The translations under genes and the position numbers were made by a program. A DNA stretch of 64,000 bases from positions 157,884 through 221,883 of the forward strand of contig CAYRUB010000001.1 of assembly GCA_964427405.1 (NCBI GenBank), read 5' to 3'. Source of the DNA: an uncultured Planctomycetales bacterium (GTDB lineage Bacteria; Omnitrophota; Gorgyraeia; Gygaellales; Profunditerraquicolaceae). Positions 1-64,000 of this stretch are shown here, one piece after another; position 1 is the first letter of the stretch; each line of letters starts with the position of its first letter. Below the pieces are notes generated by a model. That model was not told where the DNA came from and did not search any database. It saw only the letters and a list, made by a program, of their open reading frames with translations.

Positions 1-926
1 ATAACATAAGCCAACTGAACAAGAAATTTTTCAGCAAGACCTGCGGCAACCATATTCTTAGCAATATAACGGCACATATAAGCCGCGGAACGATCGACTT
101 TTGTCGGGTCCTTCCCTGAAAATGCCCCGCCGCCATGAGCAACGGTTCCGCCGTAGGTATCCACGATTATTTTCCTGCCGGTCATCCCGGTATCGGATTG
201 TGGCCCGCCAATTAAAAACTTACCCGTTTGATTAACATAATATTTTGTATTTTTATCTACTAATCCTTTTAAAATCGGCATAGCGATAACATCAATAAGT
301 TCCTTACGCGCCTTTGGAGTTATAGTTTTTCCCGTTTTATCCAAGATAGTATCTGTATGCTGGCAAGCAAGCACAACCGCGTCTATCCGCTTAGGCTTAC
401 CATCGTGGTATTCTACTGTAATCTGCGACTTGCAATCCGGACCCAGATATTTTAAAATACCGGCTCTGCGCACATCGGCCATGCGTTTTACCAATTTATG
501 CGCAAGCGTTATCGGTAGCGGCATATACTCTTTAGTCTCATTACAGGCATAACCAAACATAATCCCCTGATCTCCTGCCCCTCCGGTATTCACTCCTTGC
601 GCGATATCAGGAGACTGACTATTAATGGTATTAATAATGGCACAGGTTTCATAATCAAAACCGTACTTAGGATGAGTATATCCTATATTCTTGATAATCT
701 CACGGGCAAGCTTTTGGATATTAATATAGGCAGAAGTCGTAATCTCTCCTCCGATGACTAAAAGCCCCATTGTAACGTAAGTCTCACAGGCAACCCTGCT
801 CTTTTCGTTATTAGGATCAAGCTTTAAAACTTCATCTAACACCCCGTCTGATATTTGATCGCATAATTTATCCGGATGTCCTTCCCCAACTGACTCCGAA
901 CTAAAAAAATACTTACGTCTGTCCAT
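1..926 (-). CDS. metK: S-adenosylmethionine synthetase (partial, C-terminus beyond window edge)
   Basis: Reverse-strand translation from ATG at 926 gives [20 protein letters not shown]...[19 protein letters not shown], which are hallmark MetK motifs. No stop before the window edge. Confidence 0.9.
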
Positions 927-934
927 TAAACCTC

Positions 935-1102
935 CTAAATTGAGATTGCATCATTCGGGCATTGATTCACGCAAGCACCGCATTCCACACAATCATCGTT
1001 GATGACCGCTTTTTCTTTTTCTATTTTTATAGCATTTACAGGGCACATGTCTTTGCACGTGCCACAACCATTGCACTTCTTTTTATCTACTTTCGCCGCC
1101 AT
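935..1102 (-). CDS. 2x[4Fe-4S] ferredoxin
   Basis: Two CxxCxxCxxxCP motifs ([12 protein letters not shown] and [12 protein letters not shown]). The internal ATG at 1102 has an AAGGAG RBS 8 nt upstream, so it is preferred over the ORF-track start at 1144. Confidence 0.75.
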
Positions 1103-1165
1103 AGCCGCTCCTTGCCTACATAGACAATACCCCCGCAATTCCAATTAGCGCGGCGTGTCTCGTTA

Positions 1166-1543
1166 TTACTTTTTCTTATTCGGCATTCCAGAATGCGAAC
1201 CTACGCTTGGACCGGAAACTGCCTTAAATTCTCCTTTTCTGTATTTCTCAATTGCCTCCTTTACCGTACCTGATGCACCGGTGAAAATTTCTATCCCTGC
1301 CACCTGTAATGTCTGAAAGGCATTAGGACCAACATTGCCCGTAACTACCGCCTTAACTTGTTTAGAGCTGACTAACTGCGCCGATTGAATTCCCGCGCCT
1401 CCCATAGATTCGATATTCGGATTTACAATAGCTTCAAATTCTAAAGTATCGGTATCAGCAATAATAAAATATTGACACCTGCCGAATCGCGGATCTACCT
1501 TAGAATCTAAACTACCGCCTTCTGAAGTAATACATATTTTCAT
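1166..1543 (-). CDS. NifX/NifB-like dinitrogenase FeMo-cofactor-binding domain protein
   Basis: 125 aa. MKICITSEGGSLDSKVDPRFGRC...AVVTGNVGPNA matches the family pattern. GGGAGGTGA RBS upstream. Confidence 0.65.
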   Translation of the reverse strand: MKICITSEGGSLDSKVDPRFGRCQYFIIADTDTLEFEAIVNPNIESMGGAGIQSAQLVSSKQVKAVVTGNVGPNAFQTLQVAGIEIFTGASGTVKEAIEKYRKGEFKAVSGPSVGSHSGMPNKKK

Positions 1544-1956
1544 ATATTCTCACCTCCCGAATGATCACATTCCTCTTTATGAGGGTGATCACATTCTCCT
1601 TTTTCTAAACCATAGCCTTTACCTGCTCCAGGTTTACAAAGGCTCTCGCCGCCTTCTAAGGTGCCTTTTTTAAGCTGTTCTACCACATCATCAATCTTAC
1701 CGCTTACCCCTACAATCGTCTTGATGCTATATTCCTCAAAAAATGAGGTTGCCCGCATTCCCATACCTCCGGCAACAATACAATTTACGCCTTTTTTATG
1801 TAAAAATTCAGGGATTGCGCCCGGTTGATGCCCGGGATTTGCCACTTCCGTCCTCTTAATTACCTTGCCATTTTCGATATCAACGAGGATAAAAGAAGGG
1901 CATCGGCCAAAATGGGCTGATACAAACTCTCCATCACTAGATATAGCTACACGCAT
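1540..1956 (-). CDS. NifX/NifB-like FeMo-cofactor-binding domain protein with Cys/His-rich tail
   Basis: MRVAISSDGEFVSAHFGRCPSF...CIVAGGMG is a paralogue of the neighbouring gene. AAAGGAG RBS upstream. 4-nt overlap with the downstream gene. Confidence 0.65.
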   Translation of the reverse strand: MRVAISSDGEFVSAHFGRCPSFILVDIENGKVIKRTEVANPGHQPGAIPEFLHKKGVNCIVAGGMGMRATSFFEEYSIKTIVGVSGKIDDVVEQLKKGTLEGGESLCKPGAGKGYGLEKGECDHPHKEECDHSGGENI

Positions 1957-2026
1957 AATCGCTCCTTTTTAATAAGCTGAAATAAAGGAATAAAAATTAA
2001 ACTCTATTCCCTCACCCCATACTAAC

Positions 2027-2539
2027 TTACTCACTTTTCCCTACCTGTGTTTTTTCCAAAATTTCAATACGGCCTTGAATATCCTCAAGCTGCTTTTTTA
2101 TAACATCCGCCTGCTTTTTTAAGATATCCGCCTCTTGTTTTGGAGTCACTTCTGGCGCATAAAGATACTCCCCGCCAAACGCAGGCATCCCTATCGTAGC
2201 TCTTTGCCATCCAGGAAGTCCAGTAGCGTAAAACCAATTTCTCCTGCCTCTACCACCTCCGCGGCCAAAGAATCCTCTACCCATACCAACATAACCTCTG
2301 CCAAAAATCGGATTCATATAACCGGGAGCATTGTATCCAGCGCAAAAACCCGCTGATCTTCCAGTCGTCGGGCCTAAACCCATAGGTCCAGTTCCATCTC
2401 CTCTAGGCATATCAAACACCCCCTTTCCTGTATTATTAATTTCCATATTATTAGAATCTAATTTCACGATACAATAACCCATACCGCGTCCTGTCATTAA
2501 TCCTTGTCCTCTCGGACCCCTTCCATCAAACCCAGGCAT
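2027..2539 (-). CDS. DUF5320 family Gly/Arg-rich protein with C-terminal coiled coil
   Basis: N-terminal MPGFDGRGPRGQGLMTGRGMGYC and repeated GRG motifs. This family commonly co-occurs with NifX-like/ferredoxin genes. Confidence 0.6.
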   Translation of the reverse strand: MPGFDGRGPRGQGLMTGRGMGYCIVKLDSNNMEINNTGKGVFDMPRGDGTGPMGLGPTTGRSAGFCAGYNAPGYMNPIFGRGYVGMGRGFFGRGGGRGRRNWFYATGLPGWQRATIGMPAFGGEYLYAPEVTPKQEADILKKQADVIKKQLEDIQGRIEILEKTQVGKSE

Positions 2540-2559
2540 AGCCGTTACCTCCTTTATTC

Positions 2560-2578
2560 TTAATGAAAATCATTTCCA
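2560..2578 (-). promoter_or_regulatory. Fur-box-like inverted repeat upstream of DUF5320 operon
   Basis: TTAATGAAAATCATTTCCA, with AATGA..TCATT arms, sits immediately upstream of the RBS. A near-identical site lies upstream of fur. Confidence 0.4.
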
Positions 2579-2602
2579 TTATTAGAGAAAAAAATATAGC
2601 GG

Positions 2603-3076
2603 TTATTTCTTTCCCCTACATTTGTCACATAAACCGTAGAATTGAATAAGATGATTGGTGATTTTAAAGTTATATTTCTGCCCCAATCCCTTTTCTGTCT
2701 GATTAAGCAGCTCAACTTCCTCATCAATAAAATCAGTATAGTCAATCACCTTATTACATTGCGTACATACCAAGTGATGGTGATGATGCGTTCCTTTAGG
2801 GCCTTCGGCAAATTCATATCGTGCCCGGCCATCTCCAAAATCAAGCTTATAGACCATGCCGAGGTTTGATAATACATCCAACGTCCGGTAAACAGTAGTC
2901 AGTCCTACGCTGGGATACTTTGGATGGAGCTTCATATATATATCTTCGGCGCTCAAGTGGCCTTCGGTTTTAGACATAATATCGAGGATGGCATCCCTGC
3001 CAACAGTAAGCCTATACCCACAGCCTCTGAATTTTCCGTGCCACCACCCCTGTCCTCTACATTCGCCTCTTGGCAT
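2603..3076 (-). CDS. fur: Fur family transcriptional regulator (Fur/Zur/PerR)
   Basis: 157 aa. DNA-binding helix RDAILDIM...SAEDIY, GLTTVYRTL, HHHHHLVCTQC and C-terminal CDKC metal sites. Confidence 0.8.
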   Translation of the reverse strand: MPRGECRGQGWWHGKFRGCGYRLTVGRDAILDIMSKTEGHLSAEDIYMKLHPKYPSVGLTTVYRTLDVLSNLGMVYKLDFGDGRARYEFAEGPKGTHHHHHLVCTQCNKVIDYTDFIDEEVELLNQTEKGLGQKYNFKITNHLIQFYGLCDKCRGKK

Positions 3077-3084
3077 ATATCTCC

Positions 3085-3103
3085 TTAATGAAAATGATTT
3101 CCA
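3085..3103 (-). promoter_or_regulatory. Fur-box-like autoregulatory site in the fur promoter
   Basis: TTAATGAAAATGATTTCCA lies between a TTGACA-17-TATATT promoter (about 3110-3136) and the fur RBS. It is a 19-mer almost identical to the one at 2560-2578. Confidence 0.45.
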
Positions 3104-3150
3104 GTTTCAAATATACACTATACTGCTATTCTTGTCAAGCTTTTTCTTAT

Positions 3151-3492
3151 CTAATGTTCGCTTGGCAGTATTAAGACGCCATTTTCGAACCATAGATCAA
3201 TCTTATTTATCGGAAAATCCGTCCACTCAATCTTCTCCCGATAGAGCTCATGGTAATTGCCGTCCTCGCACACCAGGACTGCCGATCTATCCTCATTGAC
3301 CTCAAGCTTCCAGGTGCCGAATTCCTGTAAGTTCTTTTTCGCTCTTGTCGTGAGTAGTATCTTATCAATTAGCCAATATGCGCCGCCCACTTGCGCGACG
3401 TATTGAACCCCATCGGTGTAAAGATATCCGCTTAGATGTTTGTACCAATGCTCTGTGCCGCTAAATTGCCTTAATTCATTTACCGTTAACAT
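3151..3492 (-). CDS. DUF6876-like protein (plasmid leading-region-type small protein)
   Basis: Start at MLTVNELRQFSGTEHWY..., which has an AAGGAGGG RBS and the TEHWY/LYTDGV/GAYWL pattern recalled for DUF6876. The ORF-track N-terminal extension is rejected. Confidence 0.4.
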   Translation of the reverse strand: MLTVNELRQFSGTEHWYKHLSGYLYTDGVQYVAQVGGAYWLIDKILLTTRAKKNLQEFGTWKLEVNEDRSAVLVCEDGNYHELYREKIEWTDFPINKIDLWFENGVLILPSEH

Positions 3493-3704
3493 TTTAAACC
3501 CTCCTTGGTAATACAGGAAAAATAGCAGTTCCTGCAATCGTTATTATTTTCACTTGAGCATTTCTCACAAATAGGATCTTTGTCCATAGAAGCTATAGAT
3601 CGTAGCAACAGCTTCTCAACCACCACAGTCATTGGCCTTCCCTGTGCCTGCTTTAACCTATAAAGTGTCTTAATCATTGTTTCGCTTAATATTGGGCTAT
3701 ACAT
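3486..3704 (-). CDS. hypothetical small Cys-rich protein
   Basis: 72 aa, GGAGG RBS, CxxC...CxxC pairs (CEKC, CRNC). Tightly packed with flanking small genes. Confidence 0.3.
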   Translation of the reverse strand: MYSPILSETMIKTLYRLKQAQGRPMTVVVEKLLLRSIASMDKDPICEKCSSENNNDCRNCYFSCITKEGLKC

Positions 3705-3826
3705 TCTTGCCTCGCCTCCTCTGGTTTGCCTGCAACCTCAACCCATAACACGCCATCAATTACCACCCAATCCTGGATTTCGCTCCAGCTTGTTTCCTTC
3801 GTTAATTTGTCCTTTTGTATCCACAT
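3686..3826 (-). CDS. hypothetical 46-aa protein
   Basis: ATG at 3826 preceded by an AGGAGG RBS (MWIQKDKLTKETSWSEIQDWVVIDG...). Below the ORF-track size cutoff. Overlaps the start of the neighbouring gene. Confidence 0.2.
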   Translation of the reverse strand: MWIQKDKLTKETSWSEIQDWVVIDGVLWVEVAGKPEEARQECIAQY

Positions 3827-3839
3827 TTTTCTATTCCTC

Positions 3840-4043
3840 CTATTCTTCGTTAGGAAACATCATCGTAATGACGCCTCCATCGTTTACTACCCAAACCTCT
3901 ACTCCGGCAAACCAGAAAACCTGTAAACTAAGCAGGCTTGGATCATGTTCTTTTCTTGCGTCAACCTGCTGCCAGATTCGTTCAATCTGACCCATGGTTA
4001 ACCTTTCCGATACTTGATCTGTAATCTTTTTGATTTCCTGCAT
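3840..4043 (-). CDS. hypothetical protein (translationally coupled, TAATG overlap)
   Basis: 67 aa. Its ATG overlaps the stop of the upstream gene. GGGAGGTGA RBS. Confidence 0.35.
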   Translation of the reverse strand: MQEIKKITDQVSERLTMGQIERIWQQVDARKEHDPSLLSLQVFWFAGVEVWVVNDGGVITMMFPNEE

Positions 4044-4336
4044 TAGAAATCACCTCCCTCATCAAGCAAATCCTGATGCTTCTCAACAAAAGATTCTAAA
4101 GTTTCAGAACCATTTGGTTTAAAGCCTTTAGCCATAAGTTTATAAACGTTCTTCATTAGATTTCTTTCTTCCCAGAGAGCGGATAAGCCGAATGCCTGCT
4201 CCGGAAGATCCTCTTGATACGTTCTGTATTGAGAATCTCGGCTGCTTTGATACCTTTCCATACAGGCATCCGCGCGTAAGACCCCATCCTCAAATTTTTC
4301 GTTTTTCTTTAGTATTTCTTTTTTTACTTGGCTCAT
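4043..4336 (-). CDS. hypothetical protein, first gene behind leader copy 1 (starts MSQVK)
   Basis: Start at 4336 is fixed by conservation of GGAGG-N5-ATGAGCCAAGTAAAA with the copy at 8158. The upstream part of the 172-aa ORF-track entry is leader, not coding. Confidence 0.45.
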   Translation of the reverse strand: MSQVKKEILKKNEKFEDGVLRADACMERYQSSRDSQYRTYQEDLPEQAFGLSALWEERNLMKNVYKLMAKGFKPNGSETLESFVEKHQDLLDEGGDF

Positions 4337-4700
4337 GTGAGCCTCCTTTCTTTTGACGCCTAAAAATCCAAGCCCAATGATTTGAAGTGATTTCTGAGGC
4401 AAACCACAGAAATCACGGTCTTTTGTCAAGAAAACAGGTAAGCCCGAAAGGAGCGAGCGATAAGCGAGAGAGTTTCCTGGAGTCCTTGAGAAAAATTGAG
4501 ACTCCCCGAAGGGGCAGAATGCTTCTGATACCTTGCATCTTGAGGCAGACCACAAGTGCAAGGTAGAGATGAATTATTCTCAAGGATTTTCTTGCACAAA
4601 AGTCAATCTTGGGCTATTTTTACGGCGGAGAAGAAGAAAGAGGCGTAACTTGAAGACAAAGAAAAACAGAAAAGAAAATTTGAGGATGGAGAGAAAAGCG
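4337..4700 (-). promoter_or_regulatory. structured ~360-nt leader element, copy 1 (novel; RNA leader or ssDNA-promoter-like)
   Basis: About 80% identical to 8159-8525. Hairpins at 4387-4416 and 4529-4565 have stems that differ from copy 2 but stay perfectly paired, with a conserved loop TGG(T/G)(T/C)TGCCT. The 5' segment (about 4634-4643) is complementary to the RBS (4342-4354). Confidence 0.5.
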
Positions 4701-4754
4701 CGGAACCGTGGAAAGGCTGGAATTCTTAGCTATCCGCTCTCTGAAACGCTGCCT

Positions 4755-4949
4755 TTATTTGGGCTGATTTAAAATTTTCTTATTTTCAAACCCCTTTGCC
4801 CGGTATTCGATTATGTGGTAATGAATTGAGCCTTCTGCATCAACGTATCCAAGCGTTATATCAGCCATTTTGATATCGCTGTCCAAAGTCAAGTCATCGA
4901 AGTTTTTAATCTGCCTGTGTAATTCCCTGAACCAGTTATCGACTTTCAT
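4755..4949 (-). CDS. hypothetical protein
   Basis: 64-aa ORF with an AAAGGACGGG RBS. Lies between leader copy 1 and IR-L. Confidence 0.3.
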   Translation of the reverse strand: MKVDNWFRELHRQIKNFDDLTLDSDIKMADITLGYVDAEGSIHYHIIEYRAKGFENKKILNQPK

Positions 4950-4990
4950 ATTTCCCGTCCTTTCTTTTAATTAACTTCTTAAAATTATCT

Positions 4991-5136
4991 ATTACCCCCA
5001 AGCACTTAAAGCTCACGGCGGGCGGTGGCCTACGAGGCGCCTTTTTCAACAACCCTCTCGAAGGCTACCGCACGCCAGTCCCAATCAAAATCCACCAAAC
5101 CACCCAACCAACAAAACCCTTTAATCAGGGCGGGGC
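4991..5136. repeat. 146-bp perfect inverted repeat, left copy (IR-L)
   Basis: Base-for-base reverse complement of 39534-39679. About 55% GC in a ~40% GC context. Ends 19 bp from the JAB gene stop. Confidence 0.9.
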
Positions 5137-5155
5137 GAATTTAGCTAAACTATAC

Positions 5156-5962
5156 TTAGCTTCCGGCTGGTATTTGCAGGCGTCCTTTCTCTTCCGGGTA
5201 ATTCTTGACGTATTTTGCTATTTTTTCGCAGGAAGAACATATATCAGCTCCATTGCAGACTTCGCAAAAAGGAAGCACTCCCTGGATATTTAAGCCAGCA
5301 GTTTGCTTGCAGGTCTTACATTTGAAAGTTTCACACGCCTGACAAGCCAAATACGGCATACCCATGTGAGGACAATTTTCACAATCAGCTGTTTGGCAAA
5401 ATTCACAGGGATTTTCCTCATCTTCAAATTGTGAAGATGCCTCCGGCAATAGCTCTCTTGTTCTTTCGCTTATCTTTGAAAGATCAATCCCGGGCAGTTC
5501 AATTAATTGAAGCTGAATTTTTATATAGCCAAAACCATTACAGGGGAGTTTTATCCTTTTCGTGGCAATGCTGCCTTTTGCATTAGCGATGACGATGCTA
5601 TAAGTATAGAGATTTCTGGCATGGGCGTCGTCTTGCGATGAATGGAACGCCCCCATATCATGGTGCGAATGGATTATCCCGTCTCCTCCTAATTCCTCTT
5701 TGAATTCGCAGTCAACTGAACCTACTTCCTGCTTTGGGATCTTGAAGCTGGTTATGGTGTTATCTTTCACCCAGAATACCGCGCCCCACTCCTTATCCCC
5801 CATGCGCTGGCTGATATAAGTCCATTGACTCCAGATACTCCAGGGTATATTTAGGGTTTCTTTATGGTCATGGTCGCTGCAAAAGCCGCATTCACCGTAA
5901 TTCTTTATCTTTACATCTAAAATATTGCTTCTCTTTTCTGTAGCTTGCTCTAAAGTAAACAT
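5156..5962 (-). CDS. JAB/JAMM (MPN+) metallopeptidase with C-terminal multi-CxxC zinc ribbons
   Basis: HSHHDMGAFHSSQDD matches the JAMM motif HxHx7Sx2D exactly. The tail carries more than 6 CxxC pairs (CEFC, CENC, CQAC, CKTC, CEVC, CSSC). Confidence 0.8.
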   Translation of the reverse strand: MFTLEQATEKRSNILDVKIKNYGECGFCSDHDHKETLNIPWSIWSQWTYISQRMGDKEWGAVFWVKDNTITSFKIPKQEVGSVDCEFKEELGGDGIIHSHHDMGAFHSSQDDAHARNLYTYSIVIANAKGSIATKRIKLPCNGFGYIKIQLQLIELPGIDLSKISERTRELLPEASSQFEDEENPCEFCQTADCENCPHMGMPYLACQACETFKCKTCKQTAGLNIQGVLPFCEVCNGADICSSCEKIAKYVKNYPEEKGRLQIPAGS

Positions 5963-5963
5963 T

Positions 5964-6890
5964 TTATTTCCCTCCTTTCGCTTTTAGCCATTTTTTAAGG
6001 GCTTCCAACAGTTTTGAATCGGTGATTTCTCCTGTTTCAATCTCACAAATTATCCAGTCATATTCATTATTCTTTGCTTTTTCTTTTATATCTTTTATCT
6101 CATCATCGCTGTAATGTTCATCACAATCAGGGCAGTATCCGTAATCAGAGCCGTCAGGATCAATCCTTGAGCAGTCTTCACAGTAACCATAACTGTCAGG
6201 TATGTGTTCTTCGATGTTATCCAGGATGTTTCCTTCGCCTTCGTTTCTTGCGTCATCTAGGATTTTGGGGCAGATATGAGTTGAGTGCTGGATATGAAGT
6301 TTTCCCAGATCATCCATAAGGCAAAGTTCCTTGTATGCCCTTGAGGATATTCCTGCCGCAGCTGCAAGCACTGCCGGTATTACCCAGGAAGGCGTTACTG
6401 TATAACCCTGTTCTTCTTCTGCATCCTTCAAGGAAAGCGGGAATGTCTTTGAGACATTCAAGATTGTACCGTCATAGCCTATTCTCTGGTAGTTAAGATC
6501 ATTCTTCTTGCAGAAAGCACATATTATCTGCTGGCTTTTTAAATTATCCGTGCAGCAGAATATGTCGCCTCGCAAAATCTGGCAGTCTATTGGCTTTTCA
6601 ATACGTGAATCCTGAATCTCAATCCTTATTCCTTTTCTCACCTGGCAGATGAGTTCTTTCAAGGCTTCCGCTTTCTTTTTGCCGACAGCTTTTTCTTCTA
6701 AGAGAAGCCTGTTCAAGTTGGATACTTCAACTATGTCAGAATCAATTAAAATCAACTCTTCTACTCCTGACATAGCAAGAAGAAGCGCAGTCCAGAAGCC
6801 TGTCCCGCCACAACCGACAATTGAGGCGATTTGCGGAATATTTAAACCTTCTACTAAGTTCTGTCTTTCGTAAATAGCAAGTTCTGGCAT
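5964..6890 (-). CDS. ThiF/MoeB-type E1-like adenylyltransferase
   Basis: IVGCGGTGFWTALLLAMSGVEELILIDSDIVEVSNLNRL is the Rossmann/adenylation motif. C-terminal CEDC...CPDC zinc site. No rhodanese domain. Confidence 0.85.
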   Translation of the reverse strand: MPELAIYERQNLVEGLNIPQIASIVGCGGTGFWTALLLAMSGVEELILIDSDIVEVSNLNRLLLEEKAVGKKKAEALKELICQVRKGIRIEIQDSRIEKPIDCQILRGDIFCCTDNLKSQQIICAFCKKNDLNYQRIGYDGTILNVSKTFPLSLKDAEEEQGYTVTPSWVIPAVLAAAAGISSRAYKELCLMDDLGKLHIQHSTHICPKILDDARNEGEGNILDNIEEHIPDSYGYCEDCSRIDPDGSDYGYCPDCDEHYSDDEIKDIKEKAKNNEYDWIICEIETGEITDSKLLEALKKWLKAKGGK

Positions 6891-6902
6891 ATTTCTTCTC
6901 TC

Positions 6903-7499
6903 CTATATGATTGACTCAATTAAACCCTCATCGCTTAATTCTTTGAATTTGCACAACACATCTTTGTCTTTATTTGACAAAATGTTCCAAAGAGTTGAGT
7001 ATGTCTTAGGCAGGATCACAGTACCCAAAGATTCAAGGTTTATAACCCGGAACGACTTGATTATTTTTAGACAGGCTTCCTTTAAAAGCCCTAAGGATTC
7101 AGGATTAAGGTATTGGATTTCACCGGTGCAGATGGTGTGCCCCTTATCGGTCAATCCAAGATAGTGAAAACCTATCTCCGGTTCTGATACAAAAGCTATA
7201 AAGCAGCCTCTCTGGTCATAGATGCCGTAAATCTTAAAGGGATAGTATTTGATAGGCGTCTTTAGAAAATAGGTTTTATCCTTATAATAAAGCTTGTCTA
7301 TAAGCAGGAGGCCAGAATAGCCCTCTATAAGCATATCGTCTTCCTTTATCATGCAGCTATAGCCTCCGGTAAAGGGAACCGTAAAGATGCCTTCCTTCAG
7401 GCCTTGGACAAATTCCCGCCAAGAGGTATCAATTTTTTCGATAAGGGTTGATTTCTTTTTAGCTTTAACGATCAATTCTGTATCCATCATTGCTTTCAA
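6903..7499 (-). CDS. putative E2-like (UBC-fold) protein
   Basis: 198 aa between the Ubl and E1 genes. HYLGLTDKGHTICTGE resembles the E2 H-x-N...G-x-I-C active-site region. AAAGGAG RBS. The assignment rests on motif and position only. Confidence 0.35.
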   Translation of the reverse strand: MKAMMDTELIVKAKKKSTLIEKIDTSWREFVQGLKEGIFTVPFTGGYSCMIKEDDMLIEGYSGLLLIDKLYYKDKTYFLKTPIKYYPFKIYGIYDQRGCFIAFVSEPEIGFHYLGLTDKGHTICTGEIQYLNPESLGLLKEACLKIIKSFRVINLESLGTVILPKTYSTLWNILSNKDKDVLCKFKELSDEGLIESII

Positions 7500-7560
7500 G
7501 CTCCTTTAAGCTTTAAGAGAGGGAGAAAAAGTTTCTCTCCCTCTCTTTTTAGCTTTTTTT

Positions 7561-7797
7561 CTAGCCGCCTGCTTTGACGTATCTTTCCACTTCGATATCG
7601 TGGCCGTCAAAGGTCGCAGGCAGGTTGTCGGTAGAGGTAACCTCTTCGCCGTCTACCAAGATGGTAAAGGAGTCAATGCCTTTTTCCTGCAAGAGGCGGG
7701 TTAAGGTGTCCTTTACGGCATCGCCCTTTTTTACCTCGAGCTCTTCTCCTGCTATTGTTATCTTTGTCTTTTCGTTTTTCAGTTCGTTTAAGTTCAT
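7561..7797 (-). CDS. ThiS/MoaD-like ubiquitin-like beta-grasp protein ending in Gly-Gly
   Basis: 78 aa. ...ILVDGEEV...FDGHDIEVERYVKAGG* has the typical ThiS/Ubl core and a C-terminal diglycine immediately before the stop. Confidence 0.7.
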   Translation of the reverse strand: MNLNELKNEKTKITIAGEELEVKKGDAVKDTLTRLLQEKGIDSFTILVDGEEVTSTDNLPATFDGHDIEVERYVKAGG

Positions 7798-7855
7798 TTT
7801 GTTCTGTCTTTCTCCCCGTATAGCCGATAGGACAGCTTTTAATTTTTAAATTCTT

Positions 7856-8158
7856 TTAAGCCTGGTAGGCTGCAAGAACCACTTCTTGCAATTCATTTTT
7901 TGCCTCAGGCGTTAAGAATTGGACGGTATCGTAATACTTACCGTCGCCAGCTAAATGGGATGGCATAGCTGCGAACAGCCCGCCCTCTTTTTTAGCCATG
8001 ACCCTGATGCCTTTGATTAAAACCGCGTCAGCGACTTTAATGTCAACAAAGGCCTTCAGGGAGCTTTCGTCTTTTTCGACTTTATAAACTCTGGCCACTT
8101 CAATCATGGTTTTCACCTCCTTTCGATTTGTTTTTTGTTTTGTTTTTACTTGGCTCAT
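7856..8158 (-). CDS. SpoVG-like protein, first gene behind leader copy 2 (starts MSQVK)
   Basis: IRVMAKKEGGLFAAMPSHLAGDGKYYDTVQF resembles the SpoVG core (IRVIDG..GLFVAMPS..DG..RDI..P). The N-terminal 17 aa are an extension that begins with the leader-encoded MSQVK. Confidence 0.55.
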   Translation of the reverse strand: MSQVKTKQKTNRKEVKTMIEVARVYKVEKDESSLKAFVDIKVADAVLIKGIRVMAKKEGGLFAAMPSHLAGDGKYYDTVQFLTPEAKNELQEVVLAAYQA

Positions 8159-8525
8159 GTAAGCCTCCTTTCTTTTGACGCCGGAAATTAAAACCCAAGA
8201 ATATGAAGTATTTTTCCAGGCAGCCCAGAAAAATACGGTCTTTTGTCAAGAAAACATGGAATGCCCGAAGGCAAACGACGCAAGGAGTGAACCTTCCTGG
8301 GAGTCCTTTGGAAAAATTGAGACTCCCCTATAGGGGCAGAATGCTTCTGATAGCTAAAAAGCCTTTCCGAGGCAGACCACGAAAAGGCTTTTTAGATAGA
8401 GATGAATCTTCCCAAAGGATTTTCTTGAAAAAAGTCAGGATTGGGTTATTGTAGGCGGATAAAAAGAAAGGAGGATTACGTGACGACAAGAGAAAACAAA
8501 AGACAAGGAAGGAAGTAACTGATTG
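8159..8525 (-). promoter_or_regulatory. structured ~370-nt leader element, copy 2 (novel)
   Basis: Hairpins at 8208-8236 (GTATTTTTC/GAAAAATAC) and 8356-8393 (AAAAAGCCTTT/AAAGGCTTTTT) carry the conserved TGGNNTGCCT loops. The 5' segment 8462-8474 AAAAAGAAAGGAGG region is complementary to the RBS region 8164-8182. A CCCC-TATA-GGGG hairpin plus T-run lies mid-element. Confidence 0.5.
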
Positions 8526-8712
8526 AAGTAGCGATTAAGGGTAGCTAAAAGATAAAACGGACTGTGAAATTTTTCTTAGCTGAATTAGAAGACCGAAAAA
8601 TATATATATTCTGGGTAGCTGAAATTGAAAGGAAGACATCACCTTGAAAGTTGAAACGATTGAAGAGTTTGTTAAAGCACCAAAGGTAAGACCTGCCGAC
8701 TTACGGATCTAC

Positions 8713-9366
8713 TTATCCTTGAAATTGACTCTGCTTGTACTCAGACTGGAAATATATTAATGGGACTATCCGCATAGCTTCAAGGATCTTTGGTCCGTGG
8801 CATTTTTTAAGCCTTTTTCCCGAATTGCATGGGCATATCTTATCTCGACTATATTCTCCAGAGGCTAATATTTTAAGAAATTTCTGAGCAGCAGTAAAAT
8901 CATTGGTATTAAAGAACTCACAATAAAATTCTATAACCCCTCGTCCATAATGTGAGCGCTCACCAAACGGCATATGGCCTGTTTTTTTATTGAAACAAAA
9001 GGAGAAAAGAAACGGAATCACTAAAAACTCAACAAATCCAATAAGGGTTTTACATTTACTGAATTTTATCCAATTATCTACTGGCGTGCCTAAACATAAT
9101 GTATCGTTTGTGTAATGATGAAAATCGCTCGGTATCCTTCCCCCCATTTCTTTAACTGAGGGCATCAGATCTGGGTAGCTAGACGGGATCGCGATGAATA
9201 ACTCAAAACCATCTTGGATTCTTACTTTTTCGAATTCGGAAGAAAAACCCAGGAAACCAAAAATATAATAATTATCATCGATATGCTTAAGGCTCAAACC
9301 TGTATATTTCTCATGAAGTTCTTGAAATTGTTTCTGAATAATATCGTCATAACCAATACTCGCCAT
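8713..9366 (-). CDS. E2-like protein with C-terminal SEC-C zinc motif (CBASS Cap2-short-like)
   Basis: Start at MASIGYDD (9366), overlapping the CD-NTase stop by about 20 nt. FHHYTNDTLCLG resembles the UBC HPN...C active site. The C-terminal CPCNSGKRLKKCHG is a SEC-C motif. Confidence 0.45.
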   Translation of the reverse strand: MASIGYDDIIQKQFQELHEKYTGLSLKHIDDNYYIFGFLGFSSEFEKVRIQDGFELFIAIPSSYPDLMPSVKEMGGRIPSDFHHYTNDTLCLGTPVDNWIKFSKCKTLIGFVEFLVIPFLFSFCFNKKTGHMPFGERSHYGRGVIEFYCEFFNTNDFTAAQKFLKILASGEYSRDKICPCNSGKRLKKCHGPKILEAMRIVPLIYFQSEYKQSQFQG

Positions 9367-10546
9367 TGCTGCTCCATGGTTTCGAAGGACTAATTTTAAC
9401 CTCAGGGTAAGATTGCGCAGAAGGCGTTTTCTGGTTACTAGTTCTATAGCCACATTTCTCGAGGACCTTCCCCATGGTTTTAATACCGAATATAACACCC
9501 AGGTACTCAATCATATCCTTAGTTGATGTTTTTGTTAGAGCCTCCTGCAAGTCTTTTTTAATCTTTTTCAACCAATCATAAAAGCTTTTCTCAAGCACAG
9601 GATCATCTAACCATTTATCTGCAAAGTTTTCATCTGGTTCAACAGGATTTCTTATAACTGTTTTAGTCCCATTTTTTTCGATATGTTTATCCATATTATC
9701 TACTATACGTATTAATGCATCAGCTAACCCTAATTCATTTTGATACGCGTGCGCCGCCAAGGTGGTTATAATCATCGAAGTCGGCTTGATCTTAAAATCT
9801 TTTTCGAACATAATATCACGGTGCCGCTTAAGAAGCTGAATAGTTTTCTGTAAGGGAGTTCTAACTTTGTAAACAGGAACGGCTTCTATTGAAGCATATA
9901 AGCGCTTTTCAAGAAGAGATATAGCCCCTTTCTCAAAAATGGTTCTCATTCTAAACTTGAACCATTCTGCATACCCCTTAGGATTAGTTTTTAACCAATT
10001 ATCGTCAATACGATCATAATTACCCAATGTATTATCGGTAAGACAAATACTTGTCTGCAGTAAATTCTCCCTTATTCCTGATTCAAGCAAATGTTTTTTG
10101 TAGGGCACATCTTGCTCTGGAATAGAAGCTAAAAAATCCATATGGAAATGAACATCATCTTCATATTCAATTCTCCAGCAACGTCTTTTATTCTCGGGCT
10201 TACTCTTCATATTTTTAGCAAGAGAGTAATCAGTTAACTCCTTACCGATTTTTTCCTTTAAGTCTTTTTGTGAAATCTCATTTTTAAGATAATTTAAACA
10301 ACATACCAAGTCAATATCATATCTGTCTTCTTCTGATGCAGGTCTAACTGTAGTTCCCAAAAGAAATGAACCTTGCGTATATATTTCAGGATTTCGATCT
10401 TTTAATGATGTACTCTCCTGTAACCACTTTGTTACCGATTCATATCGAAGTCTCGCTTCTTCAAATTGAGAATCGGAAATCTTTAAGGAATCCGCATATT
10501 TCTCTAATACATCATCCAATAATGTCATGCGATTATCTTGCATCAT
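9347..10546 (-). CDS. cGAS/DncV-like nucleotidyltransferase (CD-NTase) of a CBASS system
   Basis: QGSFLLGTTVRPASEEDRYDIDLV gives the GS...hDhD nucleotidyltransferase active site. A third acidic residue lies at HMDF. 399 aa. Confidence 0.8.
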   Translation of the reverse strand: MMQDNRMTLLDDVLEKYADSLKISDSQFEEARLRYESVTKWLQESTSLKDRNPEIYTQGSFLLGTTVRPASEEDRYDIDLVCCLNYLKNEISQKDLKEKIGKELTDYSLAKNMKSKPENKRRCWRIEYEDDVHFHMDFLASIPEQDVPYKKHLLESGIRENLLQTSICLTDNTLGNYDRIDDNWLKTNPKGYAEWFKFRMRTIFEKGAISLLEKRLYASIEAVPVYKVRTPLQKTIQLLKRHRDIMFEKDFKIKPTSMIITTLAAHAYQNELGLADALIRIVDNMDKHIEKNGTKTVIRNPVEPDENFADKWLDDPVLEKSFYDWLKKIKKDLQEALTKTSTKDMIEYLGVIFGIKTMGKVLEKCGYRTSNQKTPSAQSYPEVKISPSKPWSSNGEYWL

Positions 10547-10547
10547 T

Positions 10548-11483
10548 CTAACCTCCTGTGTTATAATCCAAGAATTCTTGGATTTTTTGTGAATTATTTG
10601 TAAAATCTTTTTCTGCTAAAAAGACTAAGTTATTGTACTCATTAGGATCATCTAACTTTAAAGGTTTAGCTGATTTAAAATTAATTCTTAATACCTGATT
10701 TTCCTCAAATAAAAGCTTAAGCATGTTGGTAGTTGTTTGAGACTGCAAGCTAAGAAGCATACCAATAAATTTTTGTCGACCCCACCTTGCCAAGAATCCC
10801 CATCCTAAGAACTTTTTCCACCATCGGTCTGACTGCGAATAGAAATTTTCCCCTTCGCCTGTGCCAATTGACAAAATCATTAGATTATTTATATTCTGAC
10901 CAAGACGACGCTTAGCTTCAATAGCCGCAATAAGAGCCGGATTATTTGCCCATAATCCTCCATCTGCTAAAAGAAAATTATCCATATAATAAGGATCAAA
11001 ATAGGTAGGGGCGGAACAAGAAGCCAATACTGCTTTATAGACTAGTCTATTAGGATCACGAGAAAAATTTTTATCGTACGAAGATTTAAACACATGAACG
11101 CAGCCATTCCCGATATCAGATGCAGGCAAAACTAAAGGTATGTCAATTTGGCCTAGCTTTCGATCATCACCATAGAGATTTCTTAAGATGTTTTCTAAAT
11201 CCTTATTATCATATCTGCTCACGAATAATCCAAACCAATGAAGAAATCGCTTCTTGAAGATCCGTTGACCATATTCCTTATAAAAATCTAATACTTTACT
11301 CGCAGTAAAGTTACAAGCTAATGATGCCGCGATGATTGCTCCTGTACTAGTTCCGGCTATTAGATTAAAACTTTTTAACCAATCAACACTATATTCTTCC
11401 TCAATGCGTTTTAATATATAAGCTGCATAAACACCACGATAACCACCACCGTCGATTGCTAAAATTTTAAATATTTTATCCAT
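10548..11483 (-). CDS. patatin-like phospholipase (CapV-type CBASS effector)
   Basis: DGGGYRG oxyanion motif, GTSTG nucleophile elbow and DGG catalytic Asp. Sits directly upstream of, and 2 nt from, the CD-NTase. Confidence 0.85.
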   Translation of the reverse strand: MDKIFKILAIDGGGYRGVYAAYILKRIEEEYSVDWLKSFNLIAGTSTGAIIAASLACNFTASKVLDFYKEYGQRIFKKRFLHWFGLFVSRYDNKDLENILRNLYGDDRKLGQIDIPLVLPASDIGNGCVHVFKSSYDKNFSRDPNRLVYKAVLASCSAPTYFDPYYMDNFLLADGGLWANNPALIAAIEAKRRLGQNINNLMILSIGTGEGENFYSQSDRWWKKFLGWGFLARWGRQKFIGMLLSLQSQTTTNMLKLLFEENQVLRINFKSAKPLKLDDPNEYNNLVFLAEKDFTNNSQKIQEFLDYNTGG

Positions 11484-11558
11484 AGATAGTCTTTATTAAT
11501 TTTTTAATTGTTTCTTCTGTCCTCTTCAGGTGTCTTTTCGGTATCACCAATAGGTTGT

Positions 11559-12551
11559 TTATTCGTACCTTATTTCTGTCCCCCGCAAGGTACCGTCCGT
11601 TGTTATAATAATATGATCATCTCCTGAGGTTTTTTCAGAAGATTTATTTTGGTCGTCTCTGTCTGTCCTATAAATATTTACACCCCTGCTTTCATATCTC
11701 TTGATTACAGTTTTGTCAGGAAGCAATGTTCCTGAGAATTTCTTATTGCCGGCACATATTATTCCATACCTAGGTGAAACAGCATCAATAAAAGCATTCG
11801 TGCTTGCACTTTCACTTCCGTAATGACCTGCCTTGAGAAATGTGCTTTTTAATTTGCCATCATATTCTTCAACCATTTCCTTCTCTACGAATTTTAGGAC
11901 ATTGGGGGAATCTTTCCTTAGCTTACCTTCAGAATCACCAACAAGCAAAAAGCTTACCTCGCCATATCTAAGCCATATCACTATTGATGAATTATTGGGC
12001 TTATCTGCATGCCCATCTGAATGTAATACCCTAACTTCAAATTCAGAACCCCAGTTAAGACTATCCCCTTCTTTCTTTATTAAGGTACCCACTAATGGCT
12101 TGTAGTAGTGACAATCTTTCTCTTGCTGAGCTAACTTACAAAAAGTCTTTTTGTATAATCTTGATTTTCCATTATAACCGGGATCAAGAATTGCCTTTAT
12201 TTGATACGCTTGAATAACAGGTATTAACCCTCCAACATGATCGGCATCACAATGAGTCATAATCATCAAATCTATAGGCTTGTTTTTCTTTATCCCATGA
12301 CTTTCAAGATAAGGGATAATTACTCTTTTGCCCTCTATTCCTTCGCCTCCGTCTATTAGGATTATCTCACCTTCATATTTCCCATTGCCTTTTATGCCGT
12401 CATCGGGAGTTTGAATCAAAATACAGTCACCATGGCCTACGTCTATAAACGTTACCTTAAGGGGAGTCTGGGCGTAGAGGAAAGAAGAACATAGCAGCGT
12501 GAAATAAAAAACAAAAATCTTAATTTTATGCTTTTTTATAAATATAACCAT
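11559..12551 (-). CDS. secreted metallo-beta-lactamase-fold hydrolase (ComEC C-terminal-domain-like)
   Basis: Signal peptide, DVGHGDCILI and MTHCDADHVGG MBL motifs. Confidence 0.65.
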   Translation of the reverse strand: MVIFIKKHKIKIFVFYFTLLCSSFLYAQTPLKVTFIDVGHGDCILIQTPDDGIKGNGKYEGEIILIDGGEGIEGKRVIIPYLESHGIKKNKPIDLMIMTHCDADHVGGLIPVIQAYQIKAILDPGYNGKSRLYKKTFCKLAQQEKDCHYYKPLVGTLIKKEGDSLNWGSEFEVRVLHSDGHADKPNNSSIVIWLRYGEVSFLLVGDSEGKLRKDSPNVLKFVEKEMVEEYDGKLKSTFLKAGHYGSESASTNAFIDAVSPRYGIICAGNKKFSGTLLPDKTVIKRYESRGVNIYRTDRDDQNKSSEKTSGDDHIIITTDGTLRGTEIRYE

Positions 12552-13377
12552 AGTTACATTTTGGCTTTTCTAATGGAAAACCCATTAATATGCTCACAAT
12601 CTTGAGTATCGTTCTAGGATCAAGCGTTATGCCGTCCTTTCCTGTGTGTGTAGCTCCCCCTATCTCAAGGATTTCCACCTTGCTTTTATAAAGATCAGAG
12701 TCTAAGTCTTTTTTGCTTAGTCTTGCGCTCTTCATAACCGCCTGATCCACCGTACCCATGAAACAATAAAGCTCTTTAACTCTATCCAAGAGTTTCTTTC
12801 TTATTTCAGGCTGATTTGCATACTTAATAGGCATCTGGTCAGGATCCAGGTTCACGCATTGCATTGCATGATGCGGCGAATAATCTTTGAATATAGGACC
12901 TATTTCTCCTAGCTCGCTGCCTTGATGCGGTGTTGCGACAGTAATCAAGCTGTTGATTTTCAAAAGAGGAGGAGTATCATCAATTATGGCCGCAACAGAA
13001 TCTAAACCGCCCATGCTGTGCCCTATCAAATCAAACTCCTTGCTCTTTCCTATCTTAGAGAAGATTTTACTTCGAAGAACAGGTCCGAAATCAAGGAAAC
13101 TCTTGCACCCCCCAGATTCCTCTTCAGAGAAAGTTATGTATTCGGCAGAATCGCAGTTTGTGAATATCTCTGAAAACCTTTCTTTTGCAGAAATCCCCAA
13201 TTTCTTGTCAGTGGTAGTCCACCAAGTGTTATTCTCATCAGTCCAGCCCGGTACAAAGAAAACGGGTCTTTTCAAAGTTAATTTTTCCTGCGTAAACTGC
13301 GTCAGTCTATTTAAAGCGTTCTGTTTTTGCTTTTTTCTTTCTTCTATCATTTCTTGTACTGGACCTGTGGTAGACAT
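12526..13377 (-). CDS. alpha/beta-hydrolase lipase/esterase
   Basis: VFFVPGW...GHSMGG nucleophile elbow. 283 aa. Confidence 0.6.
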   Translation of the reverse strand: MSTTGPVQEMIEERKKQKQNALNRLTQFTQEKLTLKRPVFFVPGWTDENNTWWTTTDKKLGISAKERFSEIFTNCDSAEYITFSEEESGGCKSFLDFGPVLRSKIFSKIGKSKEFDLIGHSMGGLDSVAAIIDDTPPLLKINSLITVATPHQGSELGEIGPIFKDYSPHHAMQCVNLDPDQMPIKYANQPEIRKKLLDRVKELYCFMGTVDQAVMKSARLSKKDLDSDLYKSKVEILEIGGATHTGKDGITLDPRTILKIVSILMGFPLEKPKCNYGYIYKKA

Positions 13378-13434
13378 GGAAACTCCTTTCTTTTGTTATG
13401 AAAACAACTGTTCTCAAAACAAATTGTTAAAGCT

Positions 13435-13677
13435 TTAATGCTTTTTATCTCTTGGTGGACAAGAATCGTTACCTGGAGGAACCGTATCGCTGTCTCGAAT
13501 CGGCCCCTTTGGGCTATGTATTTTTACTTCACCTCCACCACTGTTCGCCGACATCTTTTTCGCTGCTTTCTCAGCCTCTGCCTGCGTATCATAATAACCG
13601 GCAACACGATCGGACTTTTCTCGCTTTGCACGCCAGTCACCAGAATCCTTGTCTTTTGAAACGTGATAATTTGCCAT
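13435..13677 (-). CDS. DUF2188-like small protein
   Basis: MANYHVSKDKDSGDWRAKREKSDRVAGYYDTQAEAEKAAKKM has the DUF2188 pattern. Confidence 0.45.
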   Translation of the reverse strand: MANYHVSKDKDSGDWRAKREKSDRVAGYYDTQAEAEKAAKKMSANSGGGEVKIHSPKGPIRDSDTVPPGNDSCPPRDKKH

Positions 13678-13681
13678 TTAT

Positions 13682-14317
13682 TTACTCCTTCCTTAAATTA
13701 GGTATAGTTGCTATAACAACACCTTGAATCTGAAAATCATCAGTTAAAATAATTGGTTTGTTTTTTTTATTGGAAGATTTTGGCTTTAAAATAATCATAT
13801 TGGGAGCGAGGTGAAACTCTTTAATTGTCGCCTCGCCATCAATTAATGCAACAACTTTATCTCCTTCATTAGCTGTTGGCTGCTGTCTAACTAACACAAG
13901 ATCGCCTTCATTAATTCCTGCTTTATCCATCGAATCTCCTCGCGCATGCAATAGATAATATTTTGCCCCTGGCTTTGCGAGAGAAGTAGAAACAGAAATA
14001 AACCCTTCTATATTTTCTTCTGCCAACATTGGTGCCCCACAAGCTACAACGCCAACCAAAGGAATATTAATGGTTTGAGCATGCATAGAACCAAGATCTG
14101 GATTCAAAACGAGGTGATAATCTCCGTCTTCAAGCTTTTTTATCACACCTTTTTCTTGAAGTTGCTCAAGAATAACCTGAATTGACCGGGGTGATTTGTA
14201 ACCAAGATCAACCATCAATTCCCTAATAGAAGGAGCTCGAGAACGATGCATAAGCCAATTTCTAATATGACGGATAGCCTCGATTTGCCTTTTTGTAAAC
14301 GTATTTTCGTTCTTCAT
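13682..14317 (-). CDS. lexA: LexA repressor (S24 self-cleaving peptidase)
   Basis: N-terminal wHTH, VVACG cleavage-site-like motif, ARGDSM and GDLVLV...K catalytic Ser/Lys motifs. Confidence 0.85.
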   Translation of the reverse strand: MKNENTFTKRQIEAIRHIRNWLMHRSRAPSIRELMVDLGYKSPRSIQVILEQLQEKGVIKKLEDGDYHLVLNPDLGSMHAQTINIPLVGVVACGAPMLAEENIEGFISVSTSLAKPGAKYYLLHARGDSMDKAGINEGDLVLVRQQPTANEGDKVVALIDGEATIKEFHLAPNMIILKPKSSNKKNKPIILTDDFQIQGVVIATIPNLRKE

Positions 14318-14353
14318 ACATACAAGTGTATACTACCGTATGTATTTTGTCAA
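14316..14353 (-). promoter_or_regulatory. lexA promoter with overlapping inverted repeat (candidate SOS operator), leaderless start
   Basis: Minus strand TTGACA(14353-14348)-17 nt-TACACT(14330-14325), then ATG 7 nt later. ATACATAC-N14-GTATGTAT inverted repeat (14316-14345) overlaps the -10 and the start codon. Confidence 0.4.
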
Positions 14354-14667
14354 GTAAAACAAACACCCAACAGAAGCAATATCGTTTGAATTATATTTGA
14401 TAGAATTATTTAGTTTAATAAAATTCGCTTCTAGTAATGCAGACTTGGGGATAGGCGTAAATAACTATACTCTCAGTTCGCAGAAGATAAAGTCTATACT
14501 AAGCCTTACTCTTAAGACTGCTACAAACCGAACAATGATTTTGTAACCTTGCTACTTCTTCATTATAAGCTTTTCTAAATTCAGGATTCTTTAAAGACTC
14601 TTCATCGATATGCTGGCTTACTGTTTTGGGAATCATTCTTTTTCTTTTTTTAGATTGTGGTTGCATC

Positions 14668-15408
14668 TTATCCAGCAAGATTACGTTCAATCTCTGCTAT
14701 TAGTATCTTTGGAAACCCCTTTATAATCATATGCTGATTGACAGGAAGAAAGGTTTTAAGCTCTTGTCTGAAATCAATCCTCCCGGATTTGACAACCTTT
14801 AGAATCTTTGCCTTTAATTGTTTATCCTGTATAAATACTTCCTTAAAGGCCATGCGGCTACGAAGAATAAAATAAAGATCGTAGAAATCCCGCGCCTTTT
14901 GGCGCGTAAGACAGGCTTGGATTTTTTCGGTAATAAGAATCTCTTCTTTAAGATGAATAAGCGTATAGGACACAACAAGGTCGGATTGGATGAGTGCCGC
15001 TGCCCCTAACCCCTTTTTACCAGGCCGTAAAGAAACCTCTACTTGAATCCGGCTTTTATACTCACTAGTATTAAACTGGAATATAGCGAGGTATCCGCCG
15101 GATGTACTTTTTGACTCAATAATCTCAGTTTGGATACCTTCCATTTCTATCTTAGTAAGGGCTCCTTCCATTAGGGTTTCGATACCTTTGATCGTAATAT
15201 TTACTCCGGTAAAATCTAAATCTTCCGAGAACCGCGGACTCTGCCAAATGATCCGCAATGCAGTGCCTCCCTTAAAAAGCAGACTATCGGAACCCTTTTC
15301 CTGATAAAGCCGAGAAAGAAACAGCTGCTGAAAATATTCCCGCACGACATTATCTATTGTCGTCTGCCATGTTTGAGCTAACTTTTGAACTTGTCTTTTT
15401 TCAATCAT
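14668..15408 (-). CDS. AbiEii/AbiGii-family nucleotidyltransferase toxin (type IV TA), possibly C-terminally truncated
   Basis: LFKGGTALRIIW...SEDLDF motifs. At 246 aa it is short for the family. Confidence 0.7.
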   Translation of the reverse strand: MIEKRQVQKLAQTWQTTIDNVVREYFQQLFLSRLYQEKGSDSLLFKGGTALRIIWQSPRFSEDLDFTGVNITIKGIETLMEGALTKIEMEGIQTEIIESKSTSGGYLAIFQFNTSEYKSRIQVEVSLRPGKKGLGAAALIQSDLVVSYTLIHLKEEILITEKIQACLTRQKARDFYDLYFILRSRMAFKEVFIQDKQLKAKILKVVKSGRIDFRQELKTFLPVNQHMIIKGFPKILIAEIERNLAG

Positions 15409-15998
15409 AAGATATCCTTAACCAGTTTTATCAAGCCCTTTTTGCCAAAAAGTTTTGCATATTCTATTACAGATTTTTTCTTTATGTCGCGGACATTAAG
15501 ACGCTCATTAAGAGTTTTTCGATTAAGACTAACAAAATAAAGGTAATCTGCGAGGGCCTTTTCCGGTTCGGCCATAAGAACAGTCATATCCCCTATCTTC
15601 TCTGTTCTATAGCCGCGATAAGCTGGTTTTTTAATGTGTGAATAAGTAAAAGACTTATTATTAACAACAAATTCCCGGGTAATCCGGGTTGTCACTGATG
15701 TTATTGTGTAAGCGAATTCAGGAATAATGCCATAATGGGAGAGGGCGTATTCAAAAGAGATGTAACTAGGCGCATAAAGCCTATTGGCAATAGCTTCATC
15801 TCTTGGCTGGTCAATTCTTAACGCATAAAGCCCATTTCTTACTTTAAGAAAAAGGTCATCGCAGTGATCCTTAATAAACTCCTGCGTCGCACGCAAAGAG
15901 ACACCAAAAACTCTCTGGAAGTCCGATGGAGAAAACAAACGGACTCCTTTCGCCTGAAGATGCTGCTGGACATATATTGGTTTAAGTTTTCGCTCCAT
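15405..15998 (-). CDS. AbiEi-family antitoxin/transcriptional regulator
   Basis: 197 aa, 4-nt overlap with the toxin gene. N-terminal wHTH-like region typical of AbiEi partners. Confidence 0.65.
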   Translation of the reverse strand: MERKLKPIYVQQHLQAKGVRLFSPSDFQRVFGVSLRATQEFIKDHCDDLFLKVRNGLYALRIDQPRDEAIANRLYAPSYISFEYALSHYGIIPEFAYTITSVTTRITREFVVNNKSFTYSHIKKPAYRGYRTEKIGDMTVLMAEPEKALADYLYFVSLNRKTLNERLNVRDIKKKSVIEYAKLFGKKGLIKLVKDIL

Positions 15999-16075
15999 AT
16001 GACGCTAAATGTTAAATGGGTATCTGGAGCGATTATACCTCATCTTTTGAGTTATGCAAGCCTTTTTTGGGTCAT

Positions 16076-17502
16076 TGTCAAGCCAAAATAGAAATGTCCG
16101 GTTCTTACCAAAATAGAAATGTCCGGTTTTAAACCTTTACCAAAAGAGCTTCATGCTGCGCGCTCTGCCGCAATCGCAGAGCCTCATACATCTGCCGTTT
16201 AAAGGGATGATCCATGGGCGGACGGTACATTTCCCGTTTTATCGGCTTAGATTCCCGTTCGATCACCGGCTTAATGGTAATCGGCTTATACGTCAAATAG
16301 CGATTATTGCCAAAAATCAACATGGTACCGTCAATACGCTCTTCAAGAATAACCTTGCGGCCGGGATTCCTGTCTTTAATCTGGTACAGCTTCTTTTTGT
16401 AAGCAATGGTAAAGTCATTACGGACTACCCTCTCGGTCTTAATACACAAGATTGTATTTAAATTGATGCCCGCCGGTACCGGCCGGTGCATATCTGTTGA
16501 GTCTGCCGGAAGCACGGCAAACCGCTTATTATGCTTCGGCCAGTAACTCTTTAAGAACATATTGGCCTCGGGTATAGACTTAATCCCCGCTAATCGCAGC
16601 TCTTTAACCAGGCGATCCTGATCCGTCTTAAAAGAACGCTCGATCCTGCCTTTGGCAGGAGCTGAATGCGCATGGATTACTCGTATATCCAGCTCCCCGC
16701 ATGCCCTCTCAAACTGGCTAAGATTGAACCGATTATTCAACTCATCTTCTATCGTTTGCCTCTGCCGGCCTGTATATGTTGAATGCCGATCAACGCGTAT
16801 ATGCTTTGCGGCAAGCCGTTCTCTTTAATATAATCCAATAACCCCGCAAACGCAGGCAGTGTTCCTTCGTGTTTATAAAAAGATCCACTCTTGTTACTTG
16901 TGGCATCGTCAATATACCCCATAAGAACACACTCCTCTGCCCTGCCTTCAAGCCAGGGATGATGCGATCCGTCCATCTGCAGCATCTCTCCGCGGTAATG
17001 TTTTCGCTCCCGCCAATGCCGATATTTGCGTGAGGCCCGTTTGCGTTGCCACAATCCTTCTGCAATAAGCTTCTTGCGTAACGTCTCGTCGCTTATCGTA
17101 ATCTTGTGCCGTTCAAAGAGCTTCTCAGAGGCAAACGTCGGCCCAAAATCGCGGTATATCCTCCGGTATAGACTCAGGATCTTCTCCCATGCCCTGCTGG
17201 TTATCCGCCGTTTGGATGCCTTCCCGCGCAATCCATGCACCAAACCTTTTTCGCCTTCGGCTCGATAATGCACCGTAAGCCGCCGTATCTGACGCTCACT
17301 CAAGCTAAGTTGCTCACCGGCTTCTTTTTGTGTCAAAGAACGTTCTAAAACTTTACGTATAATATGTACCCGATTCAGTTCCTTCTGGCTCATCTGTACA
17401 ATGTCCTCTCCCATGCTTAACCTCCCTTAAGAAGGTTACCATGGTTTTGTTAACAGGACATTCTTACTTTGGCCAAATAGGACATTATCACTTTGGTATT
17501 AC
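16076..17502 (-). mobile_element. ISNCY-like insertion sequence flanked by 17-bp direct repeats
   Basis: Flanking direct repeats AGCCTTTTTTGGGTCAT at 16059-16075 and 17503-17519. Each end carries two tandem ~21-nt repeats (CCAAAATAGAAATGTCCGGTT x2 at left; inverted CCAAAGTGATAATGTCCTATT / CCAAAGTAAGAATGTCCTGTT at right). Confidence 0.7.
16129..17414 (-). pseudogene. DDE transposase (HTH + integrase core) split by a frameshift into 221-aa and 203-aa ORFs
   Basis: N-terminal part 16749-17414 (MSQKELNRVHIIRKV... HTH). C-terminal part 16129-16740 (integrase-core-like). The parts are in different frames and would join to about 430 aa. Confidence 0.5.
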
Positions 17503-17531
17503 AGCCTTTTTTGGGTCATCGCAGGAGTTGT

Positions 17532-18821
17532 TCATTCCTCCTCTCCCTTACTTTCAGATACGGGTAGATACATCTCCTGCTTATCCTGCTTTTCAGTAGT
17601 TTCATCGAAATACGAAGTAGTACCGTCATCGTTTATAATGGTGTTGAGTTTCTCTTTCTCTGATTCTGATAAGATACCAGACATGGCTTCGTTGTAGTCT
17701 TTGTAGATCTGTCTTTCCTCTTTAAATCTTTCTAACTTTTCCTTCAGGTAATCATAATCCCTCTCAAACACGCCTCTCTGCACATCATCCAATCCTGGCG
17801 CGCGCATAGCTTCCAACAGGTCATCCATTGCCTGCCTGCATTGAGATATAGTTTTAAAATAAGCTATGTCAGAAGATAGCTTGGAAACAGCAATATATTG
17901 TTTTGCCTTAGGCATTAAGGTGATGTTTCTGATCTGCTCTTCTGTCACCGGGTTATTAGGCAAAGATAGCTCTTTTAAAGAGTCATTAGATAATGTTTTT
18001 GAATTCAAGTATCCATCCGTAAGGGAAAACAGCTTATTAGAGGTATCAGTTCTAAACTCATCGTTTACTTTGTAAATGGATTTTTCTCCCTTATTGTTTT
18101 CAATCTGGGATGCAGTAATTGTGGTTTCACCTACCACTGACTTAACAAAATCTTTCCTGTCATCAGGGATACTTATCTTTTTAAAGATATCGGAAAGCAC
18201 ATTAATCTTACCTCCCTGTGCCAAGGGAATGCCTTCGGCATTCTTCAGGAAGGCAAAAGGGTCTTTATTTTCTTTGCAAGCTTTAAGAGCGTTGTCTATA
18301 TCCAAACCCGTACCGACCTTTTCTTTAACACACTCACTTTCGCTTTTCTTCCTTAGCTTATCCATGTATTCACCGGCTGCCTTCTCGATGTCTTCGCACT
18401 GGGCATACCTTAAGCCTAAGCGCATATTTGTCATGGCATTAAAATGCTTGATGATATCAGCTAAAGTCGGTGAAACATACTCCAATAATAGCATGGGCGC
18501 AGCTGCCATGGCTTCGCTGGAGATACCTTTCATATAATCCGCCAGAATCTGCTCTGAAAGTACGCTATTAAAGCTTGAGGCAAGGTCAAAACCGCTGCAT
18601 CCTTTTGAGCCGCTAAGAATAGAATAACCTACTCCCGGCTCATCAGGCGGGACATTAGGATGATAATCAATACCTCCGCGGTAATAGAATCCGGTCCTAT
18701 CTTCGGAAATAGCGCTATCAATGGTATAAAGGCTAGAGGCATCATCTTTAGAGAAGATATCGGCATAGCTTATATGTGTTAGAGCCAAAATGAGAATTAA
18801 TAATATTAGGACTTTCTTCAT
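17532..18821 (-). CDS. traH: TraH-like F-type conjugative pilus assembly protein
   Basis: Signal peptide, about 430 aa, C-terminal coiled coil. Sits at the TraH position in an F-like gene order. Confidence 0.45.
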   Translation of the reverse strand: MKKVLILLILILALTHISYADIFSKDDASSLYTIDSAISEDRTGFYYRGGIDYHPNVPPDEPGVGYSILSGSKGCSGFDLASSFNSVLSEQILADYMKGISSEAMAAAPMLLLEYVSPTLADIIKHFNAMTNMRLGLRYAQCEDIEKAAGEYMDKLRKKSESECVKEKVGTGLDIDNALKACKENKDPFAFLKNAEGIPLAQGGKINVLSDIFKKISIPDDRKDFVKSVVGETTITASQIENNKGEKSIYKVNDEFRTDTSNKLFSLTDGYLNSKTLSNDSLKELSLPNNPVTEEQIRNITLMPKAKQYIAVSKLSSDIAYFKTISQCRQAMDDLLEAMRAPGLDDVQRGVFERDYDYLKEKLERFKEERQIYKDYNEAMSGILSESEKEKLNTIINDDGTTSYFDETTEKQDKQEMYLPVSESKGEEE

Positions 18822-19546
18822 TGAAATAGCTTTAATATCCTCTCCTCATCCATAAATCTAGATAGAAAATATCTCTGCTTTTTTTTGTTAAATACCGCAA
18901 TGCTTGGATAAGAATTAATCTTAAAAAGTCTGCTCATGCCGTTATCCTGTCTTGCCGGAAACCTAAACTCCTCCAATTCTCTGTCAGAAAAACCTTTGGT
19001 AAAGGCCTCAATTCTTATTTCAGGATGATTGAGGTAGATATCCTCTATCACCCGGGATTCCTTCTCGCAAGTCGGGCAGCCTTTTAGCATAAAATAAAAC
19101 AGGTATCCTGTTCCGGCTCTAGTGTCATCGCTCGAATCTTTAAAAGTTTCGCTGGATTTAAGCTCAAGCAGGCCTTTTGTTTCCTTCATTACATCAATCT
19201 CCTTTGCTTCTTTCTTTAGCAATTCCTGGGCTAAGATGAATTTCTTGATCCTTTTTAAATTCCACTGTAAATACGCCTTTGCGCTTTCCGGGTCAGGCTT
19301 ATCCAGAAAATCCCTTACCTCTTTAGGCGGGACATAGATAGTTACCTGTCCTGAAGGGCTGATTATCGGCTCAGCCCATTCGTCCGAAAGGATTTCGGAA
19401 GAATTGTTAGTATCTGCTGCTGCCGGTTCATTCTGCACCTCTGTCTCTTGGAAAAAATCAATCCGTCTATACTGAAAGATATTTTCTGCTTTTGCCAAAA
19501 CAAGATGAAATAGGAAAATAATAAACATAAGAATAAATAGTCTCAT
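18818..19546 (-). CDS. thioredoxin-fold conjugal protein (TraF/TrbB-like)
   Basis: Signal peptide. YFMLKGCPTCEK CxxC motif. Sits between the TraU-like and TraH-like genes. Confidence 0.45.
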   Translation of the reverse strand: MRLFILMFIIFLFHLVLAKAENIFQYRRIDFFQETEVQNEPAAADTNNSSEILSDEWAEPIISPSGQVTIYVPPKEVRDFLDKPDPESAKAYLQWNLKRIKKFILAQELLKKEAKEIDVMKETKGLLELKSSETFKDSSDDTRAGTGYLFYFMLKGCPTCEKESRVIEDIYLNHPEIRIEAFTKGFSDRELEEFRFPARQDNGMSRLFKINSYPSIAVFNKKKQRYFLSRFMDEERILKLFQ

Positions 19547-20097
19547 TTATAAAGTTTTGATATGAAATCATTAAAGTCAGATAAACCGGTTAGTTTTTGC
19601 TGGCTGCCGTTTTGAGTAATGATGTAAACCGGTGTCTTAATGATATTAAACTCTTTTGTAAGGATGCCACTTAGGTCAATGCTTAATTCAATACCAGAGC
19701 CAAAAAACTTCTGTTTAGTAAGCAGCTTTTGTTTTAAATTGTTCGAACTTCCGGTAATAACTCCCTTAACTTCCCAGCTGGGGTTATTATCCTTAAATCT
19801 AATCAAAGAACTAACCGCCTGGTCAAAAGAACTGTCGCTAAGATCGATAAATAAGGTAATCTCATTGCCGCTGGCATTCTTATTGAGATTGTTGGAAATC
19901 TTCTTTTCTATTGCTGCAACTTTATCTTTTAAATCCGGATTCAAATTGAGTGGATCGCCTTTACATTCGCTGCAGGCGCTTTGCTGTATTGAAGTATCTT
20001 TTTCATCGAAAAATCCCGCAATTACACAAGCCGGATTGAATAATATAAAAATACTTAAGACTGCACTTAATAAATACAACATATTCTTCTTCTCCAA
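19543..20097 (-). CDS. periplasmic conjugal transfer protein (TrbC/TraW-position)
   Basis: Signal peptide, 184 aa. Assigned by position only. Confidence 0.25.
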   Translation of the reverse strand: MEKKNMLYLLSAVLSIFILFNPACVIAGFFDEKDTSIQQSACSECKGDPLNLNPDLKDKVAAIEKKISNNLNKNASGNEITLFIDLSDSSFDQAVSSLIRFKDNNPSWEVKGVITGSSNNLKQKLLTKQKFFGSGIELSIDLSGILTKEFNIIKTPVYIITQNGSQQKLTGLSDFNDFISKLYK

Positions 20098-20975
20098 TAT
20101 ACCCAGAGGTATTTACCACTAGGAGATAATTTCCCAGATTCCCAGGTTGCCGGATGCTGACCTATTTTGATGCAGCCGGATGGATTCGGATAGATTAACT
20201 CCAGCTTATCGCTTTCAAAAGAAGGAATAAAGCCTGTTGTTTCTAAAACAATGTGCGAAGTAGAACCCAAGAGCGAAGCAATACTAATTGCTCTAGTTGC
20301 AGCTATTGCGCTTCCCACCACCTCGCTCTGATGCGTAACAAAACCGCGCCTGGGGTAAGTCGCTCCCCAGAACCCCATGCACAGATCATCCAAAAATGCT
20401 CCTGTTGCAGCGCAGGTCAGGCCACTTACTGCTGAGGCGATACTTTTTGGATGCAAAACCTCAATAGCCCCTATACGCCATTCCGCAGAATCTAATTCCG
20501 AGAGATACTTGATAAATGAGCCCGTTGGTAATTTATCTGGACACTGCATATCAATAAAAGACATAATTTCATCCCTGAACGGGAATTCATACACGTGCGC
20601 TTCATTAAACTGCAGGTTAGTGCCGGTTATCTTACTAGAGCTGGATCCGCTTGAAACACCTACAGGCAATCCGGTAAGCCCGGACATAAGGCTTTTAGCC
20701 CTCTGAGCTGCCATATCAGCGATAACCAGCTTTAGCGAATCGATTACACTGTCACCCGGGCGCTTGACGGTTTCAATTAAAAGAGCTGGTTCCCAATACA
20801 TGATTACGACCCCAGGGATACCAATAGGATTCACGCATACGCCGATTCCCCTTAGGTCTATGCAGTTTAAATTTACCATTCCCAGGATATCGATAGACTC
20901 AAGGGCAAAAGCTTTTCCTAATAAAACGAATAGGAACAAAACAATGCTGAAAGCCTTCTTTAATTTAGAGGTCAT
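20067..20975 (-). CDS. traU: TraU-like conjugal DNA transfer protein
   Basis: Signal peptide, about 300 aa, conserved Cys. Position relative to TraC/TraF/TraH fits the F order. Confidence 0.45.
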   Translation of the reverse strand: MTSKLKKAFSIVLFLFVLLGKAFALESIDILGMVNLNCIDLRGIGVCVNPIGIPGVVIMYWEPALLIETVKRPGDSVIDSLKLVIADMAAQRAKSLMSGLTGLPVGVSSGSSSSKITGTNLQFNEAHVYEFPFRDEIMSFIDMQCPDKLPTGSFIKYLSELDSAEWRIGAIEVLHPKSIASAVSGLTCAATGAFLDDLCMGFWGATYPRRGFVTHQSEVVGSAIAATRAISIASLLGSTSHIVLETTGFIPSFESDKLELIYPNPSGCIKIGQHPATWESGKLSPSGKYLWVYWRRRICCIY

Positions 20976-20979
20976 TGTT

Positions 20980-21807
20980 TTATGAGATTTTCATAATGAA
21001 GCAAAGGGCGTAATACGGCGGCAGTATGTTATGCGGCTGACCTCCACCCATGCTGCTGGTATTTGAAACTTGTGTTCCAGTACATAAAGGAGAACTGTGT
21101 CCATCATACCTGCTGTAGAATGTAGGTTCATTGTAAGCATGTGAATGTGCAGGCATCTCAACAATAGTTAAGATATGTTTTGCCTCTCCTCCAATCTTAG
21201 TTAATGAACCGGAAACATTCGTCATTGAAATACCACCTGAATCCTGCCTTGCTCCCACCACAAACCTGTCCCTTAAATCAGGGGTGCCATTCGTGCCATC
21301 GCAGAGCTGCCAGCCTGCAGGTATGGAAGCAACAGTACCTGGCCAGATAACGATTGAACCTATGGGGAGAGAATTATTTTGACTACCGGGTACAGGCACA
21401 GTGGTGCCGACAATAACGCCTGATACAGAAGTAGTAGGCAGGTCTCTTGCCACAAGATTAGTCCACTCTTGGGGCACAGTGGTTGATACCGTAAAAGCGC
21501 TTGTGTTTGAGGAAATAGTGTAAGCATTCTGCCAGGGATTAAAAGCACTCCAAGAAGGATTTAAGTATCCTGCGTTTTGTAAAACCTGGATACTCGCGGG
21601 CCAGGCGTTGTTAGTTGCGTAATACGATAATGCCGCCTGCTCTATTGTTGACATCTCAAGAGCAGTCTTTTCCCCAGCTTTAATCTGCATTCTTTTAATA
21701 AAGACAGGCGTAATGGATGAGGTTAGAATGACCAAAACCCCAAGAGCAATACAGAGCTCAATAAGGGAAAAACCCTTTTTATTGTTTATAGATGTATTTT
21801 TTCTCAT
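20980..21807 (-). CDS. prepilin-type N-terminus fused to phage tail-collar (MdpB-like) domain
   Basis: KKGFSLIELCIALGVLVIL is a class III signal with a methylation motif. C-terminal WPGTVASIPAGWQLCDGTNGTPDLRDRFVVGA is the tail-collar signature. Confidence 0.6.
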   Translation of the reverse strand: MRKNTSINNKKGFSLIELCIALGVLVILTSSITPVFIKRMQIKAGEKTALEMSTIEQAALSYYATNNAWPASIQVLQNAGYLNPSWSAFNPWQNAYTISSNTSAFTVSTTVPQEWTNLVARDLPTTSVSGVIVGTTVPVPGSQNNSLPIGSIVIWPGTVASIPAGWQLCDGTNGTPDLRDRFVVGARQDSGGISMTNVSGSLTKIGGEAKHILTIVEMPAHSHAYNEPTFYSRYDGHSSPLCTGTQVSNTSSMGGGQPHNILPPYYALCFIMKIS

Positions 21808-22252
21808 ACTTTAATTTCCAGGTTATTGATTCTAATGACTTAGTAACACTCACTAAATCGTTATTGCCTTGGTTTACCACCACAATTTCGCTACCGTAAC
21901 CTTTAGAGGTGATCAGGCCTTTTGGCAGAAGTGTAGATACCGAAACACTTGATGTGTTGGAGGTAATTATATAAGCATTACCAAAAGGATTAACATCGCA
22001 TGCCTCTTGCACCAGATAGCTGGGGCGTAGGTCGAATAAACTCACCGGCCACGCCCCACGCTCGCTGTAGAATCTCGTGCTTGCCAAAGCTATTGAATCC
22101 AGTTCTTCAAGCGCTCTTATGCCTGAAGCAACCTGGCGTATTTTTGCCGCAGAACAAAACACTGCGGAAATAAATACCCCTGCCAGCATAAGCACAAGGC
22201 TCAGTTCGACTAAACTAAATCCCCTCCTCCTTTTTAAAACGTTATCGTCCAT
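21779..22252 (-). CDS. pseudopilin (prepilin-type N-terminal cleavage/methylation domain)
   Basis: RRGFSLVELSLVLMLAGV prepilin motif. Confidence 0.6.
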   Translation of the reverse strand: MDDNVLKRRRGFSLVELSLVLMLAGVFISAVFCSAAKIRQVASGIRALEELDSIALASTRFYSERGAWPVSLFDLRPSYLVQEACDVNPFGNAYIITSNTSSVSVSTLLPKGLITSKGYGSEIVVVNQGNNDLVSVTKSLESITWKLKYEKKYIYKQ

Positions 22253-22668
22253 GTTTCAGATGCATAGCTTGTTGCTGCCGCGCTGTTAGCAAACAAGGCG
22301 CTCAGGCGCGCCGCCGCAGCAGCACTTACGCCGGTAAGTGAAATATCAACCTTATTGGCGTCGGTGTTCGGGTCTATCGCGTAGTTGCCGCCCCAGGGGT
22401 TTGAACCTGTTGCGGAAAATGCAGCAGGCAGATACCCTGACGTCTGCAGGCCCGCTACGCTTATTCCGGTATAGGTCATACTACCGCCTGCAATGTAGCT
22501 TTCCGCAGCCGTCCTTAGGGCCTTGACCGATTCGGAAGCCGAATGCACCTTGGCATTCTCCCTGATACCGCTGGTTAAACCTACTGCCATGATCAGAAGC
22601 GCGATGATGCTTATGACCAAGACCAGTTCGATCAGCGTAAAACCGCTTTTCTTGCTCCTTAACCTCAT
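22234..22668 (-). CDS. type IV pilin / pseudopilin
   Basis: Start at MRLRSKKSGFTLIELVLVISIIAL, which has a GGAGGTG RBS. The ORF-track upstream extension is rejected. Confidence 0.65.
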   Translation of the reverse strand: MRLRSKKSGFTLIELVLVISIIALLIMAVGLTSGIRENAKVHSASESVKALRTAAESYIAGGSMTYTGISVAGLQTSGYLPAAFSATGSNPWGGNYAIDPNTDANKVDISLTGVSAAAAARLSALFANSAAATSYASETWTITF

Positions 22669-22687
22669 TGCTCTCACCTCCTTTCTC

Positions 22688-23893
22688 CTAAAACTTAACA
22701 TTGCCTCCCGCAATGTTGGAAAGATTGCTGTAAACCGGCGTGATGAATGCCGAGACAACAAATAACAGAATCAGGGCGCAGAACACTAAAAGCGCAGGCT
22801 GGATAAAACTCAAAATTACGCGCGTGCGCCTTGAAACCTTCTCAAAATAATACTTGGAAAGATTCTGCAGATACTCATCAAGCGAACCCATTTCTTCGCC
22901 TTTTCTTACCGAATAATATATGAATGACGGAAAGAAAGAATCCTTGGCAAGCGCCTGCCAGAAACTTAGACCGCTTGCGATGTAGTCTTTTAGCCTGCCG
23001 ATCTTTTTGGCTAAGAACTGATAGGAAGTGGTTTCCTCAATCAGCGAAAGTGCATCAGCGATATTGATGCCGTTTCTTGAGAGGATCGCAAGGTTAGAGA
23101 AAAACACGCTGAAAGCCGCGTCTTTTGCAACCGGTCCGAAGAGCGGGATTTTGTAATAGTAAGAAGCAAGCCTTCCAGCTGGGCTTTTCCTGAACCTTGA
23201 ATAAATAAAAATACCGGCAACAGGGAACAATAGGCAGACAAACCAGTAATCCTTCAGGAAATGGCTTAAAAATAAAAGCAGCCTGGTTGAGAAATAATTG
23301 TTCCCCCTTATGGGAAGAAGCGCTTCCAGGTGCGGAATTACCTTAAAGGAAACATAGAACATTATCCCAATGAGCATAGAGAATACGACTGCCGGATAAA
23401 TCACAGCGTTCCTTAAACTGCGCAGGAATTCCGCCTCCCTGGAATAATACTGCGCCAGGTCAACAAAGACTTGCTCTAAGCTACCGGACTTCTCTCCTAC
23501 CTTAAGCGTGTTTAAAACCAGCCAAGGGAAAACTTTTGTTTTCTCAAAGGCCTTAGCCAGAGAAAAACCGTTGGCAAGATCATATTCGATCCCCGATAAG
23601 GCTTTAGACAATACCTTATCAATGGATGACTCGCGCAGAGCGCTTATCGCCTCGTTCATGGCAATACCGGTTTTAAGCATATTAGCCAAATCCTCAAAAA
23701 ATAAAGACAGACTTTGCGCCTTGACGGTCTTTTTTTCCAGGATAAACTTTATTGACTTAAAGAAATCCGCTTCCAGGGACAATATGTAATAATTTTTCTC
23801 TTTTAGCCTTTTCGCTATTTCTGGGGATGTCCCCCGCTCAAAGCCTTTGATTTCATTTCCGGTTTGAGTCAAGACGCTGTATCTGTAATACAT
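22688..23893 (-). CDS. pilC: type II secretion / type IV pilus platform protein (GspF/PilC family)
   Basis: 401 aa, duplicated GspF-type domains with 3 TM segments. Confidence 0.8.
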   Translation of the reverse strand: MYYRYSVLTQTGNEIKGFERGTSPEIAKRLKEKNYYILSLEADFFKSIKFILEKKTVKAQSLSLFFEDLANMLKTGIAMNEAISALRESSIDKVLSKALSGIEYDLANGFSLAKAFEKTKVFPWLVLNTLKVGEKSGSLEQVFVDLAQYYSREAEFLRSLRNAVIYPAVVFSMLIGIMFYVSFKVIPHLEALLPIRGNNYFSTRLLLFLSHFLKDYWFVCLLFPVAGIFIYSRFRKSPAGRLASYYYKIPLFGPVAKDAAFSVFFSNLAILSRNGINIADALSLIEETTSYQFLAKKIGRLKDYIASGLSFWQALAKDSFFPSFIYYSVRKGEEMGSLDEYLQNLSKYYFEKVSRRTRVILSFIQPALLVFCALILLFVVSAFITPVYSNLSNIAGGNVKF

Positions 23894-25537
23894 CTATCCG
23901 AGTATCCTTTCCGCTTCTTCAAGTGAGGTTAGTCCTTTTAAAAGAAGCGTTCCCGCGTCCTGCTCCAAAGTTAGATACGCTTTTTCTCTCCATTTGTGCC
24001 TCAACTGGTCGAGTTTTCCGGAAGCAACCATGTCGCGGATTTCCTCGTCAAAATCCAGGATCTCGGCAATTACGGTACGCCCTTTATAACCTCCCTGGCA
24101 GTGTTCGCAGCCCCCTGCCTTAAACAAACGAATCTCATTTTCGTTTTCGCCAAGCAGGAGATTCTTAAAAGAATCAGGCATATTTTCCTTTTTAACCTTA
24201 ACCCTCTTCCTGCAGAAAGGGCAGAGCTTGCGTATTAGCCTTTGGGAAATGACACAAAGAATACTGTTTGCGATATAAGACAGATCGATACCTAAGTCAT
24301 GCAGCCTGTAAATGGAATCTACCGCGGTATTGGTATGCAATGTAGAAAGCACCCTGTGGCCGGTGATGGATGCTCGTATAGCTTCCTGCGCCGTATCAGC
24401 GTCTCTAATTTCGCCGATTAAAATAATGTTAGGATCATGCCTTAAGAAGGCTCTTGTGGCATGGGCAAAGCTTATGCCCTGTTTTTCGTTAATCTGCACC
24501 TGGTTTATAAGCGGCATTTTAATCTCCACAGGATCCTCAATAGTCAATACTTTTGTGGAGAGGTCTTTAAGCTGATTCAAGATGGCATAGAGTGTGGTGG
24601 TTTTACCGCTTCCTGTGGGCCCGGTGATAATGATAATACCGTGGGGCTTACGCACTATGCGGCGTATATTGTCAAAGTGCAAATCATCAAAACCCAGGTT
24701 GGGAAGAGTAATCAGGGTTTTATTTACATTCAAGAGCCTTAGAACAAGCGCCGGACCGAAAACAGAGGGAATGCTCGATACCCGGATATCCACGGAATGA
24801 TCCGAATAAGTGTGCTGGAACCTGGCGTCATGGAAGCGGTAAAAGTCAGATACGGTAATCTCTGCGCGGCTAAAAACCACATTTATTAAGTTGTTATGCA
24901 CCTCCAAAGGTATACAAAACTTAAAGTAAAGTATGCCGTCGATCCTGAAGCGTATGGTGGATATTTTTTCTTCAGGCTCAATGTGGATATCGGTGGCATT
25001 ATGGATAATCGCGTCATTAAGCAGCTCATCCAAGAGCTCTTTTAGCTCATCGCCAACAACGCCTCTTTCCTTAAGCAGGTTTATTCTCTTGTCAATCTCC
25101 TGCTTTATTTTTTTGTTCTTAAGCAGCTCCAGATGCGCTCGGATTGTGCTTTCGCTGCCGATATAAAACTCTTTGTCGCGCAGCCCCAAGATAGCTAAAA
25201 GATCAGTTGCCTCGATATCAAAAGGATAGGCGAAAATAAAGCTAAGTCCGTTCTCTGTTTCAACCGGGACAAATGCCCTGTCTATCAGAAAATCCAGGCC
25301 TATCTTTTCTATTACCGGAAGGTCTAAGACATACTTTTTGTCAAAATACCTCCAGCCAACCTGCCTTGCTAATGCCCTTGCTATATCTTCGTCGCTTGCG
25401 AAGTTGTAATATTTAAGAATCCTTCCTAACCTTTGACCGGGGCTGGTATTCCTCTGAATAGTCAGGGCAAATTCAAGCTGCTCTTTGGTGATTACTTTAG
25501 AGCTTAAAAGGATGTTTCCTATTTCTTGTACAGGCAT
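23894..25537 (-). CDS. pilB: GspE/PilB-family assembly ATPase
   Basis: GPTGSGKTTTLYA Walker A, Asp/His boxes, N-terminal GSPII_E-N-like domain, tetra-Cys zinc site (CPFC...CEHC). Confidence 0.85.
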   Translation of the reverse strand: MPVQEIGNILLSSKVITKEQLEFALTIQRNTSPGQRLGRILKYYNFASDEDIARALARQVGWRYFDKKYVLDLPVIEKIGLDFLIDRAFVPVETENGLSFIFAYPFDIEATDLLAILGLRDKEFYIGSESTIRAHLELLKNKKIKQEIDKRINLLKERGVVGDELKELLDELLNDAIIHNATDIHIEPEEKISTIRFRIDGILYFKFCIPLEVHNNLINVVFSRAEITVSDFYRFHDARFQHTYSDHSVDIRVSSIPSVFGPALVLRLLNVNKTLITLPNLGFDDLHFDNIRRIVRKPHGIIIITGPTGSGKTTTLYAILNQLKDLSTKVLTIEDPVEIKMPLINQVQINEKQGISFAHATRAFLRHDPNIILIGEIRDADTAQEAIRASITGHRVLSTLHTNTAVDSIYRLHDLGIDLSYIANSILCVISQRLIRKLCPFCRKRVKVKKENMPDSFKNLLLGENENEIRLFKAGGCEHCQGGYKGRTVIAEILDFDEEIRDMVASGKLDQLRHKWREKAYLTLEQDAGTLLLKGLTSLEEAERILG

Positions 25538-25538
25538 T

Positions 25539-26201
25539 TTAGTTCATGAAGTTAAGTTTAAACGAGCTTCCGTCAACCTGCTTAAAAGTCACACCTGTTG
25601 GCTCAATCTGTTCAACGGTCAACTTCGAAGCAATGGAATCTCCTTCCCTAAAGACATAAGGAGAGTTTTTTAAACTAACCTGTCCTTCTTTGAGATTATC
25701 CGCTATTACCAAAAGCTGTATTTTTATATCCGCAGGATCCACGAGGGGAGCTTTTACACTTTGCGTAAGCCCGCCTGGCACAGAAGAAACATCACCTTTC
25801 CCCTGTGGCAGAGCCTTGTCAATTTCAAAGATCTCTTTTTCCGCCTGTCTCTTCTTTAAAAGAAGATCACTTTTTTCAAGGTCAAGCTTGATAACTTCAA
25901 GCTCTTTTTGTTTATTTTCCAAAACCTCTCTGTAAGCCCTTATATTCTCTAGTTCCTGCTCGCCTGTATCATCAGCAGGCCTTGCTTTTTCTAAATCCGC
26001 TTCGGCTTTGACAGGATTATCTTCCTTGGGAAGAGTTTCATTTTCCTGCGCCTGAACCTTCGTTTTAGTGTCAATCTTATCCACTGCCAAGAGATTATCC
26101 TGGCAATAGCCAAACTTAAGACCTATTGCTGCCGCTACCAACACTGACAAAAACAATATTCGCTTCATTTTTTGTTTTCCTCCTTCTTTTTTAAGTCCCA
26201 T
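25539..26201 (-). CDS. PilP-like pilus assembly protein (putative)
   Basis: Signal/TM, coiled coil, C-terminal beta domain. Assigned by position in the T4P module. Confidence 0.3.
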   Translation of the reverse strand: MGLKKEGGKQKMKRILFLSVLVAAAIGLKFGYCQDNLLAVDKIDTKTKVQAQENETLPKEDNPVKAEADLEKARPADDTGEQELENIRAYREVLENKQKELEVIKLDLEKSDLLLKKRQAEKEIFEIDKALPQGKGDVSSVPGGLTQSVKAPLVDPADIKIQLLVIADNLKEGQVSLKNSPYVFREGDSIASKLTVEQIEPTGVTFKQVDGSSFKLNFMN

Positions 26202-26676
26202 AGAGCCGCATGGTTACAGTAACGATGCCTTTTTCTATGCTTACATCCAAAACATCAAGCGGCTTGGATTTCAACATTTTATAAAGCGCATCGAGTAAAT
26301 ACGAATTGCGCTGTTTTCTTAGATCAAAAGAGCATGCAAGATCAACATACTTTGCCCCCTTGTATTGAGACTCCTTGAAAAAGTTCCGGATATTTACCAG
26401 GTCTTTTGCGCCGATAATCTTAACCTCGCAAGGCGCGCGGTAATAAAAGGAGAGCTCTTTTATGTCGTTAAACACCTCAAGATAAAACTTTTCCAGGGAA
26501 AGCGGCTTCTCACTCTTATATTTAACTAGAGTTGCCTGCTCTTTTTTAATTTGGCTGATTTCGCTAACAGCGTTTTTTATGCCTCGGTTAATCGTGTTTA
26601 TTTCCGAGGCAAGATTCCACAGCAATACCATTAAAGCCAAAAGCGTTACTACAAAAATCAGGGTTATTCTTTTCAT
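26191..26676 (-). CDS. PilO-like bitopic membrane protein (putative)
   Basis: Single N-terminal TM, then coiled coil. Confidence 0.3.
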   Translation of the reverse strand: MKRITLIFVVTLLALMVLLWNLASEINTINRGIKNAVSEISQIKKEQATLVKYKSEKPLSLEKFYLEVFNDIKELSFYYRAPCEVKIIGAKDLVNIRNFFKESQYKGAKYVDLACSFDLRKQRNSYLLDALYKMLKSKPLDVLDVSIEKGIVTVTMRLYGT

Positions 26677-26748
26677 AGGTTTCTTAATTTAGAGGGTGAA
26701 CCAGCGGATCAAAAAAATAATCCGGCTGGTTCACGCCTTTTAGTTTGA

Positions 26749-26979
26749 TTATTGTTGTTTCTGTTCTTCGGGAGCCGCTGCTGCGCCGGCTTCGGTCTTG
26801 TTCTGCTCTGAGAGAAAATTGATTTTCTCCATATCCAGGAATAACCACAAATCATCCTGCCCTTTTTTCGCCCAGGACGCCCTGACCGGCAGGTTGCAGA
26901 CCTTTCCCACGAAATACTCGTTATGCTGTTTGCTTACTTTCCTTGAAAGCTTTCCGATAATAAACGACATTCCATTCAC
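26749..26979 (-). CDS. hypothetical protein
   Basis: 76-aa ORF within the T4P module. Confidence 0.2.
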   Translation of the reverse strand: MNGMSFIIGKLSRKVSKQHNEYFVGKVCNLPVRASWAKKGQDDLWLFLDMEKINFLSEQNKTEAGAAAAPEEQKQQ

Positions 26980-26986
26980 CTCCTTT

Positions 26987-28171
26987 TTAGAGAATATCCA
27001 GGGTGATTTTTAACCCCGGGTTGTCTTTAACCAAAATGTTTTCTTGTTTAGCTCCCTTAAAAACCTTTGGTAAACTCATTTTGCTTAAAGGCTTATCCTT
27101 TGAATCAAGGGACAAAATTGATTCAAAACTGTAAAGGCCGTTTGATGCTTGCCTTATGGTGATTAGCTCTGGGCTGTATTCAAACGGCAAAGTTTTAAGA
27201 AAAGCGTTAAGGTAATAAGGGAAATTTATTTTCTTCTTATTTCGTAAAATACTTTTGTATTTCGTTAGGTAATCTTTCTCTAGCGACTTGCTTGATGATG
27301 ATGCTTCGAGCTGCAAGTTTCTTAAGCGGCTGGATGCCGTTTTATTTATGCTGTAAACCCCTAAAAGCACGGCTAATAACACTGCAATAACTCCCAGCAT
27401 TATCCCAAGTCTTAAAACACGCTTCTTGGTAACCTCCAGTTCCCTTAAATGGATGAACTGCTCAGGAAGCATATAGTGCATGGAAAACTTACCCTGCTTT
27501 AATCCGGTCAAGGCAGGATGTTTGTCTTCAACATAAACAATATTCTCCTTTGTCTCGAAGCCGCTTGAGACAATCTCATCCAGTATTTCTTTGCTATTGG
27601 TGGCAATCAAAAATTTGATTTCTTCTTCGCTTTTATTCAGAGATTTATAATGTTCTTCGCTTCGCTTTAACTCTGTAGTAATCGTCTTTAAGAATTTTGT
27701 AAGCCTGCGCGGGGTGGTAAATACCTCCTTGTTAAAAATCGTAAGCAAAACCTGGTCGCCTAAATGATCCAGAAAGACTACTTTCTTCTTTTCATCCGGC
27801 AGGTTGTTGTTTCTAAAGTACTCCCTTAAAGCAACTGCGTAAGGAACCAGGAGCTTGACATTTCCAAAACCAAGATATTTATAAACCTCGTTAATCCTGG
27901 GTTTCTCAATGGCGATAACCTGGAAGAGGTTTTCGGATATTCTTTCCGACTGCGTCAGGTATTCACCTGTAAAAGCCGATGAAAGAACTTCATCGCGCCT
28001 TAAAGGAATCTTCTCCGGAGCAGCTACCTGTTTTTGCAAGGTATCTATGACTAAAACTAAAGCTTCCATAGATGAACCCTTAAAAACAGCCTGCATATCG
28101 CTCTTAGGGGCGATTCCGGTCTTACCGTCTAAATCGTAGTAAATATCATTATCAAAAATTAGGTAGTTCAT
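26987..28171 (-). CDS. PilM/PilN-like pilus assembly protein (putative fusion)
   Basis: 394 aa with a central TM (LGIMLGVIAVLLAVLLGV). Sits directly upstream of the secretin gene. Confidence 0.35.
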   Translation of the reverse strand: MNYLIFDNDIYYDLDGKTGIAPKSDMQAVFKGSSMEALVLVIDTLQKQVAAPEKIPLRRDEVLSSAFTGEYLTQSERISENLFQVIAIEKPRINEVYKYLGFGNVKLLVPYAVALREYFRNNNLPDEKKKVVFLDHLGDQVLLTIFNKEVFTTPRRLTKFLKTITTELKRSEEHYKSLNKSEEEIKFLIATNSKEILDEIVSSGFETKENIVYVEDKHPALTGLKQGKFSMHYMLPEQFIHLRELEVTKKRVLRLGIMLGVIAVLLAVLLGVYSINKTASSRLRNLQLEASSSSKSLEKDYLTKYKSILRNKKKINFPYYLNAFLKTLPFEYSPELITIRQASNGLYSFESILSLDSKDKPLSKMSLPKVFKGAKQENILVKDNPGLKITLDIL

Positions 28172-29715
28172 CGTGATAATATTTTAGGGGTTATGAAGAT
28201 TACCAGCTCTGTCCTGGTATTGGTTTTGCTTTTATATTCGAAAAATTTTCCCAAGAAAGGCAGACTGCGTAAAAGCGGTATGCCTTTTTCACTTACATTG
28301 TCATTAGAGGTAATCAGGCCTCCCACAGCGATTGTCTCACCGTCTTTAATCTTAACCAAAGTGTGCATGGACTTGGTTGAAGTCTTAGGCGCTTCAATTG
28401 TAGTACCCTGGCCCATGTCAATACTTCTAATGGCGTCCAGCGTAGTCACCACAGGGGTAAGCTGGACCAGTATCCGGTCATCCAGGATGCTGGCCATAAG
28501 CCGCAAACTCACTCCCTCCTGCACCTGGTCAGTGGTAGCGCTGGTAGCAGCGACACCTGTTCCGGTTGTTGTGGTTGTGGTATTGGCCACATAGCTGGTA
28601 ACAGTGCCTACCTGCACCATAGCTGCCTGGTTATTAAGGAGCATTATCTTGGGCTGGGAAACCACTTCAACTTTTCCCTGCGACTGCAGCGCTTTAATGA
28701 GTGCGCTTAAGCCGTTAGATACAGTACCAGAATCATCCTTAGGCCCTGTAGCTGTAAGCGTAAACAACCCTGGAGAAACAAGGTTCTGCGCGGCAAAGTT
28801 GGAAGATAACGTCAGTTGTTTTATATCTCCTAAGTTCTTGTAAATTGCGTTCCAGTCTATGCCAAAGGTATTCTCGCGAGAGAGTGTCACTTCCAGTATT
28901 TTTACCTCAACCAGGATCTGTTTGTTGGTTTCGGTATTTACCAGGTCAATGTAGCTGGATATTTTATCCAAAATCTGCGGACTATCCGTAACCATGACTA
29001 AACCGGCAAGTTTATTAAAAGAATATTTTCCGCTCGCAGATACCATCTTCGAAAGATTAAGTTCAACATCCTTCCAAAAAGATAAGCCATCTTCTTTGCT
29101 CTCCACAAAAACCCTTGCCCCCACCTTGACACTCATATTGGAATTATTGTTAGCGTTATTATTACTGGCAAATGTGGTCGTATCATCGGCTTTTGTCCAG
29201 GATTCATTGCTGATAGTGTCAGAGAAGGTTTGCGTGTTAGGCGGCAAAGTTAACTTAAAGGTGCGCGTTTCCTTGGCAAGGATCACCAAATCCTTATCCT
29301 TTACCTTAAAGCCGTAGTTTAAAGGAAAAAGCAAGGTGTTTAACGCCCGCCATACCGGCACGTCCTGGGTATCAAGCGAAACATTTATATTTGAATCAAT
29401 CTCAGGATCATAAACCACGTTATAGCCGGTTATCTCTCCTATCTTAGAAACAACAGCTTTTAAGCTCACTCCCTGGCTGCGCAGGGTAATCTTTTTATCA
29501 AAGACTTCCGGTAATTGAACCTTGAGGATTTCAGGTTTTGGTTTGGCAGTCTCTTCAGCGGACTTGTTTTCGCTGACTGCTGTTACCTGCGGTTTTTGTA
29601 TCTCTTTCCATTCCTCAATGAGAATCTTTGTTTTCTGCTGCTGGCTTTGCGCAAGTAAAAGGCTCGGGGTACACAGTGATATCGCGAGTAGCGAAATTAA
29701 GGTAATTAAACGCAT
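28168..29715 (-). CDS. secretin (PilQ/GspD family)
   Basis: C-terminal secretin signature VGGLITSNDNVSEKGIPLLRSLPFLGKFF...ELVIFITPKIL. Confidence 0.8.
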   Translation of the reverse strand: MRLITLISLLAISLCTPSLLLAQSQQQKTKILIEEWKEIQKPQVTAVSENKSAEETAKPKPEILKVQLPEVFDKKITLRSQGVSLKAVVSKIGEITGYNVVYDPEIDSNINVSLDTQDVPVWRALNTLLFPLNYGFKVKDKDLVILAKETRTFKLTLPPNTQTFSDTISNESWTKADDTTTFASNNNANNNSNMSVKVGARVFVESKEDGLSFWKDVELNLSKMVSASGKYSFNKLAGLVMVTDSPQILDKISSYIDLVNTETNKQILVEVKILEVTLSRENTFGIDWNAIYKNLGDIKQLTLSSNFAAQNLVSPGLFTLTATGPKDDSGTVSNGLSALIKALQSQGKVEVVSQPKIMLLNNQAAMVQVGTVTSYVANTTTTTTGTGVAATSATTDQVQEGVSLRLMASILDDRILVQLTPVVTTLDAIRSIDMGQGTTIEAPKTSTKSMHTLVKIKDGETIAVGGLITSNDNVSEKGIPLLRSLPFLGKFFEYKSKTNTRTELVIFITPKILSR

Positions 29716-30070
29716 AAGGCTCTCCTCCTTCTTTTTTAATTGGTTTGTTTTCTTTATCTTTGGGACAATTTATCGGATAACCCTCATTTTTACGCCACTG
29801 GCTAGGGTCAATTACTACCGGCTCATTATGCTCGGGGATAAGCACGCCGTTTTCAATGTGCGCCGGGATTTGCACGTTTTGCACAATTGGGCTAGCCCAG
29901 TAAAAATAAGGAAAATCATTGCCGTAAAAATTTGAGGCGAATTCCTGTATATTCTCCCTTACTCCAGTACGGTAACCCGCTTCAAAATTCTTGCTTTTTC
30001 CGCTAAAGGTAGAACAACCGGCTAAAAACAAAAGTAAACTCACTGCCAAAAACTTTTTAATGTAACCCAT
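29615..30070 (-). CDS. lipoprotein (possible pilotin)
   Basis: LAGCSTF lipobox. The ORF overlaps the secretin 5' end. Start uncertain. Confidence 0.35.
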   Translation of the reverse strand: MGYIKKFLAVSLLLFLAGCSTFSGKSKNFEAGYRTGVRENIQEFASNFYGNDFPYFYWASPIVQNVQIPAHIENGVLIPEHNEPVVIDPSQWRKNEGYPINCPKDKENKPIKKEGGEPYAFNYLNFATRDITVYPEPFTCAKPAAENKDSH

Positions 30071-32594
30071 AGGCTTTCTCCTTTACGCATTCGTTAATCG
30101 CTTCCAGATAATTTCCTGAATGTTTTTGAACTTTATTTTCCAAATAATCATTGTCTTTGGCATCACTTGTGGCTATCCAGTAAAGAAACGGATCAGGCAC
30201 AAGCCTGATTACGCCGCGCGATGTATCCGAAATTACAAGCGCCTCTGAAAACTTGCCTTTCTGCGTCTCAACGGATTTTAAAAGCTCTATTTCCTTATCC
30301 GTCAAAGAAGCGAATGTTTTTAAAGAATCAACGACATTCGGCTCCTGTTTTAGAAAAACCTTGTTTGCGGCATTTGCCTGGATTGCAATGCCGGAAGCTG
30401 CTCCCACCAGGTCAGCTATCTCCTGAGTGATAGCCACGGCAGAGCAGCGGTATTTACGATAAGTCTTAAAAGAGTTAGTGATAAATTCAGCGGTGTTCTT
30501 AAGCCGCAATAAACTCCAGGCCTCATCAATAAGCAAGAATTTACGTTTGGGTTTCATTTCAGCTGATGAAACAAAATTAGTGATGAAATACATAATGTTT
30601 AGCAAGACCACCAGCTGCAAATCAGAGTGAGCGCTTAAATTCCCCAGCTCAAATACCGTAAACCTTGAACCTAAGTTAAACTGATTCTGTCCGTCAAAGA
30701 ACTTTCCGAACTGGCCTTCCTTTGTAAATGGCCTGAGCTTTAAAGCAAGAGTGATGCCGATGTTTTCTCCAGTGCCAAGGCCTCTATTACAGGCGTGGCT
30801 TTTTAGCTTTTCTACGACGTCCGAAAGCGTTATTTCGGCATCGGGATTTTTTCTCTCTGCGTAGCTTGCGGCCACTGCTTTTTGCAGGACGCTTTCCTGT
30901 TCCCTATAAAGGCGCTCACGATCATCCCCTCCTGAGCACATCTCAGATAGAACCGTTACCAGAAAAGACATATGTTCCGGGTCAGGCTCTTTTAAGAAGG
31001 GATTTATGGTTACCGGATTGTTCAATTCGAACCTGATATACTGACCGCCTAAGATTTGGCAGAGCTTCCTATAAGAATCTCCTTTATCCAAAACAAAGAA
31101 GTGAGCATCCAGCCTTGAATTCTGCAATATAAAATCATTCACAAAAAAACTTTTCCCCGCACCTGATGCGCCGATAATGATTGCGTGCGGATTGGTATTG
31201 GAGTCAAAAAAATCCCAGAATACCGGCTCGCCTCTTCTGTTTAGATAAACTTGAGCGGGTGTTGATGTACCCTTGACTGAGCCGTATAAAGGAAGCATAT
31301 CGGCTAGATTGCTTGAGATCATACGCCTGGTGCGCTTGACAAAGTTTTCAAAAGTGTGGTCAAAGCACAAAGGCAGACAGGATAAAAATAAAGATGCGCC
31401 GATTATCTCTTCCTTTAGGCCCTCGCAACCCATGCGCGAGAGCATATTTAAGATATTGGCAATGGAAGTCTCGCATTTATCCTTTGATTCCCCGGAAACA
31501 ATAAAATGAATTCTCGGGTAAATTATTTTATGGCCTGAAGAAAAAGTCTCTCTGATCACAGAATCAAGTTCCTCTTTTTTCTCTACTGCCTCAATTGACT
31601 TATCTCCAAAAAAGTTAGAGCGCTGTGTAAAAGCAAAGGCTTTTTGTATTTTTATCCTGCTTATAGCTTCTTCCTGCTTGGGGATGTAAAAATTAATCAC
31701 CATGATAAAATCTTTTAATAAATCCAGCATGGAAAAACGCGTTCCCCGGGTAAGTTCTGCGGTAAACATTCCGGTTTCCGTGGAAAGCGGAAGTTCTTTT
31801 AAGGTAATGACCTTATAGAGTATTTCCTCAAACTCAAATCCTTCACCACCTGCCTTAGGGCAGTTGTATAAAAACTGCTCTTCCAAAGGCTCGTTTTCCC
31901 TAAATACCGGCATAGGCAAAGAATCCGCACGTTTGGGGTTAAGTAGCTTATAAAGCAGCTTGTGAAGATTGCTTTCGGTTAACTTTAAATATTTGATTTC
32001 GCAGGACCTGAACACTCCTTCAACCACATCGGAAAATCTGGTCATGCTCTGGCAATGCACCAGAAAATCATCCGAGAGCCTGTTTTTGATTCTGTTTGTT
32101 CCGGAAAAATAAGATGCGATTTTTTCACCAAGGTTTGCATGCGTCCAGAAAGTAAAATAACGCAAAGTAAAAAAACAGCGTATTCTCTTTGAGGAATAGC
32201 TGCCGGTATGCTGCTCAAAGAATCCACCTCTTCCCTGTTTTAGGTGGGTAAGTTTTGCAAGGCCTGCCTGTTTAATAATCTCATTATCAAACCCCTTGGA
32301 GAAATCCGTATACTTTTGAAGTTCATCCTGAAAATCCTCATCGCAGATGAGGATAAACTGGCAGCTCACCAGTTCTTCAGGAAGCCGAATAATTATTCCT
32401 TCAATCACTTGGGCCAATTGCTCCAGATAAGCAGGAGATTTGGTTTCGCTTTCGATTAAAGAGACTTCCCAGACCTGGCCCAGGCTTCCGTCTTTTAACA
32501 CAAAGAAGCCGTTTTCATAAGCGTAATACGGCAGGAGCTCTGTAAACGCTGTACCTTCCTCAAATAAAGCTTCCATGGTTTGCTGCTTGATCAT
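30057..32594 (-). CDS. traC: TraC/VirB4-family conjugative ATPase
   Basis: 845 aa. IIGASGAGKSF Walker A. N-terminal LPYYAYENGFFVLKDGSLGQVWE resembles the F TraC start. Confidence 0.85.
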   Translation of the reverse strand: MIKQQTMEALFEEGTAFTELLPYYAYENGFFVLKDGSLGQVWEVSLIESETKSPAYLEQLAQVIEGIIIRLPEELVSCQFILICDEDFQDELQKYTDFSKGFDNEIIKQAGLAKLTHLKQGRGGFFEQHTGSYSSKRIRCFFTLRYFTFWTHANLGEKIASYFSGTNRIKNRLSDDFLVHCQSMTRFSDVVEGVFRSCEIKYLKLTESNLHKLLYKLLNPKRADSLPMPVFRENEPLEEQFLYNCPKAGGEGFEFEEILYKVITLKELPLSTETGMFTAELTRGTRFSMLDLLKDFIMVINFYIPKQEEAISRIKIQKAFAFTQRSNFFGDKSIEAVEKKEELDSVIRETFSSGHKIIYPRIHFIVSGESKDKCETSIANILNMLSRMGCEGLKEEIIGASLFLSCLPLCFDHTFENFVKRTRRMISSNLADMLPLYGSVKGTSTPAQVYLNRRGEPVFWDFFDSNTNPHAIIIGASGAGKSFFVNDFILQNSRLDAHFFVLDKGDSYRKLCQILGGQYIRFELNNPVTINPFLKEPDPEHMSFLVTVLSEMCSGGDDRERLYREQESVLQKAVAASYAERKNPDAEITLSDVVEKLKSHACNRGLGTGENIGITLALKLRPFTKEGQFGKFFDGQNQFNLGSRFTVFELGNLSAHSDLQLVVLLNIMYFITNFVSSAEMKPKRKFLLIDEAWSLLRLKNTAEFITNSFKTYRKYRCSAVAITQEIADLVGAASGIAIQANAANKVFLKQEPNVVDSLKTFASLTDKEIELLKSVETQKGKFSEALVISDTSRGVIRLVPDPFLYWIATSDAKDNDYLENKVQKHSGNYLEAINECVKEKAYGLH

Positions 32595-32992
32595 TTTTTA
32601 TCTATTTCCTTATATGGTAGTATTAAAGGGATCTTCGTTTCATTCTTGCTTTGGCTATCGATAAACCAGCTTGATTCTTTTACCATGATATAAATCCAGT
32701 GTCCTGCCACCAAGACTTCAGGAGCGGATTTTGATTTATGCGCAGGAATCCAGACAAGGCGCACATCAGCTGGTTCAACCACAGGCACATAGGGCTTTAC
32801 ATAGCCGAACGCCTGTTTTATTTTTAAGTTGTCCTTTATATAATTAACTGAGTCAGCTCTTCCGTTTGAAACAGCTTGCAGGTATACGTCCATCACCTTA
32901 TTTGGGTTTTCCTTAACTAACCCTTTAGACGCAGCGCAGCCGCTAGTCATCAAAAGAGCCAAAATTACTGCTTGTAACTTCAAGGCCTTCAA
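32591..32992 (-). CDS. TraV-like outer-membrane lipoprotein
   Basis: Likely TTG start at 32992 with an AAGGAG RBS, giving MKALKLQAVILALLMTSGC lipoprotein signal. The ORF-track start at 33040 would overlap TraB by about 100 nt. Confidence 0.4.
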   Translation of the reverse strand: MKALKLQAVILALLMTSGCAASKGLVKENPNKVMDVYLQAVSNGRADSVNYIKDNLKIKQAFGYVKPYVPVVEPADVRLVWIPAHKSKSAPEVLVAGHWIYIMVKESSWFIDSQSKNETKIPLILPYKEIDKK

Positions 32993-34175
32993 TTTGCACT
33001 CCTTTCTGGATAACCAAAACCGCTTTTTTCCCCGCTTCAATCTTTACCGCGGGGATCATGGCTTCTAATTGTTTCTGGTAATAGCTGGACATTCCTTGCG
33101 CGCTGTTAGCCAGGCCTGAGAACATGGAATAACGTCCGGTGTTTCCGGTAACATTTTTAGAGGTCTGCCCGTAGGCGCCGACAACGCTGGAAGTTTCTGA
33201 TTCGGAAAGCGCTCCAGCGCCTCCAGCCAGGAATCCGGACAGGAAACTTAAACTCAATTGCTTTCCTGTATTGTAGATAAGCTCACCTGGTATGCCCAAA
33301 TGCCCGTCATCATCAGCCAGATACCCTAAATTTGATTCATGTTCAAAGACTTTACCATCCGGTAAAACTGTAGAAAAACTAACTACCTGGATAACCGCCC
33401 TCTTTGAGACCACGTCTCCTACTGCCTTACCAATGGCAAAGGCACCTTTTAAAGGGACTCTGGTATTATTCGGGCCGTAAAAGGCCTCATCCACGCTGAT
33501 TAATACCGGCAGGGGATTGCTTTCATTGGCAGGGGCATAAACGCCGGTAAGAAGAGTGCATTTGACAAAGCTGCCCAAAGGAAGATAAACGTACCTCTTC
33601 CCGGGAGCTTTTTCCTCGTTTCTTATTTCGCCGACCTTAGCCGTCTCTAAGTTAACCGATTGCTTGAGAGCTTGCGGCGTAGATACCGAGCCTATCAATG
33701 ACTCTTCCAAGGATCCGGCGCTTTGCCCCCGCTCAATGCTTTTTTTCGATAAAGGATTTTGCTTGTTGGCATCAGACATCCTCTTATCAAGATCGATAAC
33801 AATCTTGCTGACCTGGGTCTGGTTCTTGCGCAGGTCCTGGGAACTTTTTTCCACGGAAGCCATACGCTCATTTAAGGAATCGAACTTTGAAGAAATGTCG
33901 TAATACTGTTTTTCAATGCGGTTAACATAGGACTTGGTATCCACAGAGCCGGTTAAGACGCCCACGTCCTTATCCTGCCCGGATGAGGCGGCTTGTTTTC
34001 CTGCTGCCAGATCAAGGCTTTTCCTGATTTCTTTGGTTTCCTTGCTTCCTGCGAATAATAGGAACGCAAGTGCACCCATAAGAGTCAAAATAACTACAGC
34101 GGTAAATTTAGGATTATTGCGCGCTGCCTGCGGAAGCTTATTAAACCCGGGTATTTTATCTAGAGATATTTTCAT
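32943..34175 (-). CDS. traB: TraB/VirB10-family protein
   Basis: N-terminal TM, Ser/Lys-rich linker, C-terminal TrbI/VirB10-like domain (GxVxG..A). Position fits the F order. Confidence 0.65.
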   Translation of the reverse strand: MKISLDKIPGFNKLPQAARNNPKFTAVVILTLMGALAFLLFAGSKETKEIRKSLDLAAGKQAASSGQDKDVGVLTGSVDTKSYVNRIEKQYYDISSKFDSLNERMASVEKSSQDLRKNQTQVSKIVIDLDKRMSDANKQNPLSKKSIERGQSAGSLEESLIGSVSTPQALKQSVNLETAKVGEIRNEEKAPGKRYVYLPLGSFVKCTLLTGVYAPANESNPLPVLISVDEAFYGPNNTRVPLKGAFAIGKAVGDVVSKRAVIQVVSFSTVLPDGKVFEHESNLGYLADDDGHLGIPGELIYNTGKQLSLSFLSGFLAGGAGALSESETSSVVGAYGQTSKNVTGNTGRYSMFSGLANSAQGMSSYYQKQLEAMIPAVKIEAGKKAVLVIQKGVQIEGLEVTSSNFGSFDD

Positions 34176-34891
34176 TGGTTCAGTCCTTCTACAACCATAT
34201 AAGCTTTTGTCATATAGACGGAAGTTTTCTTTTTAATATCGTGCGGCCGCGGTTCAAGTATTTGAGTATCGATGCTGATGGTTAATAACCCAGGAAGTTC
34301 GATGTGCTCAATTGGCACAACCAGAGGCTTCCAGGTCAAGTTCTCAAAAGTCAAACAGAAGGCTTTTACGTTATTGGAAAATTCATAAACCTCATCTATA
34401 CTGATGCGTAATTTAGCGTTATTAAATATCTCCCTATGATTCAGTGTTGAGTTAACTGCGCCAGGCGGCTGCCTACCGGAAAGAAGGGCTTTCATCAGCT
34501 CAACCGTGTTTAGCGCATTCGCCTCTTCTTCGTTTGTCTGCTGATGATGATTATCAATCTTTATGCGGCTGGCTGCCCGGGCTTCATCCATGATCAGATG
34601 CAGGCAAAAAGATTCATTATCCTGAGTAACCACATAAACTTTAGAATCAAGGCTTTCCCGGGCCAGGAGAAACATCCTGTTTCCCAAAGTCTCAATCTGT
34701 AAGGCCTCGCTTGAAATGCTTTTTGTAATATTGGCGATCTTTTCCGGAAATTCCGCTTCCGTGATCATCCCGGTCTTTAGCCTTACAGTAATCTCAGAAT
34801 TATAATCCGAGGCTCTTGAAATATTTACTTGTCCTATAAATAACAACCCGGAAATAATCAATAAAATAGAAATTTTCCTGAATATCGTCAT
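34172..34891 (-). CDS. traK: TraK/VirB9-like protein
   Basis: Signal peptide, 239 aa. Assigned by order. Confidence 0.5.
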   Translation of the reverse strand: MTIFRKISILLIISGLLFIGQVNISRASDYNSEITVRLKTGMITEAEFPEKIANITKSISSEALQIETLGNRMFLLARESLDSKVYVVTQDNESFCLHLIMDEARAASRIKIDNHHQQTNEEEANALNTVELMKALLSGRQPPGAVNSTLNHREIFNNAKLRISIDEVYEFSNNVKAFCLTFENLTWKPLVVPIEHIELPGLLTISIDTQILEPRPHDIKKKTSVYMTKAYMVVEGLNQ

Positions 34892-35505
34892 TTTATCTCT
34901 ACCTCTTCCTGTTTTACCCCGGCGATCACCAAGCCGTAGGGGTTGGTTTCAATAGGCGGGATTCTTTGCAGGGTCACCGTATAGCAAAGAATTCGGTCAT
35001 CCAGCTTTTCCTTGCCCATAAAAATAATCTTTTCTCCTGTTAAAGTTACTTTAAAATCAGCGCTTGAATCTTCAAGCACCGGGTCTTTGCTTAAAGAGAA
35101 TAATGACGAGATATTGTCGCGCTCAACACGGGATATTTCATCCTCTAAGGAAGCTTTTGTCCTGGAAAGAAGTCCCGGAGCCATATAGCGCATTGCTCTT
35201 TGATAGGTGTCTTTTACTGTTTGGGGTGTGAAATTATTGCGGTTTAGAAGCCAGTTTGAGGCAAAACCACAGACTACGGCTTTATCTATATGATTGGGGT
35301 AGGCGACACCTGCCTCCTGCGCGCTTGGAATGTAATAAATAGCCTGGGGTTTTGTGGATACCCTGAATAAGGTAAACAGCAACCCTATGCAAAAAGCAAC
35401 TACGGCAAAAAGCGTGATTCCCAGAAATGCGGAAGTCTTTTCTGCGTGAGCCCACTTCTCAATAAAGCCTGTGCGTTTTGTTTTTTCTGTTTTTAGTTCG
35501 CTCAT
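34888..35505 (-). CDS. traE: TraE/VirB8-like bitopic protein
   Basis: Single TM then periplasmic domain. Assigned by order. Confidence 0.5.
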   Translation of the reverse strand: MSELKTEKTKRTGFIEKWAHAEKTSAFLGITLFAVVAFCIGLLFTLFRVSTKPQAIYYIPSAQEAGVAYPNHIDKAVVCGFASNWLLNRNNFTPQTVKDTYQRAMRYMAPGLLSRTKASLEDEISRVERDNISSLFSLSKDPVLEDSSADFKVTLTGEKIIFMGKEKLDDRILCYTVTLQRIPPIETNPYGLVIAGVKQEEVEIK

Positions 35506-35685
35506 GGCAAATAAAAAAAGGCTGGCCTTCCGAATGTTGATTCGGAAAACCAGCCCAGTTTTTCTCTGGTCTATTGTTCAGACCGAGGATACTGTGACTG
35601 AAAATTTACATTAATTAATTCTTGACTAACTTATACACCCTACTTTTTAATTTGTCAAGTTTATTTTTTTAGTCTTTTTTTATTC

Positions 35686-35877
35686 TTACTTAATTACAGA
35701 CCAAACCAAAGAAATCACCCATCCCAAAACTGTCCAGCCTAAAAACAGGTTTAATAAAAATATCGCCAGCATATTTTTATGCTGCCTTAAAAAAGCGATC
35801 AATGTCGGCAGGAAATAAAAAGCAAAAAATAATACTGCCAACAATAATCCCAGCACCGTGAAATTCTGCATCTGCAT
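35686..35877 (-). CDS. small two-TM membrane protein
   Basis: 63 aa, hydrophobic. Confidence 0.3.
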   Translation of the reverse strand: MQMQNFTVLGLLLAVLFFAFYFLPTLIAFLRQHKNMLAIFLLNLFLGWTVLGWVISLVWSVIK

Positions 35878-35879
35878 AT

Positions 35880-36167
35880 CTAACCCTCTCTCCTAAAAAC
35901 CGAATACCTGTTTATTTTCTTTGGCGGATCGATCAAGCCTTTTATTCTTACGCCATGTTTGTAAAACAAATGCGTAAGGTATCCTTGAGGCTTACCTTGC
36001 TTTATTAACCTTAAGAAGATCCAACCACCAAAGAAAACCATACCTGCGTAAAAAGTATCAAAGAATAGTATCATCGAGCCGCAGGCTAAAGCCAGTATAC
36101 CCACATCTTCAGGCTCGAGCCCAAAAAGAAGCAGCGGTTTATCAATGGTGCGCAGGCATTTTCTCAT
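35880..36167 (-). CDS. traL: TraL/VirB3-like protein
   Basis: ...GKPQGYLTHLFYKHG resembles the TraL family (G.Y..HL.Y). Confidence 0.5.
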   Translation of the reverse strand: MRKCLRTIDKPLLLFGLEPEDVGILALACGSMILFFDTFYAGMVFFGGWIFLRLIKQGKPQGYLTHLFYKHGVRIKGLIDPPKKINRYSVFRREG

Positions 36168-36490
36168 TATTGCTTAAACAACCCTTCCAGTATCTTGGGT
36201 ATGAACATCAATATCATGAACCCAAAGCCGCAGGCAATTGCAACACCCTGCTTGCCGTTTAAAAGCGCGATTACGCCGCCAATCAAAAGTACCGCTCCCA
36301 GGATCTTTGATACCGGCCCTGTGAGAATATTGATGATAAATGTGGCAAAGTCGCTCACCACCTGCTGCTCCTGGGTTGTGCTTATCTGGGCAAAGACATA
36401 GGGCGCAGCCAATATGGATAACCCAAGCACGAGGCACAGGACCGCAAGAGTCCTAACCACAAACTTCTTCCTGTTGATTTGCTTAAACAT
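36167..36490 (-). CDS. conjugative pilin (TraA/TrbC/VirB2-like)
   Basis: Signal peptide plus two hydrophobic helices. First gene of the tra block. Confidence 0.5.
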   Translation of the reverse strand: MFKQINRKKFVVRTLAVLCLVLGLSILAAPYVFAQISTTQEQQVVSDFATFIINILTGPVSKILGAVLLIGGVIALLNGKQGVAIACGFGFMILMFIPKILEGLFKQ

Positions 36491-36493
36491 TAC

Positions 36494-38761
36494 TCATCCC
36501 TCCTTTGGTTTATTGTCATATTCAAACGGGCTTGCGATAAGCCTGTCTTTTACCTTTTTATCAAATAAAAACTCGTGATTTGCGATTACCGTGAGTTTTT
36601 CCCTTAAGAAAATAACACTCTTTGAAAACGGCAGCCTTAAAAACACATTCTCTGAAATGTAATTCTTAACCGCAGTACGGATATTTCCCTGGGCGGATCT
36701 TAAACCGTCGAGCTTGACTCCTGCTTTATCATTGCTTATATTATCCACCTGAAGTACAGTTTTATCCTGATAGGTGGTCTGTCCAGTTTTATCAGACCAG
36801 AACCTTGCGTCAAAAGGATCCTCCTGCATAAAAATTACTTTGGTTGCGGTATTGGTAAAAATCGCATTCTCAAATGCTTTCGATACATTGGATAGGTTTC
36901 CCCGCGACTGATTGGACAGCACAAGACAAAAATTAGCGCTCCTTACTTTAGAGATTACATCCACGAAGTGAGAACAAGCTAAATTCTGGAACTCATCGAT
37001 AAAGATAAAAAACGGTGGATCGGTTTCCTTACGGAATACAGCCTGTGACTTAAGGTCAATAATAAGCATCCTACCTATTGCTTCAGCCAAACGCGTATTC
37101 ACCTGGCTCTTTAGGGCAAAGAATGCCACATCGCCGTTTTTGATTACTTTGGCTAAATCCAGTTCAGCGCGGTTTATCACATCAATACCGGCAATCCAGG
37201 AGACTGCTGCCAAGAGCCCCTTAACTTCCTGTGTACTTACATCCGTCCTTTCTAAGAAGGCGGGATTCTCCAAAGCCTCTTTGACCGAAAGGAAATTTAT
37301 CTCCTTGTTTTCCTGAATTTTTTCCTTTAATAATCCGATGAAGGCCATTGCCTGCACATTAGAGTAAAAACCAGCCGGGCCCTGGTAAATAAGCTCTAAG
37401 GCAGTCATAATCCTGTCGACCTTGGAATGAATATCGCCTGATGAAAGCGGATTATACCCAATTGAGGGTTCATTAGGATCAATGCTGAAATAATAAAATT
37501 TCTTGCCCGCTTGCCTCGCTCTCTCCTGAACGTACTTCTTAAAAACCTCGTCTCCCTTAAAATCTATAAAGCAGCAACCTCTGCCTTTTTCTATAGCCTG
37601 CCTGCTTAAAGGAAGTATCACTAGGGAAGTTTTTCCGCCTCCTGTGGAGCCTAATACGTGCAGATGGCGGTTAAGGATATTTTCTTCTACAACAACATCC
37701 TGCTTATCATCTGAGACAGCCAAAAAATATTTGTCCGTCTTTGCGTACTGATTCAGTTTTTTGTTGATATCGAAGTGGACTTTTTTAAATTCAACCGTCT
37801 CGATGGAAAGCTCTTTTCTTTTTTGCGTTTCCTTATCAACTTTTAAGAAGTCCTCTAGTTCCCGCCTCTTGCGCGGCATTACGTGTTTGATTAAATAAAT
37901 AATGCCAACTGCAGTAAAACCGATAACCGACAAGCCAAAAGCTATAATCAAAAATAACCTTCCCTCTTTCATAATAAAACCGTTCCAGAAACTCCAAAGG
38001 ATCACCTGCCAGCCGTCATTACTAAATGCCAGGTTTATGTCATGGTAGCCAATCCTGCCAAACCAATAGGCAAACACCCAAAACAAGTAATAAAACCAAA
38101 GCCAAAAACTCCTTGTTGCCATAACCACAAAGAAAACACCTATCCCTATTAACCCCAAAACGTCATAAGGAAGACCGTTATCTTTAAAGATATTTCCCAT
38201 GGCTCTTGAGACGAGCACCGTGTCAGAGTAGAGCCAGGGGTATTTCTTTTCGAGTCTCTCAAGAAATAAATAAGGCTCCAAAGCCAGAGCATCTTTAGTC
38301 CTGCCTGATTTCTTAAGAAGATCGCTAAGCTCTCTTACTGACAAGCTTCCCAATCTTTTCTTAGGGTTCTTAAGTTCGTAAGCTATGGCCCGTGAATATT
38401 CTCCGGTCATGGCAAAAGTCTTTGGCAGAGCGATATCGCTTCCTGAAGGCGAAAAGTCAAAATTCCACGTTCCGGGCACCTCAAAATATCCGGATACCTT
38501 AAAATAGGTTGAATCCGGATCAGGATTAGCAGCCTCATGTGGCGGCACAACCATAACCAAAGCCTTGCTGCCAGAGATATCTTCTAAGGACGAGCCTAAG
38601 AGACTGATCTTCATAACCACAGGGATATTGTCAAAGGGTCCCAAAATGACACACTTTCTGCCGTAATTAAAACCTACATACCAGCCGAATCCTATGTAGA
38701 AAAGCGGAATCAGTATTAATAACCTTATAAACCTACTCTTTAAACTAAGCGGTTTGTCCAT
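36494..38761 (-). CDS. traD: type IV coupling protein (TraD/VirD4 family)
   Basis: N-terminal TM helices, HLHVLGSTGGGKTS Walker A, FIFIDEFQ Walker B. Confidence 0.8.
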   Translation of the reverse strand: MDKPLSLKSRFIRLLILIPLFYIGFGWYVGFNYGRKCVILGPFDNIPVVMKISLLGSSLEDISGSKALVMVVPPHEAANPDPDSTYFKVSGYFEVPGTWNFDFSPSGSDIALPKTFAMTGEYSRAIAYELKNPKKRLGSLSVRELSDLLKKSGRTKDALALEPYLFLERLEKKYPWLYSDTVLVSRAMGNIFKDNGLPYDVLGLIGIGVFFVVMATRSFWLWFYYLFWVFAYWFGRIGYHDINLAFSNDGWQVILWSFWNGFIMKEGRLFLIIAFGLSVIGFTAVGIIYLIKHVMPRKRRELEDFLKVDKETQKRKELSIETVEFKKVHFDINKKLNQYAKTDKYFLAVSDDKQDVVVEENILNRHLHVLGSTGGGKTSLVILPLSRQAIEKGRGCCFIDFKGDEVFKKYVQERARQAGKKFYYFSIDPNEPSIGYNPLSSGDIHSKVDRIMTALELIYQGPAGFYSNVQAMAFIGLLKEKIQENKEINFLSVKEALENPAFLERTDVSTQEVKGLLAAVSWIAGIDVINRAELDLAKVIKNGDVAFFALKSQVNTRLAEAIGRMLIIDLKSQAVFRKETDPPFFIFIDEFQNLACSHFVDVISKVRSANFCLVLSNQSRGNLSNVSKAFENAIFTNTATKVIFMQEDPFDARFWSDKTGQTTYQDKTVLQVDNISNDKAGVKLDGLRSAQGNIRTAVKNYISENVFLRLPFSKSVIFLREKLTVIANHEFLFDKKVKDRLIASPFEYDNKPKEG

Positions 38762-39518
38762 GAGTTTCTATTCCTTCTTTTAGTAACCTTATCGCTTCTT
38801 CAACGTGTATCATCTTGCCCTGATAAAAACACATACCCAGCTCAAGCATTCCCAAATCAGCCAGGATAAGAAACCTTAAGCAGAACTCCTGCGCGATATT
38901 ATAAAACCTGGTTCTTAAGCCTTCATAATTGAACCTGCTTGAAGCCACAACCATGAGGCAATTGTACTTGGAGATCTTCTCGATATCGTAGCGGTACTTC
39001 TTAACAAATGTTTTTAGGATTCCCAGGGTTTTATAGCGAGTTTCCACTTCCAAAGCCACATTAAGGCCGTTCGCTAAAGTTATCAGGCCATCGGGGATCT
39101 TCTCTCCTGGACGTTTTCCTCTTCTCAGATCCCATTCACATACCCATTCTTTGATATTGAGATGGCTATTAAGCAGCATAAAAGCCTCTACCATATTGTT
39201 GTGATGGATAAAGGTATTTAAACCGGCGTGGGACTTCTCAAAATAGTAATGCTCAACCATGGCTTGATCGGAAATCATTTCCCTGCCTTTATGGGTTAAA
39301 TAGTATATTTTTGTCTTGAATAAAGGCTCGTAATAAGCATCTATAAATCCTTCGCTAAGCGAGTACTGTATAAGCCAGCGGGTAAACGACAGATTCATTA
39401 TCAACTGAATAAACATTTCCAGCTGCTTCCTTGTCGCATATCTGAAAGTATAAATAAATATTAATAATGCCTTGATTCTGCGTGCCTGTTCTTCCTTAGT
39501 CAGTCTTCCTCTTTTCAT
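38745..39518 (-). CDS. replication-relaxation (Replic_Relax)-like wHTH protein
   Basis: 257 aa. N-terminal wHTH-like region (TRKQLEMF). Sits at the position where relaxosome genes are expected. Confidence 0.4.
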   Translation of the reverse strand: MKRGRLTKEEQARRIKALLIFIYTFRYATRKQLEMFIQLIMNLSFTRWLIQYSLSEGFIDAYYEPLFKTKIYYLTHKGREMISDQAMVEHYYFEKSHAGLNTFIHHNNMVEAFMLLNSHLNIKEWVCEWDLRRGKRPGEKIPDGLITLANGLNVALEVETRYKTLGILKTFVKKYRYDIEKISKYNCLMVVASSRFNYEGLRTRFYNIAQEFCLRFLILADLGMLELGMCFYQGKMIHVEEAIRLLKEGIETHGQTA

Positions 39519-39533
39519 AACAATGCCTTTCTA

Positions 39534-39679
39534 GCCCCGCCCTGATTAAAGGGTTTTGTTGGTTGGGTGGTTTGGTGGATTTTGATTGGGACTGGCGTGC
39601 GGTAGCCTTCGAGAGGGTTGTTGAAAAAGGCGCCTCGTAGGCCACCGCCCGCCGTGAGCTTTAAGTGCTTGGGGGTAAT
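39534..39679. repeat. 146-bp perfect inverted repeat, right copy (IR-R)
   Basis: Exact reverse complement of 4991-5136. Lies 15 bp upstream of the start codon of the Replic_Relax-like gene at 39518, so the repeat is directly upstream of the tra operon. Confidence 0.9.
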
Positions 39680-39787
39680 AAACATACCTAGAAAATAATT
39701 AGCAAAATAATTAGCATACACAAAATCAATAAATTCGCATGTTGCTGCTAATTTCTTTAAAATTAATTTGCGAATTAATTTAACCAT

Positions 39788-41158
39788 CTAAACTCCTATT
39801 TTAGAACCAACTTTACCCACTCCCTTATCCGCATGAAGTGTCAATGCAGTGGCAGCTTCACCTATGCCGGTCAGTATCCCTTTAGTCATAAACCAGGCTA
39901 TGCCTGGAGACATCACTAAAAGCACCCCTGTCACTATGTTAAAATACGGCTTCTCAAAAAACCAAGAAGTAGTGCCGGAAGCAAGGCTTGCCTGGAGTGT
40001 TGACATATAGACAGATGCATAGTGAATTAAGGCCCAAACAATAACCCAGGACTTAACCCAAAACAGATAGATAAAATACTCCTTTAAAATGCTCAAGGTC
40101 CCAAATAAAAGGCAGAGCAATAAAGTGAACGGAAACAAACTATAAATGATCATTACCGCGTAGCCCTGTAAATACGGCAGAGCCTTAATCATAAACTCAG
40201 ACAAAGTGGTTGAAAAGAACTGCCCTACGAACGAAGAAACATAAGCCAGCCAGCTGGCAGGTTGTTTCATTATCCAGCTTAATCGTGTTGTTTGAGGATT
40301 CATGCCGTAACCAGTCATATTAGAGGCTATATCTGTAGCTGCCTTTTCATTATGCCCGGCAAGGAGTCTTATCTTTATCTCTTTATAGTCTATAAAGAGA
40401 TTGGCAAAAGAGCCTTTAGCACCTAGCTTATCTATTTCTGTTTTTATGTAGTCAGCCAGCCTCGAATCTAAAGCTTCCCAACGCTTCCTTTGGTCTAAAT
40501 CATAGTTTGCTACCACTTCTTCATCCCCAGGCCACCACTTCTTGCTTACTTTGCCTTGGGTATTGCTATTATTAATCATTCTGCCTAAAGTCTGCGGGTA
40601 ATCATTCCTTAAGAATTCTTCAAGCTCTTTTTTCAAGGCGTTATCTTTCTTGATACCTTCGCTGCTGAAATGCTGCAGGTAAATAGAAACCTTATTTACG
40701 ATGAAAGGGTTGTTAAGATAATTAAAATCCTTCTGCTGTGTTACCTGGGTGATGGCGCTTATTGTGCCATAAACAATGGCATTAAAACCCTGGCTTATGA
40801 AAACAAGGCCTAAAGAGCCTGCGCGGGCCTTTCCTGTGTCAATAAAGGCCTCTTTTAGGCTATCTTGGGTACTTGTACCCTTCCAGCCGGCTGCTTCCAT
40901 GGTAGAAGTAGCGTTTTCTAGGGTGGCCATAGGCTTAATAAAGATAAACAAAAGCACACAAAACATGAATAAATAGCTCCAGAGAATTGAAAAATCTGTT
41001 TCCTTGGCAGATCTCCACAAAGCGGTCAAAAACCCTATAAGAAATACGGCGAGGCCTATTTTTGTTTCGAAAAACAAGAAATCGATTATTGACTTGGCGT
41101 TAACCAAGCCGATAACCTCAAAAGCCGCTTCTGTTGGCGATATGCCTGTAGGAATCAT
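39788..41158 (-). CDS. polytopic membrane protein of unknown function
   Basis: 456 aa with more than 8 predicted TM helices. Confidence 0.45.
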   Translation of the reverse strand: MIPTGISPTEAAFEVIGLVNAKSIIDFLFFETKIGLAVFLIGFLTALWRSAKETDFSILWSYLFMFCVLLFIFIKPMATLENATSTMEAAGWKGTSTQDSLKEAFIDTGKARAGSLGLVFISQGFNAIVYGTISAITQVTQQKDFNYLNNPFIVNKVSIYLQHFSSEGIKKDNALKKELEEFLRNDYPQTLGRMINNSNTQGKVSKKWWPGDEEVVANYDLDQRKRWEALDSRLADYIKTEIDKLGAKGSFANLFIDYKEIKIRLLAGHNEKAATDIASNMTGYGMNPQTTRLSWIMKQPASWLAYVSSFVGQFFSTTLSEFMIKALPYLQGYAVMIIYSLFPFTLLLCLLFGTLSILKEYFIYLFWVKSWVIVWALIHYASVYMSTLQASLASGTTSWFFEKPYFNIVTGVLLVMSPGIAWFMTKGILTGIGEAATALTLHADKGVGKVGSKIGV

Positions 41159-41399
41159 ATTTCATTACCTCCAATAAATAAACGTGACCTAGCCTATTTT
41201 TTGACCAAACAAAAAAGGCTAAAAAACAAAAAAGACAGCTTAACATCAAACTGCCTTCAACCTCTTGGTATATAAGTATTTAATCCAGTTAATTTGTCTT
41301 GATAAATCTCTTCAAGAAAAGGTAGGATAGTCCTGTGGGAACGGAACCAGCGGTCAACCAAAAGTCTTTAGAAAAACTTTTTTATTCATACTCGCTGGT

Positions 41400-42374
41400 T
41401 TATTTTCGTAACAAAAATAATTCCTGGCGTAAATACGCGCCTACCACGCCTGACATAACATTATACCCTGCTGCGTTAAGATGCGTATGACACATTTTCA
41501 AAAATAGGCCGTTGCAATTTTCGATCTTCTTGAAAATACCATATAAATCAATAAAAACAAAATTTGAATTTTTATTTAAGAAAGATTTTAGCATTAAATC
41601 AACTGACCGGTTACCATGCCCCTGGTAAATATTATAAGGGATGCTTTTTGATATTTTAGGTAATGGGTAACTCAGAAGAATGACGGCCTTGCCCTCCTTT
41701 TGTAAACGGTCTAAGAAATCTGCAGAATAAGCAATCACCCTGTTTTCCCTGATAATGTCCTTTTCGGAATTTTGGATAATGCCCCTTAATTCCAATACCA
41801 AATTTGATAATGCATTATACAAATAACTTTTCGATAAAAATAAACCTATTTTAGAAGAATAAAACTTTATGTAGCGATTATCCCAGGGATTTTTTATTAC
41901 ATTTGCCGCTATGCCACTGGTTCCACCCAGGAAAATAATGCAGTCCGGCGTTAAAACATTCATATTCTTTTCAAGAAAATGAATTATTTCTTCAGCGCTG
42001 TAGCTAGAGATACCCGCATTGACCACCTCTATTTTTACCCCCGGTACATTCTTCCTAAGAAAATCTTCTAAAAAAGCCGGGTAGCTTTTATCTTCCGCAA
42101 CGCCTAAACCAAATGTCCAAGAATCTCCGATACAAACAATCCTATACACATCATTTTGCTTCGGTAAAATCTCTTTATTCCCTCGTAATCCTAACCTATT
42201 AAAATTACACTTCCTGTAATACGCATCCACTTCTTTCCGGCACTCAATAAGCGCCCTTACCTTGCTATCTATTAATATTGCAGGAAACCTTAAAACTTTC
42301 AGCGTCATTTCCGCCATAAATACAAATATGACTAAAGTGATCAGAGAAAATATGGCAATCTTTACTGTATTCAT
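41400..42374 (-). CDS. SGNH/GDSL hydrolase
   Basis: CIGDSWTFG GDSL motif, N-terminal TM. Confidence 0.7.
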   Translation of the reverse strand: MNTVKIAIFSLITLVIFVFMAEMTLKVLRFPAILIDSKVRALIECRKEVDAYYRKCNFNRLGLRGNKEILPKQNDVYRIVCIGDSWTFGLGVAEDKSYPAFLEDFLRKNVPGVKIEVVNAGISSYSAEEIIHFLEKNMNVLTPDCIIFLGGTSGIAANVIKNPWDNRYIKFYSSKIGLFLSKSYLYNALSNLVLELRGIIQNSEKDIIRENRVIAYSADFLDRLQKEGKAVILLSYPLPKISKSIPYNIYQGHGNRSVDLMLKSFLNKNSNFVFIDLYGIFKKIENCNGLFLKMCHTHLNAAGYNVMSGVVGAYLRQELFLLRK

Positions 42375-42432
42375 ATTTTAATTAAAAAACCTCTTTAAGC
42401 AGATTTTTTTGGCGAGCAGCCCAGGTGCATAT

Positions 42433-42476
42433 TAAAATTAAACCCCGCGCCAATACGGTGCGGGGTTTAATTTTAA
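42433..42476 (-). terminator. intrinsic terminator
   Basis: AAACCCCGC-N9-GCGGGGTTT stem followed by AATTTTAAT. Confidence 0.5.
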
Positions 42477-42492
42477 TAGAAAATAAACTGCA

Positions 42493-43170
42493 TTATTTCT
42501 TCTTAAGCTTCTCCACTAATTCAGCTACAAATCTTCCAGCTATCTCCCTACAACCGAGACCAAAAGCTAGAGCTAGAGCTAAACCGAACGAACCTAAAAT
42601 AATACCTACGGTAAGCTCAGTAACACGTATACCGATATTAAGCTGTTCCAAACCTACAAATATCGTAAAAATCATAACCACTACTTCCACGACTTGCCCC
42701 AATAATTTACCCTGGGTAAGCCCGGCATTATTAGCAGCGGTCTTTACAATATTCTTCAAGGCAGTGGCAGCAAACATACCAACAATTAAAATAAATATCC
42801 CGGCAATAACATTCGGGATATAAAGGACAACTTTATTTAACAACTCCGCAGCTATAGTCAAGCCTATAGCATTGATCGCTACCATAAAAGTAATCAAAAG
42901 CCCAAACCAATAGCAGATTACTCCGATTAAATCAGAAAGCGGATAAGTAATCCCACCCTTATCAAGTATTTTGTCCAATTCAATGCGGCTAGAGAGTGTA
43001 TCAAGTTTTATGGTTTTTAAAGCCTTACTCACGACAGCCCTGAGTAACTTAGAAAGCAACCAACCAATTATCAGGATAACGATTACCAGAAGTACATTAA
43101 CCATAAACTGGCTGATCTGGGTAAGTACATTTCTGGCTGGCTCAAGCAACACGACTTGCCAACTACTCAT
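42493..43170 (-). CDS. membrane protein with MscS-like N-terminal TM-helix repeats
   Basis: Start at MSSWQ, which has an AGGAGG RBS. Multiple TM helices. Confidence 0.45.
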   Translation of the reverse strand: MSSWQVVLLEPARNVLTQISQFMVNVLLVIVILIIGWLLSKLLRAVVSKALKTIKLDTLSSRIELDKILDKGGITYPLSDLIGVICYWFGLLITFMVAINAIGLTIAAELLNKVVLYIPNVIAGIFILIVGMFAATALKNIVKTAANNAGLTQGKLLGQVVEVVVMIFTIFVGLEQLNIGIRVTELTVGIILGSFGLALALAFGLGCREIAGRFVAELVEKLKKK

Positions 43171-43242
43171 ATTCCCTCCTTTTTTAGTGTTACAACTTAC
43201 TAACTCTAACATAACTAAACAGTTATGTCAAGAATATTCCCT

Positions 43243-44022
43243 TCAAAAATCCAATGTCATGCCGTCGTAAGCTGCAATTACCTCAATACCTAAAGCCCTT
43301 GATAACTTTTCCGCTTGAAGTAACGGCTTGGCCTTAAGCATACTCATACCAAAATGAGTAAGTACGGCTTTCCCGGGCTTTAGCTTACTGATAATCATCT
43401 CTGCTTCTTTTAAACTAAGATGATCAATACCCTTGCGTGGCTCATAAAAGACTACCGAAATAATCAAAATATCTGTCTTATAAAAATCAGCTAATTCCGG
43501 AAAATACCTGGTATCAGTGATCAAACCAACAGTTGTCTTGCCAATTTTAAATTTCAAACCGTAAGTCTCACAAGGGTGGATGTGGCGCATAGAAGTAGTA
43601 AAACTAAAATCCCCCGCCAGATAGTTGTGATTTGCCTTAATAATCTGGATCTTTTCAGGAAAACCAGATGCATGCCTGAGAATGACTGAATCATTGCCAA
43701 GCGCATCAGAAGGACAAAAGACCACCCCTCTTTTCTTAAACCCACCTTCAGTCATCGCTTCAATCATTACATTTATATCATTGGCATGGTCTAAATGGCG
43801 ATGGGTCAGAATAATAGCATCCAATTTCCCCGGATCAAGTTTTGGCCTGCTAGAAGCGCAGCGCACAATACTTCCCGGCCCGGGGTCAATCAAGATATTA
43901 GCTCCTCCACAAGAAACCCATAATCCCCCGGAAGCGCGCAGCTGTTTAATCATTACAAAACGCGCCCCCGCAGTACCGAGGAATTTAATATAATCTTCCT
44001 TTTTTTGTTTTACTCTAACCAT
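43243..44022 (-). CDS. MBL-fold metallo-hydrolase
   Basis: ILTHRHLDH motif. Confidence 0.7.
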   Translation of the reverse strand: MVRVKQKKEDYIKFLGTAGARFVMIKQLRASGGLWVSCGGANILIDPGPGSIVRCASSRPKLDPGKLDAIILTHRHLDHANDINVMIEAMTEGGFKKRGVVFCPSDALGNDSVILRHASGFPEKIQIIKANHNYLAGDFSFTTSMRHIHPCETYGLKFKIGKTTVGLITDTRYFPELADFYKTDILIISVVFYEPRKGIDHLSLKEAEMIISKLKPGKAVLTHFGMSMLKAKPLLQAEKLSRALGIEVIAAYDGMTLDF

Positions 44023-44498
44023 TTTTTCTTAAGTTCAGCGTTAATTGCCTGCATTTCAGAATAAGAAATTTTACTTTCTTCACTTTCCTGGCGGCGGGAA
44101 TCAAGCGACCTTAAACTTTTCTTGCCGCAGATAAACTCTTCCACGCCTGAGATCCTGCCGTTTAAAAGCCTGACGGCCGATTGCACGCCCTTATCATCCG
44201 AAACTACGATAATATTCCTGGGCTGACCGGATTCTTCCACCAATTTCTTTATAATTTCATCCGCCTCAATCATGCGCGAAAACACACAAACCAATGCTTC
44301 ATCTTCGGGCATCTTTTCTCCATAAGGGGGATATCCGTCAAAAACAAGGATAACTCTGTTTTTCCTGCTTCCGGATAACTTATCTAATCTAATGAAATCT
44401 GCAAGCGAACTTTGAATGTTGGGAGATTTTCTTACGCGAGGCCTAAACTGAGGATGGTTGATTATGTTGTATGCGTCGATGATGTACTGTAAGGACAT
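44010..44498 (-). CDS. NYN-domain (YacP-like) protein
   Basis: MSLQYIIDAYNIIN..VFDG pattern. Confidence 0.6.
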   Translation of the reverse strand: MSLQYIIDAYNIINHPQFRPRVRKSPNIQSSLADFIRLDKLSGSRKNRVILVFDGYPPYGEKMPEDEALVCVFSRMIEADEIIKKLVEESGQPRNIIVVSDDKGVQSAVRLLNGRISGVEEFICGKKSLRSLDSRRQESEESKISYSEMQAINAELKKKWLE

Positions 44499-45429
44499 AA
44501 ATAATTCCTCCTATAGCCCCAGAAAAAATAATAAATGAAAACGATAAAAGAGACATTGCCAAGGCTAATTGTTTTATCACTCCCGCCTTAGCAAAATAAA
44601 CCACATATAAACCCTCCCTTAAACCTAAACCTCCCATAGCGATTGGAAGCAATGTGATTGCACTAATGATAGGCAAGAAAATAAAGAAATAAATAAGGTT
44701 TATTTTTATTCCTAAAGCAAGCCCGATAAAATAAGCACCCAGTGGATAGATCAGCTGGATAATAAAAGAAAGAACCAAATTAACAATAATCATTTTCTTA
44801 TGATTACGAAAAATATGTATCTCCCGATGCATATCCTTAATCATCTCTCTAATCCTTCCAGCCCCGGGGACAGATAAAAACCTAGCTATCCTTTCATATA
44901 TAAAACTGTTAAATAACAGTAATAGAATAACAACCAGCAAAATGACGATTACAGCTACCGAAAAATAAACTATTTTATCGTTTATAAGCGAACCCCCTAA
45001 AAAAATAGCAGGCAAAACCACAAGCACTAACCCTATATAACCGCTCAACCTGTCCAGGAAAACCGTAGCGATAACCTGCTTTGCTTTTTGGGTATGTGAG
45101 ACAAGGTCCGCTGTCTTGACCAGGTCGCCACCGATAGTTGAAGGAAGAAAAATACTAAAGAAAAGCCCCCCGCAAAAAGAACTAATTAGTTTTTTTAAAG
45201 GGATATTGATTTCGGCCGATTTAAGCAGCATCTGCCAACGCAAGAAACCAAGAATATGGACAAGCGGAACAATCGCAAACCCCAGGATCAAAAACAGCGT
45301 ATCCGCGCCTTTTATATCATTGATTAGAGCGTTAAAATCAATTTTGTTTAGTTTAAACAAAAGAAACAGAAGCACAACGCTAATGACAATTCTCAATAAT
45401 ACGGACAATACCTTTTTAAATTTGGACAT
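44443..45429 (-). CDS. flippase-like membrane protein (lysylphosphatidylglycerol-synthase TM-domain family)
   Basis: 328 aa polytopic protein. The N-terminus is typical of the family. Confidence 0.5.
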   Translation of the reverse strand: MSKFKKVLSVLLRIVISVVLLFLLFKLNKIDFNALINDIKGADTLFLILGFAIVPLVHILGFLRWQMLLKSAEINIPLKKLISSFCGGLFFSIFLPSTIGGDLVKTADLVSHTQKAKQVIATVFLDRLSGYIGLVLVVLPAIFLGGSLINDKIVYFSVAVIVILLVVILLLLFNSFIYERIARFLSVPGAGRIREMIKDMHREIHIFRNHKKMIIVNLVLSFIIQLIYPLGAYFIGLALGIKINLIYFFIFLPIISAITLLPIAMGGLGLREGLYVVYFAKAGVIKQLALAMSLLSFSFIIFSGAIGGIIYVLTVHHRRIQHNQPSSV

Positions 45430-45431
45430 CT

Positions 45432-46325
45432 CTATTTAAGTTCTTTACCGGTTAGTTTACGATAGGCATCCAGGTATTTTTCTGTTGTCCTGGAAATTAT
45501 TTCCTTGGGTAGCGCAGGCGCGGGTGGAGTCTTATTCCAATCCAGAGTCTCTAAATAATCCCGCACAAATTGTTTATCAAAGCTGGGCTGCGGCTGGCCT
45601 GGCTGGTAATCCTCAAGCGGCCAAAAACGGGATGAATCAGGAGTAAGCACCTCATCAATAATAATAACCTGGTTATTATAAATCCCAAATTCAAATTTCG
45701 TATCTGCGATAATAATTCCTTTTTGCAGAGCATAATCCCTTGCTCGTTTATAAACTTCTATACTTGTTTTCTTTAAGACCCCGGCTATATCCCGACCAAG
45801 CAGGCCTTCAACATACTCCTGATTAACATTCTCATCATGGCCCACATCAGCCTTAGTCGATGGAGTAAATATGGGCTCAGGAAGCTTGTCTGATTCTCTT
45901 AGCCCTGCAGGCAAACCTATTCCGCAAACTGATTGTTTTTGCTTATATTCTTTCCAGCCTGAACCGGAAAGATACCCCCTTACCACACATTCAACTGGCA
46001 AAGGTTTAGTTTTTAAAACCAGCATTGAACGGCCGGCTAAATCTTTTTTATACTTCTTTAATTCAGGAGAATATTTTTCTACATCCGCCGTTATCAGATG
46101 ATGCGCAATTACATCCTTAATAAAATCAAACCAGAAAGCGGATATACTGGTTAAAACCTTGCCCTTATACGGTATACCACAAGGCAGGACTACATCAAAA
46201 CAGGATATACGATCAGTAGAAACAATCAAAAGCTTATCCCCTAAATCATAAACATCCCTTACCTTGCCTCTGCGGAAAAGCTTGAGGTCGTTAAATTCAG
46301 TTTTTAACAAAACGTCATTTACCAT
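45432..46325 (-). CDS. purC: phosphoribosylaminoimidazole-succinocarboxamide synthase
   Basis: [13 protein letters not shown] and ADTKFEFG motifs. Confidence 0.9.
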
Positions 46326-48111
46326 ATTTTTTTAATCTTTCTATTAACCCTTCATATTCATCCCAAAGCTCTTTAGGCAGGTCTTTATTAAAATCTCCGA
46401 AAAATTTATTTACCCCTTTTAATTCTTCCAGCCACTCAGTTTTCTCAACCTTGAGCAGCTTTTCTAATGCCCCGGGAGAAAGATTCAACCCGGTCATATC
46501 AATATCAAAAGGATACGGCAGGTAGCCAATGGGAGTTTCCATGGCATTTACTTTATTATTGCAACGGTCTAATATCCACTCCAGTATCCTTAAATTCTCG
46601 CAGAAACCCGGCCAAATAAATTTACCATGCTCATCCTTTTTAAACCAGTTCACATGAAAAATCTTCGGCGGCTTAACCATAAGTTTGCCCATATTTAACC
46701 AGTGTCTGAAATAATCCGCCATGTTATAACCGCAGAATGGCAGCATAGCCATAGGATCCCGGCGCACATGGCCAATTTTCCCCACCTGAGCGGCAGTCAA
46801 TTCTGAACCCATAGTCGCCCCTACAAATACCCCATGCTGCCAATTAAATGATTGATAAACCAGTGGAGCTACATGTTGACGCCTGCCGCCGAAAATAATC
46901 GCTGAAATCGGCACCCCGTGGTGTTGTTCCAGTCTAAATGAAGCTGAAGGGCAATTCATGATCGGCGCAGTAAAACGCGCGTTTGCCTGCGCGCCTTTTA
47001 TTATATTGCCTTCTGCGTCCTTCATATTCGGCTTCCAGGGATTACCTTTCCAATCTATACCCTGGCCGGGAACCTCTCCGTCAGCACCCTCCCACCAAAC
47101 TGTATTATCCGGCTTCAAAAGCACATTAGTATAAATAGTATTGCTCTTTATTGTCTCCACCATATTCGGGTTAGCTTTAGAGTTTGTCCCGGGGGCAACC
47201 CCAAAAAATCCTGTCTCAGGATTTACCGCCCAAAGCGAACCATCAGAATCAACACGCATCCAGGCAATATCATCTCCTAACGTCCAGATACGGTAACCTT
47301 TCTGTTTAAGCCCTTCAGGGGGGACCATCATCGCCAGATTTGTCTTACCGCAAGCGCTGGGAAAAGCCGCGGCGATATACTCAACATGGCCATTAGGCTC
47401 TTCAATACCCATAATCAACATATGCTCTGCCATCCATTTTTCTTTTCTGGCGACATAACTGGCAATACGCAGAGAAAGGCATTTTTTACCCAAAAGCACA
47501 TTACCGCCGTAACCGGAACCAACGCTCCAGATAGTGTTATCTTCAGGAAAATGCAAAATCAATCTTTTGTTAATATCTAATTGGGCTTTTGAATGCAGGC
47601 ACCTGGTAAAATCATCATCTTTTTCCAACTGCTTTAAGACCGCATCGCCGCAACGGGCCATAATCAACATGTTCAGCACAACATACCGGGAATCAGTTAT
47701 CTCTACCCCGATTTTACTAAAAGGTGAACCTACCGGCCCCATAGAAAACGGAATTACATACATAGTTCTATCCGTCATAGATCCTTTAAATATAGACTTT
47801 GCTTTCTGATATGCCTTGGCCGGAGGCATCCAGTTATTATTCGGACCCGCATCTTGTTTTTTCTTAGTACAAATAAAAGTTAAATGTTCCGTACGCGAGA
47901 CATCATCATGGGCAGTGCGGTGCAGGAAACAACCCGGTAATTTTTCCTTATTTAAACGCAGCAAATCACCTGAAGCGACAGATTCTTTCTCAAGGGTTAA
48001 TCTTTGTTCATCAGAACCATCAACCCAAACTATATTCTTAGGGCAACAAAGCTTGTTTACTTTATTCACCCAATCAACCAGCTTCTTATTAGTTGTAGGA
48101 AAATTTTCCAT
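46315..48111 (-). CDS. pckG: phosphoenolpyruvate carboxykinase (GTP)
   Basis: 598 aa. [14 protein letters not shown] kinase-1a motif of GTP-PEPCK. Confidence 0.9.
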
Positions 48112-49023
48112 CTAGTTACTCCTATTCGCGATAAATTTATATGCAGAATCAGCTGCCACTGCCCCATCCCCACAGGCATTTATCACCTGATATAAACTTT
48201 TCTTACGGCAATCGCCACAGGCAAATATACCTTCAACTGAAGTTGCCATGGAATCATCCGAGATAATAAAACCTGCCTCATCCACCTGCAATTTGCCTTT
48301 TAAAAACAACGTCTCGGGTTCATAACCGATATAAATAAAAACGCCATCACAGCAAAAATCACTTTCTTGCCCAGTCAATAAATCCTTTATTTTCACCGCC
48401 TCAACTTTTTTAGTCCCCTTAACCTCGGTAACCAGACTGCTCAAAATAAAGCTGATCTTCTTATCCTGCTGCATCTTTTCCTGTAATATTGCCGAAGCAC
48501 GCAGGTCCTGGCGGCGATGAATTATATTTACCGAGCTGGCAAAACGACTAAGGTATATGGCCTCTTCGGCGACCGCATTCCCGCCACCCACAAGCACCAC
48601 TTTTTTCCCTTTATAAAAAGGCGCATCGCAAGTAGCGCAATAAGAAACGCCGCGGCCAGTATACTCCTTTTCTCCGGGTACATTTAATTTTCGCGGATGC
48701 GCACCGCTGGCAATGATAACCGCCTGAGCCGCAAATGTTGCGCTTGAGGTTGTGATTATCTTCTTTGCACAATCTAAATCCAATACTTCATCGCTTTGGA
48801 TCTTTACGTCTAACTCTCTAACCTGCTGCTCCATGCGGCCGATCAACTCAACAGTAGAGACCCCGCCAGGAAAACCCGGATAATTTTCAATGCTCTCGCT
48901 CATCAAAATTCTGCCGCCAGGAACCATTTTTTCAATTAAGATCGTATCCAACCGGCTGCGTCCGGCATATAGCGCGGCAGTAAGCCCTGCGGGACCAGCC
49001 CCAATAATAATTAAATCATGCAT
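48112..49023 (-). CDS. trxB: thioredoxin-disulfide reductase
   Basis: IIGAGPAG FAD motif, CATCD redox-active site. Confidence 0.9.
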   Translation of the reverse strand: MHDLIIIGAGPAGLTAALYAGRSRLDTILIEKMVPGGRILMSESIENYPGFPGGVSTVELIGRMEQQVRELDVKIQSDEVLDLDCAKKIITTSSATFAAQAVIIASGAHPRKLNVPGEKEYTGRGVSYCATCDAPFYKGKKVVLVGGGNAVAEEAIYLSRFASSVNIIHRRQDLRASAILQEKMQQDKKISFILSSLVTEVKGTKKVEAVKIKDLLTGQESDFCCDGVFIYIGYEPETLFLKGKLQVDEAGFIISDDSMATSVEGIFACGDCRKKSLYQVINACGDGAVAADSAYKFIANRSN

Positions 49024-49044
49024 TATTCAATAACCTCACTAAAG

Positions 49045-49557
49045 CTACAATTTGCGGGTCTTAGCGTCCTTCTTTAATGCCTTCAATTTCCTTCTAATTT
49101 TTAATTTCTGCAAAAAAGATGCGTAATCAACTATAAGTTTGCCTTCCAGATGATCAATTTCATGTTGTAAAACACAAGCAAAGAGATCCTTGGCTTCTAT
49201 TCTTACCGGCCGGCTATTTTCATCAAGCGCCTCGATCCAAACCTGTTTTGAGCGCTTGACCTTAACACATGCTCCCGGTACGCTAAGACAACCCTCCTGT
49301 ATAGCCTGGCTGCCCTGCCGCTTAACAATTTTAGGATTAACTAATTTATAAAGCCCCTCCCCGATATCTACCACAATTAACTGCACGCTCATACCAACTT
49401 GCGGAGCAGCCAACCCAATCCCGGAATGCTCATACATGGACTCTGCCATTAAACTTAAGGTTTTTCGGTGTTCAGCAGAGATCTCTTTGACTGGTTTTGC
49501 CTTTTTCCTTAATACAGAATCACCGAATATGTTAATCTTTAATCTGGTTTCTGGCAT
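49045..49557 (-). CDS. def: peptide deformylase
   Basis: [18 protein letters not shown] and QHEIDHLEG motifs. Confidence 0.9.
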
Positions 49558-49882
49558 TAACTTTTATCACTTTCGGTTTAATTTTCTTTGTTAGTCCATC
49601 CTCAAGCAATACATACGAAACAATGATAACCTGATCACCCGGACAAGCTCCCCTGGCAGCCGCGCCATTCAAACAGACCACGCCGCTTCCGGATTTACCT
49701 TTAATCACATATGTCTCAATACGCTGTCCGCTGCTAAGATTAAGCACCTCTACCTTTTCATACTCCAGCATATCCGCTGCCCGGATTAGATCCGCATCAA
49801 TAGTAATACTGCCTTCATAGTAAAGATTGGCTTCAGTCACCGTTGCCCTGTGAATCTTGGATTTCAACATAGTTCTTAACAT
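49532..49882 (-). CDS. panD: aspartate 1-decarboxylase
   Basis: [29 protein letters not shown]. Confidence 0.85.
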
Positions 49883-49971
49883 TTTATTTTCTCCTTACCC
49901 ACAAAGGGTACACCGGCCACTTGCGCTACCTAGCGCACACCGACGCAATACATATTGGCGTCGGGTGCCCT

Positions 49972-51036
49972 CTAAAGCCGGGTGTTAATCAACTTATACG
50001 TCTGGCGAGCAATCATCAACTCTTCATTTGTAGGGATTACCATAATCTTTGGTTTCTTACCCAAACAACTAAATAATCCCCGGCAAATATTATTTCTGAT
50101 ACTCGGCTGATTCTCCCCTATCCCTGCGGTAAATATCAAAGCATCCAATCCGCCCAAAACTGATAAATAAGCGCCGATGTATTTCCTGACACGGTAAACG
50201 AATATATCTATAGCAAGCCTGGCGCGCTTATTCCCTGCGTTAGCCTTTATTTCAAGGACACGCATATCATTACTAATCCCGGATATCCCTTTTAATCCGC
50301 TTTCTTTATTTAAAATACGCTCCATATCCTGAGCATCTATTTTTTTCTTACGCATGATATGCGTAACCAACGCAGGGTCAACATCCCCGCAGCGCGTACC
50401 CATAACTAAACCCTCTAAGGGCGTAAACCCCATACTTGTGTCCAAAGATTTACCCTTATCAATCGCAGTAATACTACAGCCATTACCTAAATGACAGCTA
50501 ATTAATTTTAATTTATTGAGTGGCTTCTTGAGTATCCGGCTGGCTTCCGCAGCAACATACTCGTGGCTGGTACCATGAAAACCATATTTTCTTACCTTAA
50601 GCTTCTGGTAATAATCATACGGCAGGCCATATATATAAGCATGAACCGGAATACTCTGATGAAACGCCGTATCAAAAACCGCAACCTGCCTTACTCCTGG
50701 TAAAAGTTTTTTGCAGGCAAGTATCCCGGATAAATTCGCCGGATTGTGCAAAGGAGCAATGGCGCAGCACTCCTTAATCCCGTTTATTACCTTCTGGTTA
50801 ACGACCGCCGGTTTCTTAAACTTTTCCGCGCCATGCACTACACGGTGGCCTACGGCCTCAACAGAATCAAATTTCTCCAGTATGGTCTTTAAACCAGAAT
50901 AATGGTTGGCAAATTTAGAGCCTTTCTCTCCTATATGTTCAAGCGCGCCTTTTAAAATCAAGCGCTCTCCGGGCATATCAAAAAGTTTATATTTAATTGA
51001 TGAGCTTCCGCTGTTAATTATTAATATCTTCATCAT
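49972..51036 (-). CDS. acetate/butyrate kinase family protein
   Basis: ILIINSGSSSIKYKLF N-terminal ASKHA motif. 354 aa, a length more typical of butyrate kinase. Confidence 0.75.
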   Translation of the reverse strand: MMKILIINSGSSSIKYKLFDMPGERLILKGALEHIGEKGSKFANHYSGLKTILEKFDSVEAVGHRVVHGAEKFKKPAVVNQKVINGIKECCAIAPLHNPANLSGILACKKLLPGVRQVAVFDTAFHQSIPVHAYIYGLPYDYYQKLKVRKYGFHGTSHEYVAAEASRILKKPLNKLKLISCHLGNGCSITAIDKGKSLDTSMGFTPLEGLVMGTRCGDVDPALVTHIMRKKKIDAQDMERILNKESGLKGISGISNDMRVLEIKANAGNKRARLAIDIFVYRVRKYIGAYLSVLGGLDALIFTAGIGENQPSIRNNICRGLFSCLGKKPKIMVIPTNEELMIARQTYKLINTRL

Positions 51037-51965
51037 TGGGCCCTTATTGCCGAAACTGCCACGCTATCTACGATATCCTGCGCGAAACAACCCCGGGATA
51101 AATCACTTGCCGGTTTATTGAGTCCTAAAAACAACGGGCCGATAGCACGGCAACCGCTGAGCCGCTGTGAAAGCTTATAACTAATATTTCCCGCCTCAAG
51201 GTTAGGAAAAATAAGCACATTGGCTTTTCCTTTTATCGGGCTATCCGGGCATTTTATTTTAGCTACCTCTGGGACAATTGCAGCATCCGCCTGCAATTCT
51301 CCATCAGCTAAGATCCCGGGCGATTGCGCTTTAAGCAAGGCCAGGGCCTCGGCTATTTTTTCCGCAGATTTTGTTTTGGCTGAACCTTTGGTAGAATAAC
51401 TTAAAAAAGCTATACGCGGAGTAATATCCAATACTTTACCCGCTAATTCCGCAGCAGTTAAGGCAATACAGGATAGCTGACGGGCGTTGGGATCGGGGAT
51501 AACCCCGCAATCCGCATAAATAAACGTACCATTATCTCCATACTGATTACCCGGAAGATCCATAATGAAACAGCTTGAGGCAATAGTAAAACGCTCATCT
51601 AAACCTATGCAGCGTATGCAGGCGCGGGTTACATCCGCGGTAGTATGCATCGCCCCCGCAACCAAGCCATCGGCCTTACCCTGGCGGGTCATCATCGCCG
51701 CATAATAAAGATTATCCGAAAAGAGCTTTTTTACTGTATCCAGGCTAATATCTTTAGATTGATATAATTTATAATACTCCTCTATATAGCCGTCCAATTG
51801 GTTTTTATCAATCATCTCAGGAGTTAAAACCAGCGGTTTGGCAATTTTTTCCTGCTCGACAATATGAGCAGCCTCCAGCGTCCTTTTATCTTCATATTCC
51901 GGAAGGACAATTGTCATAAGTTTTCTTTTTTTAGCCAGGTTCCGAATCCGATTAATTGCATCCAT
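51033..51965 (-). CDS. phosphate acetyl/butyryltransferase
   Basis: 310 aa, a Pta/Ptb family member. Coupled (4-nt overlap) to the kinase gene. Confidence 0.75.
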   Translation of the reverse strand: MDAINRIRNLAKKRKLMTIVLPEYEDKRTLEAAHIVEQEKIAKPLVLTPEMIDKNQLDGYIEEYYKLYQSKDISLDTVKKLFSDNLYYAAMMTRQGKADGLVAGAMHTTADVTRACIRCIGLDERFTIASSCFIMDLPGNQYGDNGTFIYADCGVIPDPNARQLSCIALTAAELAGKVLDITPRIAFLSYSTKGSAKTKSAEKIAEALALLKAQSPGILADGELQADAAIVPEVAKIKCPDSPIKGKANVLIFPNLEAGNISYKLSQRLSGCRAIGPLFLGLNKPASDLSRGCFAQDIVDSVAVSAIRAQ

Positions 51966-51966
51966 T

Positions 51967-53058
51967 TTAAATTCCTTTCAAAATTTTCTTAAAATCAACA
52001 TTTTCCTTAATTAATTTGATTACGGTATTAATTTTATCTTTATCGCACGAGCGGATCTTTACCGTCAAATCATGCAAACAAGTAGCCACATCATAAGTAT
52101 CAGACTTGGCTAGCAAAACAGGTATCTCGGCCTTGGATAAAAGGTTCATAATCGGCGGCTCCGGAGTAATCCCCCCGGTTAAAATCATCCCGCTGATTTT
52201 TAATTTATTATTACCGGCATCCCTAAAGCTGCTAAGGCCGCAGATAATCATATCTTCCCGGTCGCCGGGCGTGATCATAAGGCTATCTTCGCTGATATAG
52301 CGCGCCGCATCGCGCGCCTCCATTGCCGCGACAATCACCTTGGCGACTGAACGCTCCAGATACTCATTTCCACAAATTACCTGAAAATCCGTTTCTTCCA
52401 AAATCTGCTCAAAGGTAGGCCGTGCGAGCATGGGATTAAAAGGCAAAACACCTAAAACATCAATCCCCTTTCTTTCCAACCCCTTTCTTACCAGGCGGCT
52501 TATCTTTTCGAACTTATCAGGCAAGACTTTATTTACAATTACCCCTAGGACCTTAACTCCTTCTTTTTCAAAAAGAGCCTTGTTTAGAATAATCTCGTCA
52601 ATCGGACGGCCAACCCCGCCGGAAGAAATAATAATTACCTTTGAACCTAAGAGCCTGGCAACGGAAGCATTGGAATGGTCAAACACCGAACCAACCCCGG
52701 CATGCCCCGTGCCTTCAATTACCACTAATTCCTGATTTTTAGAAATCCTGCGGAAAGAATTCTGAATTTGACCGGAGATATTTTTTTTATCCGGTTTCAT
52801 GATATATTTTTCAGTAAAACCTTTCTCTACCGCAATCGGACTCATATCCTTGAGCCCGGATTTTATCCCGCAAACTTCTTCGATAAGGATAGAATCCTCA
52901 TCGATCTTTAAACCTTCTTCCTCGAGATAACGCTGCCCGATAGGTTTGATAAAACCTACTTTGCCGAATTTCTCCTGCAGGTTTTTGATTATTCCCAAAG
53001 AAACCGTGGTCTTGCCGTCATTTTGTTTAGTGGCGGCAATAAAGATTTTACGCATCAA
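51967..53058 (-). CDS. DRTGG + P-loop (Pta N-terminal-domain-like) protein
   Basis: KQNDGKTTVSLG P-loop-like start, 363 aa. Adjacent to the Pta/kinase genes. Confidence 0.55.
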   Translation of the reverse strand: MMRKIFIAATKQNDGKTTVSLGIIKNLQEKFGKVGFIKPIGQRYLEEEGLKIDEDSILIEEVCGIKSGLKDMSPIAVEKGFTEKYIMKPDKKNISGQIQNSFRRISKNQELVVIEGTGHAGVGSVFDHSNASVARLLGSKVIIISSGGVGRPIDEIILNKALFEKEGVKVLGVIVNKVLPDKFEKISRLVRKGLERKGIDVLGVLPFNPMLARPTFEQILEETDFQVICGNEYLERSVAKVIVAAMEARDAARYISEDSLMITPGDREDMIICGLSSFRDAGNNKLKISGMILTGGITPEPPIMNLLSKAEIPVLLAKSDTYDVATCLHDLTVKIRSCDKDKINTVIKLIKENVDFKKILKGI

Positions 53059-53375
53059 AGATTTTCTTCTATATTACGCTTTAAATCAAGCTTACTGACT
53101 GCACCATTAATCTGGTTTAAAACCTTTCCATTTTTAAAAAATATAATGGTGGGAATTGACATAATTCCATATTCAGTGGCGACTTTGGAATTAGCATCAA
53201 CATCTACCTTACCGATTTTCATCTTGCCCACATACTCCTTAGCTAATTCATCAATATGCGGGGCAATCATCTTGCATGGACCGCACCAGCTAGCCCAAAA
53301 ATCGACTAAAGTTGGCAGAGTTGACTCTAATACCTCTTTTTTGAAATTAGCATCTGTAAAATGTAGCGTACTCAT
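53055..53375 (-). CDS. trxA: thioredoxin
   Basis: WCGPCK active site. Confidence 0.85.
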   Translation of the reverse strand: MSTLHFTDANFKKEVLESTLPTLVDFWASWCGPCKMIAPHIDELAKEYVGKMKIGKVDVDANSKVATEYGIMSIPTIIFFKNGKVLNQINGAVSKLDLKRNIEENL

Positions 53376-53515
53376 AGCTGTAATCCTTCACATTAAAAGG
53401 GTTAATAAATTGGTAGGTCGTAATAAATTATCACAAACGCGGGTTAATTGCAAGAATTTTCATGAGGGCATAATTTATGGAGGCGCAAGCTGACATAAGT
53501 TATCTGCCCGAATGA

Positions 53516-53572
53516 ATACCCGCAGTTACGAACAAATTTCGAAGAAATTTGTGAGCGATTAACTGCGGGTAT
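53516..53572 (-). terminator. long stem-loop downstream of BNR gene
   Basis: 13-bp outer stem ATACCCGCAGTTA/TAACTGCGGGTAT enclosing an ACAAATTTC/GAAATTTGT inner stem. There is no strong U-tract. Confidence 0.3.
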
Positions 53573-53599
53573 ATTGCTATTAAAGAAAGGTGATTAATT

Positions 53600-55177
53600 C
53601 TATTTCCTAGACATAATCAGCTGTAACTGTTCTGAATAGTATCCGGCGGTGAAAGAATCCAGCGAAGCAGTCAGTTCTTCAAGTTTTAGCTGCTTATCAA
53701 ACCTTTTATTTCTATCTTCAATGGGCAGATTATCCAACTCAGATTTTACTCTTAAACGCTCAAAATAAAGCTTGTTTACCTCATCCAGGATGTCATCGCG
53801 CAACTCCACCATAAGCTTTGAACGCACATCAATACTAGTCTGATCATCATTCCAGATGAACTCACCTAAATCCCAACTTAAGGCTACATCCCAGTCTATA
53901 CTGTCGCGCCCCCTCCTTAATAGATCATCACCACTCTGGCCGATAGAAGTAGACCCGCTCTCCCAATGCCATAGATCAGTTGAGTTACGATCTAATCCAA
54001 TACTTACCTGAGGCAATAACGCTTTTTTTGCCGCCATCTTTCTCCATTGGGATATTTTTTCCGGATTTACTTCAGCATACTTTATCGCTGCCTCCTGAAC
54101 ATCCCTGATTTTTGGTTCATATTTAAGATACTCCTGGACTAAAACCTGACCTGAAATATTATAAGAATTTCTCCGGCTGGATTTGAATATCCCCTTTTCT
54201 CCCGCAACATAAATATCATCCTTACCGTCTAAAGAAATGTAGTTTAATTTCCCTGCGGCTAAATCAAAAGAAACTTCTACCCAGCGCTCATCTTGATAAA
54301 GAAAAACTCCTGTCTGGGTAAGGCCAAAAATCCGGGAATCAACCGATATGCATAACATTTTTACATCATGGCTCAATAAACCATATTCAGTTAACTTGCT
54401 CCAAGTTTCCCCCTGGTCCAAGCTTTTATAGACTCCTTTGGCGCTGGAAAAATACACACCATTGATATTATTGATATCGGCTTTTACAAAGCGCATATCA
54501 GATGAAGTTTCTTCTTGATTCGCTTTCTCAACATCGACAGCCTCTTCCTGGTTATCATTTTTAGCGTAACTGATAAAAACCCTCTCCCAGTTTTCCCCGC
54601 TGTCCGGAGATTTGAATATTCCGCGATTAGCAGCTAAATAAATAACTTTATCCTGCCTAGAATTAAAATCAACATTAAACACAACAGAATTACCTATTCT
54701 ACCATTCTCCCTGTGCCAACTCCGTGCGTTATCCCTGCTTATAAAAAGCCCGGCTTTTGTACCAACAAAAATAACATACGGAGTAGCCAATACAGCAGTA
54801 CATTGGTTCTCTATACTATTCTTACCCCGAAAAACCCTTTCCCAATGTTCACCTAAATCTTTACTGCGGTATAAACCATTATCGGTAGCCGCATAAATAA
54901 CGTTTTTGTTGGATGAATCAAATACCAGAACATTGATATTATTTAATCCGCCTCTTATAGCTAATACCCTGCGCCAACTTTCACCTGCATTATCACTTTT
55001 CAGTATACTCCCGGCAACTCCTGCTAAAATAATTCTACTGTCCCGCGAACTAACCATAATCACCTGCCCGTCATGATTGCCCCTGCTTATATCCTCCCAG
55101 GTAAAATCTTGCGCTAAAAGAATACCTGGCAAAATAACTAAGCATACCATTGCAAAACTTATAATTTTCTTACGCAT
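53600..55177 (-). CDS. secreted BNR/Ycf48-like beta-propeller repeat protein
   Basis: Start at MRKKIISFAM, which has a GGAGGTG RBS. Repeated S-x-D-x-G-x-x-W BNR motifs. Confidence 0.6.
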   Translation of the reverse strand: MRKKIISFAMVCLVILPGILLAQDFTWEDISRGNHDGQVIMVSSRDSRIILAGVAGSILKSDNAGESWRRVLAIRGGLNNINVLVFDSSNKNVIYAATDNGLYRSKDLGEHWERVFRGKNSIENQCTAVLATPYVIFVGTKAGLFISRDNARSWHRENGRIGNSVVFNVDFNSRQDKVIYLAANRGIFKSPDSGENWERVFISYAKNDNQEEAVDVEKANQEETSSDMRFVKADINNINGVYFSSAKGVYKSLDQGETWSKLTEYGLLSHDVKMLCISVDSRIFGLTQTGVFLYQDERWVEVSFDLAAGKLNYISLDGKDDIYVAGEKGIFKSSRRNSYNISGQVLVQEYLKYEPKIRDVQEAAIKYAEVNPEKISQWRKMAAKKALLPQVSIGLDRNSTDLWHWESGSTSIGQSGDDLLRRGRDSIDWDVALSWDLGEFIWNDDQTSIDVRSKLMVELRDDILDEVNKLYFERLRVKSELDNLPIEDRNKRFDKQLKLEELTASLDSFTAGYYSEQLQLIMSRK

Positions 55178-55223
55178 TTTACACCTCCTGCCATAATTGA
55201 CGCAGAAGGGGAAAAAATCTAAC

Positions 55224-55258
55224 AAAAAAAAGGCGCCCTTTATTCAAGGACGCCTTTT
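55224..55258 (-). terminator. intrinsic terminator
   Basis: AAAAAGGCG...CGCCTTTTTTT. Confidence 0.5.
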
Positions 55259-55283
55259 TAATTTTAGGCTTATATTCTTTTAA

Positions 55284-55706
55284 TTACCAGAGCCAGGCCC
55301 TTATCTTATCATCAGCTGCCTTCCAGGCATATTCCGGTTTCATTACCGGTTTAGTATATGAAGGAACGGGAAAAGTAGCCGTATCATAGATTGCGGTCAC
55401 GCCGCGTATAGCGCTGGTGATTACTCCATTTACTACCCCAACAGTTACTCCGGCTGCAGGATCCTGTTCATTAGAAACTTTAGCTACTTCAGCAGGAAGC
55501 TCCATCCAAAATGTAGCCAAATTGATTACCCCACGCTCTAGCTTATTAACCGGAGTATTGCTATATGAGATATCATCTCGGTCAAACTGCATAGGAGGAG
55601 AGGAAAAAGTAAAATCTTCATCAGCTCCATTATCATAGCAATATCCAATAGTTAAGCCCCCAAAGATTAATACGAGTACGCTTAGAATCAAAATCAAGTT
55701 TTTCAT
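55284..55706 (-). CDS. secreted hypothetical protein
   Basis: Signal peptide, 140 aa. Confidence 0.35.
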   Translation of the reverse strand: MKNLILILSVLVLIFGGLTIGYCYDNGADEDFTFSSPPMQFDRDDISYSNTPVNKLERGVINLATFWMELPAEVAKVSNEQDPAAGVTVGVVNGVITSAIRGVTAIYDTATFPVPSYTKPVMKPEYAWKAADDKIRAWLW

Positions 55707-55969
55707 CAGTTTCCTCCTTTTTTAATCTCTAACCTGCTTAATTGACGTGATAACTTCTCCTTAAAAGACTTAGCTGAATCTATCTTTTCCCCGGATATCC
55801 CTGCTTCCATAGCAAAATCAATCAGGCCTCGCAAGATATCGTTATAGGAAAGTTTATGGCCAGTAGAGAATAAAGCATCTTTACCTAATTTGTCAAGATA
55901 ATCCATCTCTTGCCGGCCTAACATGGTGATTACTCTATGCGTAACGACTTGCCCCCCATTACTTTGCAT
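55706..55969 (-). CDS. hypothetical protein
   Basis: 87-aa ORF, start coupled to the downstream gene. Confidence 0.3.
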   Translation of the reverse strand: MQSNGGQVVTHRVITMLGRQEMDYLDKLGKDALFSTGHKLSYNDILRGLIDFAMEAGISGEKIDSAKSFKEKLSRQLSRLEIKKGGN

Positions 55970-56182
55970 ATTTAACCACCTCCCTTATTATAAGTAGAGA
56001 ATACAAAAAATCAAGTAAAATTTTACTATTTTAGCGCCGAATACCAAATAATGGCATTCCCTCAAACAACCTCAATGCCTTGAGAAAGTTCATATGCTTT
56101 TTATGCTGCTTCTTAGCTCTGGCCAAAACTTTATGTAAAATTCTCTTCATTTCGAGCCCCCTTTCTCCGGATGGTCTATAAA

Positions 56183-56342
56183 AACAAAAAACCCTAAAAG
56201 GCATATTTTAGGGTTTTATCCCTACTTGGCAACCCCGCTTTCCTCTCTTAAGAGGATCGGAAGCTTTGCGCCCCAGCATTACTGCTAGTTAGCCTTTGTC
56301 ATTAGGTTGTGCAAAATACCAAATTGTCAAAATGTCAATTTA
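56183..56342 (-). ncRNA. candidate ~160-nt small RNA with own promoter and terminator
   Basis: Minus-strand TTGACA(56378-56373)-17-TAAATT(56355-56350). Ends at the AAAACCCTAAAA/TTTTAGGGTTTT hairpin plus T-run (56186-56222). Internal CCTCT-TAAG-AGAGG hairpin. No ORF. Confidence 0.25.
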
Positions 56343-56429
56343 CATATAGAATTTAACATATTTTTTACCATTTGTCAAGGGGGCTGGATCTATTTAATCC
56401 AACCCCCTCTTCATTTGCCTGCATTAGTC

Positions 56430-57254
56430 CTAAGTGACTGCAAACTCTTGCTTTACAGAACGCCTCCCGGCTGGTGAGGTTTGTTTTAACAAAAGTTCTT
56501 TTGCCTTTAATGCCACCTTTTTACCGGAATAAAGCATACTTCCGAATGTTGGCCCCATCCGTGGCAGGCCATAAACAGTTGAAACCGCCATCCCGCAAAC
56601 CAACAACCCCGGGTAAACCTCCCCTGTTTTCTCAACCACCGCATCTTCTGAGATATTTATATCCATCGGCCCAAAAGTTTCCATATTAAGTAACTTACGT
56701 TTTTCAAGGCTTTTACAAACCCAGGCATCATGGCCTGTAGCATCAATAACCAGCTTAGATTCCAGTGATATCGGATCTACACAAGTAATAGCCCTGGGCA
56801 ACGCTGAAACTGGAGTCCAATTAATTACCGCTCCTTCAACCTTTTTATTACGCAAAACTACATCATCAAATTTAGTCATGTTCAAGATCCTGACACCCGC
56901 ATCGCAAGACGCGGAAATCAGCTTAGAGCAGGCATTCGGGCCATCAGCAACAAACAACCCTTTCTCTACCTCTTTATAAGGAATCTTGAGTTCATCTAAA
57001 ATCTCCTGAGAAGGAGCGCGAAAGGTCAATGGATTCATTAGGTATCCGCCAATCCAAAAACCACCCCCGATATAATTATTACTTTCCACGATTAAAGTTT
57101 TATAGCCATCCCTGGCTAAATCCCCGCCCGCGATCAGGCCGCTTGGTCCGCCGCCGATAATTATTACATCAGAAACAATGTAATCCGTAAACCAGCGCGT
57201 AAATTCACCGACAATGGCTCTGGATATTTGCGCTTCACTTATCTTCTTAAACAT
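56430..57254 (-). CDS. thi4: thiazole synthase Thi4 family (sulfide-dependent ADP-thiazole synthase)
   Basis: VIIIGGGPSGL FAD motif. Family pattern throughout. Confidence 0.8.
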   Translation of the reverse strand: MFKKISEAQISRAIVGEFTRWFTDYIVSDVIIIGGGPSGLIAGGDLARDGYKTLIVESNNYIGGGFWIGGYLMNPLTFRAPSQEILDELKIPYKEVEKGLFVADGPNACSKLISASCDAGVRILNMTKFDDVVLRNKKVEGAVINWTPVSALPRAITCVDPISLESKLVIDATGHDAWVCKSLEKRKLLNMETFGPMDINISEDAVVEKTGEVYPGLLVCGMAVSTVYGLPRMGPTFGSMLYSGKKVALKAKELLLKQTSPAGRRSVKQEFAVT

Positions 57255-57364
57255 ATTTCCTCCTTCTACTTCCTCCTACCTTGCCCAAACTGATGGGCAA
57301 GTATGTTGCCCCTGCAACAAAAAAACCCTTACGCCAAATGCATAAGGGTTATAAAAACTAAATC

Positions 57365-57462
57365 GCCTCCTTCCCTCCGCTGGCATTATCCAGATCAGGT
57401 TCACAAGGGTAATCCGCTTATTACGCGGAACTCTCAGGCCGGTTAACCGACCTCCCCATAAA
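57365..57462 (-). ncRNA. TPP (THI-box) riboswitch
   Basis: Minus strand GGGGAGGTCGG...CCTGAGAG...ACCCTTGTGAACCTGATCTGGATAATGCCAGCGGAGGGAA. Followed by the AACCCTTA...TAAGGGTTTTTTT attenuator. TTGACA-17-TTTAAT promoter upstream. Confidence 0.85.
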
Positions 57463-57559
57463 TTTTATATATTAAAACATTGTTTAAGTAAAATGTCAAC
57501 CGATTCTTGATAAATAAAGGAGAGGGGGAGGGAATCTCCCCCTCTCCTTTACCGCTATC

Positions 57560-57775
57560 TTAACAACTACACTTTGCGCCGCATTTAGCATCTGCGCATT
57601 TACAGCCACCTTTAGTACAACAGGCGCCCTTACATACACATTTTCCATCGACACAACAGCTTGTCTTTGTACATGTGCAGTTTTTCTTTACACAACAGGA
57701 ATCCGCTGCCCAAACATAACTATTAGCGCAAAACATAGCCAAAACAAACGCACTTATAAATAGATATTTTTTCAT
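57560..57775 (-). CDS. secreted Cys-rich small protein (21 Cys in 48-aa mature region)
   Basis: Signal peptide, then DSCCVKKNCTCTKTSCCVDGKCVCKGACCTKGGCKCADAKCGAKCSC. Confidence 0.5.
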   Translation of the reverse strand: MKKYLFISAFVLAMFCANSYVWAADSCCVKKNCTCTKTSCCVDGKCVCKGACCTKGGCKCADAKCGAKCSC

Positions 57776-57809
57776 TATAAACCTCCTTAAAATAAAGTAT
57801 CAAATAAAA

Positions 57810-58127
57810 TTAAGAGAGGCTGACTTTCGGTGGGTGAAAAATGTCTTCGGTAGAAAGATAAACATAGGTAAAACGTGGTTTAGAAACAAAAAAACCTAAG
57901 AAAGCCAGTTTAGGCAATATGCCGCTCTTGAGCAAATAAACTTGAAACGGCGCGGAATAACTGCAAAAACATATCTTAGTATTTTCATGGCATTTGTTTG
58001 AGCTATGGCATTTATTGTCACAACAGGGACAGCCCTGATGCGTGCTGGCATAAACATGTTCAACTAGTGAGCCAGTTACCAAGGCAAAAATCATAAAAAT
58101 AACCAACGCCCTTACCGTATTCTTCAT
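57810..58127 (-). CDS. secreted Cys/His-rich small protein
   Basis: Start at MKNTVRAL, which gives a signal peptide. HQGCPCCDNKCHSSNKCHENTKICFC. Confidence 0.4.
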   Translation of the reverse strand: MKNTVRALVIFMIFALVTGSLVEHVYASTHQGCPCCDNKCHSSNKCHENTKICFCSYSAPFQVYLLKSGILPKLAFLGFFVSKPRFTYVYLSTEDIFHPPKVSLS

Positions 58128-58372
58128 AGTTAAAGTATACCTTATTCCACCATCTGAAACAACAAAGTTAGCCAAAAAATTTATCACCCTTGGCCCAATT
58201 CTCTCCGCTTACTTCATCAATAACCAGATAGAGGCTCTCCTTAGGCTTGCCAGCGACCTTTAACAATGTATCGGAAAATTCCTTAGCGATCTTTTCTTTT
58301 TGATCCTTGCTCAACTTTCCCACTAGCTTCAAATTAATATAAGGCATATTCCCTCCAGAAATTAAAACCTTG

Positions 58373-58975
58373 TTATTCTTTTGAAATTAAGAATATCCCG
58401 GTTTGCGCGAACAAATTAGGCAAAAACGGGATCCTTCTTGTCTGGCCGATACAAACACTACGCTCGATATTAATATCCTTTAAGCGGCAGTATTTCTTAA
58501 AATCAGATATACTTAAGAAGTGCAAGTTTGGTGTCTCATACCATTGATAAGGAAGCGCTCCAGTCACCGGAGTCCTTCCCTGGAAAAACATCTGCAACCT
58601 TGATTTATAATGCGCGAAGTTAGGAAAACCTACAACTACCTTCTTTCCCACCCGCAAAGCATCAATAAGCACCTTATCCACGTGAAGGATCTGCTGCAAA
58701 CTTTGATTAAGCACCACGTAATCAAAAGACTTATCGTTAAATTCAGTCAGACCGCTATCAACATCACCGTGAAAAACATTTAGCCCTTTAGCTACGCATT
58801 TATAGATCTCCTGTTCATCAATTTCAATACCCTGAGCGCGGGCATTCTTCTCCTTGATTAAAAGGTACAAAAGATCCCCATTACCGCAACCTAAATCTAA
58901 AACCGTTGATTGCGGTTTAATCAAATCAAGAATTACCTCATGGTCCAGCTGAATATCTTTACGCGCCATAATCAC
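58373..58975 (-). CDS. metW: methionine biosynthesis protein MetW
   Basis: LDLGCGNGDLL SAM-MTase-like motif. Coupled to metX. Confidence 0.85.
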   Translation of the reverse strand: MIMARKDIQLDHEVILDLIKPQSTVLDLGCGNGDLLYLLIKEKNARAQGIEIDEQEIYKCVAKGLNVFHGDVDSGLTEFNDKSFDYVVLNQSLQQILHVDKVLIDALRVGKKVVVGFPNFAHYKSRLQMFFQGRTPVTGALPYQWYETPNLHFLSISDFKKYCRLKDINIERSVCIGQTRRIPFLPNLFAQTGIFLISKE

Positions 58976-60119
58976 CGGTCACCTCATAAGCATAAAATAT
59001 CTTTTTAAGAAAATGCTTGAGCAAATGCGTCTCCTCTTCTACCTCCAGAAGAAACGCGTCGTGCCCATAAGTTGAATCAATTTCACAGTAAGTTGTCTCT
59101 ACCCCTGAAAGCTTGCAAGCCTTGACTATCTCCTTTGATTGATACGCCGGGTACAGCCAATCAGATTTAAAAGAGATAACTAAAACCTTTACTTTAGTAC
59201 CCTCTAAAACATCCTCAAAACGCCGGCCCCCCGATGCATCAAAATTATCCATGGCCTTAGTAATGTAAAGATAGGAGTTCGCGTCAAAGCGTTTGACAAA
59301 ATTATCACCGCGGTAACGCAAGTACCCTTCTACCTCAAAATCAGCGGTAAATTTAAATGTTTCGCCGACATCTTTCTTAGCCCGTCCGAATTTTTCCGCC
59401 ATCGATGTATCACTCATATATGTAATATGGCCAATCATCCTGGCTACCGCTAAACCTTTGGATGGAGCCGGGCCTTCATAATAATTCCCGGACTTCCAAT
59501 GCGCGTCAGCCATAATCGCCTGCCTGCCTACTTCATTAAAAGCAATCTGCTGAGGTGAATGCTTAATCGTTGTGGCAATAGGCACTACGCTGCGTAAACT
59601 CTGAGGATAATTAACCAACCAGGATAAAACCTGCTGCCCGCCCATTGAACCGCCGACTACTGAAAGTAATTTTTCTATTCCCAGATGATCAATCAGGCGT
59701 TTCTGAGCGTTGACTATATCGTTAATAGTAATCAAAGGAAAATCCAAAGCATAAGGTTTGGCTGTCTTTGGATTTATACTTGCCGGACCGGTTGAACCCT
59801 TGCACCCCCCAAGTACATTAGAACAAATCACAAAATACTTATCTGTATCAAATGCCTTTGCCGGGCCGATAAATTCATCCCACCATCCGGGATTATCCTG
59901 ACCATCATAGACCCCAGCCGCATGCGCGTCACCTGAAAGGGCATGCGTAATAAGAACAGCGTTAGACTTATCCTTATTTAAAACGCCATAAGTCTCATAA
60001 GCCAGGCTAACCGGCCCAAACTTCTCCCCGCACTCAAGTTTAAGCGCATCAAAAGTAAAAACCTGGGTCTGCACAATGCCGACACTATTATTTTGAATTA
60101 TTTTATTTTCCTTGTTCAT
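58959..60119 (-). CDS. metX: homoserine O-acetyltransferase
   Basis: 386 aa, alpha/beta-hydrolase MetX pattern (GGSMGG). Confidence 0.9.
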
Positions 60120-61051
60120 GCTTTTACCTCTTGAAAAAGCCAGGTCGTCAGATACCGCTCACCGGTATCAGGAAGAATAACCACGATAACCTTGCCCTTA
60201 TTCTCTTTGCGCTTAGCTACATCTAAAGCCGCCCATAATGCTGCCCCGCTTGAAATACCGACCAAGATCCCATCTGATTTTGCCAAGGCCCTGGCTGCAG
60301 CCCCGGCATCATCGTTAGTTACCCGGATAACTTCATCAATTACATCCCGGTTTAAAACCTGCGGGATAAACCCCGCACCGATACCTTGGATCTTATGCGG
60401 CCCGGCAGAACCCCCGGATAAAATTGGAGAAGCATCAGGTTCAACCGCGATTGCCTTAAAACTCTTTTTTCTTTTTTTAATTACTTCCGAAACACCTGTA
60501 ATTGTACCACCTGTACCGACTCCCGCAACCAGAATATCAACTTTTCCATCTGTATCAGCCCAAATCTCCTCCGCTGTAGTCTTGCGATGGATTTCCGGAT
60601 TAGCCGGATTATTAAACTGCTGCAAGATAATCGCATTAGGAGTTACTTTTACCAGTTCCTCGGCTTTCTTAACCGCGCCCTTCATACCCTCCGCTCCAGG
60701 AGTTAAAACCAGCTGCGCTCCAAAAATCGCCAAAAGCTGTCTTCTTTCTACGCTCATGGTATCAGGCATAGTCAAAATCAGTTTATAACCTTTGGCCGCG
60801 GCGACAAATGCCAAAGCTATTCCCGTGTTACCACTAGTAGGTTCAATAATCGTCGTGTTTTTCTTAAGTACACCTCTACGCTGCGCATCCTCGATTAAAG
60901 CAACCCCCAACCTATCCTTAACACTTGAAAGCGGATTAAATGATTCAATTTTTGCCAATACCGTTGCCTCCAACCCCTCGGCAATTCGATTCAATTTTAC
61001 TAATGGAGTATTGCCAACGGTTTTCGTAATATCAGAATATATCTTTCCCAT
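60116..61051 (-). CDS. cysK: cysteine synthase / O-acetylserine sulfhydrylase
   Basis: PLP-lysine SVKDR motif and GTGGT glycine loop. Confidence 0.85.
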
Positions 61052-61061
61052 AGTTATCTCC

Positions 61062-62375
<1,314 letters not shown>

Positions 62376-62810
62376 TTAAAATGCATACTGCGCGCTTAAT
62401 ACAAAACCATTACCTAATCCTTGCCTTGTGGACCCCGTGTAGTCACCCGTAGCGGTATAGGCGGCAATAATAGTAAGGTTACTATTTGGAATCCAGGCTA
62501 AATGCGCATCCCAATAATTAGCGTTTTGCACATTGGAAAAACGCGCCCCCTGTTTGAATTCATAACCCACAACAAAACCATGAGGAAGTACTATGTCAAT
62601 ATTGGCAAACCCCGTAAACTTTCTTTTATCGCTAAACCCGAGTACACCCGTTACATATTCCTGGGTAGAAAGCACGCCAACGGATTAAATGCCACACCTC
62701 CCGCACCTTCTAGATTGTTAAAAGGTGGTTCTGCGAATACTCTGTTTGTCAAAGAACCAAATGCTAACACTAACAAACCCGCTAAAAAAATAAACTTTTT
62801 CATTTAAACC
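62376..62810 (-). pseudogene. OMP/porin-like gene interrupted by a frameshift
   Basis: ATG at 62810 gives a signal peptide (MKKFIFLAGLLVLAFGSLTNRVFA) and stops after 50 aa. The downstream frame continues ...VLSTQEY...LSAQYAF with an OMP-type C-terminal Phe. Confidence 0.4.
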
Positions 62811-62917
62811 TCCCAATACTTTTCTCCTAACTCCAGCTATCTGGTTGTATCGGGAAATTATAATTTTTATGATTTATGATTTCCGGGTGGATCCGGTCAA
62901 TCCAAAAAACCTTACTG

Positions 62918-63112
62918 CTAAATACCGCCCCCTTCCTCAATCTTCCAAACATCATCAAAACGTTTTCTCTCAGCGACTTCTGCCTGCGTAATCTTTCTGT
63001 CATGCACCTTAACAGTTACCGTTCCGAAACTTAAAGTTTCCACGGCATCGCTGATCTCTTTTATAATCGCGTCATTAACTATATTCTTAGTTGCTTTAGG
63101 TTTAATATTCAT
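62918..63112 (-). CDS. DUF2292 (YezD-like) small protein
   Basis: FGTVTVKVHDRKITQAEVAER pattern. Confidence 0.4.
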   Translation of the reverse strand: MNIKPKATKNIVNDAIIKEISDAVETLSFGTVTVKVHDRKITQAEVAERKRFDDVWKIEEGGGI

Positions 63113-63210
63113 TTAATAGCTCCTTACCCAACAATGGTACACGACGCGGAAGCGTCGTACTTGTTTCTCAAATAAAACAATGTACCGGCCGCTTCCTTTA
63201 AAGCCGGCTG

Positions 63211-63651
63211 TTAAATTGAATAAGCAAAAACTTCTTTCTTAACATTGATCTGATCGGCTAAATCGCCAAAAGTAACATTGTCAATTATGTTTGAAGTGGC
63301 GCTGGCCACCTTCTGCCAAATTCCTCTAAAAAGACAACAACTCAAATCACTGCACTTGGCATAACCTTTTTCTACACAAGAAATTGGCTCTATCGGACCC
63401 TCGATGTAACGCACTACCTGACCCAAAGTAATCCTGGATGGATCCTTGGCTAAATAATAGCCGCCCACATTACCGCGCCTGCTCTCAACAAAGCCGCCTT
63501 TTTTCAAATCCAAAAGGACCTGCTCTAGAAATTTTACCGGCGCATCAATACGCTTAGCAATATCATTAATCGTAGATACTCCCAACTCATGGTGAACAGC
63601 CAAATCTAATAGTGCCTTTAACGCATAATCGCCTTTGTAAGTTATTCTCAT
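63211..63651 (-). CDS. Rrf2-family transcriptional regulator (IscR/CymR-like)
   Basis: MRITYKGDYALKALLDLA wHTH start and three Cys (CVEKGYAKCSDLSCC). Confidence 0.8.
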   Translation of the reverse strand: MRITYKGDYALKALLDLAVHHELGVSTINDIAKRIDAPVKFLEQVLLDLKKGGFVESRRGNVGGYYLAKDPSRITLGQVVRYIEGPIEPISCVEKGYAKCSDLSCCLFRGIWQKVASATSNIIDNVTFGDLADQINVKKEVFAYSI

Positions 63652-63735
63652 TTTAGCTCCTTTTGTCTACTATCCCTATGAACATAGTAGAGTATAACTT
63701 AAAAATAATAATTGTCAAGAAATATTTTTATTTTT

Positions 63736-64000
63736 TTAGATATTATCCATCTCCAATAATTGCGCGCGAATCTCCTGATATTTATCAAGATCAATCAATC
63801 TATATATTTCTTGCGCTTTACGCCAATGCTGCCTAGCCATATTCTTTTTCCCTTGTTTCCTATATAACAAGCCTAAATTGTAATTAACATTGGCCAAATC
63901 CAGTCGGCTATCAATCTCTCCTGCCAACTTAGCTGAATCCTTAAAATACTCTTCCGCTTTAGCCAAATCATCCATCTCCAAATAAAGCTCACCAATCATA
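63736..64000 (-). CDS. TPR-repeat protein (partial)
   Basis: TPR-like helical repeats (LGLLYRKQGK, AQEIYRLI). Runs off the window end. Confidence 0.4.
   Translation of the reverse strand, partial: MIGELYLEMDDLAKAEEYFKDSAKLAGEIDSRLDLANVNYNLGLLYRKQGKKNMARQHWRKAQEIYRLIDLDKYQEIRAQLLEMDNI

Follow-up and report, generated by a model that had tools for sequence, protein, structure and literature searches.

A conserved hairpin leader heads a module of small genes in a conjugative-type element of Omnitrophota and may act as a single-stranded DNA promoter

We analyzed a 64,000-nt stretch of Omnitrophota DNA (the window, in whose coordinates all positions are given) and identified a conserved leader repeat of ~350 nt in front of five small genes, A–E. 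Our best explanation, to which we give slightly less than an even chance, is that A–E make up the end module of a conjugative (ICE-like) element of Omnitrophota and are a cassette driven by a promoter that a hairpin forms in single-stranded DNA (ssDNA). As part of this explanation, and with confidence that likewise stops just short of even, the module would be one of several cassettes, each headed by the same leader. A sequence-only reading of this DNA had described the cluster as resembling the leading region of a plasmid or ICE, enriched in anti-defence genes and perhaps expressed from ssDNA hairpins. That reading is partly supported: the gene architecture was confirmed and the leader fits a hairpin promoter, while no anti-defence match was obtained.

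Genes A–E all lie on the minus strand, tightly packed and directly behind leader copy 1. Gene A (4043..4336, 97 aa), the first after the leader, belongs to a helical, uncharacterized family whose acidic C-terminus (DLLDEGGDF) is conserved; its mechanically called ORF (4043–4561) extends into the leader, which is why the range given earlier for the cluster ends at 4561. Gene B (3840..4043, 67 aa) and gene C (3686..3826, 46 aa) are ORFs with ribosome-binding sites (RBSs); B has no assigned function, and related loci have called genes of 44–46 aa in place of C. Gene D (3486..3704, 72 aa) carries a Cys cluster (CxxC...CxxC) conserved at the C-terminus, and gene E (3151..3492, 113 aa) is a member of DUF6876 (PF21781). 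Strong Shine-Dalgarno sequences, as claimed before, were found at every start by direct reading of the DNA letters: AAGGAGG (A), GGAGGTG (B), AGGAGG (C), GGAGG (D) and AAGGAGGG (E). The reported TAATG overlap is the A/B junction at 4043; C and D overlap by 19 nt and D and E by 7 nt. The last gene does abut the fur promoter: the stop codon of E (3151–3153) lies 12 nt before a conventional sigma-70 promoter (3110..3138, minus strand; TTGACA-17-TATATT, 11/12), which precedes fur (2603–3076; PF01475, E=1.7e-32) and marks the end of the module.

The five ORFs are real genes. Together with an upstream 64-aa ORF (4755..4949, minus strand), they are intact in 11–19 distinct DNA copies from related Omnitrophota loci, and changes are in excess at third codon positions. 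Substitutions at positions 1/2/3 number 218/135/418 in A, 20/15/58 in B (11 related copies, 46–88% identity), 164/118/402 in D and 135/82/448 in E, with a weaker third-position excess in C (26/27/45; 15 related copies, 48–74% identity). The 64-aa ORF (13 related copies, changes 137/140/343) is located between the oriT-like repeat described below and leader-A in related loci, with position matches in L008, L010, L012, L052, L056 and L073. An independent gene call in another assembly gives the identical series of 64, 97, 67, 46, 72 and 113 aa.

The designation of E as DUF6876-like was borne out by a full-length Pfam match (E=1.9e-42, 144.4 bits against a cut-off of 27; residues 3–113 on profile positions 3–117 of 117), and homologues of E likewise carry PF21781. 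The DUF6876 family was found on 106 plasmids and in no phage. On a conjugative Acetobacter plasmid its neighbors encode a large helicase, a TOPRIM primase, a ParB-N protein and a zincin-like metallopeptidase, the last of which we take to be ArdC-like. A full-text literature search returned no papers on DUF6876, and the sole match in its fold search was an uncharacterized E. faecalis protein. Protein D, correctly described as Cys-rich, has six Cys, four of which (C46, C49, C57, C60) are invariant in 26 homologues; among its 57 homologue clusters, the few with names are mostly Omnitrophota. Its N-terminus looks like a ribbon-helix-helix domain at the level of sequence, and D has no match in Pfam or among PDB sequences.

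The anti-defence genes expected by the sequence-only reading did not emerge. Comparison of A–D with Pfam, PHROGs, NCBIfam and PADLOC gave only sub-threshold noise (DUF4125, EF-hand, DUF960), gene B having no family match in these four collections, and searches of PDB sequences, run with D and E themselves and with profiles of A and D, returned no meaningful match. Fold searches, for which the predicted structure of A was too poor to be useful, revealed no viral fold. No family known from phages, defence or anti-defence was matched by any of A–E, nor was a solved structure or fold of known function, and the fold searches brought up no resemblance to anti-restriction or anti-CRISPR proteins; nor does the module contain a homologue of ArdA, KlcA, ArdC, PsiB, SSB, Acr or a methyltransferase in Pfam, PHROGs, NCBIfam or PADLOC. 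RadC, DUF932 and DUF2958, families that occur near anti-restriction genes on plasmids and islands, are present in relatives of the cluster; these genes are not in the module of the window. One may speculate that A–E have an anti-defence function.

The module belongs to a chromosomal element with an F-like T4SS, a type IV pilus, a coupling protein and a candidate relaxase of the MobC type. The transfer genes found are TraC/VirB4, TraG_N, TraH, TraU, TraE, TraL, TrbI, TraV, T4CP and the MobC-type gene, and all genes are co-directional, as in F. The cluster had been placed next to a T4SS, which is true in the sense that both are parts of one element and loose on the linear map, where the nearest T4SS gene (TraH, 17532–18821) lies ~13 kb away. 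An S24/LexA-type gene neighbors the module. The MobC/Replic_Relax-type protein (38745..39518, minus strand), in which a PD-(D/E)XK-like motif (IPDG...ALEVETRYK) was recognized by eye, is followed by the coupling protein gene (36494–38761, T4CP domains). Its assignment as a MOB_C relaxase is weak and that of a candidate, with matches below the cut-offs for NCBIfam MobC_subf (NF041423; E=7e-13, 48 bits, cut-off 200) and Pfam Replic_Relax (PF13814; 23.8 bits, cut-off 25.3).

A search for oriT, as the sequence-only reading had suggested, produced a candidate in the form of a 147-nt inverted repeat. Arm 1 (4990..5136), situated 315 nt upstream of the leader, is a perfect 147-nt match, 100% complementary to arm 2 (39534..39680), which lies 15 nt upstream of the MobC-like gene; a 90-aa ORF at 39515–39787 is probably spurious because arm 2 overlaps it. 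Arm 1 includes an invariant CCCCCAAGCACTTAAAG block, an imperfect hairpin of ~19 bp, short direct repeats rich in CA and, for the upstream operon, a hairpin that resembles a terminator. Relatives of arm 1 with 72–87% identity occupy the same place in 20 other locus records. The order TraG_N > repeat > MobC > T4CP holds in 24 of 28 informative metagenome loci, and the oriT-like repeat is directly 5' of MobC wherever the locus shows that region. The module stands on the side of arm 1 that corresponds to 'away from MobC' and is divergent from MobC in 3–4 contigs.

In relatives, the module forms the final block ahead of xis-like HTH_17 genes and integrases, and Tyr or Ser recombinases are found at either end. 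The 64-kb window contains no integrase, tRNA or att repeat, and no att-like direct repeats of at least 11 nt occur between the two ends of the element. What stands of the plasmid or ICE leading-region reading is the position of the genes at the end of a conjugative-type element, their common direction with an F-like T4SS and the oriT-like repeat close by; the lack of an integrase and of att sites in the window speaks against it. The label 'leading-region-like' is plausible, given the hairpin and promoter anatomy of the leader and the oriT-like repeat near it. Under F-like polarity, a nick at the arm 4990–5136 would bring in the coding strand of A–E, and the template strand would enter early only if the nick were at the MobC-proximal arm (39534–39680) and the element were circularized.

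Leader copy 1 is a conserved hairpin of ~340 nt (4337..4676, minus strand). The repeat, placed by nhmmer at 4324–4676, forms a unit of ~350 nt that also spans the RBS, the ATG and ~4–6 codons of gene A, to 4324. Leader copy 2 (8159..8505, minus strand) heads SpoVG (7856–8158) and a ubiquitin-like/E1/JAB operon (5156–7797), genes in which SpoVG, ThiF and JAB family matches were found; the leader is thus not specific to anti-defence genes. A point against the hairpin-promoter explanation is that this ubiquitin-like operon resembles a defence system, for which constitutive expression would be expected. A presumed third copy near 13380 was discarded, being an RBS-like resemblance that the leader profile does not detect.

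The leader family comprises 51 nhmmer hits, including 39 distinct full copies, with seven copies in a single 10-kb stretch of one locus (L005). A pattern scan of 185,579 species genomes identified 23 stretches, nearly all in Omnitrophota MAGs, and blastn against PLSDB (72,556 plasmids, assumed to include F-like and IncI1 plasmids) gave no match at E<=0.01. Complete copies are directly 5' of, and on the same strand as, either an A-family gene (97 aa) or SpoVG, the commonest first gene; the few exceptions head other short ORFs or end at a contig end. Behind the constant leader, module content in relatives is mosaic, with B, a 140-aa gene or RadC, and with DUF6876 present or absent. Alternative arrangements were compared at one breakpoint (L005/L006), which coincides with the edge of the 147-nt repeat, not with the leader; with this breakpoint elsewhere and no integron integrase found, an integron attC-like recombination site was rejected. 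Also rejected was a hok-like toxin in the small antisense ORF 5' of the leader, which sequence reading showed not to be conserved upstream of leader copy 2.

Covariation supports the folding of the leader into a long hairpin. Copy 1 folds as DNA at -73 kcal/mol (z=-10). Among 34 copies, 84.7% of cells are paired, compared with at most 57% when partners are slid by 1–3 columns, and compensatory change affects 39 pairs (reached by 1 of 500 shuffles) and 176 cells (reached by none of 500). In helices 11 and 16–17, both sides of the stem change and the loops stay constant; the conserved loop motif GTGGTYTGCCTC (coding-strand reading; 4396..4407, minus strand, with a second copy at 4543–4554) sits on a local hairpin with a covarying stem. 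RNAalifold on plain MAFFT alignments of the leader gave poor consensus structures. With DNA parameters, 38 of 39 copies have their more stable fold on the template strand (mean difference ~8 kcal/mol), and the coding strand folds well too. The shared helices contain 1113 Watson-Crick, 8 G-T and 7 A-C pairs; the equal rarity of the last two looks like complementarity at the DNA level rather than a G-U-tolerant RNA. As a means of choosing the folding strand, the count of G-T against A-C wobble pairs was a draw (116 vs 109).

Promoter-like sites are distributed asymmetrically between the strands of the leader. The template (plus) strand carries, on the distal arm of the hairpin, the pair TTGCAC (4592–4597), 17 nt, TATTTT (4615–4620), which aims at gene A in the folded strand. 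A site of at least 8/12 with a spacing of 16–18 is present at this fixed position in 39 of 39 copies; it reads TTGCAC..TATTGT in most copies, with hexamers that are mostly weak (8–9 of 12), and TTGATA-16-TATACT (10/12) in a diverged group, and it is kept where the surrounding sequence has diverged. The corresponding site of leader copy 2 is TTGAAA-16-TATTGT (8425..8452). On the coding strand, TTGACA (4424..4429, minus strand) occurs in nearly every copy, with a conserved block GTTTTCTTGACAAAA, and pairs with the TTGCAC arm in the hairpin. In the duplex it has no -10 element at 16–18 nt because a local hairpin of ~30 nt (about 4388–4417) intervenes, and an AT-rich -10-like stretch lies beyond that hairpin. 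The sense-strand promoter scan found no site in 27 of 39 leader copies; in the 250 nt upstream, 27 of 36 had none and the few sites found were at non-conserved positions.

The leader therefore fits the suggestion that it is an ssDNA hairpin promoter, combining a conserved covarying hairpin, template-strand hexamers in every copy and, in most copies, no coding-strand site. In the model, the plus strand of the window, on which the leader has its template strand, would be the one transferred and would then fold, at the leader, into a long imperfect hairpin. Its distal arm with TTGCAC-17-TATTTT (4592–4620) would face a proximal arm bearing the complement of the near-invariant TTGACA (4424–4429). 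Duplex -35 and -10 elements would thus be rebuilt with correct spacing, the ~30-nt insert that separates them in the duplex being extruded as a side hairpin. Host RNA polymerase, using this hairpin, would start ~20–25 nt upstream of the gene A ATG and transcribe A–E from the incoming single strand, which would be the same working as that of the Frpo/ssi promoters in the F and IncI1 leading regions. In double-stranded DNA the module would have no recognizable promoter, and read-through RNA would form the same hairpin, masking the Shine-Dalgarno sequence and ATG, so that the genes would be silent. The proteins made would have roles in establishment: D would possibly be a small regulator that binds DNA, whereas the model leaves unspecified the biochemistry of A, B, C and E (DUF6876), possibly anti-defence.

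Several features sit awkwardly with this model. The best-conserved -35 belongs to the coding strand and not to the arm expected to serve as non-template strand, and the proposed promoter has a three-way junction within its spacer on the template strand, for which we know of no precedent. Two further recurrent promoter-like sites on the template strand (about 29 and about 170 nt in) are not accounted for; in duplex DNA they would be no more than promoters in the antisense direction. A bolder form of the explanation, which we consider doubtful, makes the leader a new, independently evolved class of promoter that works only as a single strand, has its -35 and -10 split by a hairpin in the duplex and aligned solely by folding of the transferred strand, and serves as the standard head of cassettes in conjugative elements throughout the candidate phylum. 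It would act together with a T4SS segment of 34–44 kb between identical inverted oriT copies, whose inversion or outward nicking would set which cassettes enter first.

Alternatively, the leader may act as RNA, in the form of a long 5' UTR or an inter-cistronic spacer in read-through transcripts, with translational control or an RNase III site; we regard this as unlikely. In the base helix, an upstream tract, CCUCUUUCUU, would be paired to the AUG and Shine-Dalgarno sequence of the first gene (A or SpoVG), and a protein, for instance SpoVG, would bind the conserved GUGGUYUGCCUC loops. The coverage of the Shine-Dalgarno sequence, ATG and first codons by the conserved base helix is in line with such a role, as are the good fold of the coding strand, the covarying stems whose three loops keep one motif, as in protein-binding RNAs, and the frequency of SpoVG, a nucleic-acid-binding protein, as first gene. 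Co-directional modules would also permit read-through from upstream operons. However, neither the leader nor the 147-nt repeat matches an Rfam family (whole window at gathering thresholds; 4250–5200 at E<=1), and there is no conserved sense promoter within or upstream of the leader. Moreover, the shared helices show no preference for G-U over A-C, an uncommon feature for a structured RNA. The template strand is also the better folder, and an RNA role leaves unexplained both the fixed TAxxxT hexamer and the near-invariant TTGACA.

Quite unlikely, in our view, is that the cluster is an ordinary regulation or maintenance module (small regulators, partition-like or immunity genes) at the integrase/excisionase end of the element, with neither early entry nor an anti-defence role, and that the leader is mainly a module boundary: an insulator, an antisense promoter or a recombination hot spot for cassette shuffling. 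Judged by its sequence, D may be a small DNA-binding regulator, the module of relatives adjoins HTH_17 (xis-like) genes and recombinases, all three recurrent promoter-like sites are antisense in duplex DNA, and the mosaic content behind the leader and the lack of anti-defence homology in A–E point the same way. Such a boundary does not explain why arms ~300 nt apart show compensatory pairing or why the leader always takes in the start codon and RBS of whichever gene comes first, and the L005/L006 breakpoint argues against a shuffling hot spot in the leader. Very unlikely is the transfer of the coding strand, nicked at the arm 4990–5136 with F-like polarity, in which case the leader, with a perfect TTGACA on the non-template arm of its hairpin, would be an ssi/sso-like site where RNA polymerase makes a primer for the complementary strand and not an mRNA. 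The near-invariant coding-strand hexamer, the many dispersed copies, which suit discontinuous priming, and the position of the module on the 'leading' side of the oriT-like arm wherever this region was recovered in related loci would agree with it, and Frpo itself was reportedly discovered as a priming signal, by Masai and Arai in 1997. Against it, the primer would extend in the direction of the nick, over ~0.5 kb only, A–E would be left without any promoter, the RBS and ATG within the hairpin would be purposeless, and the template strand folds better.

To our knowledge, ssDNA promoters have been proven experimentally only for a few enterobacterial plasmids, and candidates beyond these plasmids rest on weak motif matches. 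The hairpin-promoter explanation, in contrast, draws on dozens of leader copies with compensatory changes and a fixed template-strand pair, most of them without a duplex promoter, which is comparative evidence of the kind needed for independent evolution in a distant uncultured phylum, and the family gives an exact sequence for in vitro work. If the explanation is true, candidate roles in early establishment or anti-defence can be given to the genes behind the leaders (the 97-aa family, SpoVG, DUF6876 and others), DUF6876, present on more than 100 sequenced plasmids, gains its first functional context, and the otherwise uncharacterized conjugation biology of Omnitrophota opens to study.

Among known systems, the DUF932-KlcA-RadC clusters found at ICE ends and in CP4-type islands of E. 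coli may be comparable: in relatives, RadC and DUF932 occur in the same leader-headed modules, while those genes are absent from the window. The ssoA and ssoU elements of rolling-circle plasmids, folded ssDNA that RNA polymerase recognizes through promoter-like hexamers in the stem, have a similar design, but sso directs a short primer as a non-coding replication accessory and is not fused to the RBS of a gene. With the MOB_C systems (pAD1 TraX, CloDF13 MobC) the element shares a PD-(D/E)XK-type relaxase candidate adjoining the coupling protein gene and a candidate oriT made of an inverted repeat and a run of short direct repeats, the TraX binding site being direct repeats away from nic (PMC12857230). 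Here, in contrast, the MobC and Replic_Relax matches fall below the curated cut-offs, and the candidate oriT exists as two identical inverted copies 34 kb apart. The anti-defence islands of plasmid leading regions (Samuel et al. 2024, PMC11541004) resemble the module in their small co-directional genes near a candidate oriT, hairpin promoter candidates, S24/LexA-type neighbor and RadC, here in relatives; they differ in that the element is chromosomal, without an integrase in the window and with an oriT that is a candidate only, and that the module has none of the ArdA, KlcA, ArdC, PsiB, SSB, Acr or methyltransferase homologues.

The closest parallel is with the Frpo/ssi promoters of F and IncI1 ColIb-P9. 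Frpo is a hairpin of ~300–350 nt that mimics duplex DNA, bears a -35 and a -10, and has a role in anti-defence islands (PMC11541004). The Omnitrophota leader, a candidate promoter, comes from another phylum, shows no sequence similarity by blastn against 72,556 plasmids, reaches over the RBS and start codon, has conserved loop motifs and a template-arm spacer broken by a three-way junction, and heads SpoVG and the 97-aa family rather than ssb, psiB or ardA. As in Frpo/ssi, one strand of the leader forms a long imperfect hairpin of similar length 5' of a gene, with -35/-10 hexamers 16–18 nt apart, weak in most copies, on the template-strand arm aimed at that gene, and the genes share their direction with the tra genes. 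In ColIb-P9, ssi1-3 are dispersed, co-oriented copies upstream of small leading-region operons; the leader likewise occurs in several dispersed, co-oriented copies, each directly 5' of a small operon.

All genes in the module part of the window lie on the minus strand. Behind leader copy 1 (the leader being a conserved repeat of ~350 nt that heads gene cassettes) we confirmed the five small genes described in the sequence-only reading: gene A (4043-4336, minus strand, 97 aa), the first behind the leader; gene B (3840-4043, minus strand, 67 aa), which has a TAATG in common with gene A; gene C (3686-3826, minus strand, 46 aa); the Cys-rich gene D (3486-3704, minus strand, 72 aa); and gene E (3151-3492, minus strand, 113 aa), a full-length DUF6876 match (E=1.9e-42). 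A strong Shine-Dalgarno sequence can be read before each of them. These ORFs are genes and not chance ORFs: every one of them is preserved without interruption in 11-19 distinct DNA copies from related loci, where changes fall mostly at third codon positions, and an independent assembly shows the same six gene calls, these five and an upstream 64-aa ORF. As had been claimed, the last gene abuts the fur promoter: a near-consensus TTGACA-17-TATATT (3138..3110, minus strand), serving a Fur-family gene, begins 12 bases past the gene E stop. The limit of 4561 assigned to the range is not a gene boundary, since the mechanical ORF extends into the leader, and the true start of gene A is at 4336.

The gene A family is small and uncharacterised: a word-indexed search gave 129 clusters, and 1.84 billion proteins yielded 62 representatives at E<=0.001. 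Its named homologues come almost entirely from Candidatus Omnitrophota MAGs. No Pfam domain was detected on the family, remote members included, and a fold search with the predicted model, which is helical and poor (pLDDT 68), found no neighbour. The conserved C-terminus DLLDEGGDF (window 4043-4066) forms an acidic tail, its final F in brackets in one reading, with some resemblance, and no more than that, to the acidic, aromatic-tipped SSB tails recruiting partner proteins. Gene D has four invariant cysteines and an N-terminal pattern that may be read as ribbon-helix-helix; Pfam and PDB sequence/profile searches supported neither this reading nor the Cys pattern. We found DUF6876 on 106 plasmids, from cyanobacteria, Acetobacter and Piscirickettsia, and not among phage records. 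Its neighbours on a conjugative Acetobacter plasmid are a ParB-N protein, a 5-kb DEAD-box helicase gene, DUF3085, a zincin-like metallopeptidase (taken here as ArdC-like) and a TOPRIM primase; on another plasmid it precedes a ParB-family gene. Among module relatives, gene B is replaced by a 140-aa gene or by RadC, DUF932 is found in neighbouring leader-headed modules, and in one relative DUF2958 lies beside an integrase. Searches of PHROGs, NCBIfam and PADLOC matched no module protein to a defence, anti-defence or phage family, and the module contains no known anti-defence genes. Its gene content therefore fits a plasmid or ICE establishment region by association only. Full-text literature searches returned no function for DUF6876 and no description of the gene A family or the leader.

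The module belongs to a conjugation-type element spanning about 3.1 to 41.2 kb of the window, all on one strand. It includes genes for TraG_N, a MobC/Replic_Relax-type protein, coupling protein, pilin, TraL, TraE, TrbI, TraV and TraC/VirB4, as well as TraU, TraH and a secretin with type IV pilus ATPase and platform proteins. Also inside the element, on the minus strand, are a LexA-type repressor with an S24 peptidase domain (13682-14317), an AbiEi/AbiEii toxin-antitoxin pair (14668-15998) and a CBASS operon (8713-11483) encoding a patatin effector (10548-11483), a CD-NTase (9347-10546) and an E2-type protein with a SEC-C motif (8713-9510; PADLOC E2, E=1e-82). Metallo-beta-lactamase and PGAP1-like hydrolase genes lie upstream of the CBASS operon. 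Behind leader copy 2 and SpoVG, a minus-strand operon (5156-7797) resembling bacterial ubiquitin-like conjugation systems encodes a ThiF/E1 protein (5964-6890), a JAB peptidase (5156-5962) and 78-aa and 198-aa proteins that matched no family and that we guess from position to be Ubl and E2. The same operon follows leader and SpoVG in two related loci, L008 and L010.

The element lies between housekeeping genes, with fur to its left and purC and pckG to its right; the chromosomal flank also carries c-di-GMP-I (56225-56304, minus strand, 66 bits) and TPP (57355-57468, minus strand, 58 bits) riboswitches. Some relatives have a tyrosine or large serine recombinase immediately upstream of TraG_N, and others a serine recombinase and an HTH_17 gene immediately downstream of the A module. 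Unlike in these relatives, neither an integrase nor a tRNA gene was found in the window, and its element's two ends share no direct repeat of at least 11 nt (borders 3100-3150 and 41158-41400). The element may be decayed or trans-dependent, or its borders may lie elsewhere. Relatives carry defence-type cargo beside their leader modules: OLD-family ATPase and UvrD helicase (Gabija-like), RelA/SpoT and GIY-YIG genes (L005, 13944-18187), and methyltransferase, SIR2 and GmrSD genes (L012, 1-3328).

Leader 1 (about 4337-4676, minus strand) heads gene A and leader 2 (about 8159-8505, minus strand) heads SpoVG and the ubiquitin-like operon; they share about 80-85% identity over repeat-finder blocks. 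A profile built from these two copies gave 51 matches and 39 distinct full copies in the fetched loci. A pattern scan of 185,579 species, one genome per species, hit 23 stretches, almost all of them in Omnitrophota MAGs. Separate searches of 72,556 plasmids and of Rfam gave no match. Genes of the gene A family or SpoVG lie directly downstream of nearly every complete leader copy, and one locus has seven copies within 10 kb. The fold of the leader is a long, imperfect hairpin (-73 kcal/mol, z=-10). Pairing holds in 84.7% of cells across 34 copies, compared with 57% or less when partners are slid, and two-sided changes (39 pairs, 176 cells) were matched by 1 and 0 of 500 shuffles, respectively. 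In three local hairpins the stems covary while the loop sequence, GTGGTYTGCCTC, is constant; every copy bears two or three such loops (4396-4407 and 4543-4554 in leader 1, coding-strand reading), a likely protein-binding site on ssDNA or RNA.

The repeat takes in the RBS, ATG and first codons (MSQVK). SpoVG (7856-8158, minus strand) has two in-frame starts: the leader start MSQVKTKQK, and then a second strong RBS (AAGGAGGTG) with a Met in agreement with the canonical N-terminus of SpoVG (MIEVAR). Since in L010 (5800-6196) the first start lies in another frame and yields an upstream ORF of 27 aa, the leader start codon may open a short upstream ORF rather than the true SpoVG N-terminus.

The best-supported reading, which we hold tentatively, is that A-E are the terminal cassette of an Omnitrophota conjugative element, transcribed from a hairpin promoter on the incoming template strand similar to Frpo, the single-stranded-DNA promoter of the F leading region. 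We searched for sigma-70-type hexamer pairs, scored out of 12, and the two strands proved strongly asymmetric. On the coding strand, 27 of 39 leader copies have no site of at least 8/12, and 27 of 36 have none of at least 9/12 in the 250 nt upstream, the exceptions lying at non-conserved positions. On the template strand, a site (TTGCAC/TTGAAA/TTGATA, 16-18 nt, TATTGT/TATTTT/TATACT) occupies one fixed place in the gene-distal arm of all 39 copies; in leader 1 it comprises TTGCAC (4592-4597) and TATTTT (4615-4620) on the plus strand. When the template strand folds, this arm pairs with the gene-proximal arm, which carries the complement of a TTGACA (4429-4424, coding strand) conserved in nearly every copy. 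In duplex DNA a local hairpin of ~30 nt parts TTGACA from an AT-rich -10-like stretch, and thus there is no duplex promoter at that place. In the folded strand the insert would become a side branch, with the opposite arm giving a spacer of 16-17 nt; transcription would head to the stem base with the proximal arm as template, and RNA would start about 20-25 nt ahead of the gene A ATG, yielding an mRNA with a free Shine-Dalgarno sequence. Several points speak against this model: most hexamers are weak, the opposite arm carries the best-conserved -35, and two further recurrent template-strand sites have no explanation in it; we also know of no precedent for a three-way junction in a promoter spacer.

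Two further observations lean weakly to the Frpo-like reading. In 38 of 39 copies, folding with DNA parameters gave a more stable structure for the template strand than for the coding strand. Helices common to both strands contain 8 G-T and 7 A-C against 1113 Watson-Crick pairs, an equal rarity that fits a constraint of DNA complementarity better than G-U-tolerant RNA. Over the whole wobble test (116 vs 109), neither strand is favoured. That the leader instead acts at the RNA level, masking the ribosome-binding site, is unlikely. Less likely still is the reading in which A-E serve regulation and maintenance and the leader is a boundary element.

Transfer polarity bears on which strand arrives. 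The sequence-only reading had asked for oriT to be located, and a candidate was found in a perfect 147-nt inverted repeat, one arm of which (39534-39680) ends 15 nt short of the MobC-type gene, while the other (4990-5136) lies between the JAB gene end and a conserved ORF of 64 aa, at a distance of 315 nt on the upstream side of leader 1. It combines an invariant block (CCCCCAAGCACTTAAAG), an imperfect hairpin of ~19 bp, CA-rich short direct repeats and a terminator-like hairpin. A 90-aa ORF between TraG_N and the MobC-like gene (39515-39787, minus strand) is probably spurious, because the repeat overlaps it. The MobC-type protein has a PD-(D/E)XK-type motif, with MobC and Replic_Relax model matches below cut-offs; MOB_C relaxases are PD-(D/E)XK enzymes, and the studied member binds direct repeats away from nic (PMC12857230). 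Among 35 metagenome loci encoding this protein, the repeat is directly upstream of its gene wherever that region is shown, and 24 share the window's order TraG_N, repeat, MobC, T4CP. In L052, L056 and L006, a single repeat separates MobC from a divergently oriented 64-aa ORF, leader and A module, and in L072 from a divergent SpoVG module. Repeat copies are identical within a genome and 67-76% identical between genomes.

In the window the pair encloses a 34-kb T4SS/CBASS/ubiquitin-like segment. The 41.9-kb contig L006 agrees with one side of each repeat copy on a contig of 337 kb assembled from another sample (L005, L062), with 0 mismatches over 5.5 and 5.9 kb and a switch at the repeat edge. 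Assemblies of apparently one strain thus show both orientations. The T4SS segment of 34-44 kb may truly invert, perhaps by relaxase-mediated recombination between oriT copies; alternatively, the switch is an assembly effect, a change of path at a repeat whose length is close to k=141. If, as is usual, the relaxase gene enters last (PMC11541004), the module would be on the leading side relative to the adjacent arm (4990-5136) and, if the element is circular, within a few kb of the MobC-proximal arm. The two arms would deliver opposite strands: only the MobC-proximal route would bring in the template strand, whereas the adjacent-arm route would deliver the coding strand, on which the leader could serve as a priming site, a reading we consider very improbable.

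Frpo of the F leading region folds to mimic duplex DNA with -35 and -10 elements, and leading-region genes are transcribed from it on the entering single strand (PMC11541004). The leader showed no homology to Frpo in the plasmid search, but it has the structural features of an element that would work like it.

Follow-up and report, generated by a model that had tools for sequence, protein, structure and literature searches.

Giant DNA hairpins of about 400 bases form a widespread, undescribed family before early operons of Candidatus Omnitrophota conjugative elements

The window analysed, a stretch of 64,000 nucleotides, carries on its minus strand two copies of a repeat, each placed directly before a different operon. 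This raises the question of what such a repeat is, how far it extends and what it does at the head of the operons.

The repeat, its genes and its distribution

The original prediction described two minus-strand copies of about 80% identity that share GGAGG-N5-start codon and diverge after codon 5, and the alignment bears this out. MAFFT (window 4280-4760(-) versus 8100-8600(-)) gave a mean column identity of 81%, and an nhmmer E-value of 1e-125 per copy places the match far above chance. GGAGG-N5-ATG is exact in both copies, the shared stretch continues through GGAGG-N5-ATGAGCCAAGTAAAA, the blocks GGCGTCAAAAGAAAGGAGGCT and ACATGAGCCAAGTAAAAA do not differ, and similarity drops off beyond codon 5. 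It had also been thought that the element itself ends at this codon, which is not supported for the two copies or for their homologues. The functional unit exceeds the extent first reported: the closed hairpins pass the ATG into the coding sequence, where a type-specific 5' arm pairs with its own gene well past codon 5. The limits and genes are as follows.

4043-4336, minus strand: 97-aa gene, the first behind copy 1 (a family of 129 homologues)
4284-4689, minus strand: closed hairpin of copy 1 (97-aa type), 406 nt, reaching 52 nt past the ATG
4674-4689, minus strand: 5' end of copy 1, CCATCCTCAAATTTTC; its partner is codons 13-18 of the 97-aa gene (4284-4300)
4334-4346, minus strand: RBS (GGAGG 4342-4346) and ATG (4334-4336) of the 97-aa gene in copy 1
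7856-8158, minus strand: SpoVG gene behind copy 2; the SpoVG domain begins at the internal ATG 8105-8107
8093-8533, minus strand: closed hairpin of copy 2 (SpoVG type), 441 nt, reaching 65 nt past the ATG
8520-8533, minus strand: 5' end of copy 2, CGCTACTTCAATCA; its partner is SpoVG's own start region, TGATTGAAGTGGC (8093-8105)
8156-8168, minus strand: RBS (GGAGG 8164-8168) and MSQVK ATG (8156-8158) of copy 2
8534-8605, minus strand: conserved block of about 70 nt, TAGCCTTCTAGTCCAGCTATAAAG...-like, found upstream of SpoVG-type copies only and outside the hairpin

The 97-aa protein belongs, as had been supposed, to no recognised kind, and Pfam assigned it neither a family nor a known domain. 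MSQVK is the native N-terminus of its family, with MSQVK, MSQEK, MRQEK or MRKE in 120 homologues. In copy 2 the same ATG opens an in-frame, Lys-rich extension of 17 codons, encoded by the stem and lying before SpoVG's own RBS and ATG. The order SpoVG-Ubl-E2-E1-JAB proposed for this operon holds in part: SpoVG, ThiF/E1 and Prok-JAB were recognised by Pfam, while the putative 'Ubl' (78 aa, ending ...KAGG) and 'E2' (195 aa) had no match in Pfam, PADLOC or PDB sequences.

The search for homologues gave 202 nhmmer hits representing 147 distinct copies, all from MAGs of Candidatus Omnitrophota and metagenomes. Since the element is so widespread, it is not a simple duplication confined to one genome. 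In multi-copy loci every copy lies on one strand, and one locus has as many as six. The genes that follow are almost always of the two kinds seen in the window; among 134 clustered downstream ORFs, 129 fall into two families (66 encoding the 97-aa protein and 63 SpoVG). No match to the element was found in Rfam.

The suggestion of a portable regulatory or promoter cassette is thus upheld in substance, the element being a conserved, structured, multi-copy module directly before mobile-element operons. The companion suggestion, a recombination junction swapping cargo operons, is not supported. A MITE-like mobile repeat with terminal inverted repeats, or an attC-like site shuffling cargo, would agree with the inverted repeats at the element ends and with the presence of several copies, all on one strand, between small operons; repeats that are 80-90% identical can also serve homologous recombination and may add to the mosaic gene content. 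But the element is confined to sites upstream of two gene families, as one element family in essentially one phylum, with no hits in other genomic contexts or in plasmid and phage collections. Its inverted ends are type-specific, pair with the gene and are partly coding sequence, its length is 3-7 times that of attC sites, and neither target-site duplications nor an associated integrase or recombinase, including an integron integrase, were seen. Such an origin is the least probable of the explanations considered.

The fold and its covariation

Each copy forms a closed, branched hairpin, with fold z-scores from -5.8 to -9.6. Over 116 pairs, 91.1% of positions are paired, a share that falls to 85.8% in shuffles and to 58.5% or less with slid partners; two-sided changes occur in 51 of the 116 pairs against 28.1±2.9 in shuffles, a value matched by 0 of 500 shuffles. 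The fold is a real, selected structure. The complementarity between stem and coding sequence is type-specific (14-17 of 17 and 11-14 of 14 Watson-Crick pairs in the two types). In both copies the RBS and the ATG lie within the basal stem, in copy 1 pairing with the pyrimidine-rich 5' arm. As DNA, the template strand reaches an MFE of -96.9 kcal/mol in copy 1 and -94.7 kcal/mol in copy 2. No 300-nt stretch of the window folds more strongly as DNA than copy 1; the 300-nt energies of -68.7 and -53.4 fall short of the -75 kcal/mol used for pESBL, with a G+C content here of about 43%. The side and apical hairpins carry conserved loops.

4397-4406, minus strand: loop of side hairpin hp3 of copy 1, TGGTTTGCCT
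4543-4552, minus strand: loop of apical hairpin hp1 of copy 1, TGGTCTGCCT, on a covarying stem
8218-8227, minus strand: loop of hp3 of copy 2, TGGGCTGCCT
8370-8379, minus strand: loop of hp1 of copy 2, TGGTCTGCCT, on a terminator-like A5...T5 stem

The hp3 loop motif occurs 5 times in the window, where 0.42 matches would be expected.

The main rival to a function as DNA is a function as RNA. In fold-back inhibition leaders, such as those of the IS10/IS50 transposase mRNA and the hok-family mRNAs, a segment far upstream base-pairs with the RBS and the start codon. The whole element could similarly be transcribed from upstream, by read-through or from a possibly non-canonical promoter, and its 5' arm would hide the RBS, the start codon and the first codons within a very long helix. 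Translation would depend on processing (e.g. by RNase III), on a factor acting in trans, for which SpoVG is an example, or on co-transcriptional kinetics; termination or insulation of read-through may be a further role of the element. The sense RNA indeed folds stably, at -129 and -135 kcal/mol (z of -5.8 and -7.9) with SD and AUG paired, and the pairing enters the coding sequence as in fold-back inhibition. A fully conserved (100%) CUUCGG motif could be a UUCG tetraloop, the SD helix includes several U.G pairs, hp1 and hp3 are terminator-like in some copies, and the 70-nt block upstream of SpoVG-type copies is conserved. With known fold-back leaders and with this reading alike, only transcripts begun inside the element could be translated. 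However, the helices of known leaders measure tens of base pairs, compared with a branched rod of 400 nt here, and we know of none with repeated loop motifs or a link to conjugative leading regions. At about -130 kcal/mol the helix would amount to a practically irreversible block, and the lack of an Rfam match also speaks against this account.

Strand-specific signals are likewise unfavourable to an RNA leader. The G.U excess over A.C expected of RNA is absent at paired columns (106 G.T versus 120 A.C; this column-based count is symmetric), and two further counts are biased in the opposite direction: G.T pairs in the MFE folds number 168 for the template strand and 74 for the sense strand, with equal compositional expectation, and isolated mismatches, in sense letters, comprise 64 A.C and 24 G.T. 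The bias toward the template-strand fold is modest, and about half of its stability advantage is compositional (9.4 kcal/mol in real sequences versus 4.4 in mononucleotide shuffles).

Promoter signals and the proposed mechanism

Promoter-like boxes were found on the template strand, in the arm designated B, together with a near-invariant hexamer on the sense strand.

4592-4620, plus strand: predicted hairpin promoter of copy 1, arm B (TTGCAC 4592-4597, 17 nt, TATTTT 4615-4620)
8425-8452, plus strand: predicted hairpin promoter of copy 2, arm B (TTGAAA 8425-8430, 16 nt, TATTGT 8447-8452)
4424-4429, minus strand: TTGACA of copy 1; its complement pairs with the arm-B -35 box when the template strand folds
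8244-8249, minus strand: TTGACA of copy 2

The general form is TTG(N)ACA, a spacer of 16-17 nt and TATTKT, directed at the gene only in the folded strand. The arm-B anchor is present in 138 of the 147 copies, all 138 of which have a TTG...AAAA -35 region with the 16-17 nt spacer. A TAT..T -10 box occurs in 136 of them (TATTGT in 105, TATTTT in 16, TATACT in 12). The -35 region is a perfect complement of its partner in none of the 138 and in 112 yields TTGACA only by extruding one base; in the MFE fold of copy 1 a C is bulged, so that the duplex reads TTG(C)ACA. To our knowledge, a bulge within a -35 box has no tested precedent. The best-conserved hexamer, TTGACA (144 of 147 copies), belongs to the sense strand and not to the proposed non-template arm. 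A simple linear scan of F Frpo did not recover its published boxes, so the geometry is uncalibrated on a known case. Arm A holds a weaker second candidate on the template strand (TTGACG, 16-17 nt, AATGAT or AAGAAT), which makes the start site ambiguous.

The sense strand yielded no conserved sigma-70-like promoter between -130 and +470, that is, within the hairpin or in the 130 nt upstream of it, although the Omnitrophota consensus may differ and the 70-nt block before SpoVG-type copies could conceal a non-canonical promoter. This weighs against the RNA leader, which also leaves unexplained a conserved unpaired TATTKT at 16-17 nt from a TTG on the other strand. Taken as the whole explanation, the leader seems possible but doubtful; it is compatible with a single-stranded-DNA promoter as a secondary layer and not as its replacement.

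The boxes, intact in duplex DNA, could instead form a conventional outward or antisense promoter (TTG-N17-TATTKT) in an ordinary double-stranded regulatory region, with the dyad symmetry and loop motifs as operators for a regulator of the element, e.g. a LexA-like or SpoVG protein. The window has a LexA/S24 repressor gene (13682-14317), and establishment genes of p576 are under a repressor acting on repeated operators (PMC6294495). Yet operators would not be expected to show 51 covarying pairs in 20 helices across 400 nt, the -35 box is poor as a duplex in most copies, and an outward promoter would have no conserved downstream target, the neighbours upstream of SpoVG-type copies being variable. 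We consider this arrangement quite improbable.

The best reading makes the element a self-contained cassette that drives expression of 'establishment' (leading-region) operons in an F-type conjugative element from Candidatus Omnitrophota. By analogy, it may be a new class of Frpo/ssp-like single-stranded-DNA promoter, comparable with EGeRS1 of pLS20 (probability about 0.5), and the cassettes most likely serve as promoters only during transfer, when the conjugative element exists as a single strand. We infer that the template strand, which is the plus strand of the window, would enter the recipient as ssDNA and fold over about 400-440 nt into the long branched hairpin. Arm B would present a continuous A/T-rich stretch, -35 box, 16-17 nt spacer and TATTKT -10 box; the -35 would become a canonical TTGACA duplex only on folding, with one nucleotide bulged or one mismatch tolerated, and the -10 would lie in a weakly paired A/T-rich internal loop. 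The opposite arm, A, would be the template: transcription by RNA polymerase would begin about 20-25 nt before the start codon and proceed along the rest of the stem into the operon. This downstream stem would hold the RBS, ATG and first 17-22 codons, which would be why the copies are identical through GGAGG-N5-ATG-MSQVK. After conversion to dsDNA the boxes would point away from the genes with the -35 degraded, and expression is therefore proposed to cease. Any RNA that reads through from genes upstream would pair back onto its RBS and remain untranslated.

Known systems and the conjugative setting

The closest known systems are the Frpo/ssi/ssp promoters, compared here as classes 1-3 (Frpo1 and Frpo2 of F, ssi1-3 of ColIb-P9, and pESBL). 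Frpo1 and Frpo2 are 92% identical, lie 5 kb apart, each before a different leading operon, and are active only as ssDNA (PMC9849209); the repeat was recovered independently here (90%, 548 bp). IncI/IncF plasmids have three unrelated classes of hairpin ssDNA promoter (PMC12672017), and leading-region anti-defence islands bear Frpo-like promoters (PMC11541004). Like these, the Omnitrophota element consists of large, imperfectly paired stem-loops that lie in non-coding DNA immediately ahead of leading-region operons, occurs as several diverged copies per mobile element (two in F) before different operons co-oriented with tra genes, and has a template strand that folds somewhat better than the sense strand; promoter boxes reconstituted in the fold are predicted for it. 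In both systems the downstream genes include those for DUF932 and methylase. In contrast to these promoters of Enterobacteriaceae plasmids, it is integrated in a host of an uncultivated phylum, shares no sequence similarity with them, completes its -35 box by a bulge and has conserved TGGKYTGCCT hairpin loops. Its stem takes in the RBS, start codon and 17-22 codons, whereas the F repeats end about 21 nt before the ATG, and its activity on ssDNA is predicted from sequence, unlike that of Frpo.

EGeRS1 (establishment gene regulatory sequence type 1) of the pLS20 family of Bacillus comprises five copies of 420-750 bp, 62-95% identical, each immediately before the RBS of an establishment operon, with no sigma-A promoter detectable in the duplex form and with read-through blocked (PMC8708921). 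Both repeats have a complex predicted structure as ssDNA or RNA and mosaic, variable operons behind them, and rapid, transient expression has been proposed. The read-through block of EGeRS1 is orientation-dependent, a point in favour of an RNA leader (PMC8708921). The two repeats lack sequence similarity; EGeRS1 stops before the RBS and is G+C-rich (51% versus 38% for the plasmid), unlike the Omnitrophota element (about 43% versus 41.5%). The analogy with EGeRS1 does not fix the mechanism here.

The setting is an F-type conjugative element with leading-region-type genes. Its T4SS genes (TraC, TrbI, T4CP and TraG_N, in relatives also TraU, TraH and TraE) are all co-oriented with the cassettes, the same arrangement as in F, where leading genes are directed toward oriT. 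The window also contains a perfect inverted repeat, as had been reported, with copy 1 outside it and copy 2 inside; its arms are 147 nt long (100% identical) rather than 146.

4990-5136: left arm, 147 nt; other loci conserve it ahead of the 64-aa/element/97-aa module
39534-39680: right arm, 147 nt, directly upstream of a Replic_Relax-like gene

The right arm is a candidate oriT or promoter region. A single relaxase candidate was recognised, by a weak match to Replic_Relax (E=5e-5) that does not reach the Pfam threshold. The 97-aa module and the Replic_Relax-like gene are divergently oriented in five related loci; were polarity as in F, copy-1-type elements would then be transferred as the sense strand, contrary to the proposed mechanism. 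The hairpin is nearly strand-symmetric and would therefore fold whichever strand is transferred. Given the two orientations in related loci, this symmetry would also suit a signal for initiation or roadblock only, recruiting RNA polymerase or primase for complementary-strand priming, or stalling synthesis, and not serving as a gene promoter. Frpo primes DNA synthesis and ssp2 is a structural roadblock (bioRxiv 10.64898/2026.01.09.698686; PMC12672017), and the conserved loop motifs suggest a protein-binding site. Such a signal alone is improbable, as it leaves unexplained why all copies end precisely on the RBS and start codon, why the stem is made from the downstream gene's own codons, and why there are up to six copies, one per operon head. 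The operons behind the element encode RadC, DUF932, an N6/N4 methylase, a DprA-like protein and DUF6876.

The repeated element and the genes it precedes

The two minus-strand copies of the duplicated element align with a mean column identity of 81% (MAFFT, 4280-4760 against 8100-8600), which is highly non-random and agrees with the original prediction. The blocks GGCGTCAAAAGAAAGGAGGCT and ACATGAGCCAAGTAAAAA are among the long stretches identical between copies 1 and 2, and the similarity falls past codon 5. The element represents an undescribed family of giant hairpins heading establishment operons of conjugative elements of Omnitrophota. The gene behind copy 1 is indeed a 97-aa ORF without a known family; nothing similar was found in PHROGs, PADLOC, Pfam or PDB, and the AlphaFold model (pLDDT 67, pTM 0.40) was too weak for a fold search. 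The operon behind copy 2 encodes, in order, SpoVG, a 78-aa protein with a Gly-Gly end, a 195-aa protein, ThiF/E1 and Prok-JAB. The SpoVG, E1 and JAB assignments made earlier hold, while the labels "Ubl" and "E2" attached to the 78-aa and 195-aa proteins found no support in Pfam, PADLOC and PDB sequence searches. A presumed third copy at 13380-13421 (62% over 42 nt) was missed by nhmmer and was taken as chance.

The element is conserved elsewhere and is not a duplication confined to one genome. The 97-aa protein has 129 homologues, nearly all from Candidatus Omnitrophota MAGs and metagenomes, and an nhmmer search of the contigs carrying them found the element before both 97-aa and SpoVG genes. 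A database search with a degenerate pattern derived from three invariant blocks returned 117 stretches in metagenomes and 23 in species-representative genomes, 18 of which are labelled Omnitrophota or Omnitrophica, the others being short contigs of MAGs labelled otherwise. Altogether, 154 sources yielded 202 hits, including 184 full-length and 147 distinct copies; the samples with such contigs include groundwater, peat and sediment. The proposed comparison with plasmids and Rfam, extended to phages, gave nothing relevant: sensitive BLASTN found no match to the element among 72,556 plasmids or 50,697 phages, nor did a single exact 20-mer scan in viral contigs, no relevant Rfam family reached the gathering score in the window, and at E ≤ 1 only mir-208 appeared within 4200-8700 (E = 0.43, chance).

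The units are 390-470 nt long, occur in two to six copies per locus and each end on an RBS and ATG; in the 36 multi-copy loci, the copies always lie on one strand within the locus. As to which families follow, the answer is nearly always one of two: among the 147 distinct copies, 66 have an ORF of the 97-aa family starting inside the element and 63 have a SpoVG ORF there, while five such ORFs are ungrouped singletons. This constant context (129 of 134 clustered downstream ORFs in two gene families) led to the rejection of a MITE (dispersed insertions with target duplications) or an integron attC site (57-141 nt, beside an IntI integrase), to which the type-specific ends of the element, overlapping coding sequence, are also opposed. 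No tyrosine integrase was found in any of the locus tables examined. One related locus (L004, contig Ga0209515_10000021, 2139-10021) carries six same-strand copies in 8 kb, three heading SpoVG paralogues (one followed by DUF932), one heading a 45-aa Cys-rich ORF and two heading 95-aa genes, i.e., an array of mini-operons, each headed by the hairpin.

Fold of the element and its extension into coding sequence

Both copies fold into one long branched hairpin, as RNA or as DNA of either strand. The RNA folds of copies 1 and 2 have energies of -129 and -135 kcal/mol (z -5.8 and -7.9), and the DNA folds of either strand have z-scores of -8.2 to -9.6. As DNA of the template strand (window plus, opposite to the sense strand that codes for the downstream operons), the closed hairpins reach -96.9 (4284-4689) and -94.7 kcal/mol (8093-8533). 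The element thus forms a large, very stable single-stranded stem-loop, as do Frpo, ssi and ssp, the hairpin single-stranded DNA (ssDNA) promoters of IncF and IncI plasmids. In a sliding 300-nt DNA fold scan, the method used to mine the ssDNA promoters of pESBL (PMC12672017), copy 1 ranked first in the window (-68.7, residual z -5.95) and copy 2 was among the best (-53.4); these values do not reach the -75 cut-off applied to pESBL, which is more G+C-rich. A partly intergenic stretch of the transfer region (22000-22600, intergenic at 22253-22687, G+C 0.52-0.57) also yields several of the window's lowest uncorrected fold energies, and is no outlier once corrected for G+C.

Covariation was assessed for 116 pairs in 20 helices of a 38-sequence alignment. 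In the variable stems, the HMM-based alignment did not suffice for RNAalifold, and per-sequence Watson-Crick-only folds projected on alignment A3 took its place. Paired cells amounted to 91.1%, whereas column shuffles gave 85.8% and slid partners no more than 58.5%. In 51 pairs both partners had changed; the shuffles gave 28.1±2.9 such pairs, and none of 500 reached 51. This covariation supports the fold, the parts of which are listed from bottom to top.

Parts of the hairpin
Lowest part: basal stem, pyrimidine-rich 5' arm paired with the RBS, ATG and next codons
Above the basal stem: GCCCAAG/CTTGGGC helix
Above the GCCCAAG/CTTGGGC helix: helix with the near-invariant sense TTGACA
Above the TTGACA helix: 15-bp helix CCTTTGGAAAAATT/AATTTTTCCAAAGG
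Top of the structure: three apical hairpins

The side branches are confined to the 3' half of the sense strand. The loop TGGKYTGCCT is found on two to four hairpins per copy, with five matches in the window against 0.42 expected. The fifth exact match (3722-3731, plus strand), which falls on the opposite strand within a 46-codon ORF located downstream of the 97-aa gene, is probably due to chance. In some copies (L004 9556-10021, L008 9553-10021, and in the loci L104 and L070), the TTGACA helix is followed by an inserted stretch of about 70 nt, which contributes one more hairpin with a TGGTCTGCCT-type loop. This repetition of the same loop type suggests that the loop hairpins are modular units.

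The original prediction placed the end of the element at codon 5. In fact, the stem continues into the coding sequence, and it does so differently in the two cassette types. In the 97-aa type, codons 13-18 (EKFEDG) have their complement in the outermost 5' sequence, CCATCCTCAAATTTTC (14-17 of 17 Watson-Crick pairs), and variant coding sequences come with matching variant 5' arms. In the SpoVG type, the 5' end, GCTACTTCAATCA, is complementary to the start of SpoVG itself, ATGATTGAAGTAGC, with 11-14 of 14 pairs. It is this pairing of the 5' ends with each gene's own sequence that delimits the closed hairpins. Homologues of the 97-aa protein begin with MSQVK, MSQEK, MRQEK or MRKE, so MSQVK is the family's own N-terminus, and the shared MSQVK codons are the portion of the stem common to both cassette types; a recombination junction ending at codon 5 is unsupported. 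The SpoVG-type copies also possess a conserved block of about 70 nt, TAGCCTTCTAGTCCAGCTATAAAGTTTTT...CCATTTTAGCCACCCTTAACC, just upstream of the hairpin (8534-8605, minus strand), which is absent from the 97-aa-type copies and the conservation of which ends abruptly at the start of variable cargo. In 14 of 34 copies, the template strand of this block reads TTGAAG-17-TAAAAT, pointing outward.

Strand preference, predicted promoter and related systems

Judged by minimum free energy (MFE), 42 of 43 representatives fold more stably on the template strand than on the sense strand, with a mean difference of 9.4 kcal/mol; since mononucleotide shuffles of the same composition give 4.4 kcal/mol, about half of the real value, this difference is only partly informative. 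The MFE structures contain 168 G.T pairs on the template strand against 74 on the sense strand, with equal numbers expected from composition, and isolated mismatches in sense letters comprise 64 A.C against 24 G.T. This bias is present in both cassette types. The column-wise count is symmetric (106 G.T and 120 A.C), which argues against an RNA-type wobble tolerance without choosing a strand. Structured RNAs tolerate G.U far better than A.C, and the absence of this signature on the sense strand argues against a purely RNA-level constraint. The pattern fits a DNA hairpin mildly preferring the template strand. Computed folds of Frpo1 and Frpo2 of the F plasmid are similar, the T-strand being more stable by 8-15 kcal/mol.

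Between -130 and +470, counted from the start of the hairpin, no conserved sigma-70-like promoter was found on the sense strand of either type; the sense TTGACA is followed by a covarying side hairpin, which leaves it no -10 box at a usable distance. An interpretation of the element as a plain operator, an ordinary double-stranded regulatory region, was rejected, since operators would not be expected to show 51 covarying pairs in 20 helices and since the -35 box is poor in most copies when in duplex form. The continuous arm of the template strand carries, in 138 of 147 copies, TTG followed by 2-3 nt and AAAAG, a spacer of 16-17 nt and a -10 box, which is TATTGT in 105 copies, TATTTT in 16, TATACT in 12, TATTCT in three and TTTACT in two (TAT..T in 136 of 138). 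As a sequence prediction, the stem would thus rebuild -35 and -10 boxes directed toward the genes, TTG(N)ACA, 16-17 nt and TATTKT, as in Frpo, ssi and ssp.

Predicted promoter boxes
4592-4597 (-35) and 4615-4620 (-10), template strand: copy 1
8425-8430 (-35) and 8447-8452 (-10), template strand: copy 2

The hexamer positions are 86-91% conserved despite lying in a weakly paired A/T-rich internal loop with a variable opposite side. The nucleotides after TTG are CAC, AGC, TAC, AT, AA or AGT, and never AC, the perfect match to the near-invariant partner. Extrusion of one base creates the canonical TTGACA/TGTCAA duplex in 112 of the 138 copies, and the predicted fold of copy 1 contains exactly a one-base bulge that completes TTGACA. 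In duplex DNA, the predicted boxes are directed away from the genes. In the hairpin form, the opposite arm would serve as the template for RNA polymerase, which would proceed across GGCGTCAAAAG (~4352-4360 and ~8176-8184, minus strand) and then the RBS and ATG before entering the operon. The other arm carries a second, weaker template-strand candidate (TTGACG, 16-17 nt, AATGAT or AAGAAT). A linear sigma-70 scan of Frpo1 and Frpo2 of F, meant to calibrate the promoter geometry, was without matches.

The best-supported mechanism, to which we assign a probability of about 0.5, is a new class of ssDNA promoter, possibly with RNA fold-back silencing of read-through transcripts. The main rival, an RNA leader alone, accords with the stable RNA folds and with the pairing of the RBS and ATG in the basal stem, and lacks the expected G.U tolerance; it seems rather unlikely. 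Were it right, the element would be among the largest translational fold-back leaders known. To our knowledge, the only ssDNA promoters so far demonstrated are those of enterobacterial IncF and IncI plasmids, and the family bears on how general "zygotic induction" from folded ssDNA is across bacteria. Some 150 natural variants of it exist in a distant, uncultivated phylum, with clear covariation and conserved promoter geometry, and the -35 box, canonical only with one base bulged, is a mutable feature around which a test of the reading of a hairpin promoter by RNA polymerase can be designed.

The element shares no sequence with Frpo, the other hairpin classes or EGeRS1, the structured repeat of plasmid pLS20. 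In the F plasmid, ssb and ygeA are each preceded by a 548-bp repeat (90% identity) that ends about 21 nt before the ATG, and the leading (establishment) genes have the same orientation as the tra genes, toward oriT. Two more, unrelated hairpin classes of ssDNA promoter with mapped starts have been described (PMC12672017). Anti-defence genes with Frpo-like promoters are over-represented in leading regions (PMC11541004). In the present family, the operons that follow the element encode RadC, DUF932, an orphan N6/N4 methylase, a DprA-like protein and DUF6876, of which DUF932 also occurs behind F Frpo1. The plasmid and phage BLASTN search revealed no homology to Frpo/ssi1-3, ssp2 or ssp3, which places the element outside classes 1, 2 and 3 and makes it at most a new class.

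By analogy, EGeRS1 is the closest non-enterobacterial counterpart. It comprises five structured repeats (62-95% identity) directly before the RBS of establishment operons, is without promoter activity as duplex DNA, and stops read-through depending on its orientation; how it works is unresolved (PMC8708921). Both are repeated structured units before establishment operons, EGeRS1 being 420-750 bp long, but the present unit overlaps the RBS and first codons. Its G+C content (0.42-0.44) is close to that of the window (0.415), whereas that of EGeRS1 is far above its replicon, and it has no BLASTN match in the plasmid collection.

Host conjugative element and possible transfer polarity

All genes of the window lie on the minus strand, and both copies belong to a conjugative element.

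Features of the region
1166-3076, minus strand: chromosomal flank (Fur, DUF5320, FeMo-cofactor-like)
~3.1-41.3 kb: conjugative element with an F-type transfer system
30057-32594, minus strand: TraC/VirB4-like gene
Beyond ~41.4 kb: chromosomal flank

The other transfer genes encode TrbI, a coupling protein, a weakly Replic_Relax-like protein and TraG_N, and relatives also have TraU, TraF, TraH and TraE. From the transfer genes to the left end follow an IS-like gene, AbiEii, LexA/S24, an MBL-fold gene, a CBASS operon, copy 2 with the SpoVG operon and then the rest, the leftmost part being, in order, a repeat arm, a 64-aa gene, copy 1, the 97-aa gene, small genes and DUF6876. [quoted passage not shown] The family can aid in annotating leading regions and establishment or anti-defence regulons of metagenomic mobile elements, here the SpoVG/ThiF-E1-like/JAB operon.

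The inverted repeat separating the two copies is perfect (4990-5136 and 39534-39680), with a length of 147 rather than 146 nt. Most of the transfer genes lie in the 34.4-kb segment that it encloses, as do the cargo and copy 2. In the window, and likewise in the related locus L002, the cassettes point the same way as the tra genes, and the 97-aa module is opposite in five loci (L005, L057, L067, L090 and L106), where the 64-aa gene, element and 97-aa gene diverge from the Replic_Relax-like gene. L107 and L108 show the reciprocal junction, with TraG_N convergent with the JAB or SpoVG end. These junctions indicate that the 34-kb segment exists in both orientations; it may be invertible, by homologous or relaxase/recombinase-mediated recombination. 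The repeat contains a 20-bp imperfect hairpin and may include oriT or a bidirectional promoter; its similarity to F oriT is no better than in shuffles. If synteny with F is a guide, both cassettes would lie, in the window arrangement, on the template strand within a few kb of the repeat copy upstream of the relaxase-like gene. In the other orientation, F-like polarity would transfer copy-1-type cassettes as the sense strand.

A fuller reading combines these features into a hairpin-gated promoter, and it is improbable that all its parts hold together. The canonical -35 duplex would arise only in the folded single strand, with one base extruded, and the downstream "duplex" for RNA polymerase would be the gene's RBS and first ~20 codons, so that promoter and coding sequence would co-evolve. 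The TGGKYTGCCT loops would dock an element protein, for which SpoVG is the obvious candidate as the invariant first gene of one cassette type. Inversion of the 34-kb segment would change which repeat copy adjoins the relaxase-like gene and therefore which cassettes arrive as the template strand.

The CBASS defence operon directly upstream of copy 2 (8713-11483, minus strand) encodes a patatin-like effector, a CD-NTase cyclase and an accessory protein that is E2-only and carries a SEC-C motif; elsewhere its position holds other cargo, e.g., restriction-modification genes in the related locus L006. Between the transfer genes and the cargo (13682-17414, minus strand) lie a LexA/S24-type repressor, an AbiEii/AbiEi-like pair and a two-ORF IS-like transposase (HTH_28 and others). 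The chromosomal part contains a c-di-GMP-I riboswitch (56225-56304, minus strand, 66 bits) and a TPP riboswitch (57355-57468, minus strand, 58 bits).

Follow-up and report, generated by a model that had tools for sequence, protein, structure and literature searches.

A 147-nt sequence is present twice, as a perfect inverted repeat, around the cargo and conjugation genes of an integrated element in the 64-kb stretch of DNA analysed here (the window). Our preferred reading, to which we give a probability of roughly 60%, is that this unit is an oriT-type cis-acting region of an F-type/MOB_C element of the Omnitrophota that has been duplicated in inverted orientation and homogenised by recombination. 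Conjugative elements are normally described with a single origin of transfer; in this element family, found in an uncultivated nanobacterial phylum, two inverted and mutually homogenised origin-like copies lie around the entire transfer machinery apart from TraG_N. Copy A (Table 1) would occupy the canonical oriT place, immediately upstream of the relaxase/coupling-protein operon, and copy B, its inverted duplicate, would close the conjugation-plus-cargo module at the opposite end, following the E2/ThiF/JAB operon.

Table 1. Features of the element and its surroundings in the 64-kb window
Feature	Position	Strand	Remarks
Chromosomal FUR gene	2603-3076		directly after the DUF6876 operon
Backbone operon o64, o97, o67, o46, o72, DUF6876	3151-4949	-	outside copy B
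Putative Frpo-like single-strand promoter hairpin, upstream of o97	4337-4640	+	z -10.4; conserved in L030 and L015
Copy B, inverted duplicate	4990-5136	+	between JAB stop (5156) and o64 start (4949)
Conserved imperfect hairpin in copy B	5017-5076	+	copy A mirror, 39594-39653
Three 8-nt tandem direct repeats (CCACCAAA) in C-rich tail	5092-5115	+	copy A mirror, 39555-39578
Backbone operon SpoVG, E2-like, ThiF (E1), JAB	5156-8158	-	ends at copy B; conserved beside copy B in relatives
JAB ORF	5156-5962	-	stop 19 nt from copy B
Second putative Frpo-like hairpin, upstream of SpoVG	8159-8470	+	z -6.4; paralogous to the first (80-85%)
Variable cargo between the copies	8713-17414	-	gene content varies
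Conjugation module between the copies	17532-38761	-	T4SS and R64-like type IV pilus genes
MOB_C-type (Replic_Relax, PF13814) relaxase gene	38745-39518	-	immediately follows copy A
90-aa ORF running through copy A	39515-39787	-	overlaps relaxase start (ATGA); without counterpart in the left copy
Copy A, relaxase-proximal	39534-39680	-	minus strand reads TATTACCCCC...GGGCGGGGC; stops 15 nt short of relaxase ATG
F-type TraG_N gene	39788-41158	-	T4SS part outside the repeat pair; first gene at the element's right end

A perfect inverted repeat of 147 nt

A repeat search of the window, followed by a direct check, found the two arms to be 100% complementary over 147 nt, one base more at the outer end than the 146 bp of the earlier note, whose spacings to the JAB stop and the Replic_Relax ATG hold. 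Identity breaks off sharply at both ends, the outer flanks (AATTATC and AACATAC) being unrelated, and a chance match of this length and perfection in 64 kb can be ruled far out. The repeat is GC-rich (55.8%, as against 41.5% for the window), as had been noticed before. No third copy was found in the window when the core was scanned with up to 3 mismatches allowed. Three contigs from an independent Logan assembly of SRR13007709 at k=31 (L001, L002 and L003) each end exactly 30 nt (k-1) inside the repeat, indicating a true repeat with two contexts in the reads.

Distribution of the repeat

Among 185,579 species genomes scanned there were 38 matches to the unit, nearly all in MAGs named Omnitrophota. 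Each element carries one or two copies, always in context A or context B, and across genome and metagenome collections the unit was found only in Omnitrophota-type conjugative elements. The usual layout in relatives is an inverted pair 27-35 kb apart. Pairs on single contigs are seen in JACQXK010000009.1 (26.8 kb), Ga0187886_1000036 (35.4 kb), CAWDSS010000010.1 (6.5 kb) and MNVP01000013.1; the 6.5-kb spacing is that of one subfamily, in which the pair adjoins a serine recombinase gene.

The repeat confounds short-read assembly, as shown by the many MAG contigs that stop within it, and an ordinary dispersed (MITE-like) family or an assembly artefact might be suspected on that account. Either is extremely improbable given the small number of matches, the one or two copies per element and the same two contexts throughout. 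Moreover, the 1.19-Mb contig CAWDSS010000010.1 has exactly two copies, the Logan contigs break at k-1 from three different flanks, and the layout recurs in unrelated assemblies. In practice, MAG assemblies of these elements from short reads are systematically broken at the repeat and can be mis-oriented by it. Divergent relatives retain the inverted pair, which excludes the very recent event suggested as the cause of its perfection, and the two-copy layout would be ancestral to the element family rather than a recent accident.

Genes around the two copies

In all relatives, even those whose relaxase is only 42-52% identical, the relaxase gene has copy A upstream of it, and directly upstream of that gene is where an oriT is expected, as the earlier note had pointed out. 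The window relaxase scores 23.8 bits against the Replic_Relax profile, just under the cutoff, and many homologues carry PF13814, which corresponds to MobC (PMC5357655). The conjugation module encodes a T4CP, pilin, TraL, TraE, a TraK-like protein, TraB, TraV, TraC, TraU, TraF and TraH, and also an R64-like type IV pilus (secretin, ATPase, PilR and PilS/V-like proteins). The bracketed segment had been taken to hold a complete T4SS, but TraG_N, for which an exact-protein look-up gave no record, lies beyond the right copy; it is the element as a whole that has a complete T4SS, coupling protein and relaxase. In our reading copy A would be the primary origin, with the unit nicked as oriT by the MOB_C relaxase.

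Copy B has no adjoining relaxase gene. Its context recurs in L015, L021, L030, L042, L071 and others, and the order of genes from o64 (which encodes 64 aa) to DUF6876 is the same in L021, L030, L042, L035 and L048. The E2/ThiF/JAB neighbours of the left copy belong to this conserved backbone and not, as previously supposed, to variable defence cargo. The cargo proper comprises genes for a SEC-C protein, a CD-NTase with a patatin (CBASS-like), an MBL protein, a hydrolase, a LexA-like repressor and AbiEii/AbiEi, together with a split IS-like gene.

The conserved backbone extends past both copies, with TraG_N beyond one and the o64-to-DUF6876 operon beyond the other. In relatives these two accompany the element as far as the chromosomal FUR and MBL/MscS genes, and chromosomal genes start some 1.7-1.9 kb outside the copies. 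A perfect inverted repeat around a gene-dense mobile segment with an IS-like gene does invite the proposal, also made in the earlier note, that the copies terminate a 34-kb transposon-like unit as its inverted repeats, or that the ICE ends at them. We consider this highly improbable: a gene needed by the F-type T4SS would be left outside one end and a co-travelling operon outside the other, the outer flanks show no target-site duplication, and the IS-like gene is at a different position in L007. No recombinase or integrase was found among the element's ORFs of at least 80 aa and five shorter ORFs scanned in the window, and there is no tRNA gene in the 64-kb window and hence no tRNA att site; the one subfamily with a serine recombinase is a different one.

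Parts of the 147-nt unit

As an oriT-type region, the unit would combine a conserved hairpin with flanking blocks that are likewise conserved and with 8-nt direct repeats. The right arm of the hairpin is CGAAGGCTACCGC, its invariance being fixed by the search pattern, such that information on covariation lies in the degenerate positions only; the left arm varies with compensation. At position 13 an A-T pair in 85 homologues is replaced by a C-G pair in 17, and positions 8-9 compensate too. Folding z-scores are -3.6 to -4.4 for the hairpin of copy B, the full range obtained being -3.6 to -6.3. When 108 hairpin sequences were aligned with MAFFT, RNAalifold returned no stem, since bulges put the left arm out of register; each sequence was therefore folded individually, with the fixed right arm as anchor. 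Amongst 105 unique homologues folded in this way, 98% form a stem of at least 10 pairs, with a mean energy of -16.5 kcal/mol compared to -7.1 kcal/mol when the left arm is shuffled. The CCACCAAA repeats are candidate relaxase-binding repeats by analogy with pAD1, whose MOB_C relaxase TraX binds direct repeats 70-120 bp from nic (PMC12857230); the C-rich tail in which they lie is the least conserved part of the unit between subfamilies.

The repeat had been called non-coding on the grounds that the 90-aa ORF is missing from the left copy. The conclusion broadly agrees with a codon-position test, in which variable sites are spread 11/11/10 over the three positions inside the repeat as against 16/8/41 in the adjoining relaxase gene; the substitution pattern of the repeat is without codon periodicity, and the constraint on it is not of the protein-coding kind. 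The reasoning was nevertheless too hasty, as a co-linear ORF over copy A and the relaxase start is open in most close relatives, and given this some coding role for it may exist. Its N-terminal third shows weak coding-like variation, the part within the repeat none, and in relatives with 42-52% relaxase identity the surrounding ORF is lost or fused while the DNA core is retained.

A rather different view of the same conserved parts, which we hold to be doubtful, is that the unit is not a DNA-processing site but a regulatory cassette, transcriptional or RNA-based, that two transcription units share and are co-regulated by (as operator, promoter, leader or terminator). Copy A does sit in the 5' region of the relaxase operon, and in the CAWDSS/MNVP subfamily copy B is directly upstream of the large serine recombinase gene, in the same sense and followed by a consensus promoter. 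The reverse strand of the repeat also has a terminator-like CCCT-loop-AGGG with a T-run. In the window-type subfamily, however, copy B followed in its sense direction meets the convergent JAB gene at its 3' end and hence cannot lead a gene there. Rfam, searched with gathering and E-value thresholds, gave nothing meaningful for the repeat, the sole row being SpF51, whose 19.8 bits fall short of its gathering score of 50. Furthermore, regulation alone leaves unexplained why the copies are inverted and homogenised in all subfamilies. The tra-operon promoter that the earlier note thought probable in the right copy has no support: a simple scan revealed no sigma-70-type promoter inside the repeat.

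Homogenisation and inversion

Within a genome the copies show 0-3 mismatches across 113-167 nt, whereas those from different genomes have a mean identity of about 78%. Where the genome pairing is known, the nearest copy A of each copy B is its own (0.96-0.98, versus a mean of 0.78 over all A-B pairs). Near-identity within genomes against this divergence between them means that the copies evolve in concert, and the ongoing gene conversion raised earlier fits these comparative data. Under the oriT reading, recombination or gene conversion between the copies would keep both identical within each element, and the same recombination would occasionally flip the bracketed 27-35 kb segment.

A census of junctions gave 44 A/A, 15 B/B, four B-left/A-right (L036, L081, L147 and L164) and one A-left/B-right (L115), that is, 59 in the standard configuration to 5 in the recombinant one. 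The earlier note had proposed that the bracketed unit might invert, and these reciprocal recombinant junctions, on five contigs from other populations, point to just that, although short-read chimeras at a repeat of ~150 bp may be among them. Across populations, then, the segment appears in nature in both orientations. Both orientations within one population were not found among the assembled contigs: the junction types are split across populations, and no flank pair of at least 99% identity links the two configurations in one sample. The closest case is the relaxase flank of L081, which is 98.2% identical to that of L096, a contig in the standard configuration.

Inverted repeats around a module, with both configurations among relatives, also bring to mind a programmed site-specific inversion switch (inverton- or shufflon-like) that toggles expression of the conjugation module, the copies being its crossover sites. 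The large serine recombinase beside copy B in one subfamily fits such a switch, as does the fact that the standard orientation permits read-through from TraG_N into the relaxase operon and the inverted orientation does not. We think a switch unlikely, however, since window-type elements have no recognisable recombinase gene, 113-167 nt of shared sequence far exceeds typical recombinase crossover sites, the standard configuration prevails and no mixture is seen within a population. If the copies are instead oriT-type regions, recombination between them would be either relaxase-catalysed or RecA-dependent. Catalysis of oriT-specific recombination has been reported for the MOB_C relaxase TraX and for other relaxases, and in ICEclc, as with TraX of pAD1, recombination at oriT reportedly depends on the relaxase.

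Comparison with known systems

Dual oriTs are known from ICEclc (oriT1/oriT2), pAD1 (oriT1/oriT2) and R6K, each of these elements having two transfer-origin regions and one relaxase. The two origins in these cases are not known to be alike in sequence. The copies described here differ in having the same sequence, in being inverted and homogenised within each element, in surrounding the whole conjugation-plus-cargo module and in the family-wide occurrence of this layout.

A close parallel for the unit itself is the oriT of pAD1/pAM373, which belongs with the same relaxase family by Pfam (MOB_C; PD-(D/E)XK, Replic_Relax) and likewise has a large inverted repeat with short direct repeats, which there lie some distance from nic. 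In contrast to those origins, the present unit is hosted by an uncultivated phylum of diderms and goes with an F-type T4SS, and it lacks similarity to known origins, blastn of the 147-nt repeat against PLSDB plasmids and INPHARED phages having given no match. With other large invertible segments the element shares flanking repeats, reciprocal junctions among relatives and homogenised arms, but here the arms resemble a DNA-processing site rather than IS copies or rRNA operons and the window-type element has no dedicated invertase.

The classical model offers no evident advantage for a second, inverted oriT. Perhaps, and we offer this tentatively as something with rather low odds, a restriction-endonuclease-like MOB_C relaxase uses the two identical inverted origins as a pair, recombining them (hence inversion and homogenisation) and starting transfer from either copy, on opposite strands and in opposite directions. 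With copies lying 1.7-1.9 kb inside the ends of the integrated element, such a pair could export the chromosomal DNA on both sides in Hfr-like fashion; alternatively, it might serve to deliver both complementary strands of the element, or the copies might pair with one another in the incoming single strand. Were both copies functional origins, one would ask which strand and which genes reach the recipient first, whether large inversions are the work of relaxases and whether an integrated element can send out neighbouring chromosomal DNA both ways.

Direction of transfer

Read along the plus strand, copy A is preceded by the tra genes and continues through direct repeats, hairpin and conserved block into the leading region, which is the classical order and would suit a primary origin. 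Two large hairpins near copy B (Table 1) suggest, through their predicted structure, that the window plus strand is the one transferred, this being the strand on which the first of them is predicted to be active. Their structure and position suggest an Frpo/ssi-type assignment for both: like the leading-region Frpo/ssi single-strand promoters of F-like and IncI plasmids, they are hairpins of ~300 nt upstream of small operons, which here are directed towards an origin copy, and have -35/-10-like hexamers distally (TTGCAC-17-TATTTT in the distal arm).

Setting of the repeat

Our analysis best supports reading the long inverted repeat of this region as two copies of an oriT-type site that recombine with each other. 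A repeat search of the window returned a single such repeat, with arms of 147 nt (designated copy A, proximal to the relaxase gene, and copy B, its inverted duplicate) that are 100% complementary and separated by 34,397 nt, the identity breaking off sharply at either end of the match. There is no third copy of the repeat core in the 64-kb window when up to three mismatches are allowed. The repeat is GC-rich (55.8% vs 41.5% for the window) and one of its strands is C-rich. Copy B lies 19 nt from the stop codon of the JAB gene and copy A 15 nt from the relaxase ATG. Three k=31 contigs assembled from SRR13007709 (L001, L002 and L003) are identical to the window and each stop exactly 30 nt inside the repeat, which is thus a genuine branch point in a second, independent set of reads; since contigs end inside the repeat, the orientation of the bracketed segment cannot be fixed by a short-read graph. 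The perfect inverted repeat described in an earlier note on this DNA is therefore genuine, and the two distances to the neighbouring genes were correctly reported there.

Almost all genes in the window are carried on the minus strand. Chromosomal genes are found to the left of ~3.1 kb (FUR, DUF5320, NifB-like) and to the right of ~41.2-42.4 kb (GDSL lipase, MscS-like, MBL, YacP, purC, PEPCK, trxB, def, panD, ack, pta and others), and what lies between these two blocks is an integrated conjugative element. In minus-strand order this element opens with TraG_N, the 90-aa ORF containing copy A, the Replic_Relax relaxase and T4CP, and continues with pilin, TraL, TraE, TraK-like, TraB, TraV and TraC, an R64-like type IV pilus and TraU, TraF and TraH. 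There follow an IS-like split gene, cargo (AbiE, a LexA-like repressor, hydrolases, CD-NTase and patatin), SpoVG, E2-like, ThiF, JAB, copy B and finally the small ORFs o64, o97, o67, o46 and o72 (named by length in amino acids) and DUF6876. The source names of relaxase homologues place the host in the Omnitrophota. PF13814 belongs to the MOB_C relaxase superfamily (PMC5357655), the members of which are related to PD-(D/E)XK nucleases (PMC12857230). Among the ORFs of the window-type element that were searched (those of 80 aa or more and five shorter ones), none is recognisable as an integrase or excisionase. Chromosomal sites nevertheless differ among the elements of relatives: some share the FUR and MBL/MscS neighbours of the window, contig L004 has a comM (Mg_chelatase) fragment and a Y1 transposase alongside, and contig L012 has PFOR.

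Positions of features in the window and in related contigs
Feature	Position (strand)	Remark
Element boundaries	3077-3150; 41159-41399	
o97 leader	4337-4640	
Copy B	4990-5136 (+)	
JAB, ThiF, E2-like	5156-7499	
SpoVG	7856-8158	
SpoVG leader	8159-8470	
CD-NTase	9347-10546	CBASS-like gene
Patatin	10548-11483	CBASS-like gene
Partial third copy of leader core	13380-13421	
LexA-like S24 repressor, AbiEii toxin gene, upstream 197-aa ORF	13682-15998	cargo between the copies
Split IS-like gene	16129-17414	HTH_28/HTH_23 N-terminal ORF and 203-aa ORF without Pfam match
Relaxase (Replic_Relax)	38745-39518 (-)	
90-aa ORF	39515-39787 (-)	crosses copy A
Copy A	39534-39680 (-)	
Direct repeats outside copy A	39690-39787 (-)	GCTAATTATTTT x2, AAATTAATT x2; N-terminal ORF region
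TraG_N	39788-41158 (-)	
c-di-GMP-I riboswitch	56225-56304 (-)	66 bits; chromosomal part
TPP riboswitch	57355-57468 (-)	58 bits; upstream of Thi4 gene, chromosomal part
comM fragment and Y1 transposase, L004	7029-8364	
CAWDSS/MNVP locus, L028	248-1939 (-); 2187-2423 (+)	copy-B surroundings, distant subfamily
CAWDSS/MNVP locus, L050	573-1393	copy-B surroundings, distant subfamily
Inverted pair, JACQXK010000009.1	A 124,187; B 151,002	26.8 kb apart
Inverted pair, Ga0187886_1000036	A 137,253; B 172,636	35.4 kb apart
Inverted pair, CAWDSS010000010.1 (1.19 Mb)	B 234,072; A 240,573	6.5 kb apart
Inverted pair, MNVP01000013.1	B 605; A 20,065	~19.5 kb apart

That the copies might be the termini of a transposon-like or ICE-like element, as had been proposed, can be rejected, because the element's backbone runs past both of them: TraG_N, beyond copy A, and the operon from o64 to DUF6876, beyond copy B, travel with the element in relatives. 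Contigs L004, L006, L007, L008 and L012 have TraG_N, small ORF, relaxase and T4CP in this order, and JAB, repeat, o64, o97 through DUF6876 is found in L015, L021, L030, L042, L129 and others, with DUF6876 followed by FUR, as in the window, in L035 and L048. The outer flanks of copies A and B are unrelated and there is thus no target-site duplication. Nor does defence cargo adjoin copy B, as previously thought. E2-like, ThiF, JAB and SpoVG are kept beside copy B in relatives, including some (L015, for example) in which tblastn with the window proteins detected no CD-NTase or patatin gene nearby, and so are not simply Cap2/Cap3 accessories of the CBASS-like genes; they form part of the conserved backbone.

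Elsewhere in the cargo, the split IS-like gene may belong to a family of transposases for which Pfam has no model; two relatives, L007 and L008, carry at a different position a single 420-aa ORF with 36% identity to part of its 203-aa ORF. The 197-aa ORF upstream of AbiEii, which has no Pfam match, would by its position be AbiEi.

Nature of the 147-nt unit

Alignment of the unit with its relatives reveals four invariant DNA blocks, TTACCCCCAAGCACTTAAAG, AACAACCCTCTCGAAGGCTACCGCACGC, CCAATCAAAAT and CAGGGCGGGGC. The 90-aa ORF running across copy A is open in most close relatives, its 3' end overlapping the relaxase start; in distant subfamilies the small ORF is short, absent or fused to the relaxase, yet the DNA core is retained. 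Variable sites at codon positions 1/2/3 number 11/11/10 inside the repeat, compared with 10/8/17 in the N-terminal part of the ORF outside it and 16/8/41 in the first 70 relaxase codons. The flat pattern inside the repeat sets it apart from true coding sequence and places its constraint at the nucleic-acid level, in keeping with the earlier description of the repeat as non-coding, although that description sits less easily with an ORF that stays open in most close relatives.

The unit folds as an imperfect hairpin (z-scores -3.6 to -6.3) in which at least 10 right-arm positions pair with the left arm in 98% of 105 unique homologues. Among positions left free in the search pattern, position 13 is A-T in 85 homologues and C-G in 17, whilst positions 8-9 are compensated, with a mixture of GC, CG, AT and TA. 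Mean hairpin energy is -16.5 kcal/mol for the native sequences vs -7.1 with the left arm shuffled. Three 8-nt direct repeats, CCACCAAA, candidate binding sites for the relaxase, follow the hairpin. The MOB_C origin of pAD1 is described as having a large inverted repeat together with short direct repeats, to which the relaxase binds at a distance of 70-120 bp from nic (PMC12857230), and the unit resembles it in layout. Taken together, position (upstream of the relaxase), structure and relaxase family point by inference to an oriT-type site, in line with the earlier suggestion of oriT function.

The direct repeats just outside copy A might be bound by a regulator or some accessory protein; at the matching place L101, from another subfamily, has TAATGCACA three times.

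Single-strand promoter-like hairpins and the two proposed origins

The leaders of o97 and SpoVG (~300 nt) are paralogous, and a partial third copy of their core is also present in the window. As ssDNA both form very long imperfect hairpins (z -10.4 and -6.4, respectively) that are conserved in L030 and L015 (z -9.1 and -11.8), with a -35/-10-like pair, TTGCAC-17-TATTTT, in the distal arm, on the template strand for the genes. Frpo/ssi elements, which act as single-strand promoters in the leading regions of plasmids (PMC11541004), share this design of a long hairpin with -35/-10-like hexamers upstream of leading-region genes, and the two leaders look like candidate Frpo/ssi promoters of a conjugative leading region.

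If the hairpins work in this way, the transferred strand would be the plus strand, and both hairpin promoters would lie in the first ~7 kb to enter from the excised circle. Along the plus strand the sequence around copy A follows the classical layout (the tra genes, which come last, then the direct repeats, the hairpin, a conserved block and the leading region), which would make copy A the likely primary origin. Copy B would then lie, inverted, within the leading region, where it might serve as a second origin for the opposite strand, as a partner in recombination, or as a sequence that pairs with copy A in the strand being taken up.

Distribution of the inverted pair

Scanning 185,579 species genomes with a degenerate 27-nt pattern from the repeat core identified 38 stretches, nearly all in MAGs named Omnitrophota (minority bin names were Atribacterota, Planctomycetia, Parcubacteria, Proteobacteria and 'uncultured archaeon'), and a metagenome scan with the core pattern gave at least 120. 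Every occurrence among the matches listed is in context A (small-ORF flank, repeat, relaxase), context B (o64-side flank, repeat, JAB 3' end) or the subfamily equivalent. In the CAWDSS/MNVP subfamily copy B is flanked by genes for a 563-aa large serine recombinase and an HTH_17 (Xis-like) protein; the pair has thus been kept despite a different integration module and permutation. The two-copy inverted layout is therefore conserved across an element family in an uncultivated phylum. Dual origins and repeat-bounded invertible segments are already known in kind; what is new is a variant kept across an Omnitrophota-type element family.

Inversion and homogenisation of the copies

Where both flanks of a junction could be assigned, the matches listed comprise 44 A/A and 15 B/B junctions, both standard, together with four B-left/A-right junctions in which o64 diverges from the relaxase (L036, L081 (5 kb), L147 and L164) and one A-left/B-right junction joining the small-ORF flank to the JAB end (L115). 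The last two types are the reciprocal products of inversion between the copies, and these five junctions support the inversion of the bracketed unit envisaged earlier, although the contigs concerned are short-read assemblies over a ~150-bp repeat and some may be chimeric. They come from different lineages; the relaxase flank of L081 is 98.2% identical to that of L096, a contig of standard configuration. None of the samples compared has both configurations with identical flanks. The window itself is of the commoner, standard type.

Copies within a genome are nearly identical, with no mismatches over the shared 147 nt in the window and 164 and 167 nt in the two CAYSSS pairs, one over 141 nt in JACQXK and 145 nt in JBEKHW (whose pair is also on contig Ga0187886), two over 125 nt in CAWDSS and three over 113 nt in JBAZIT. 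Whenever a B copy could be paired with an A copy of its own genome, that A copy was its nearest (0.96-0.98 identity), the mean across all A-B pairs being 0.78, a pattern of concerted evolution. Of the two explanations previously offered for the perfect identity in the window, a very recent event and ongoing gene conversion, only the second accords with these data: the inverted pair is conserved across divergent relatives, which excludes recent duplication as the source, and perfect identity is the steady state of a homogenising process.

Recombination between copies A and B, whether catalysed by the relaxase at oriT or RecA-dependent over the 147 bp, would both homogenise the copies and generate inversions, and so could account for both observations. 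oriT-specific recombination has been reported for MOB_C TraX, TrwC, NikB and the ICEclc relaxase (PMC5714925). ICEclc, pAD1 and R6K are known examples of elements with two origins.

Two MAGs contain additional copies. CAKKRH01 has two identical A-context loci on separate contigs (L014 and L034), whilst CAYSSS01 has four copies of two sequence types that pair by type (L023, L032, L038 and L043), indicating that some genomes hold two elements and that homogenisation is element-specific.
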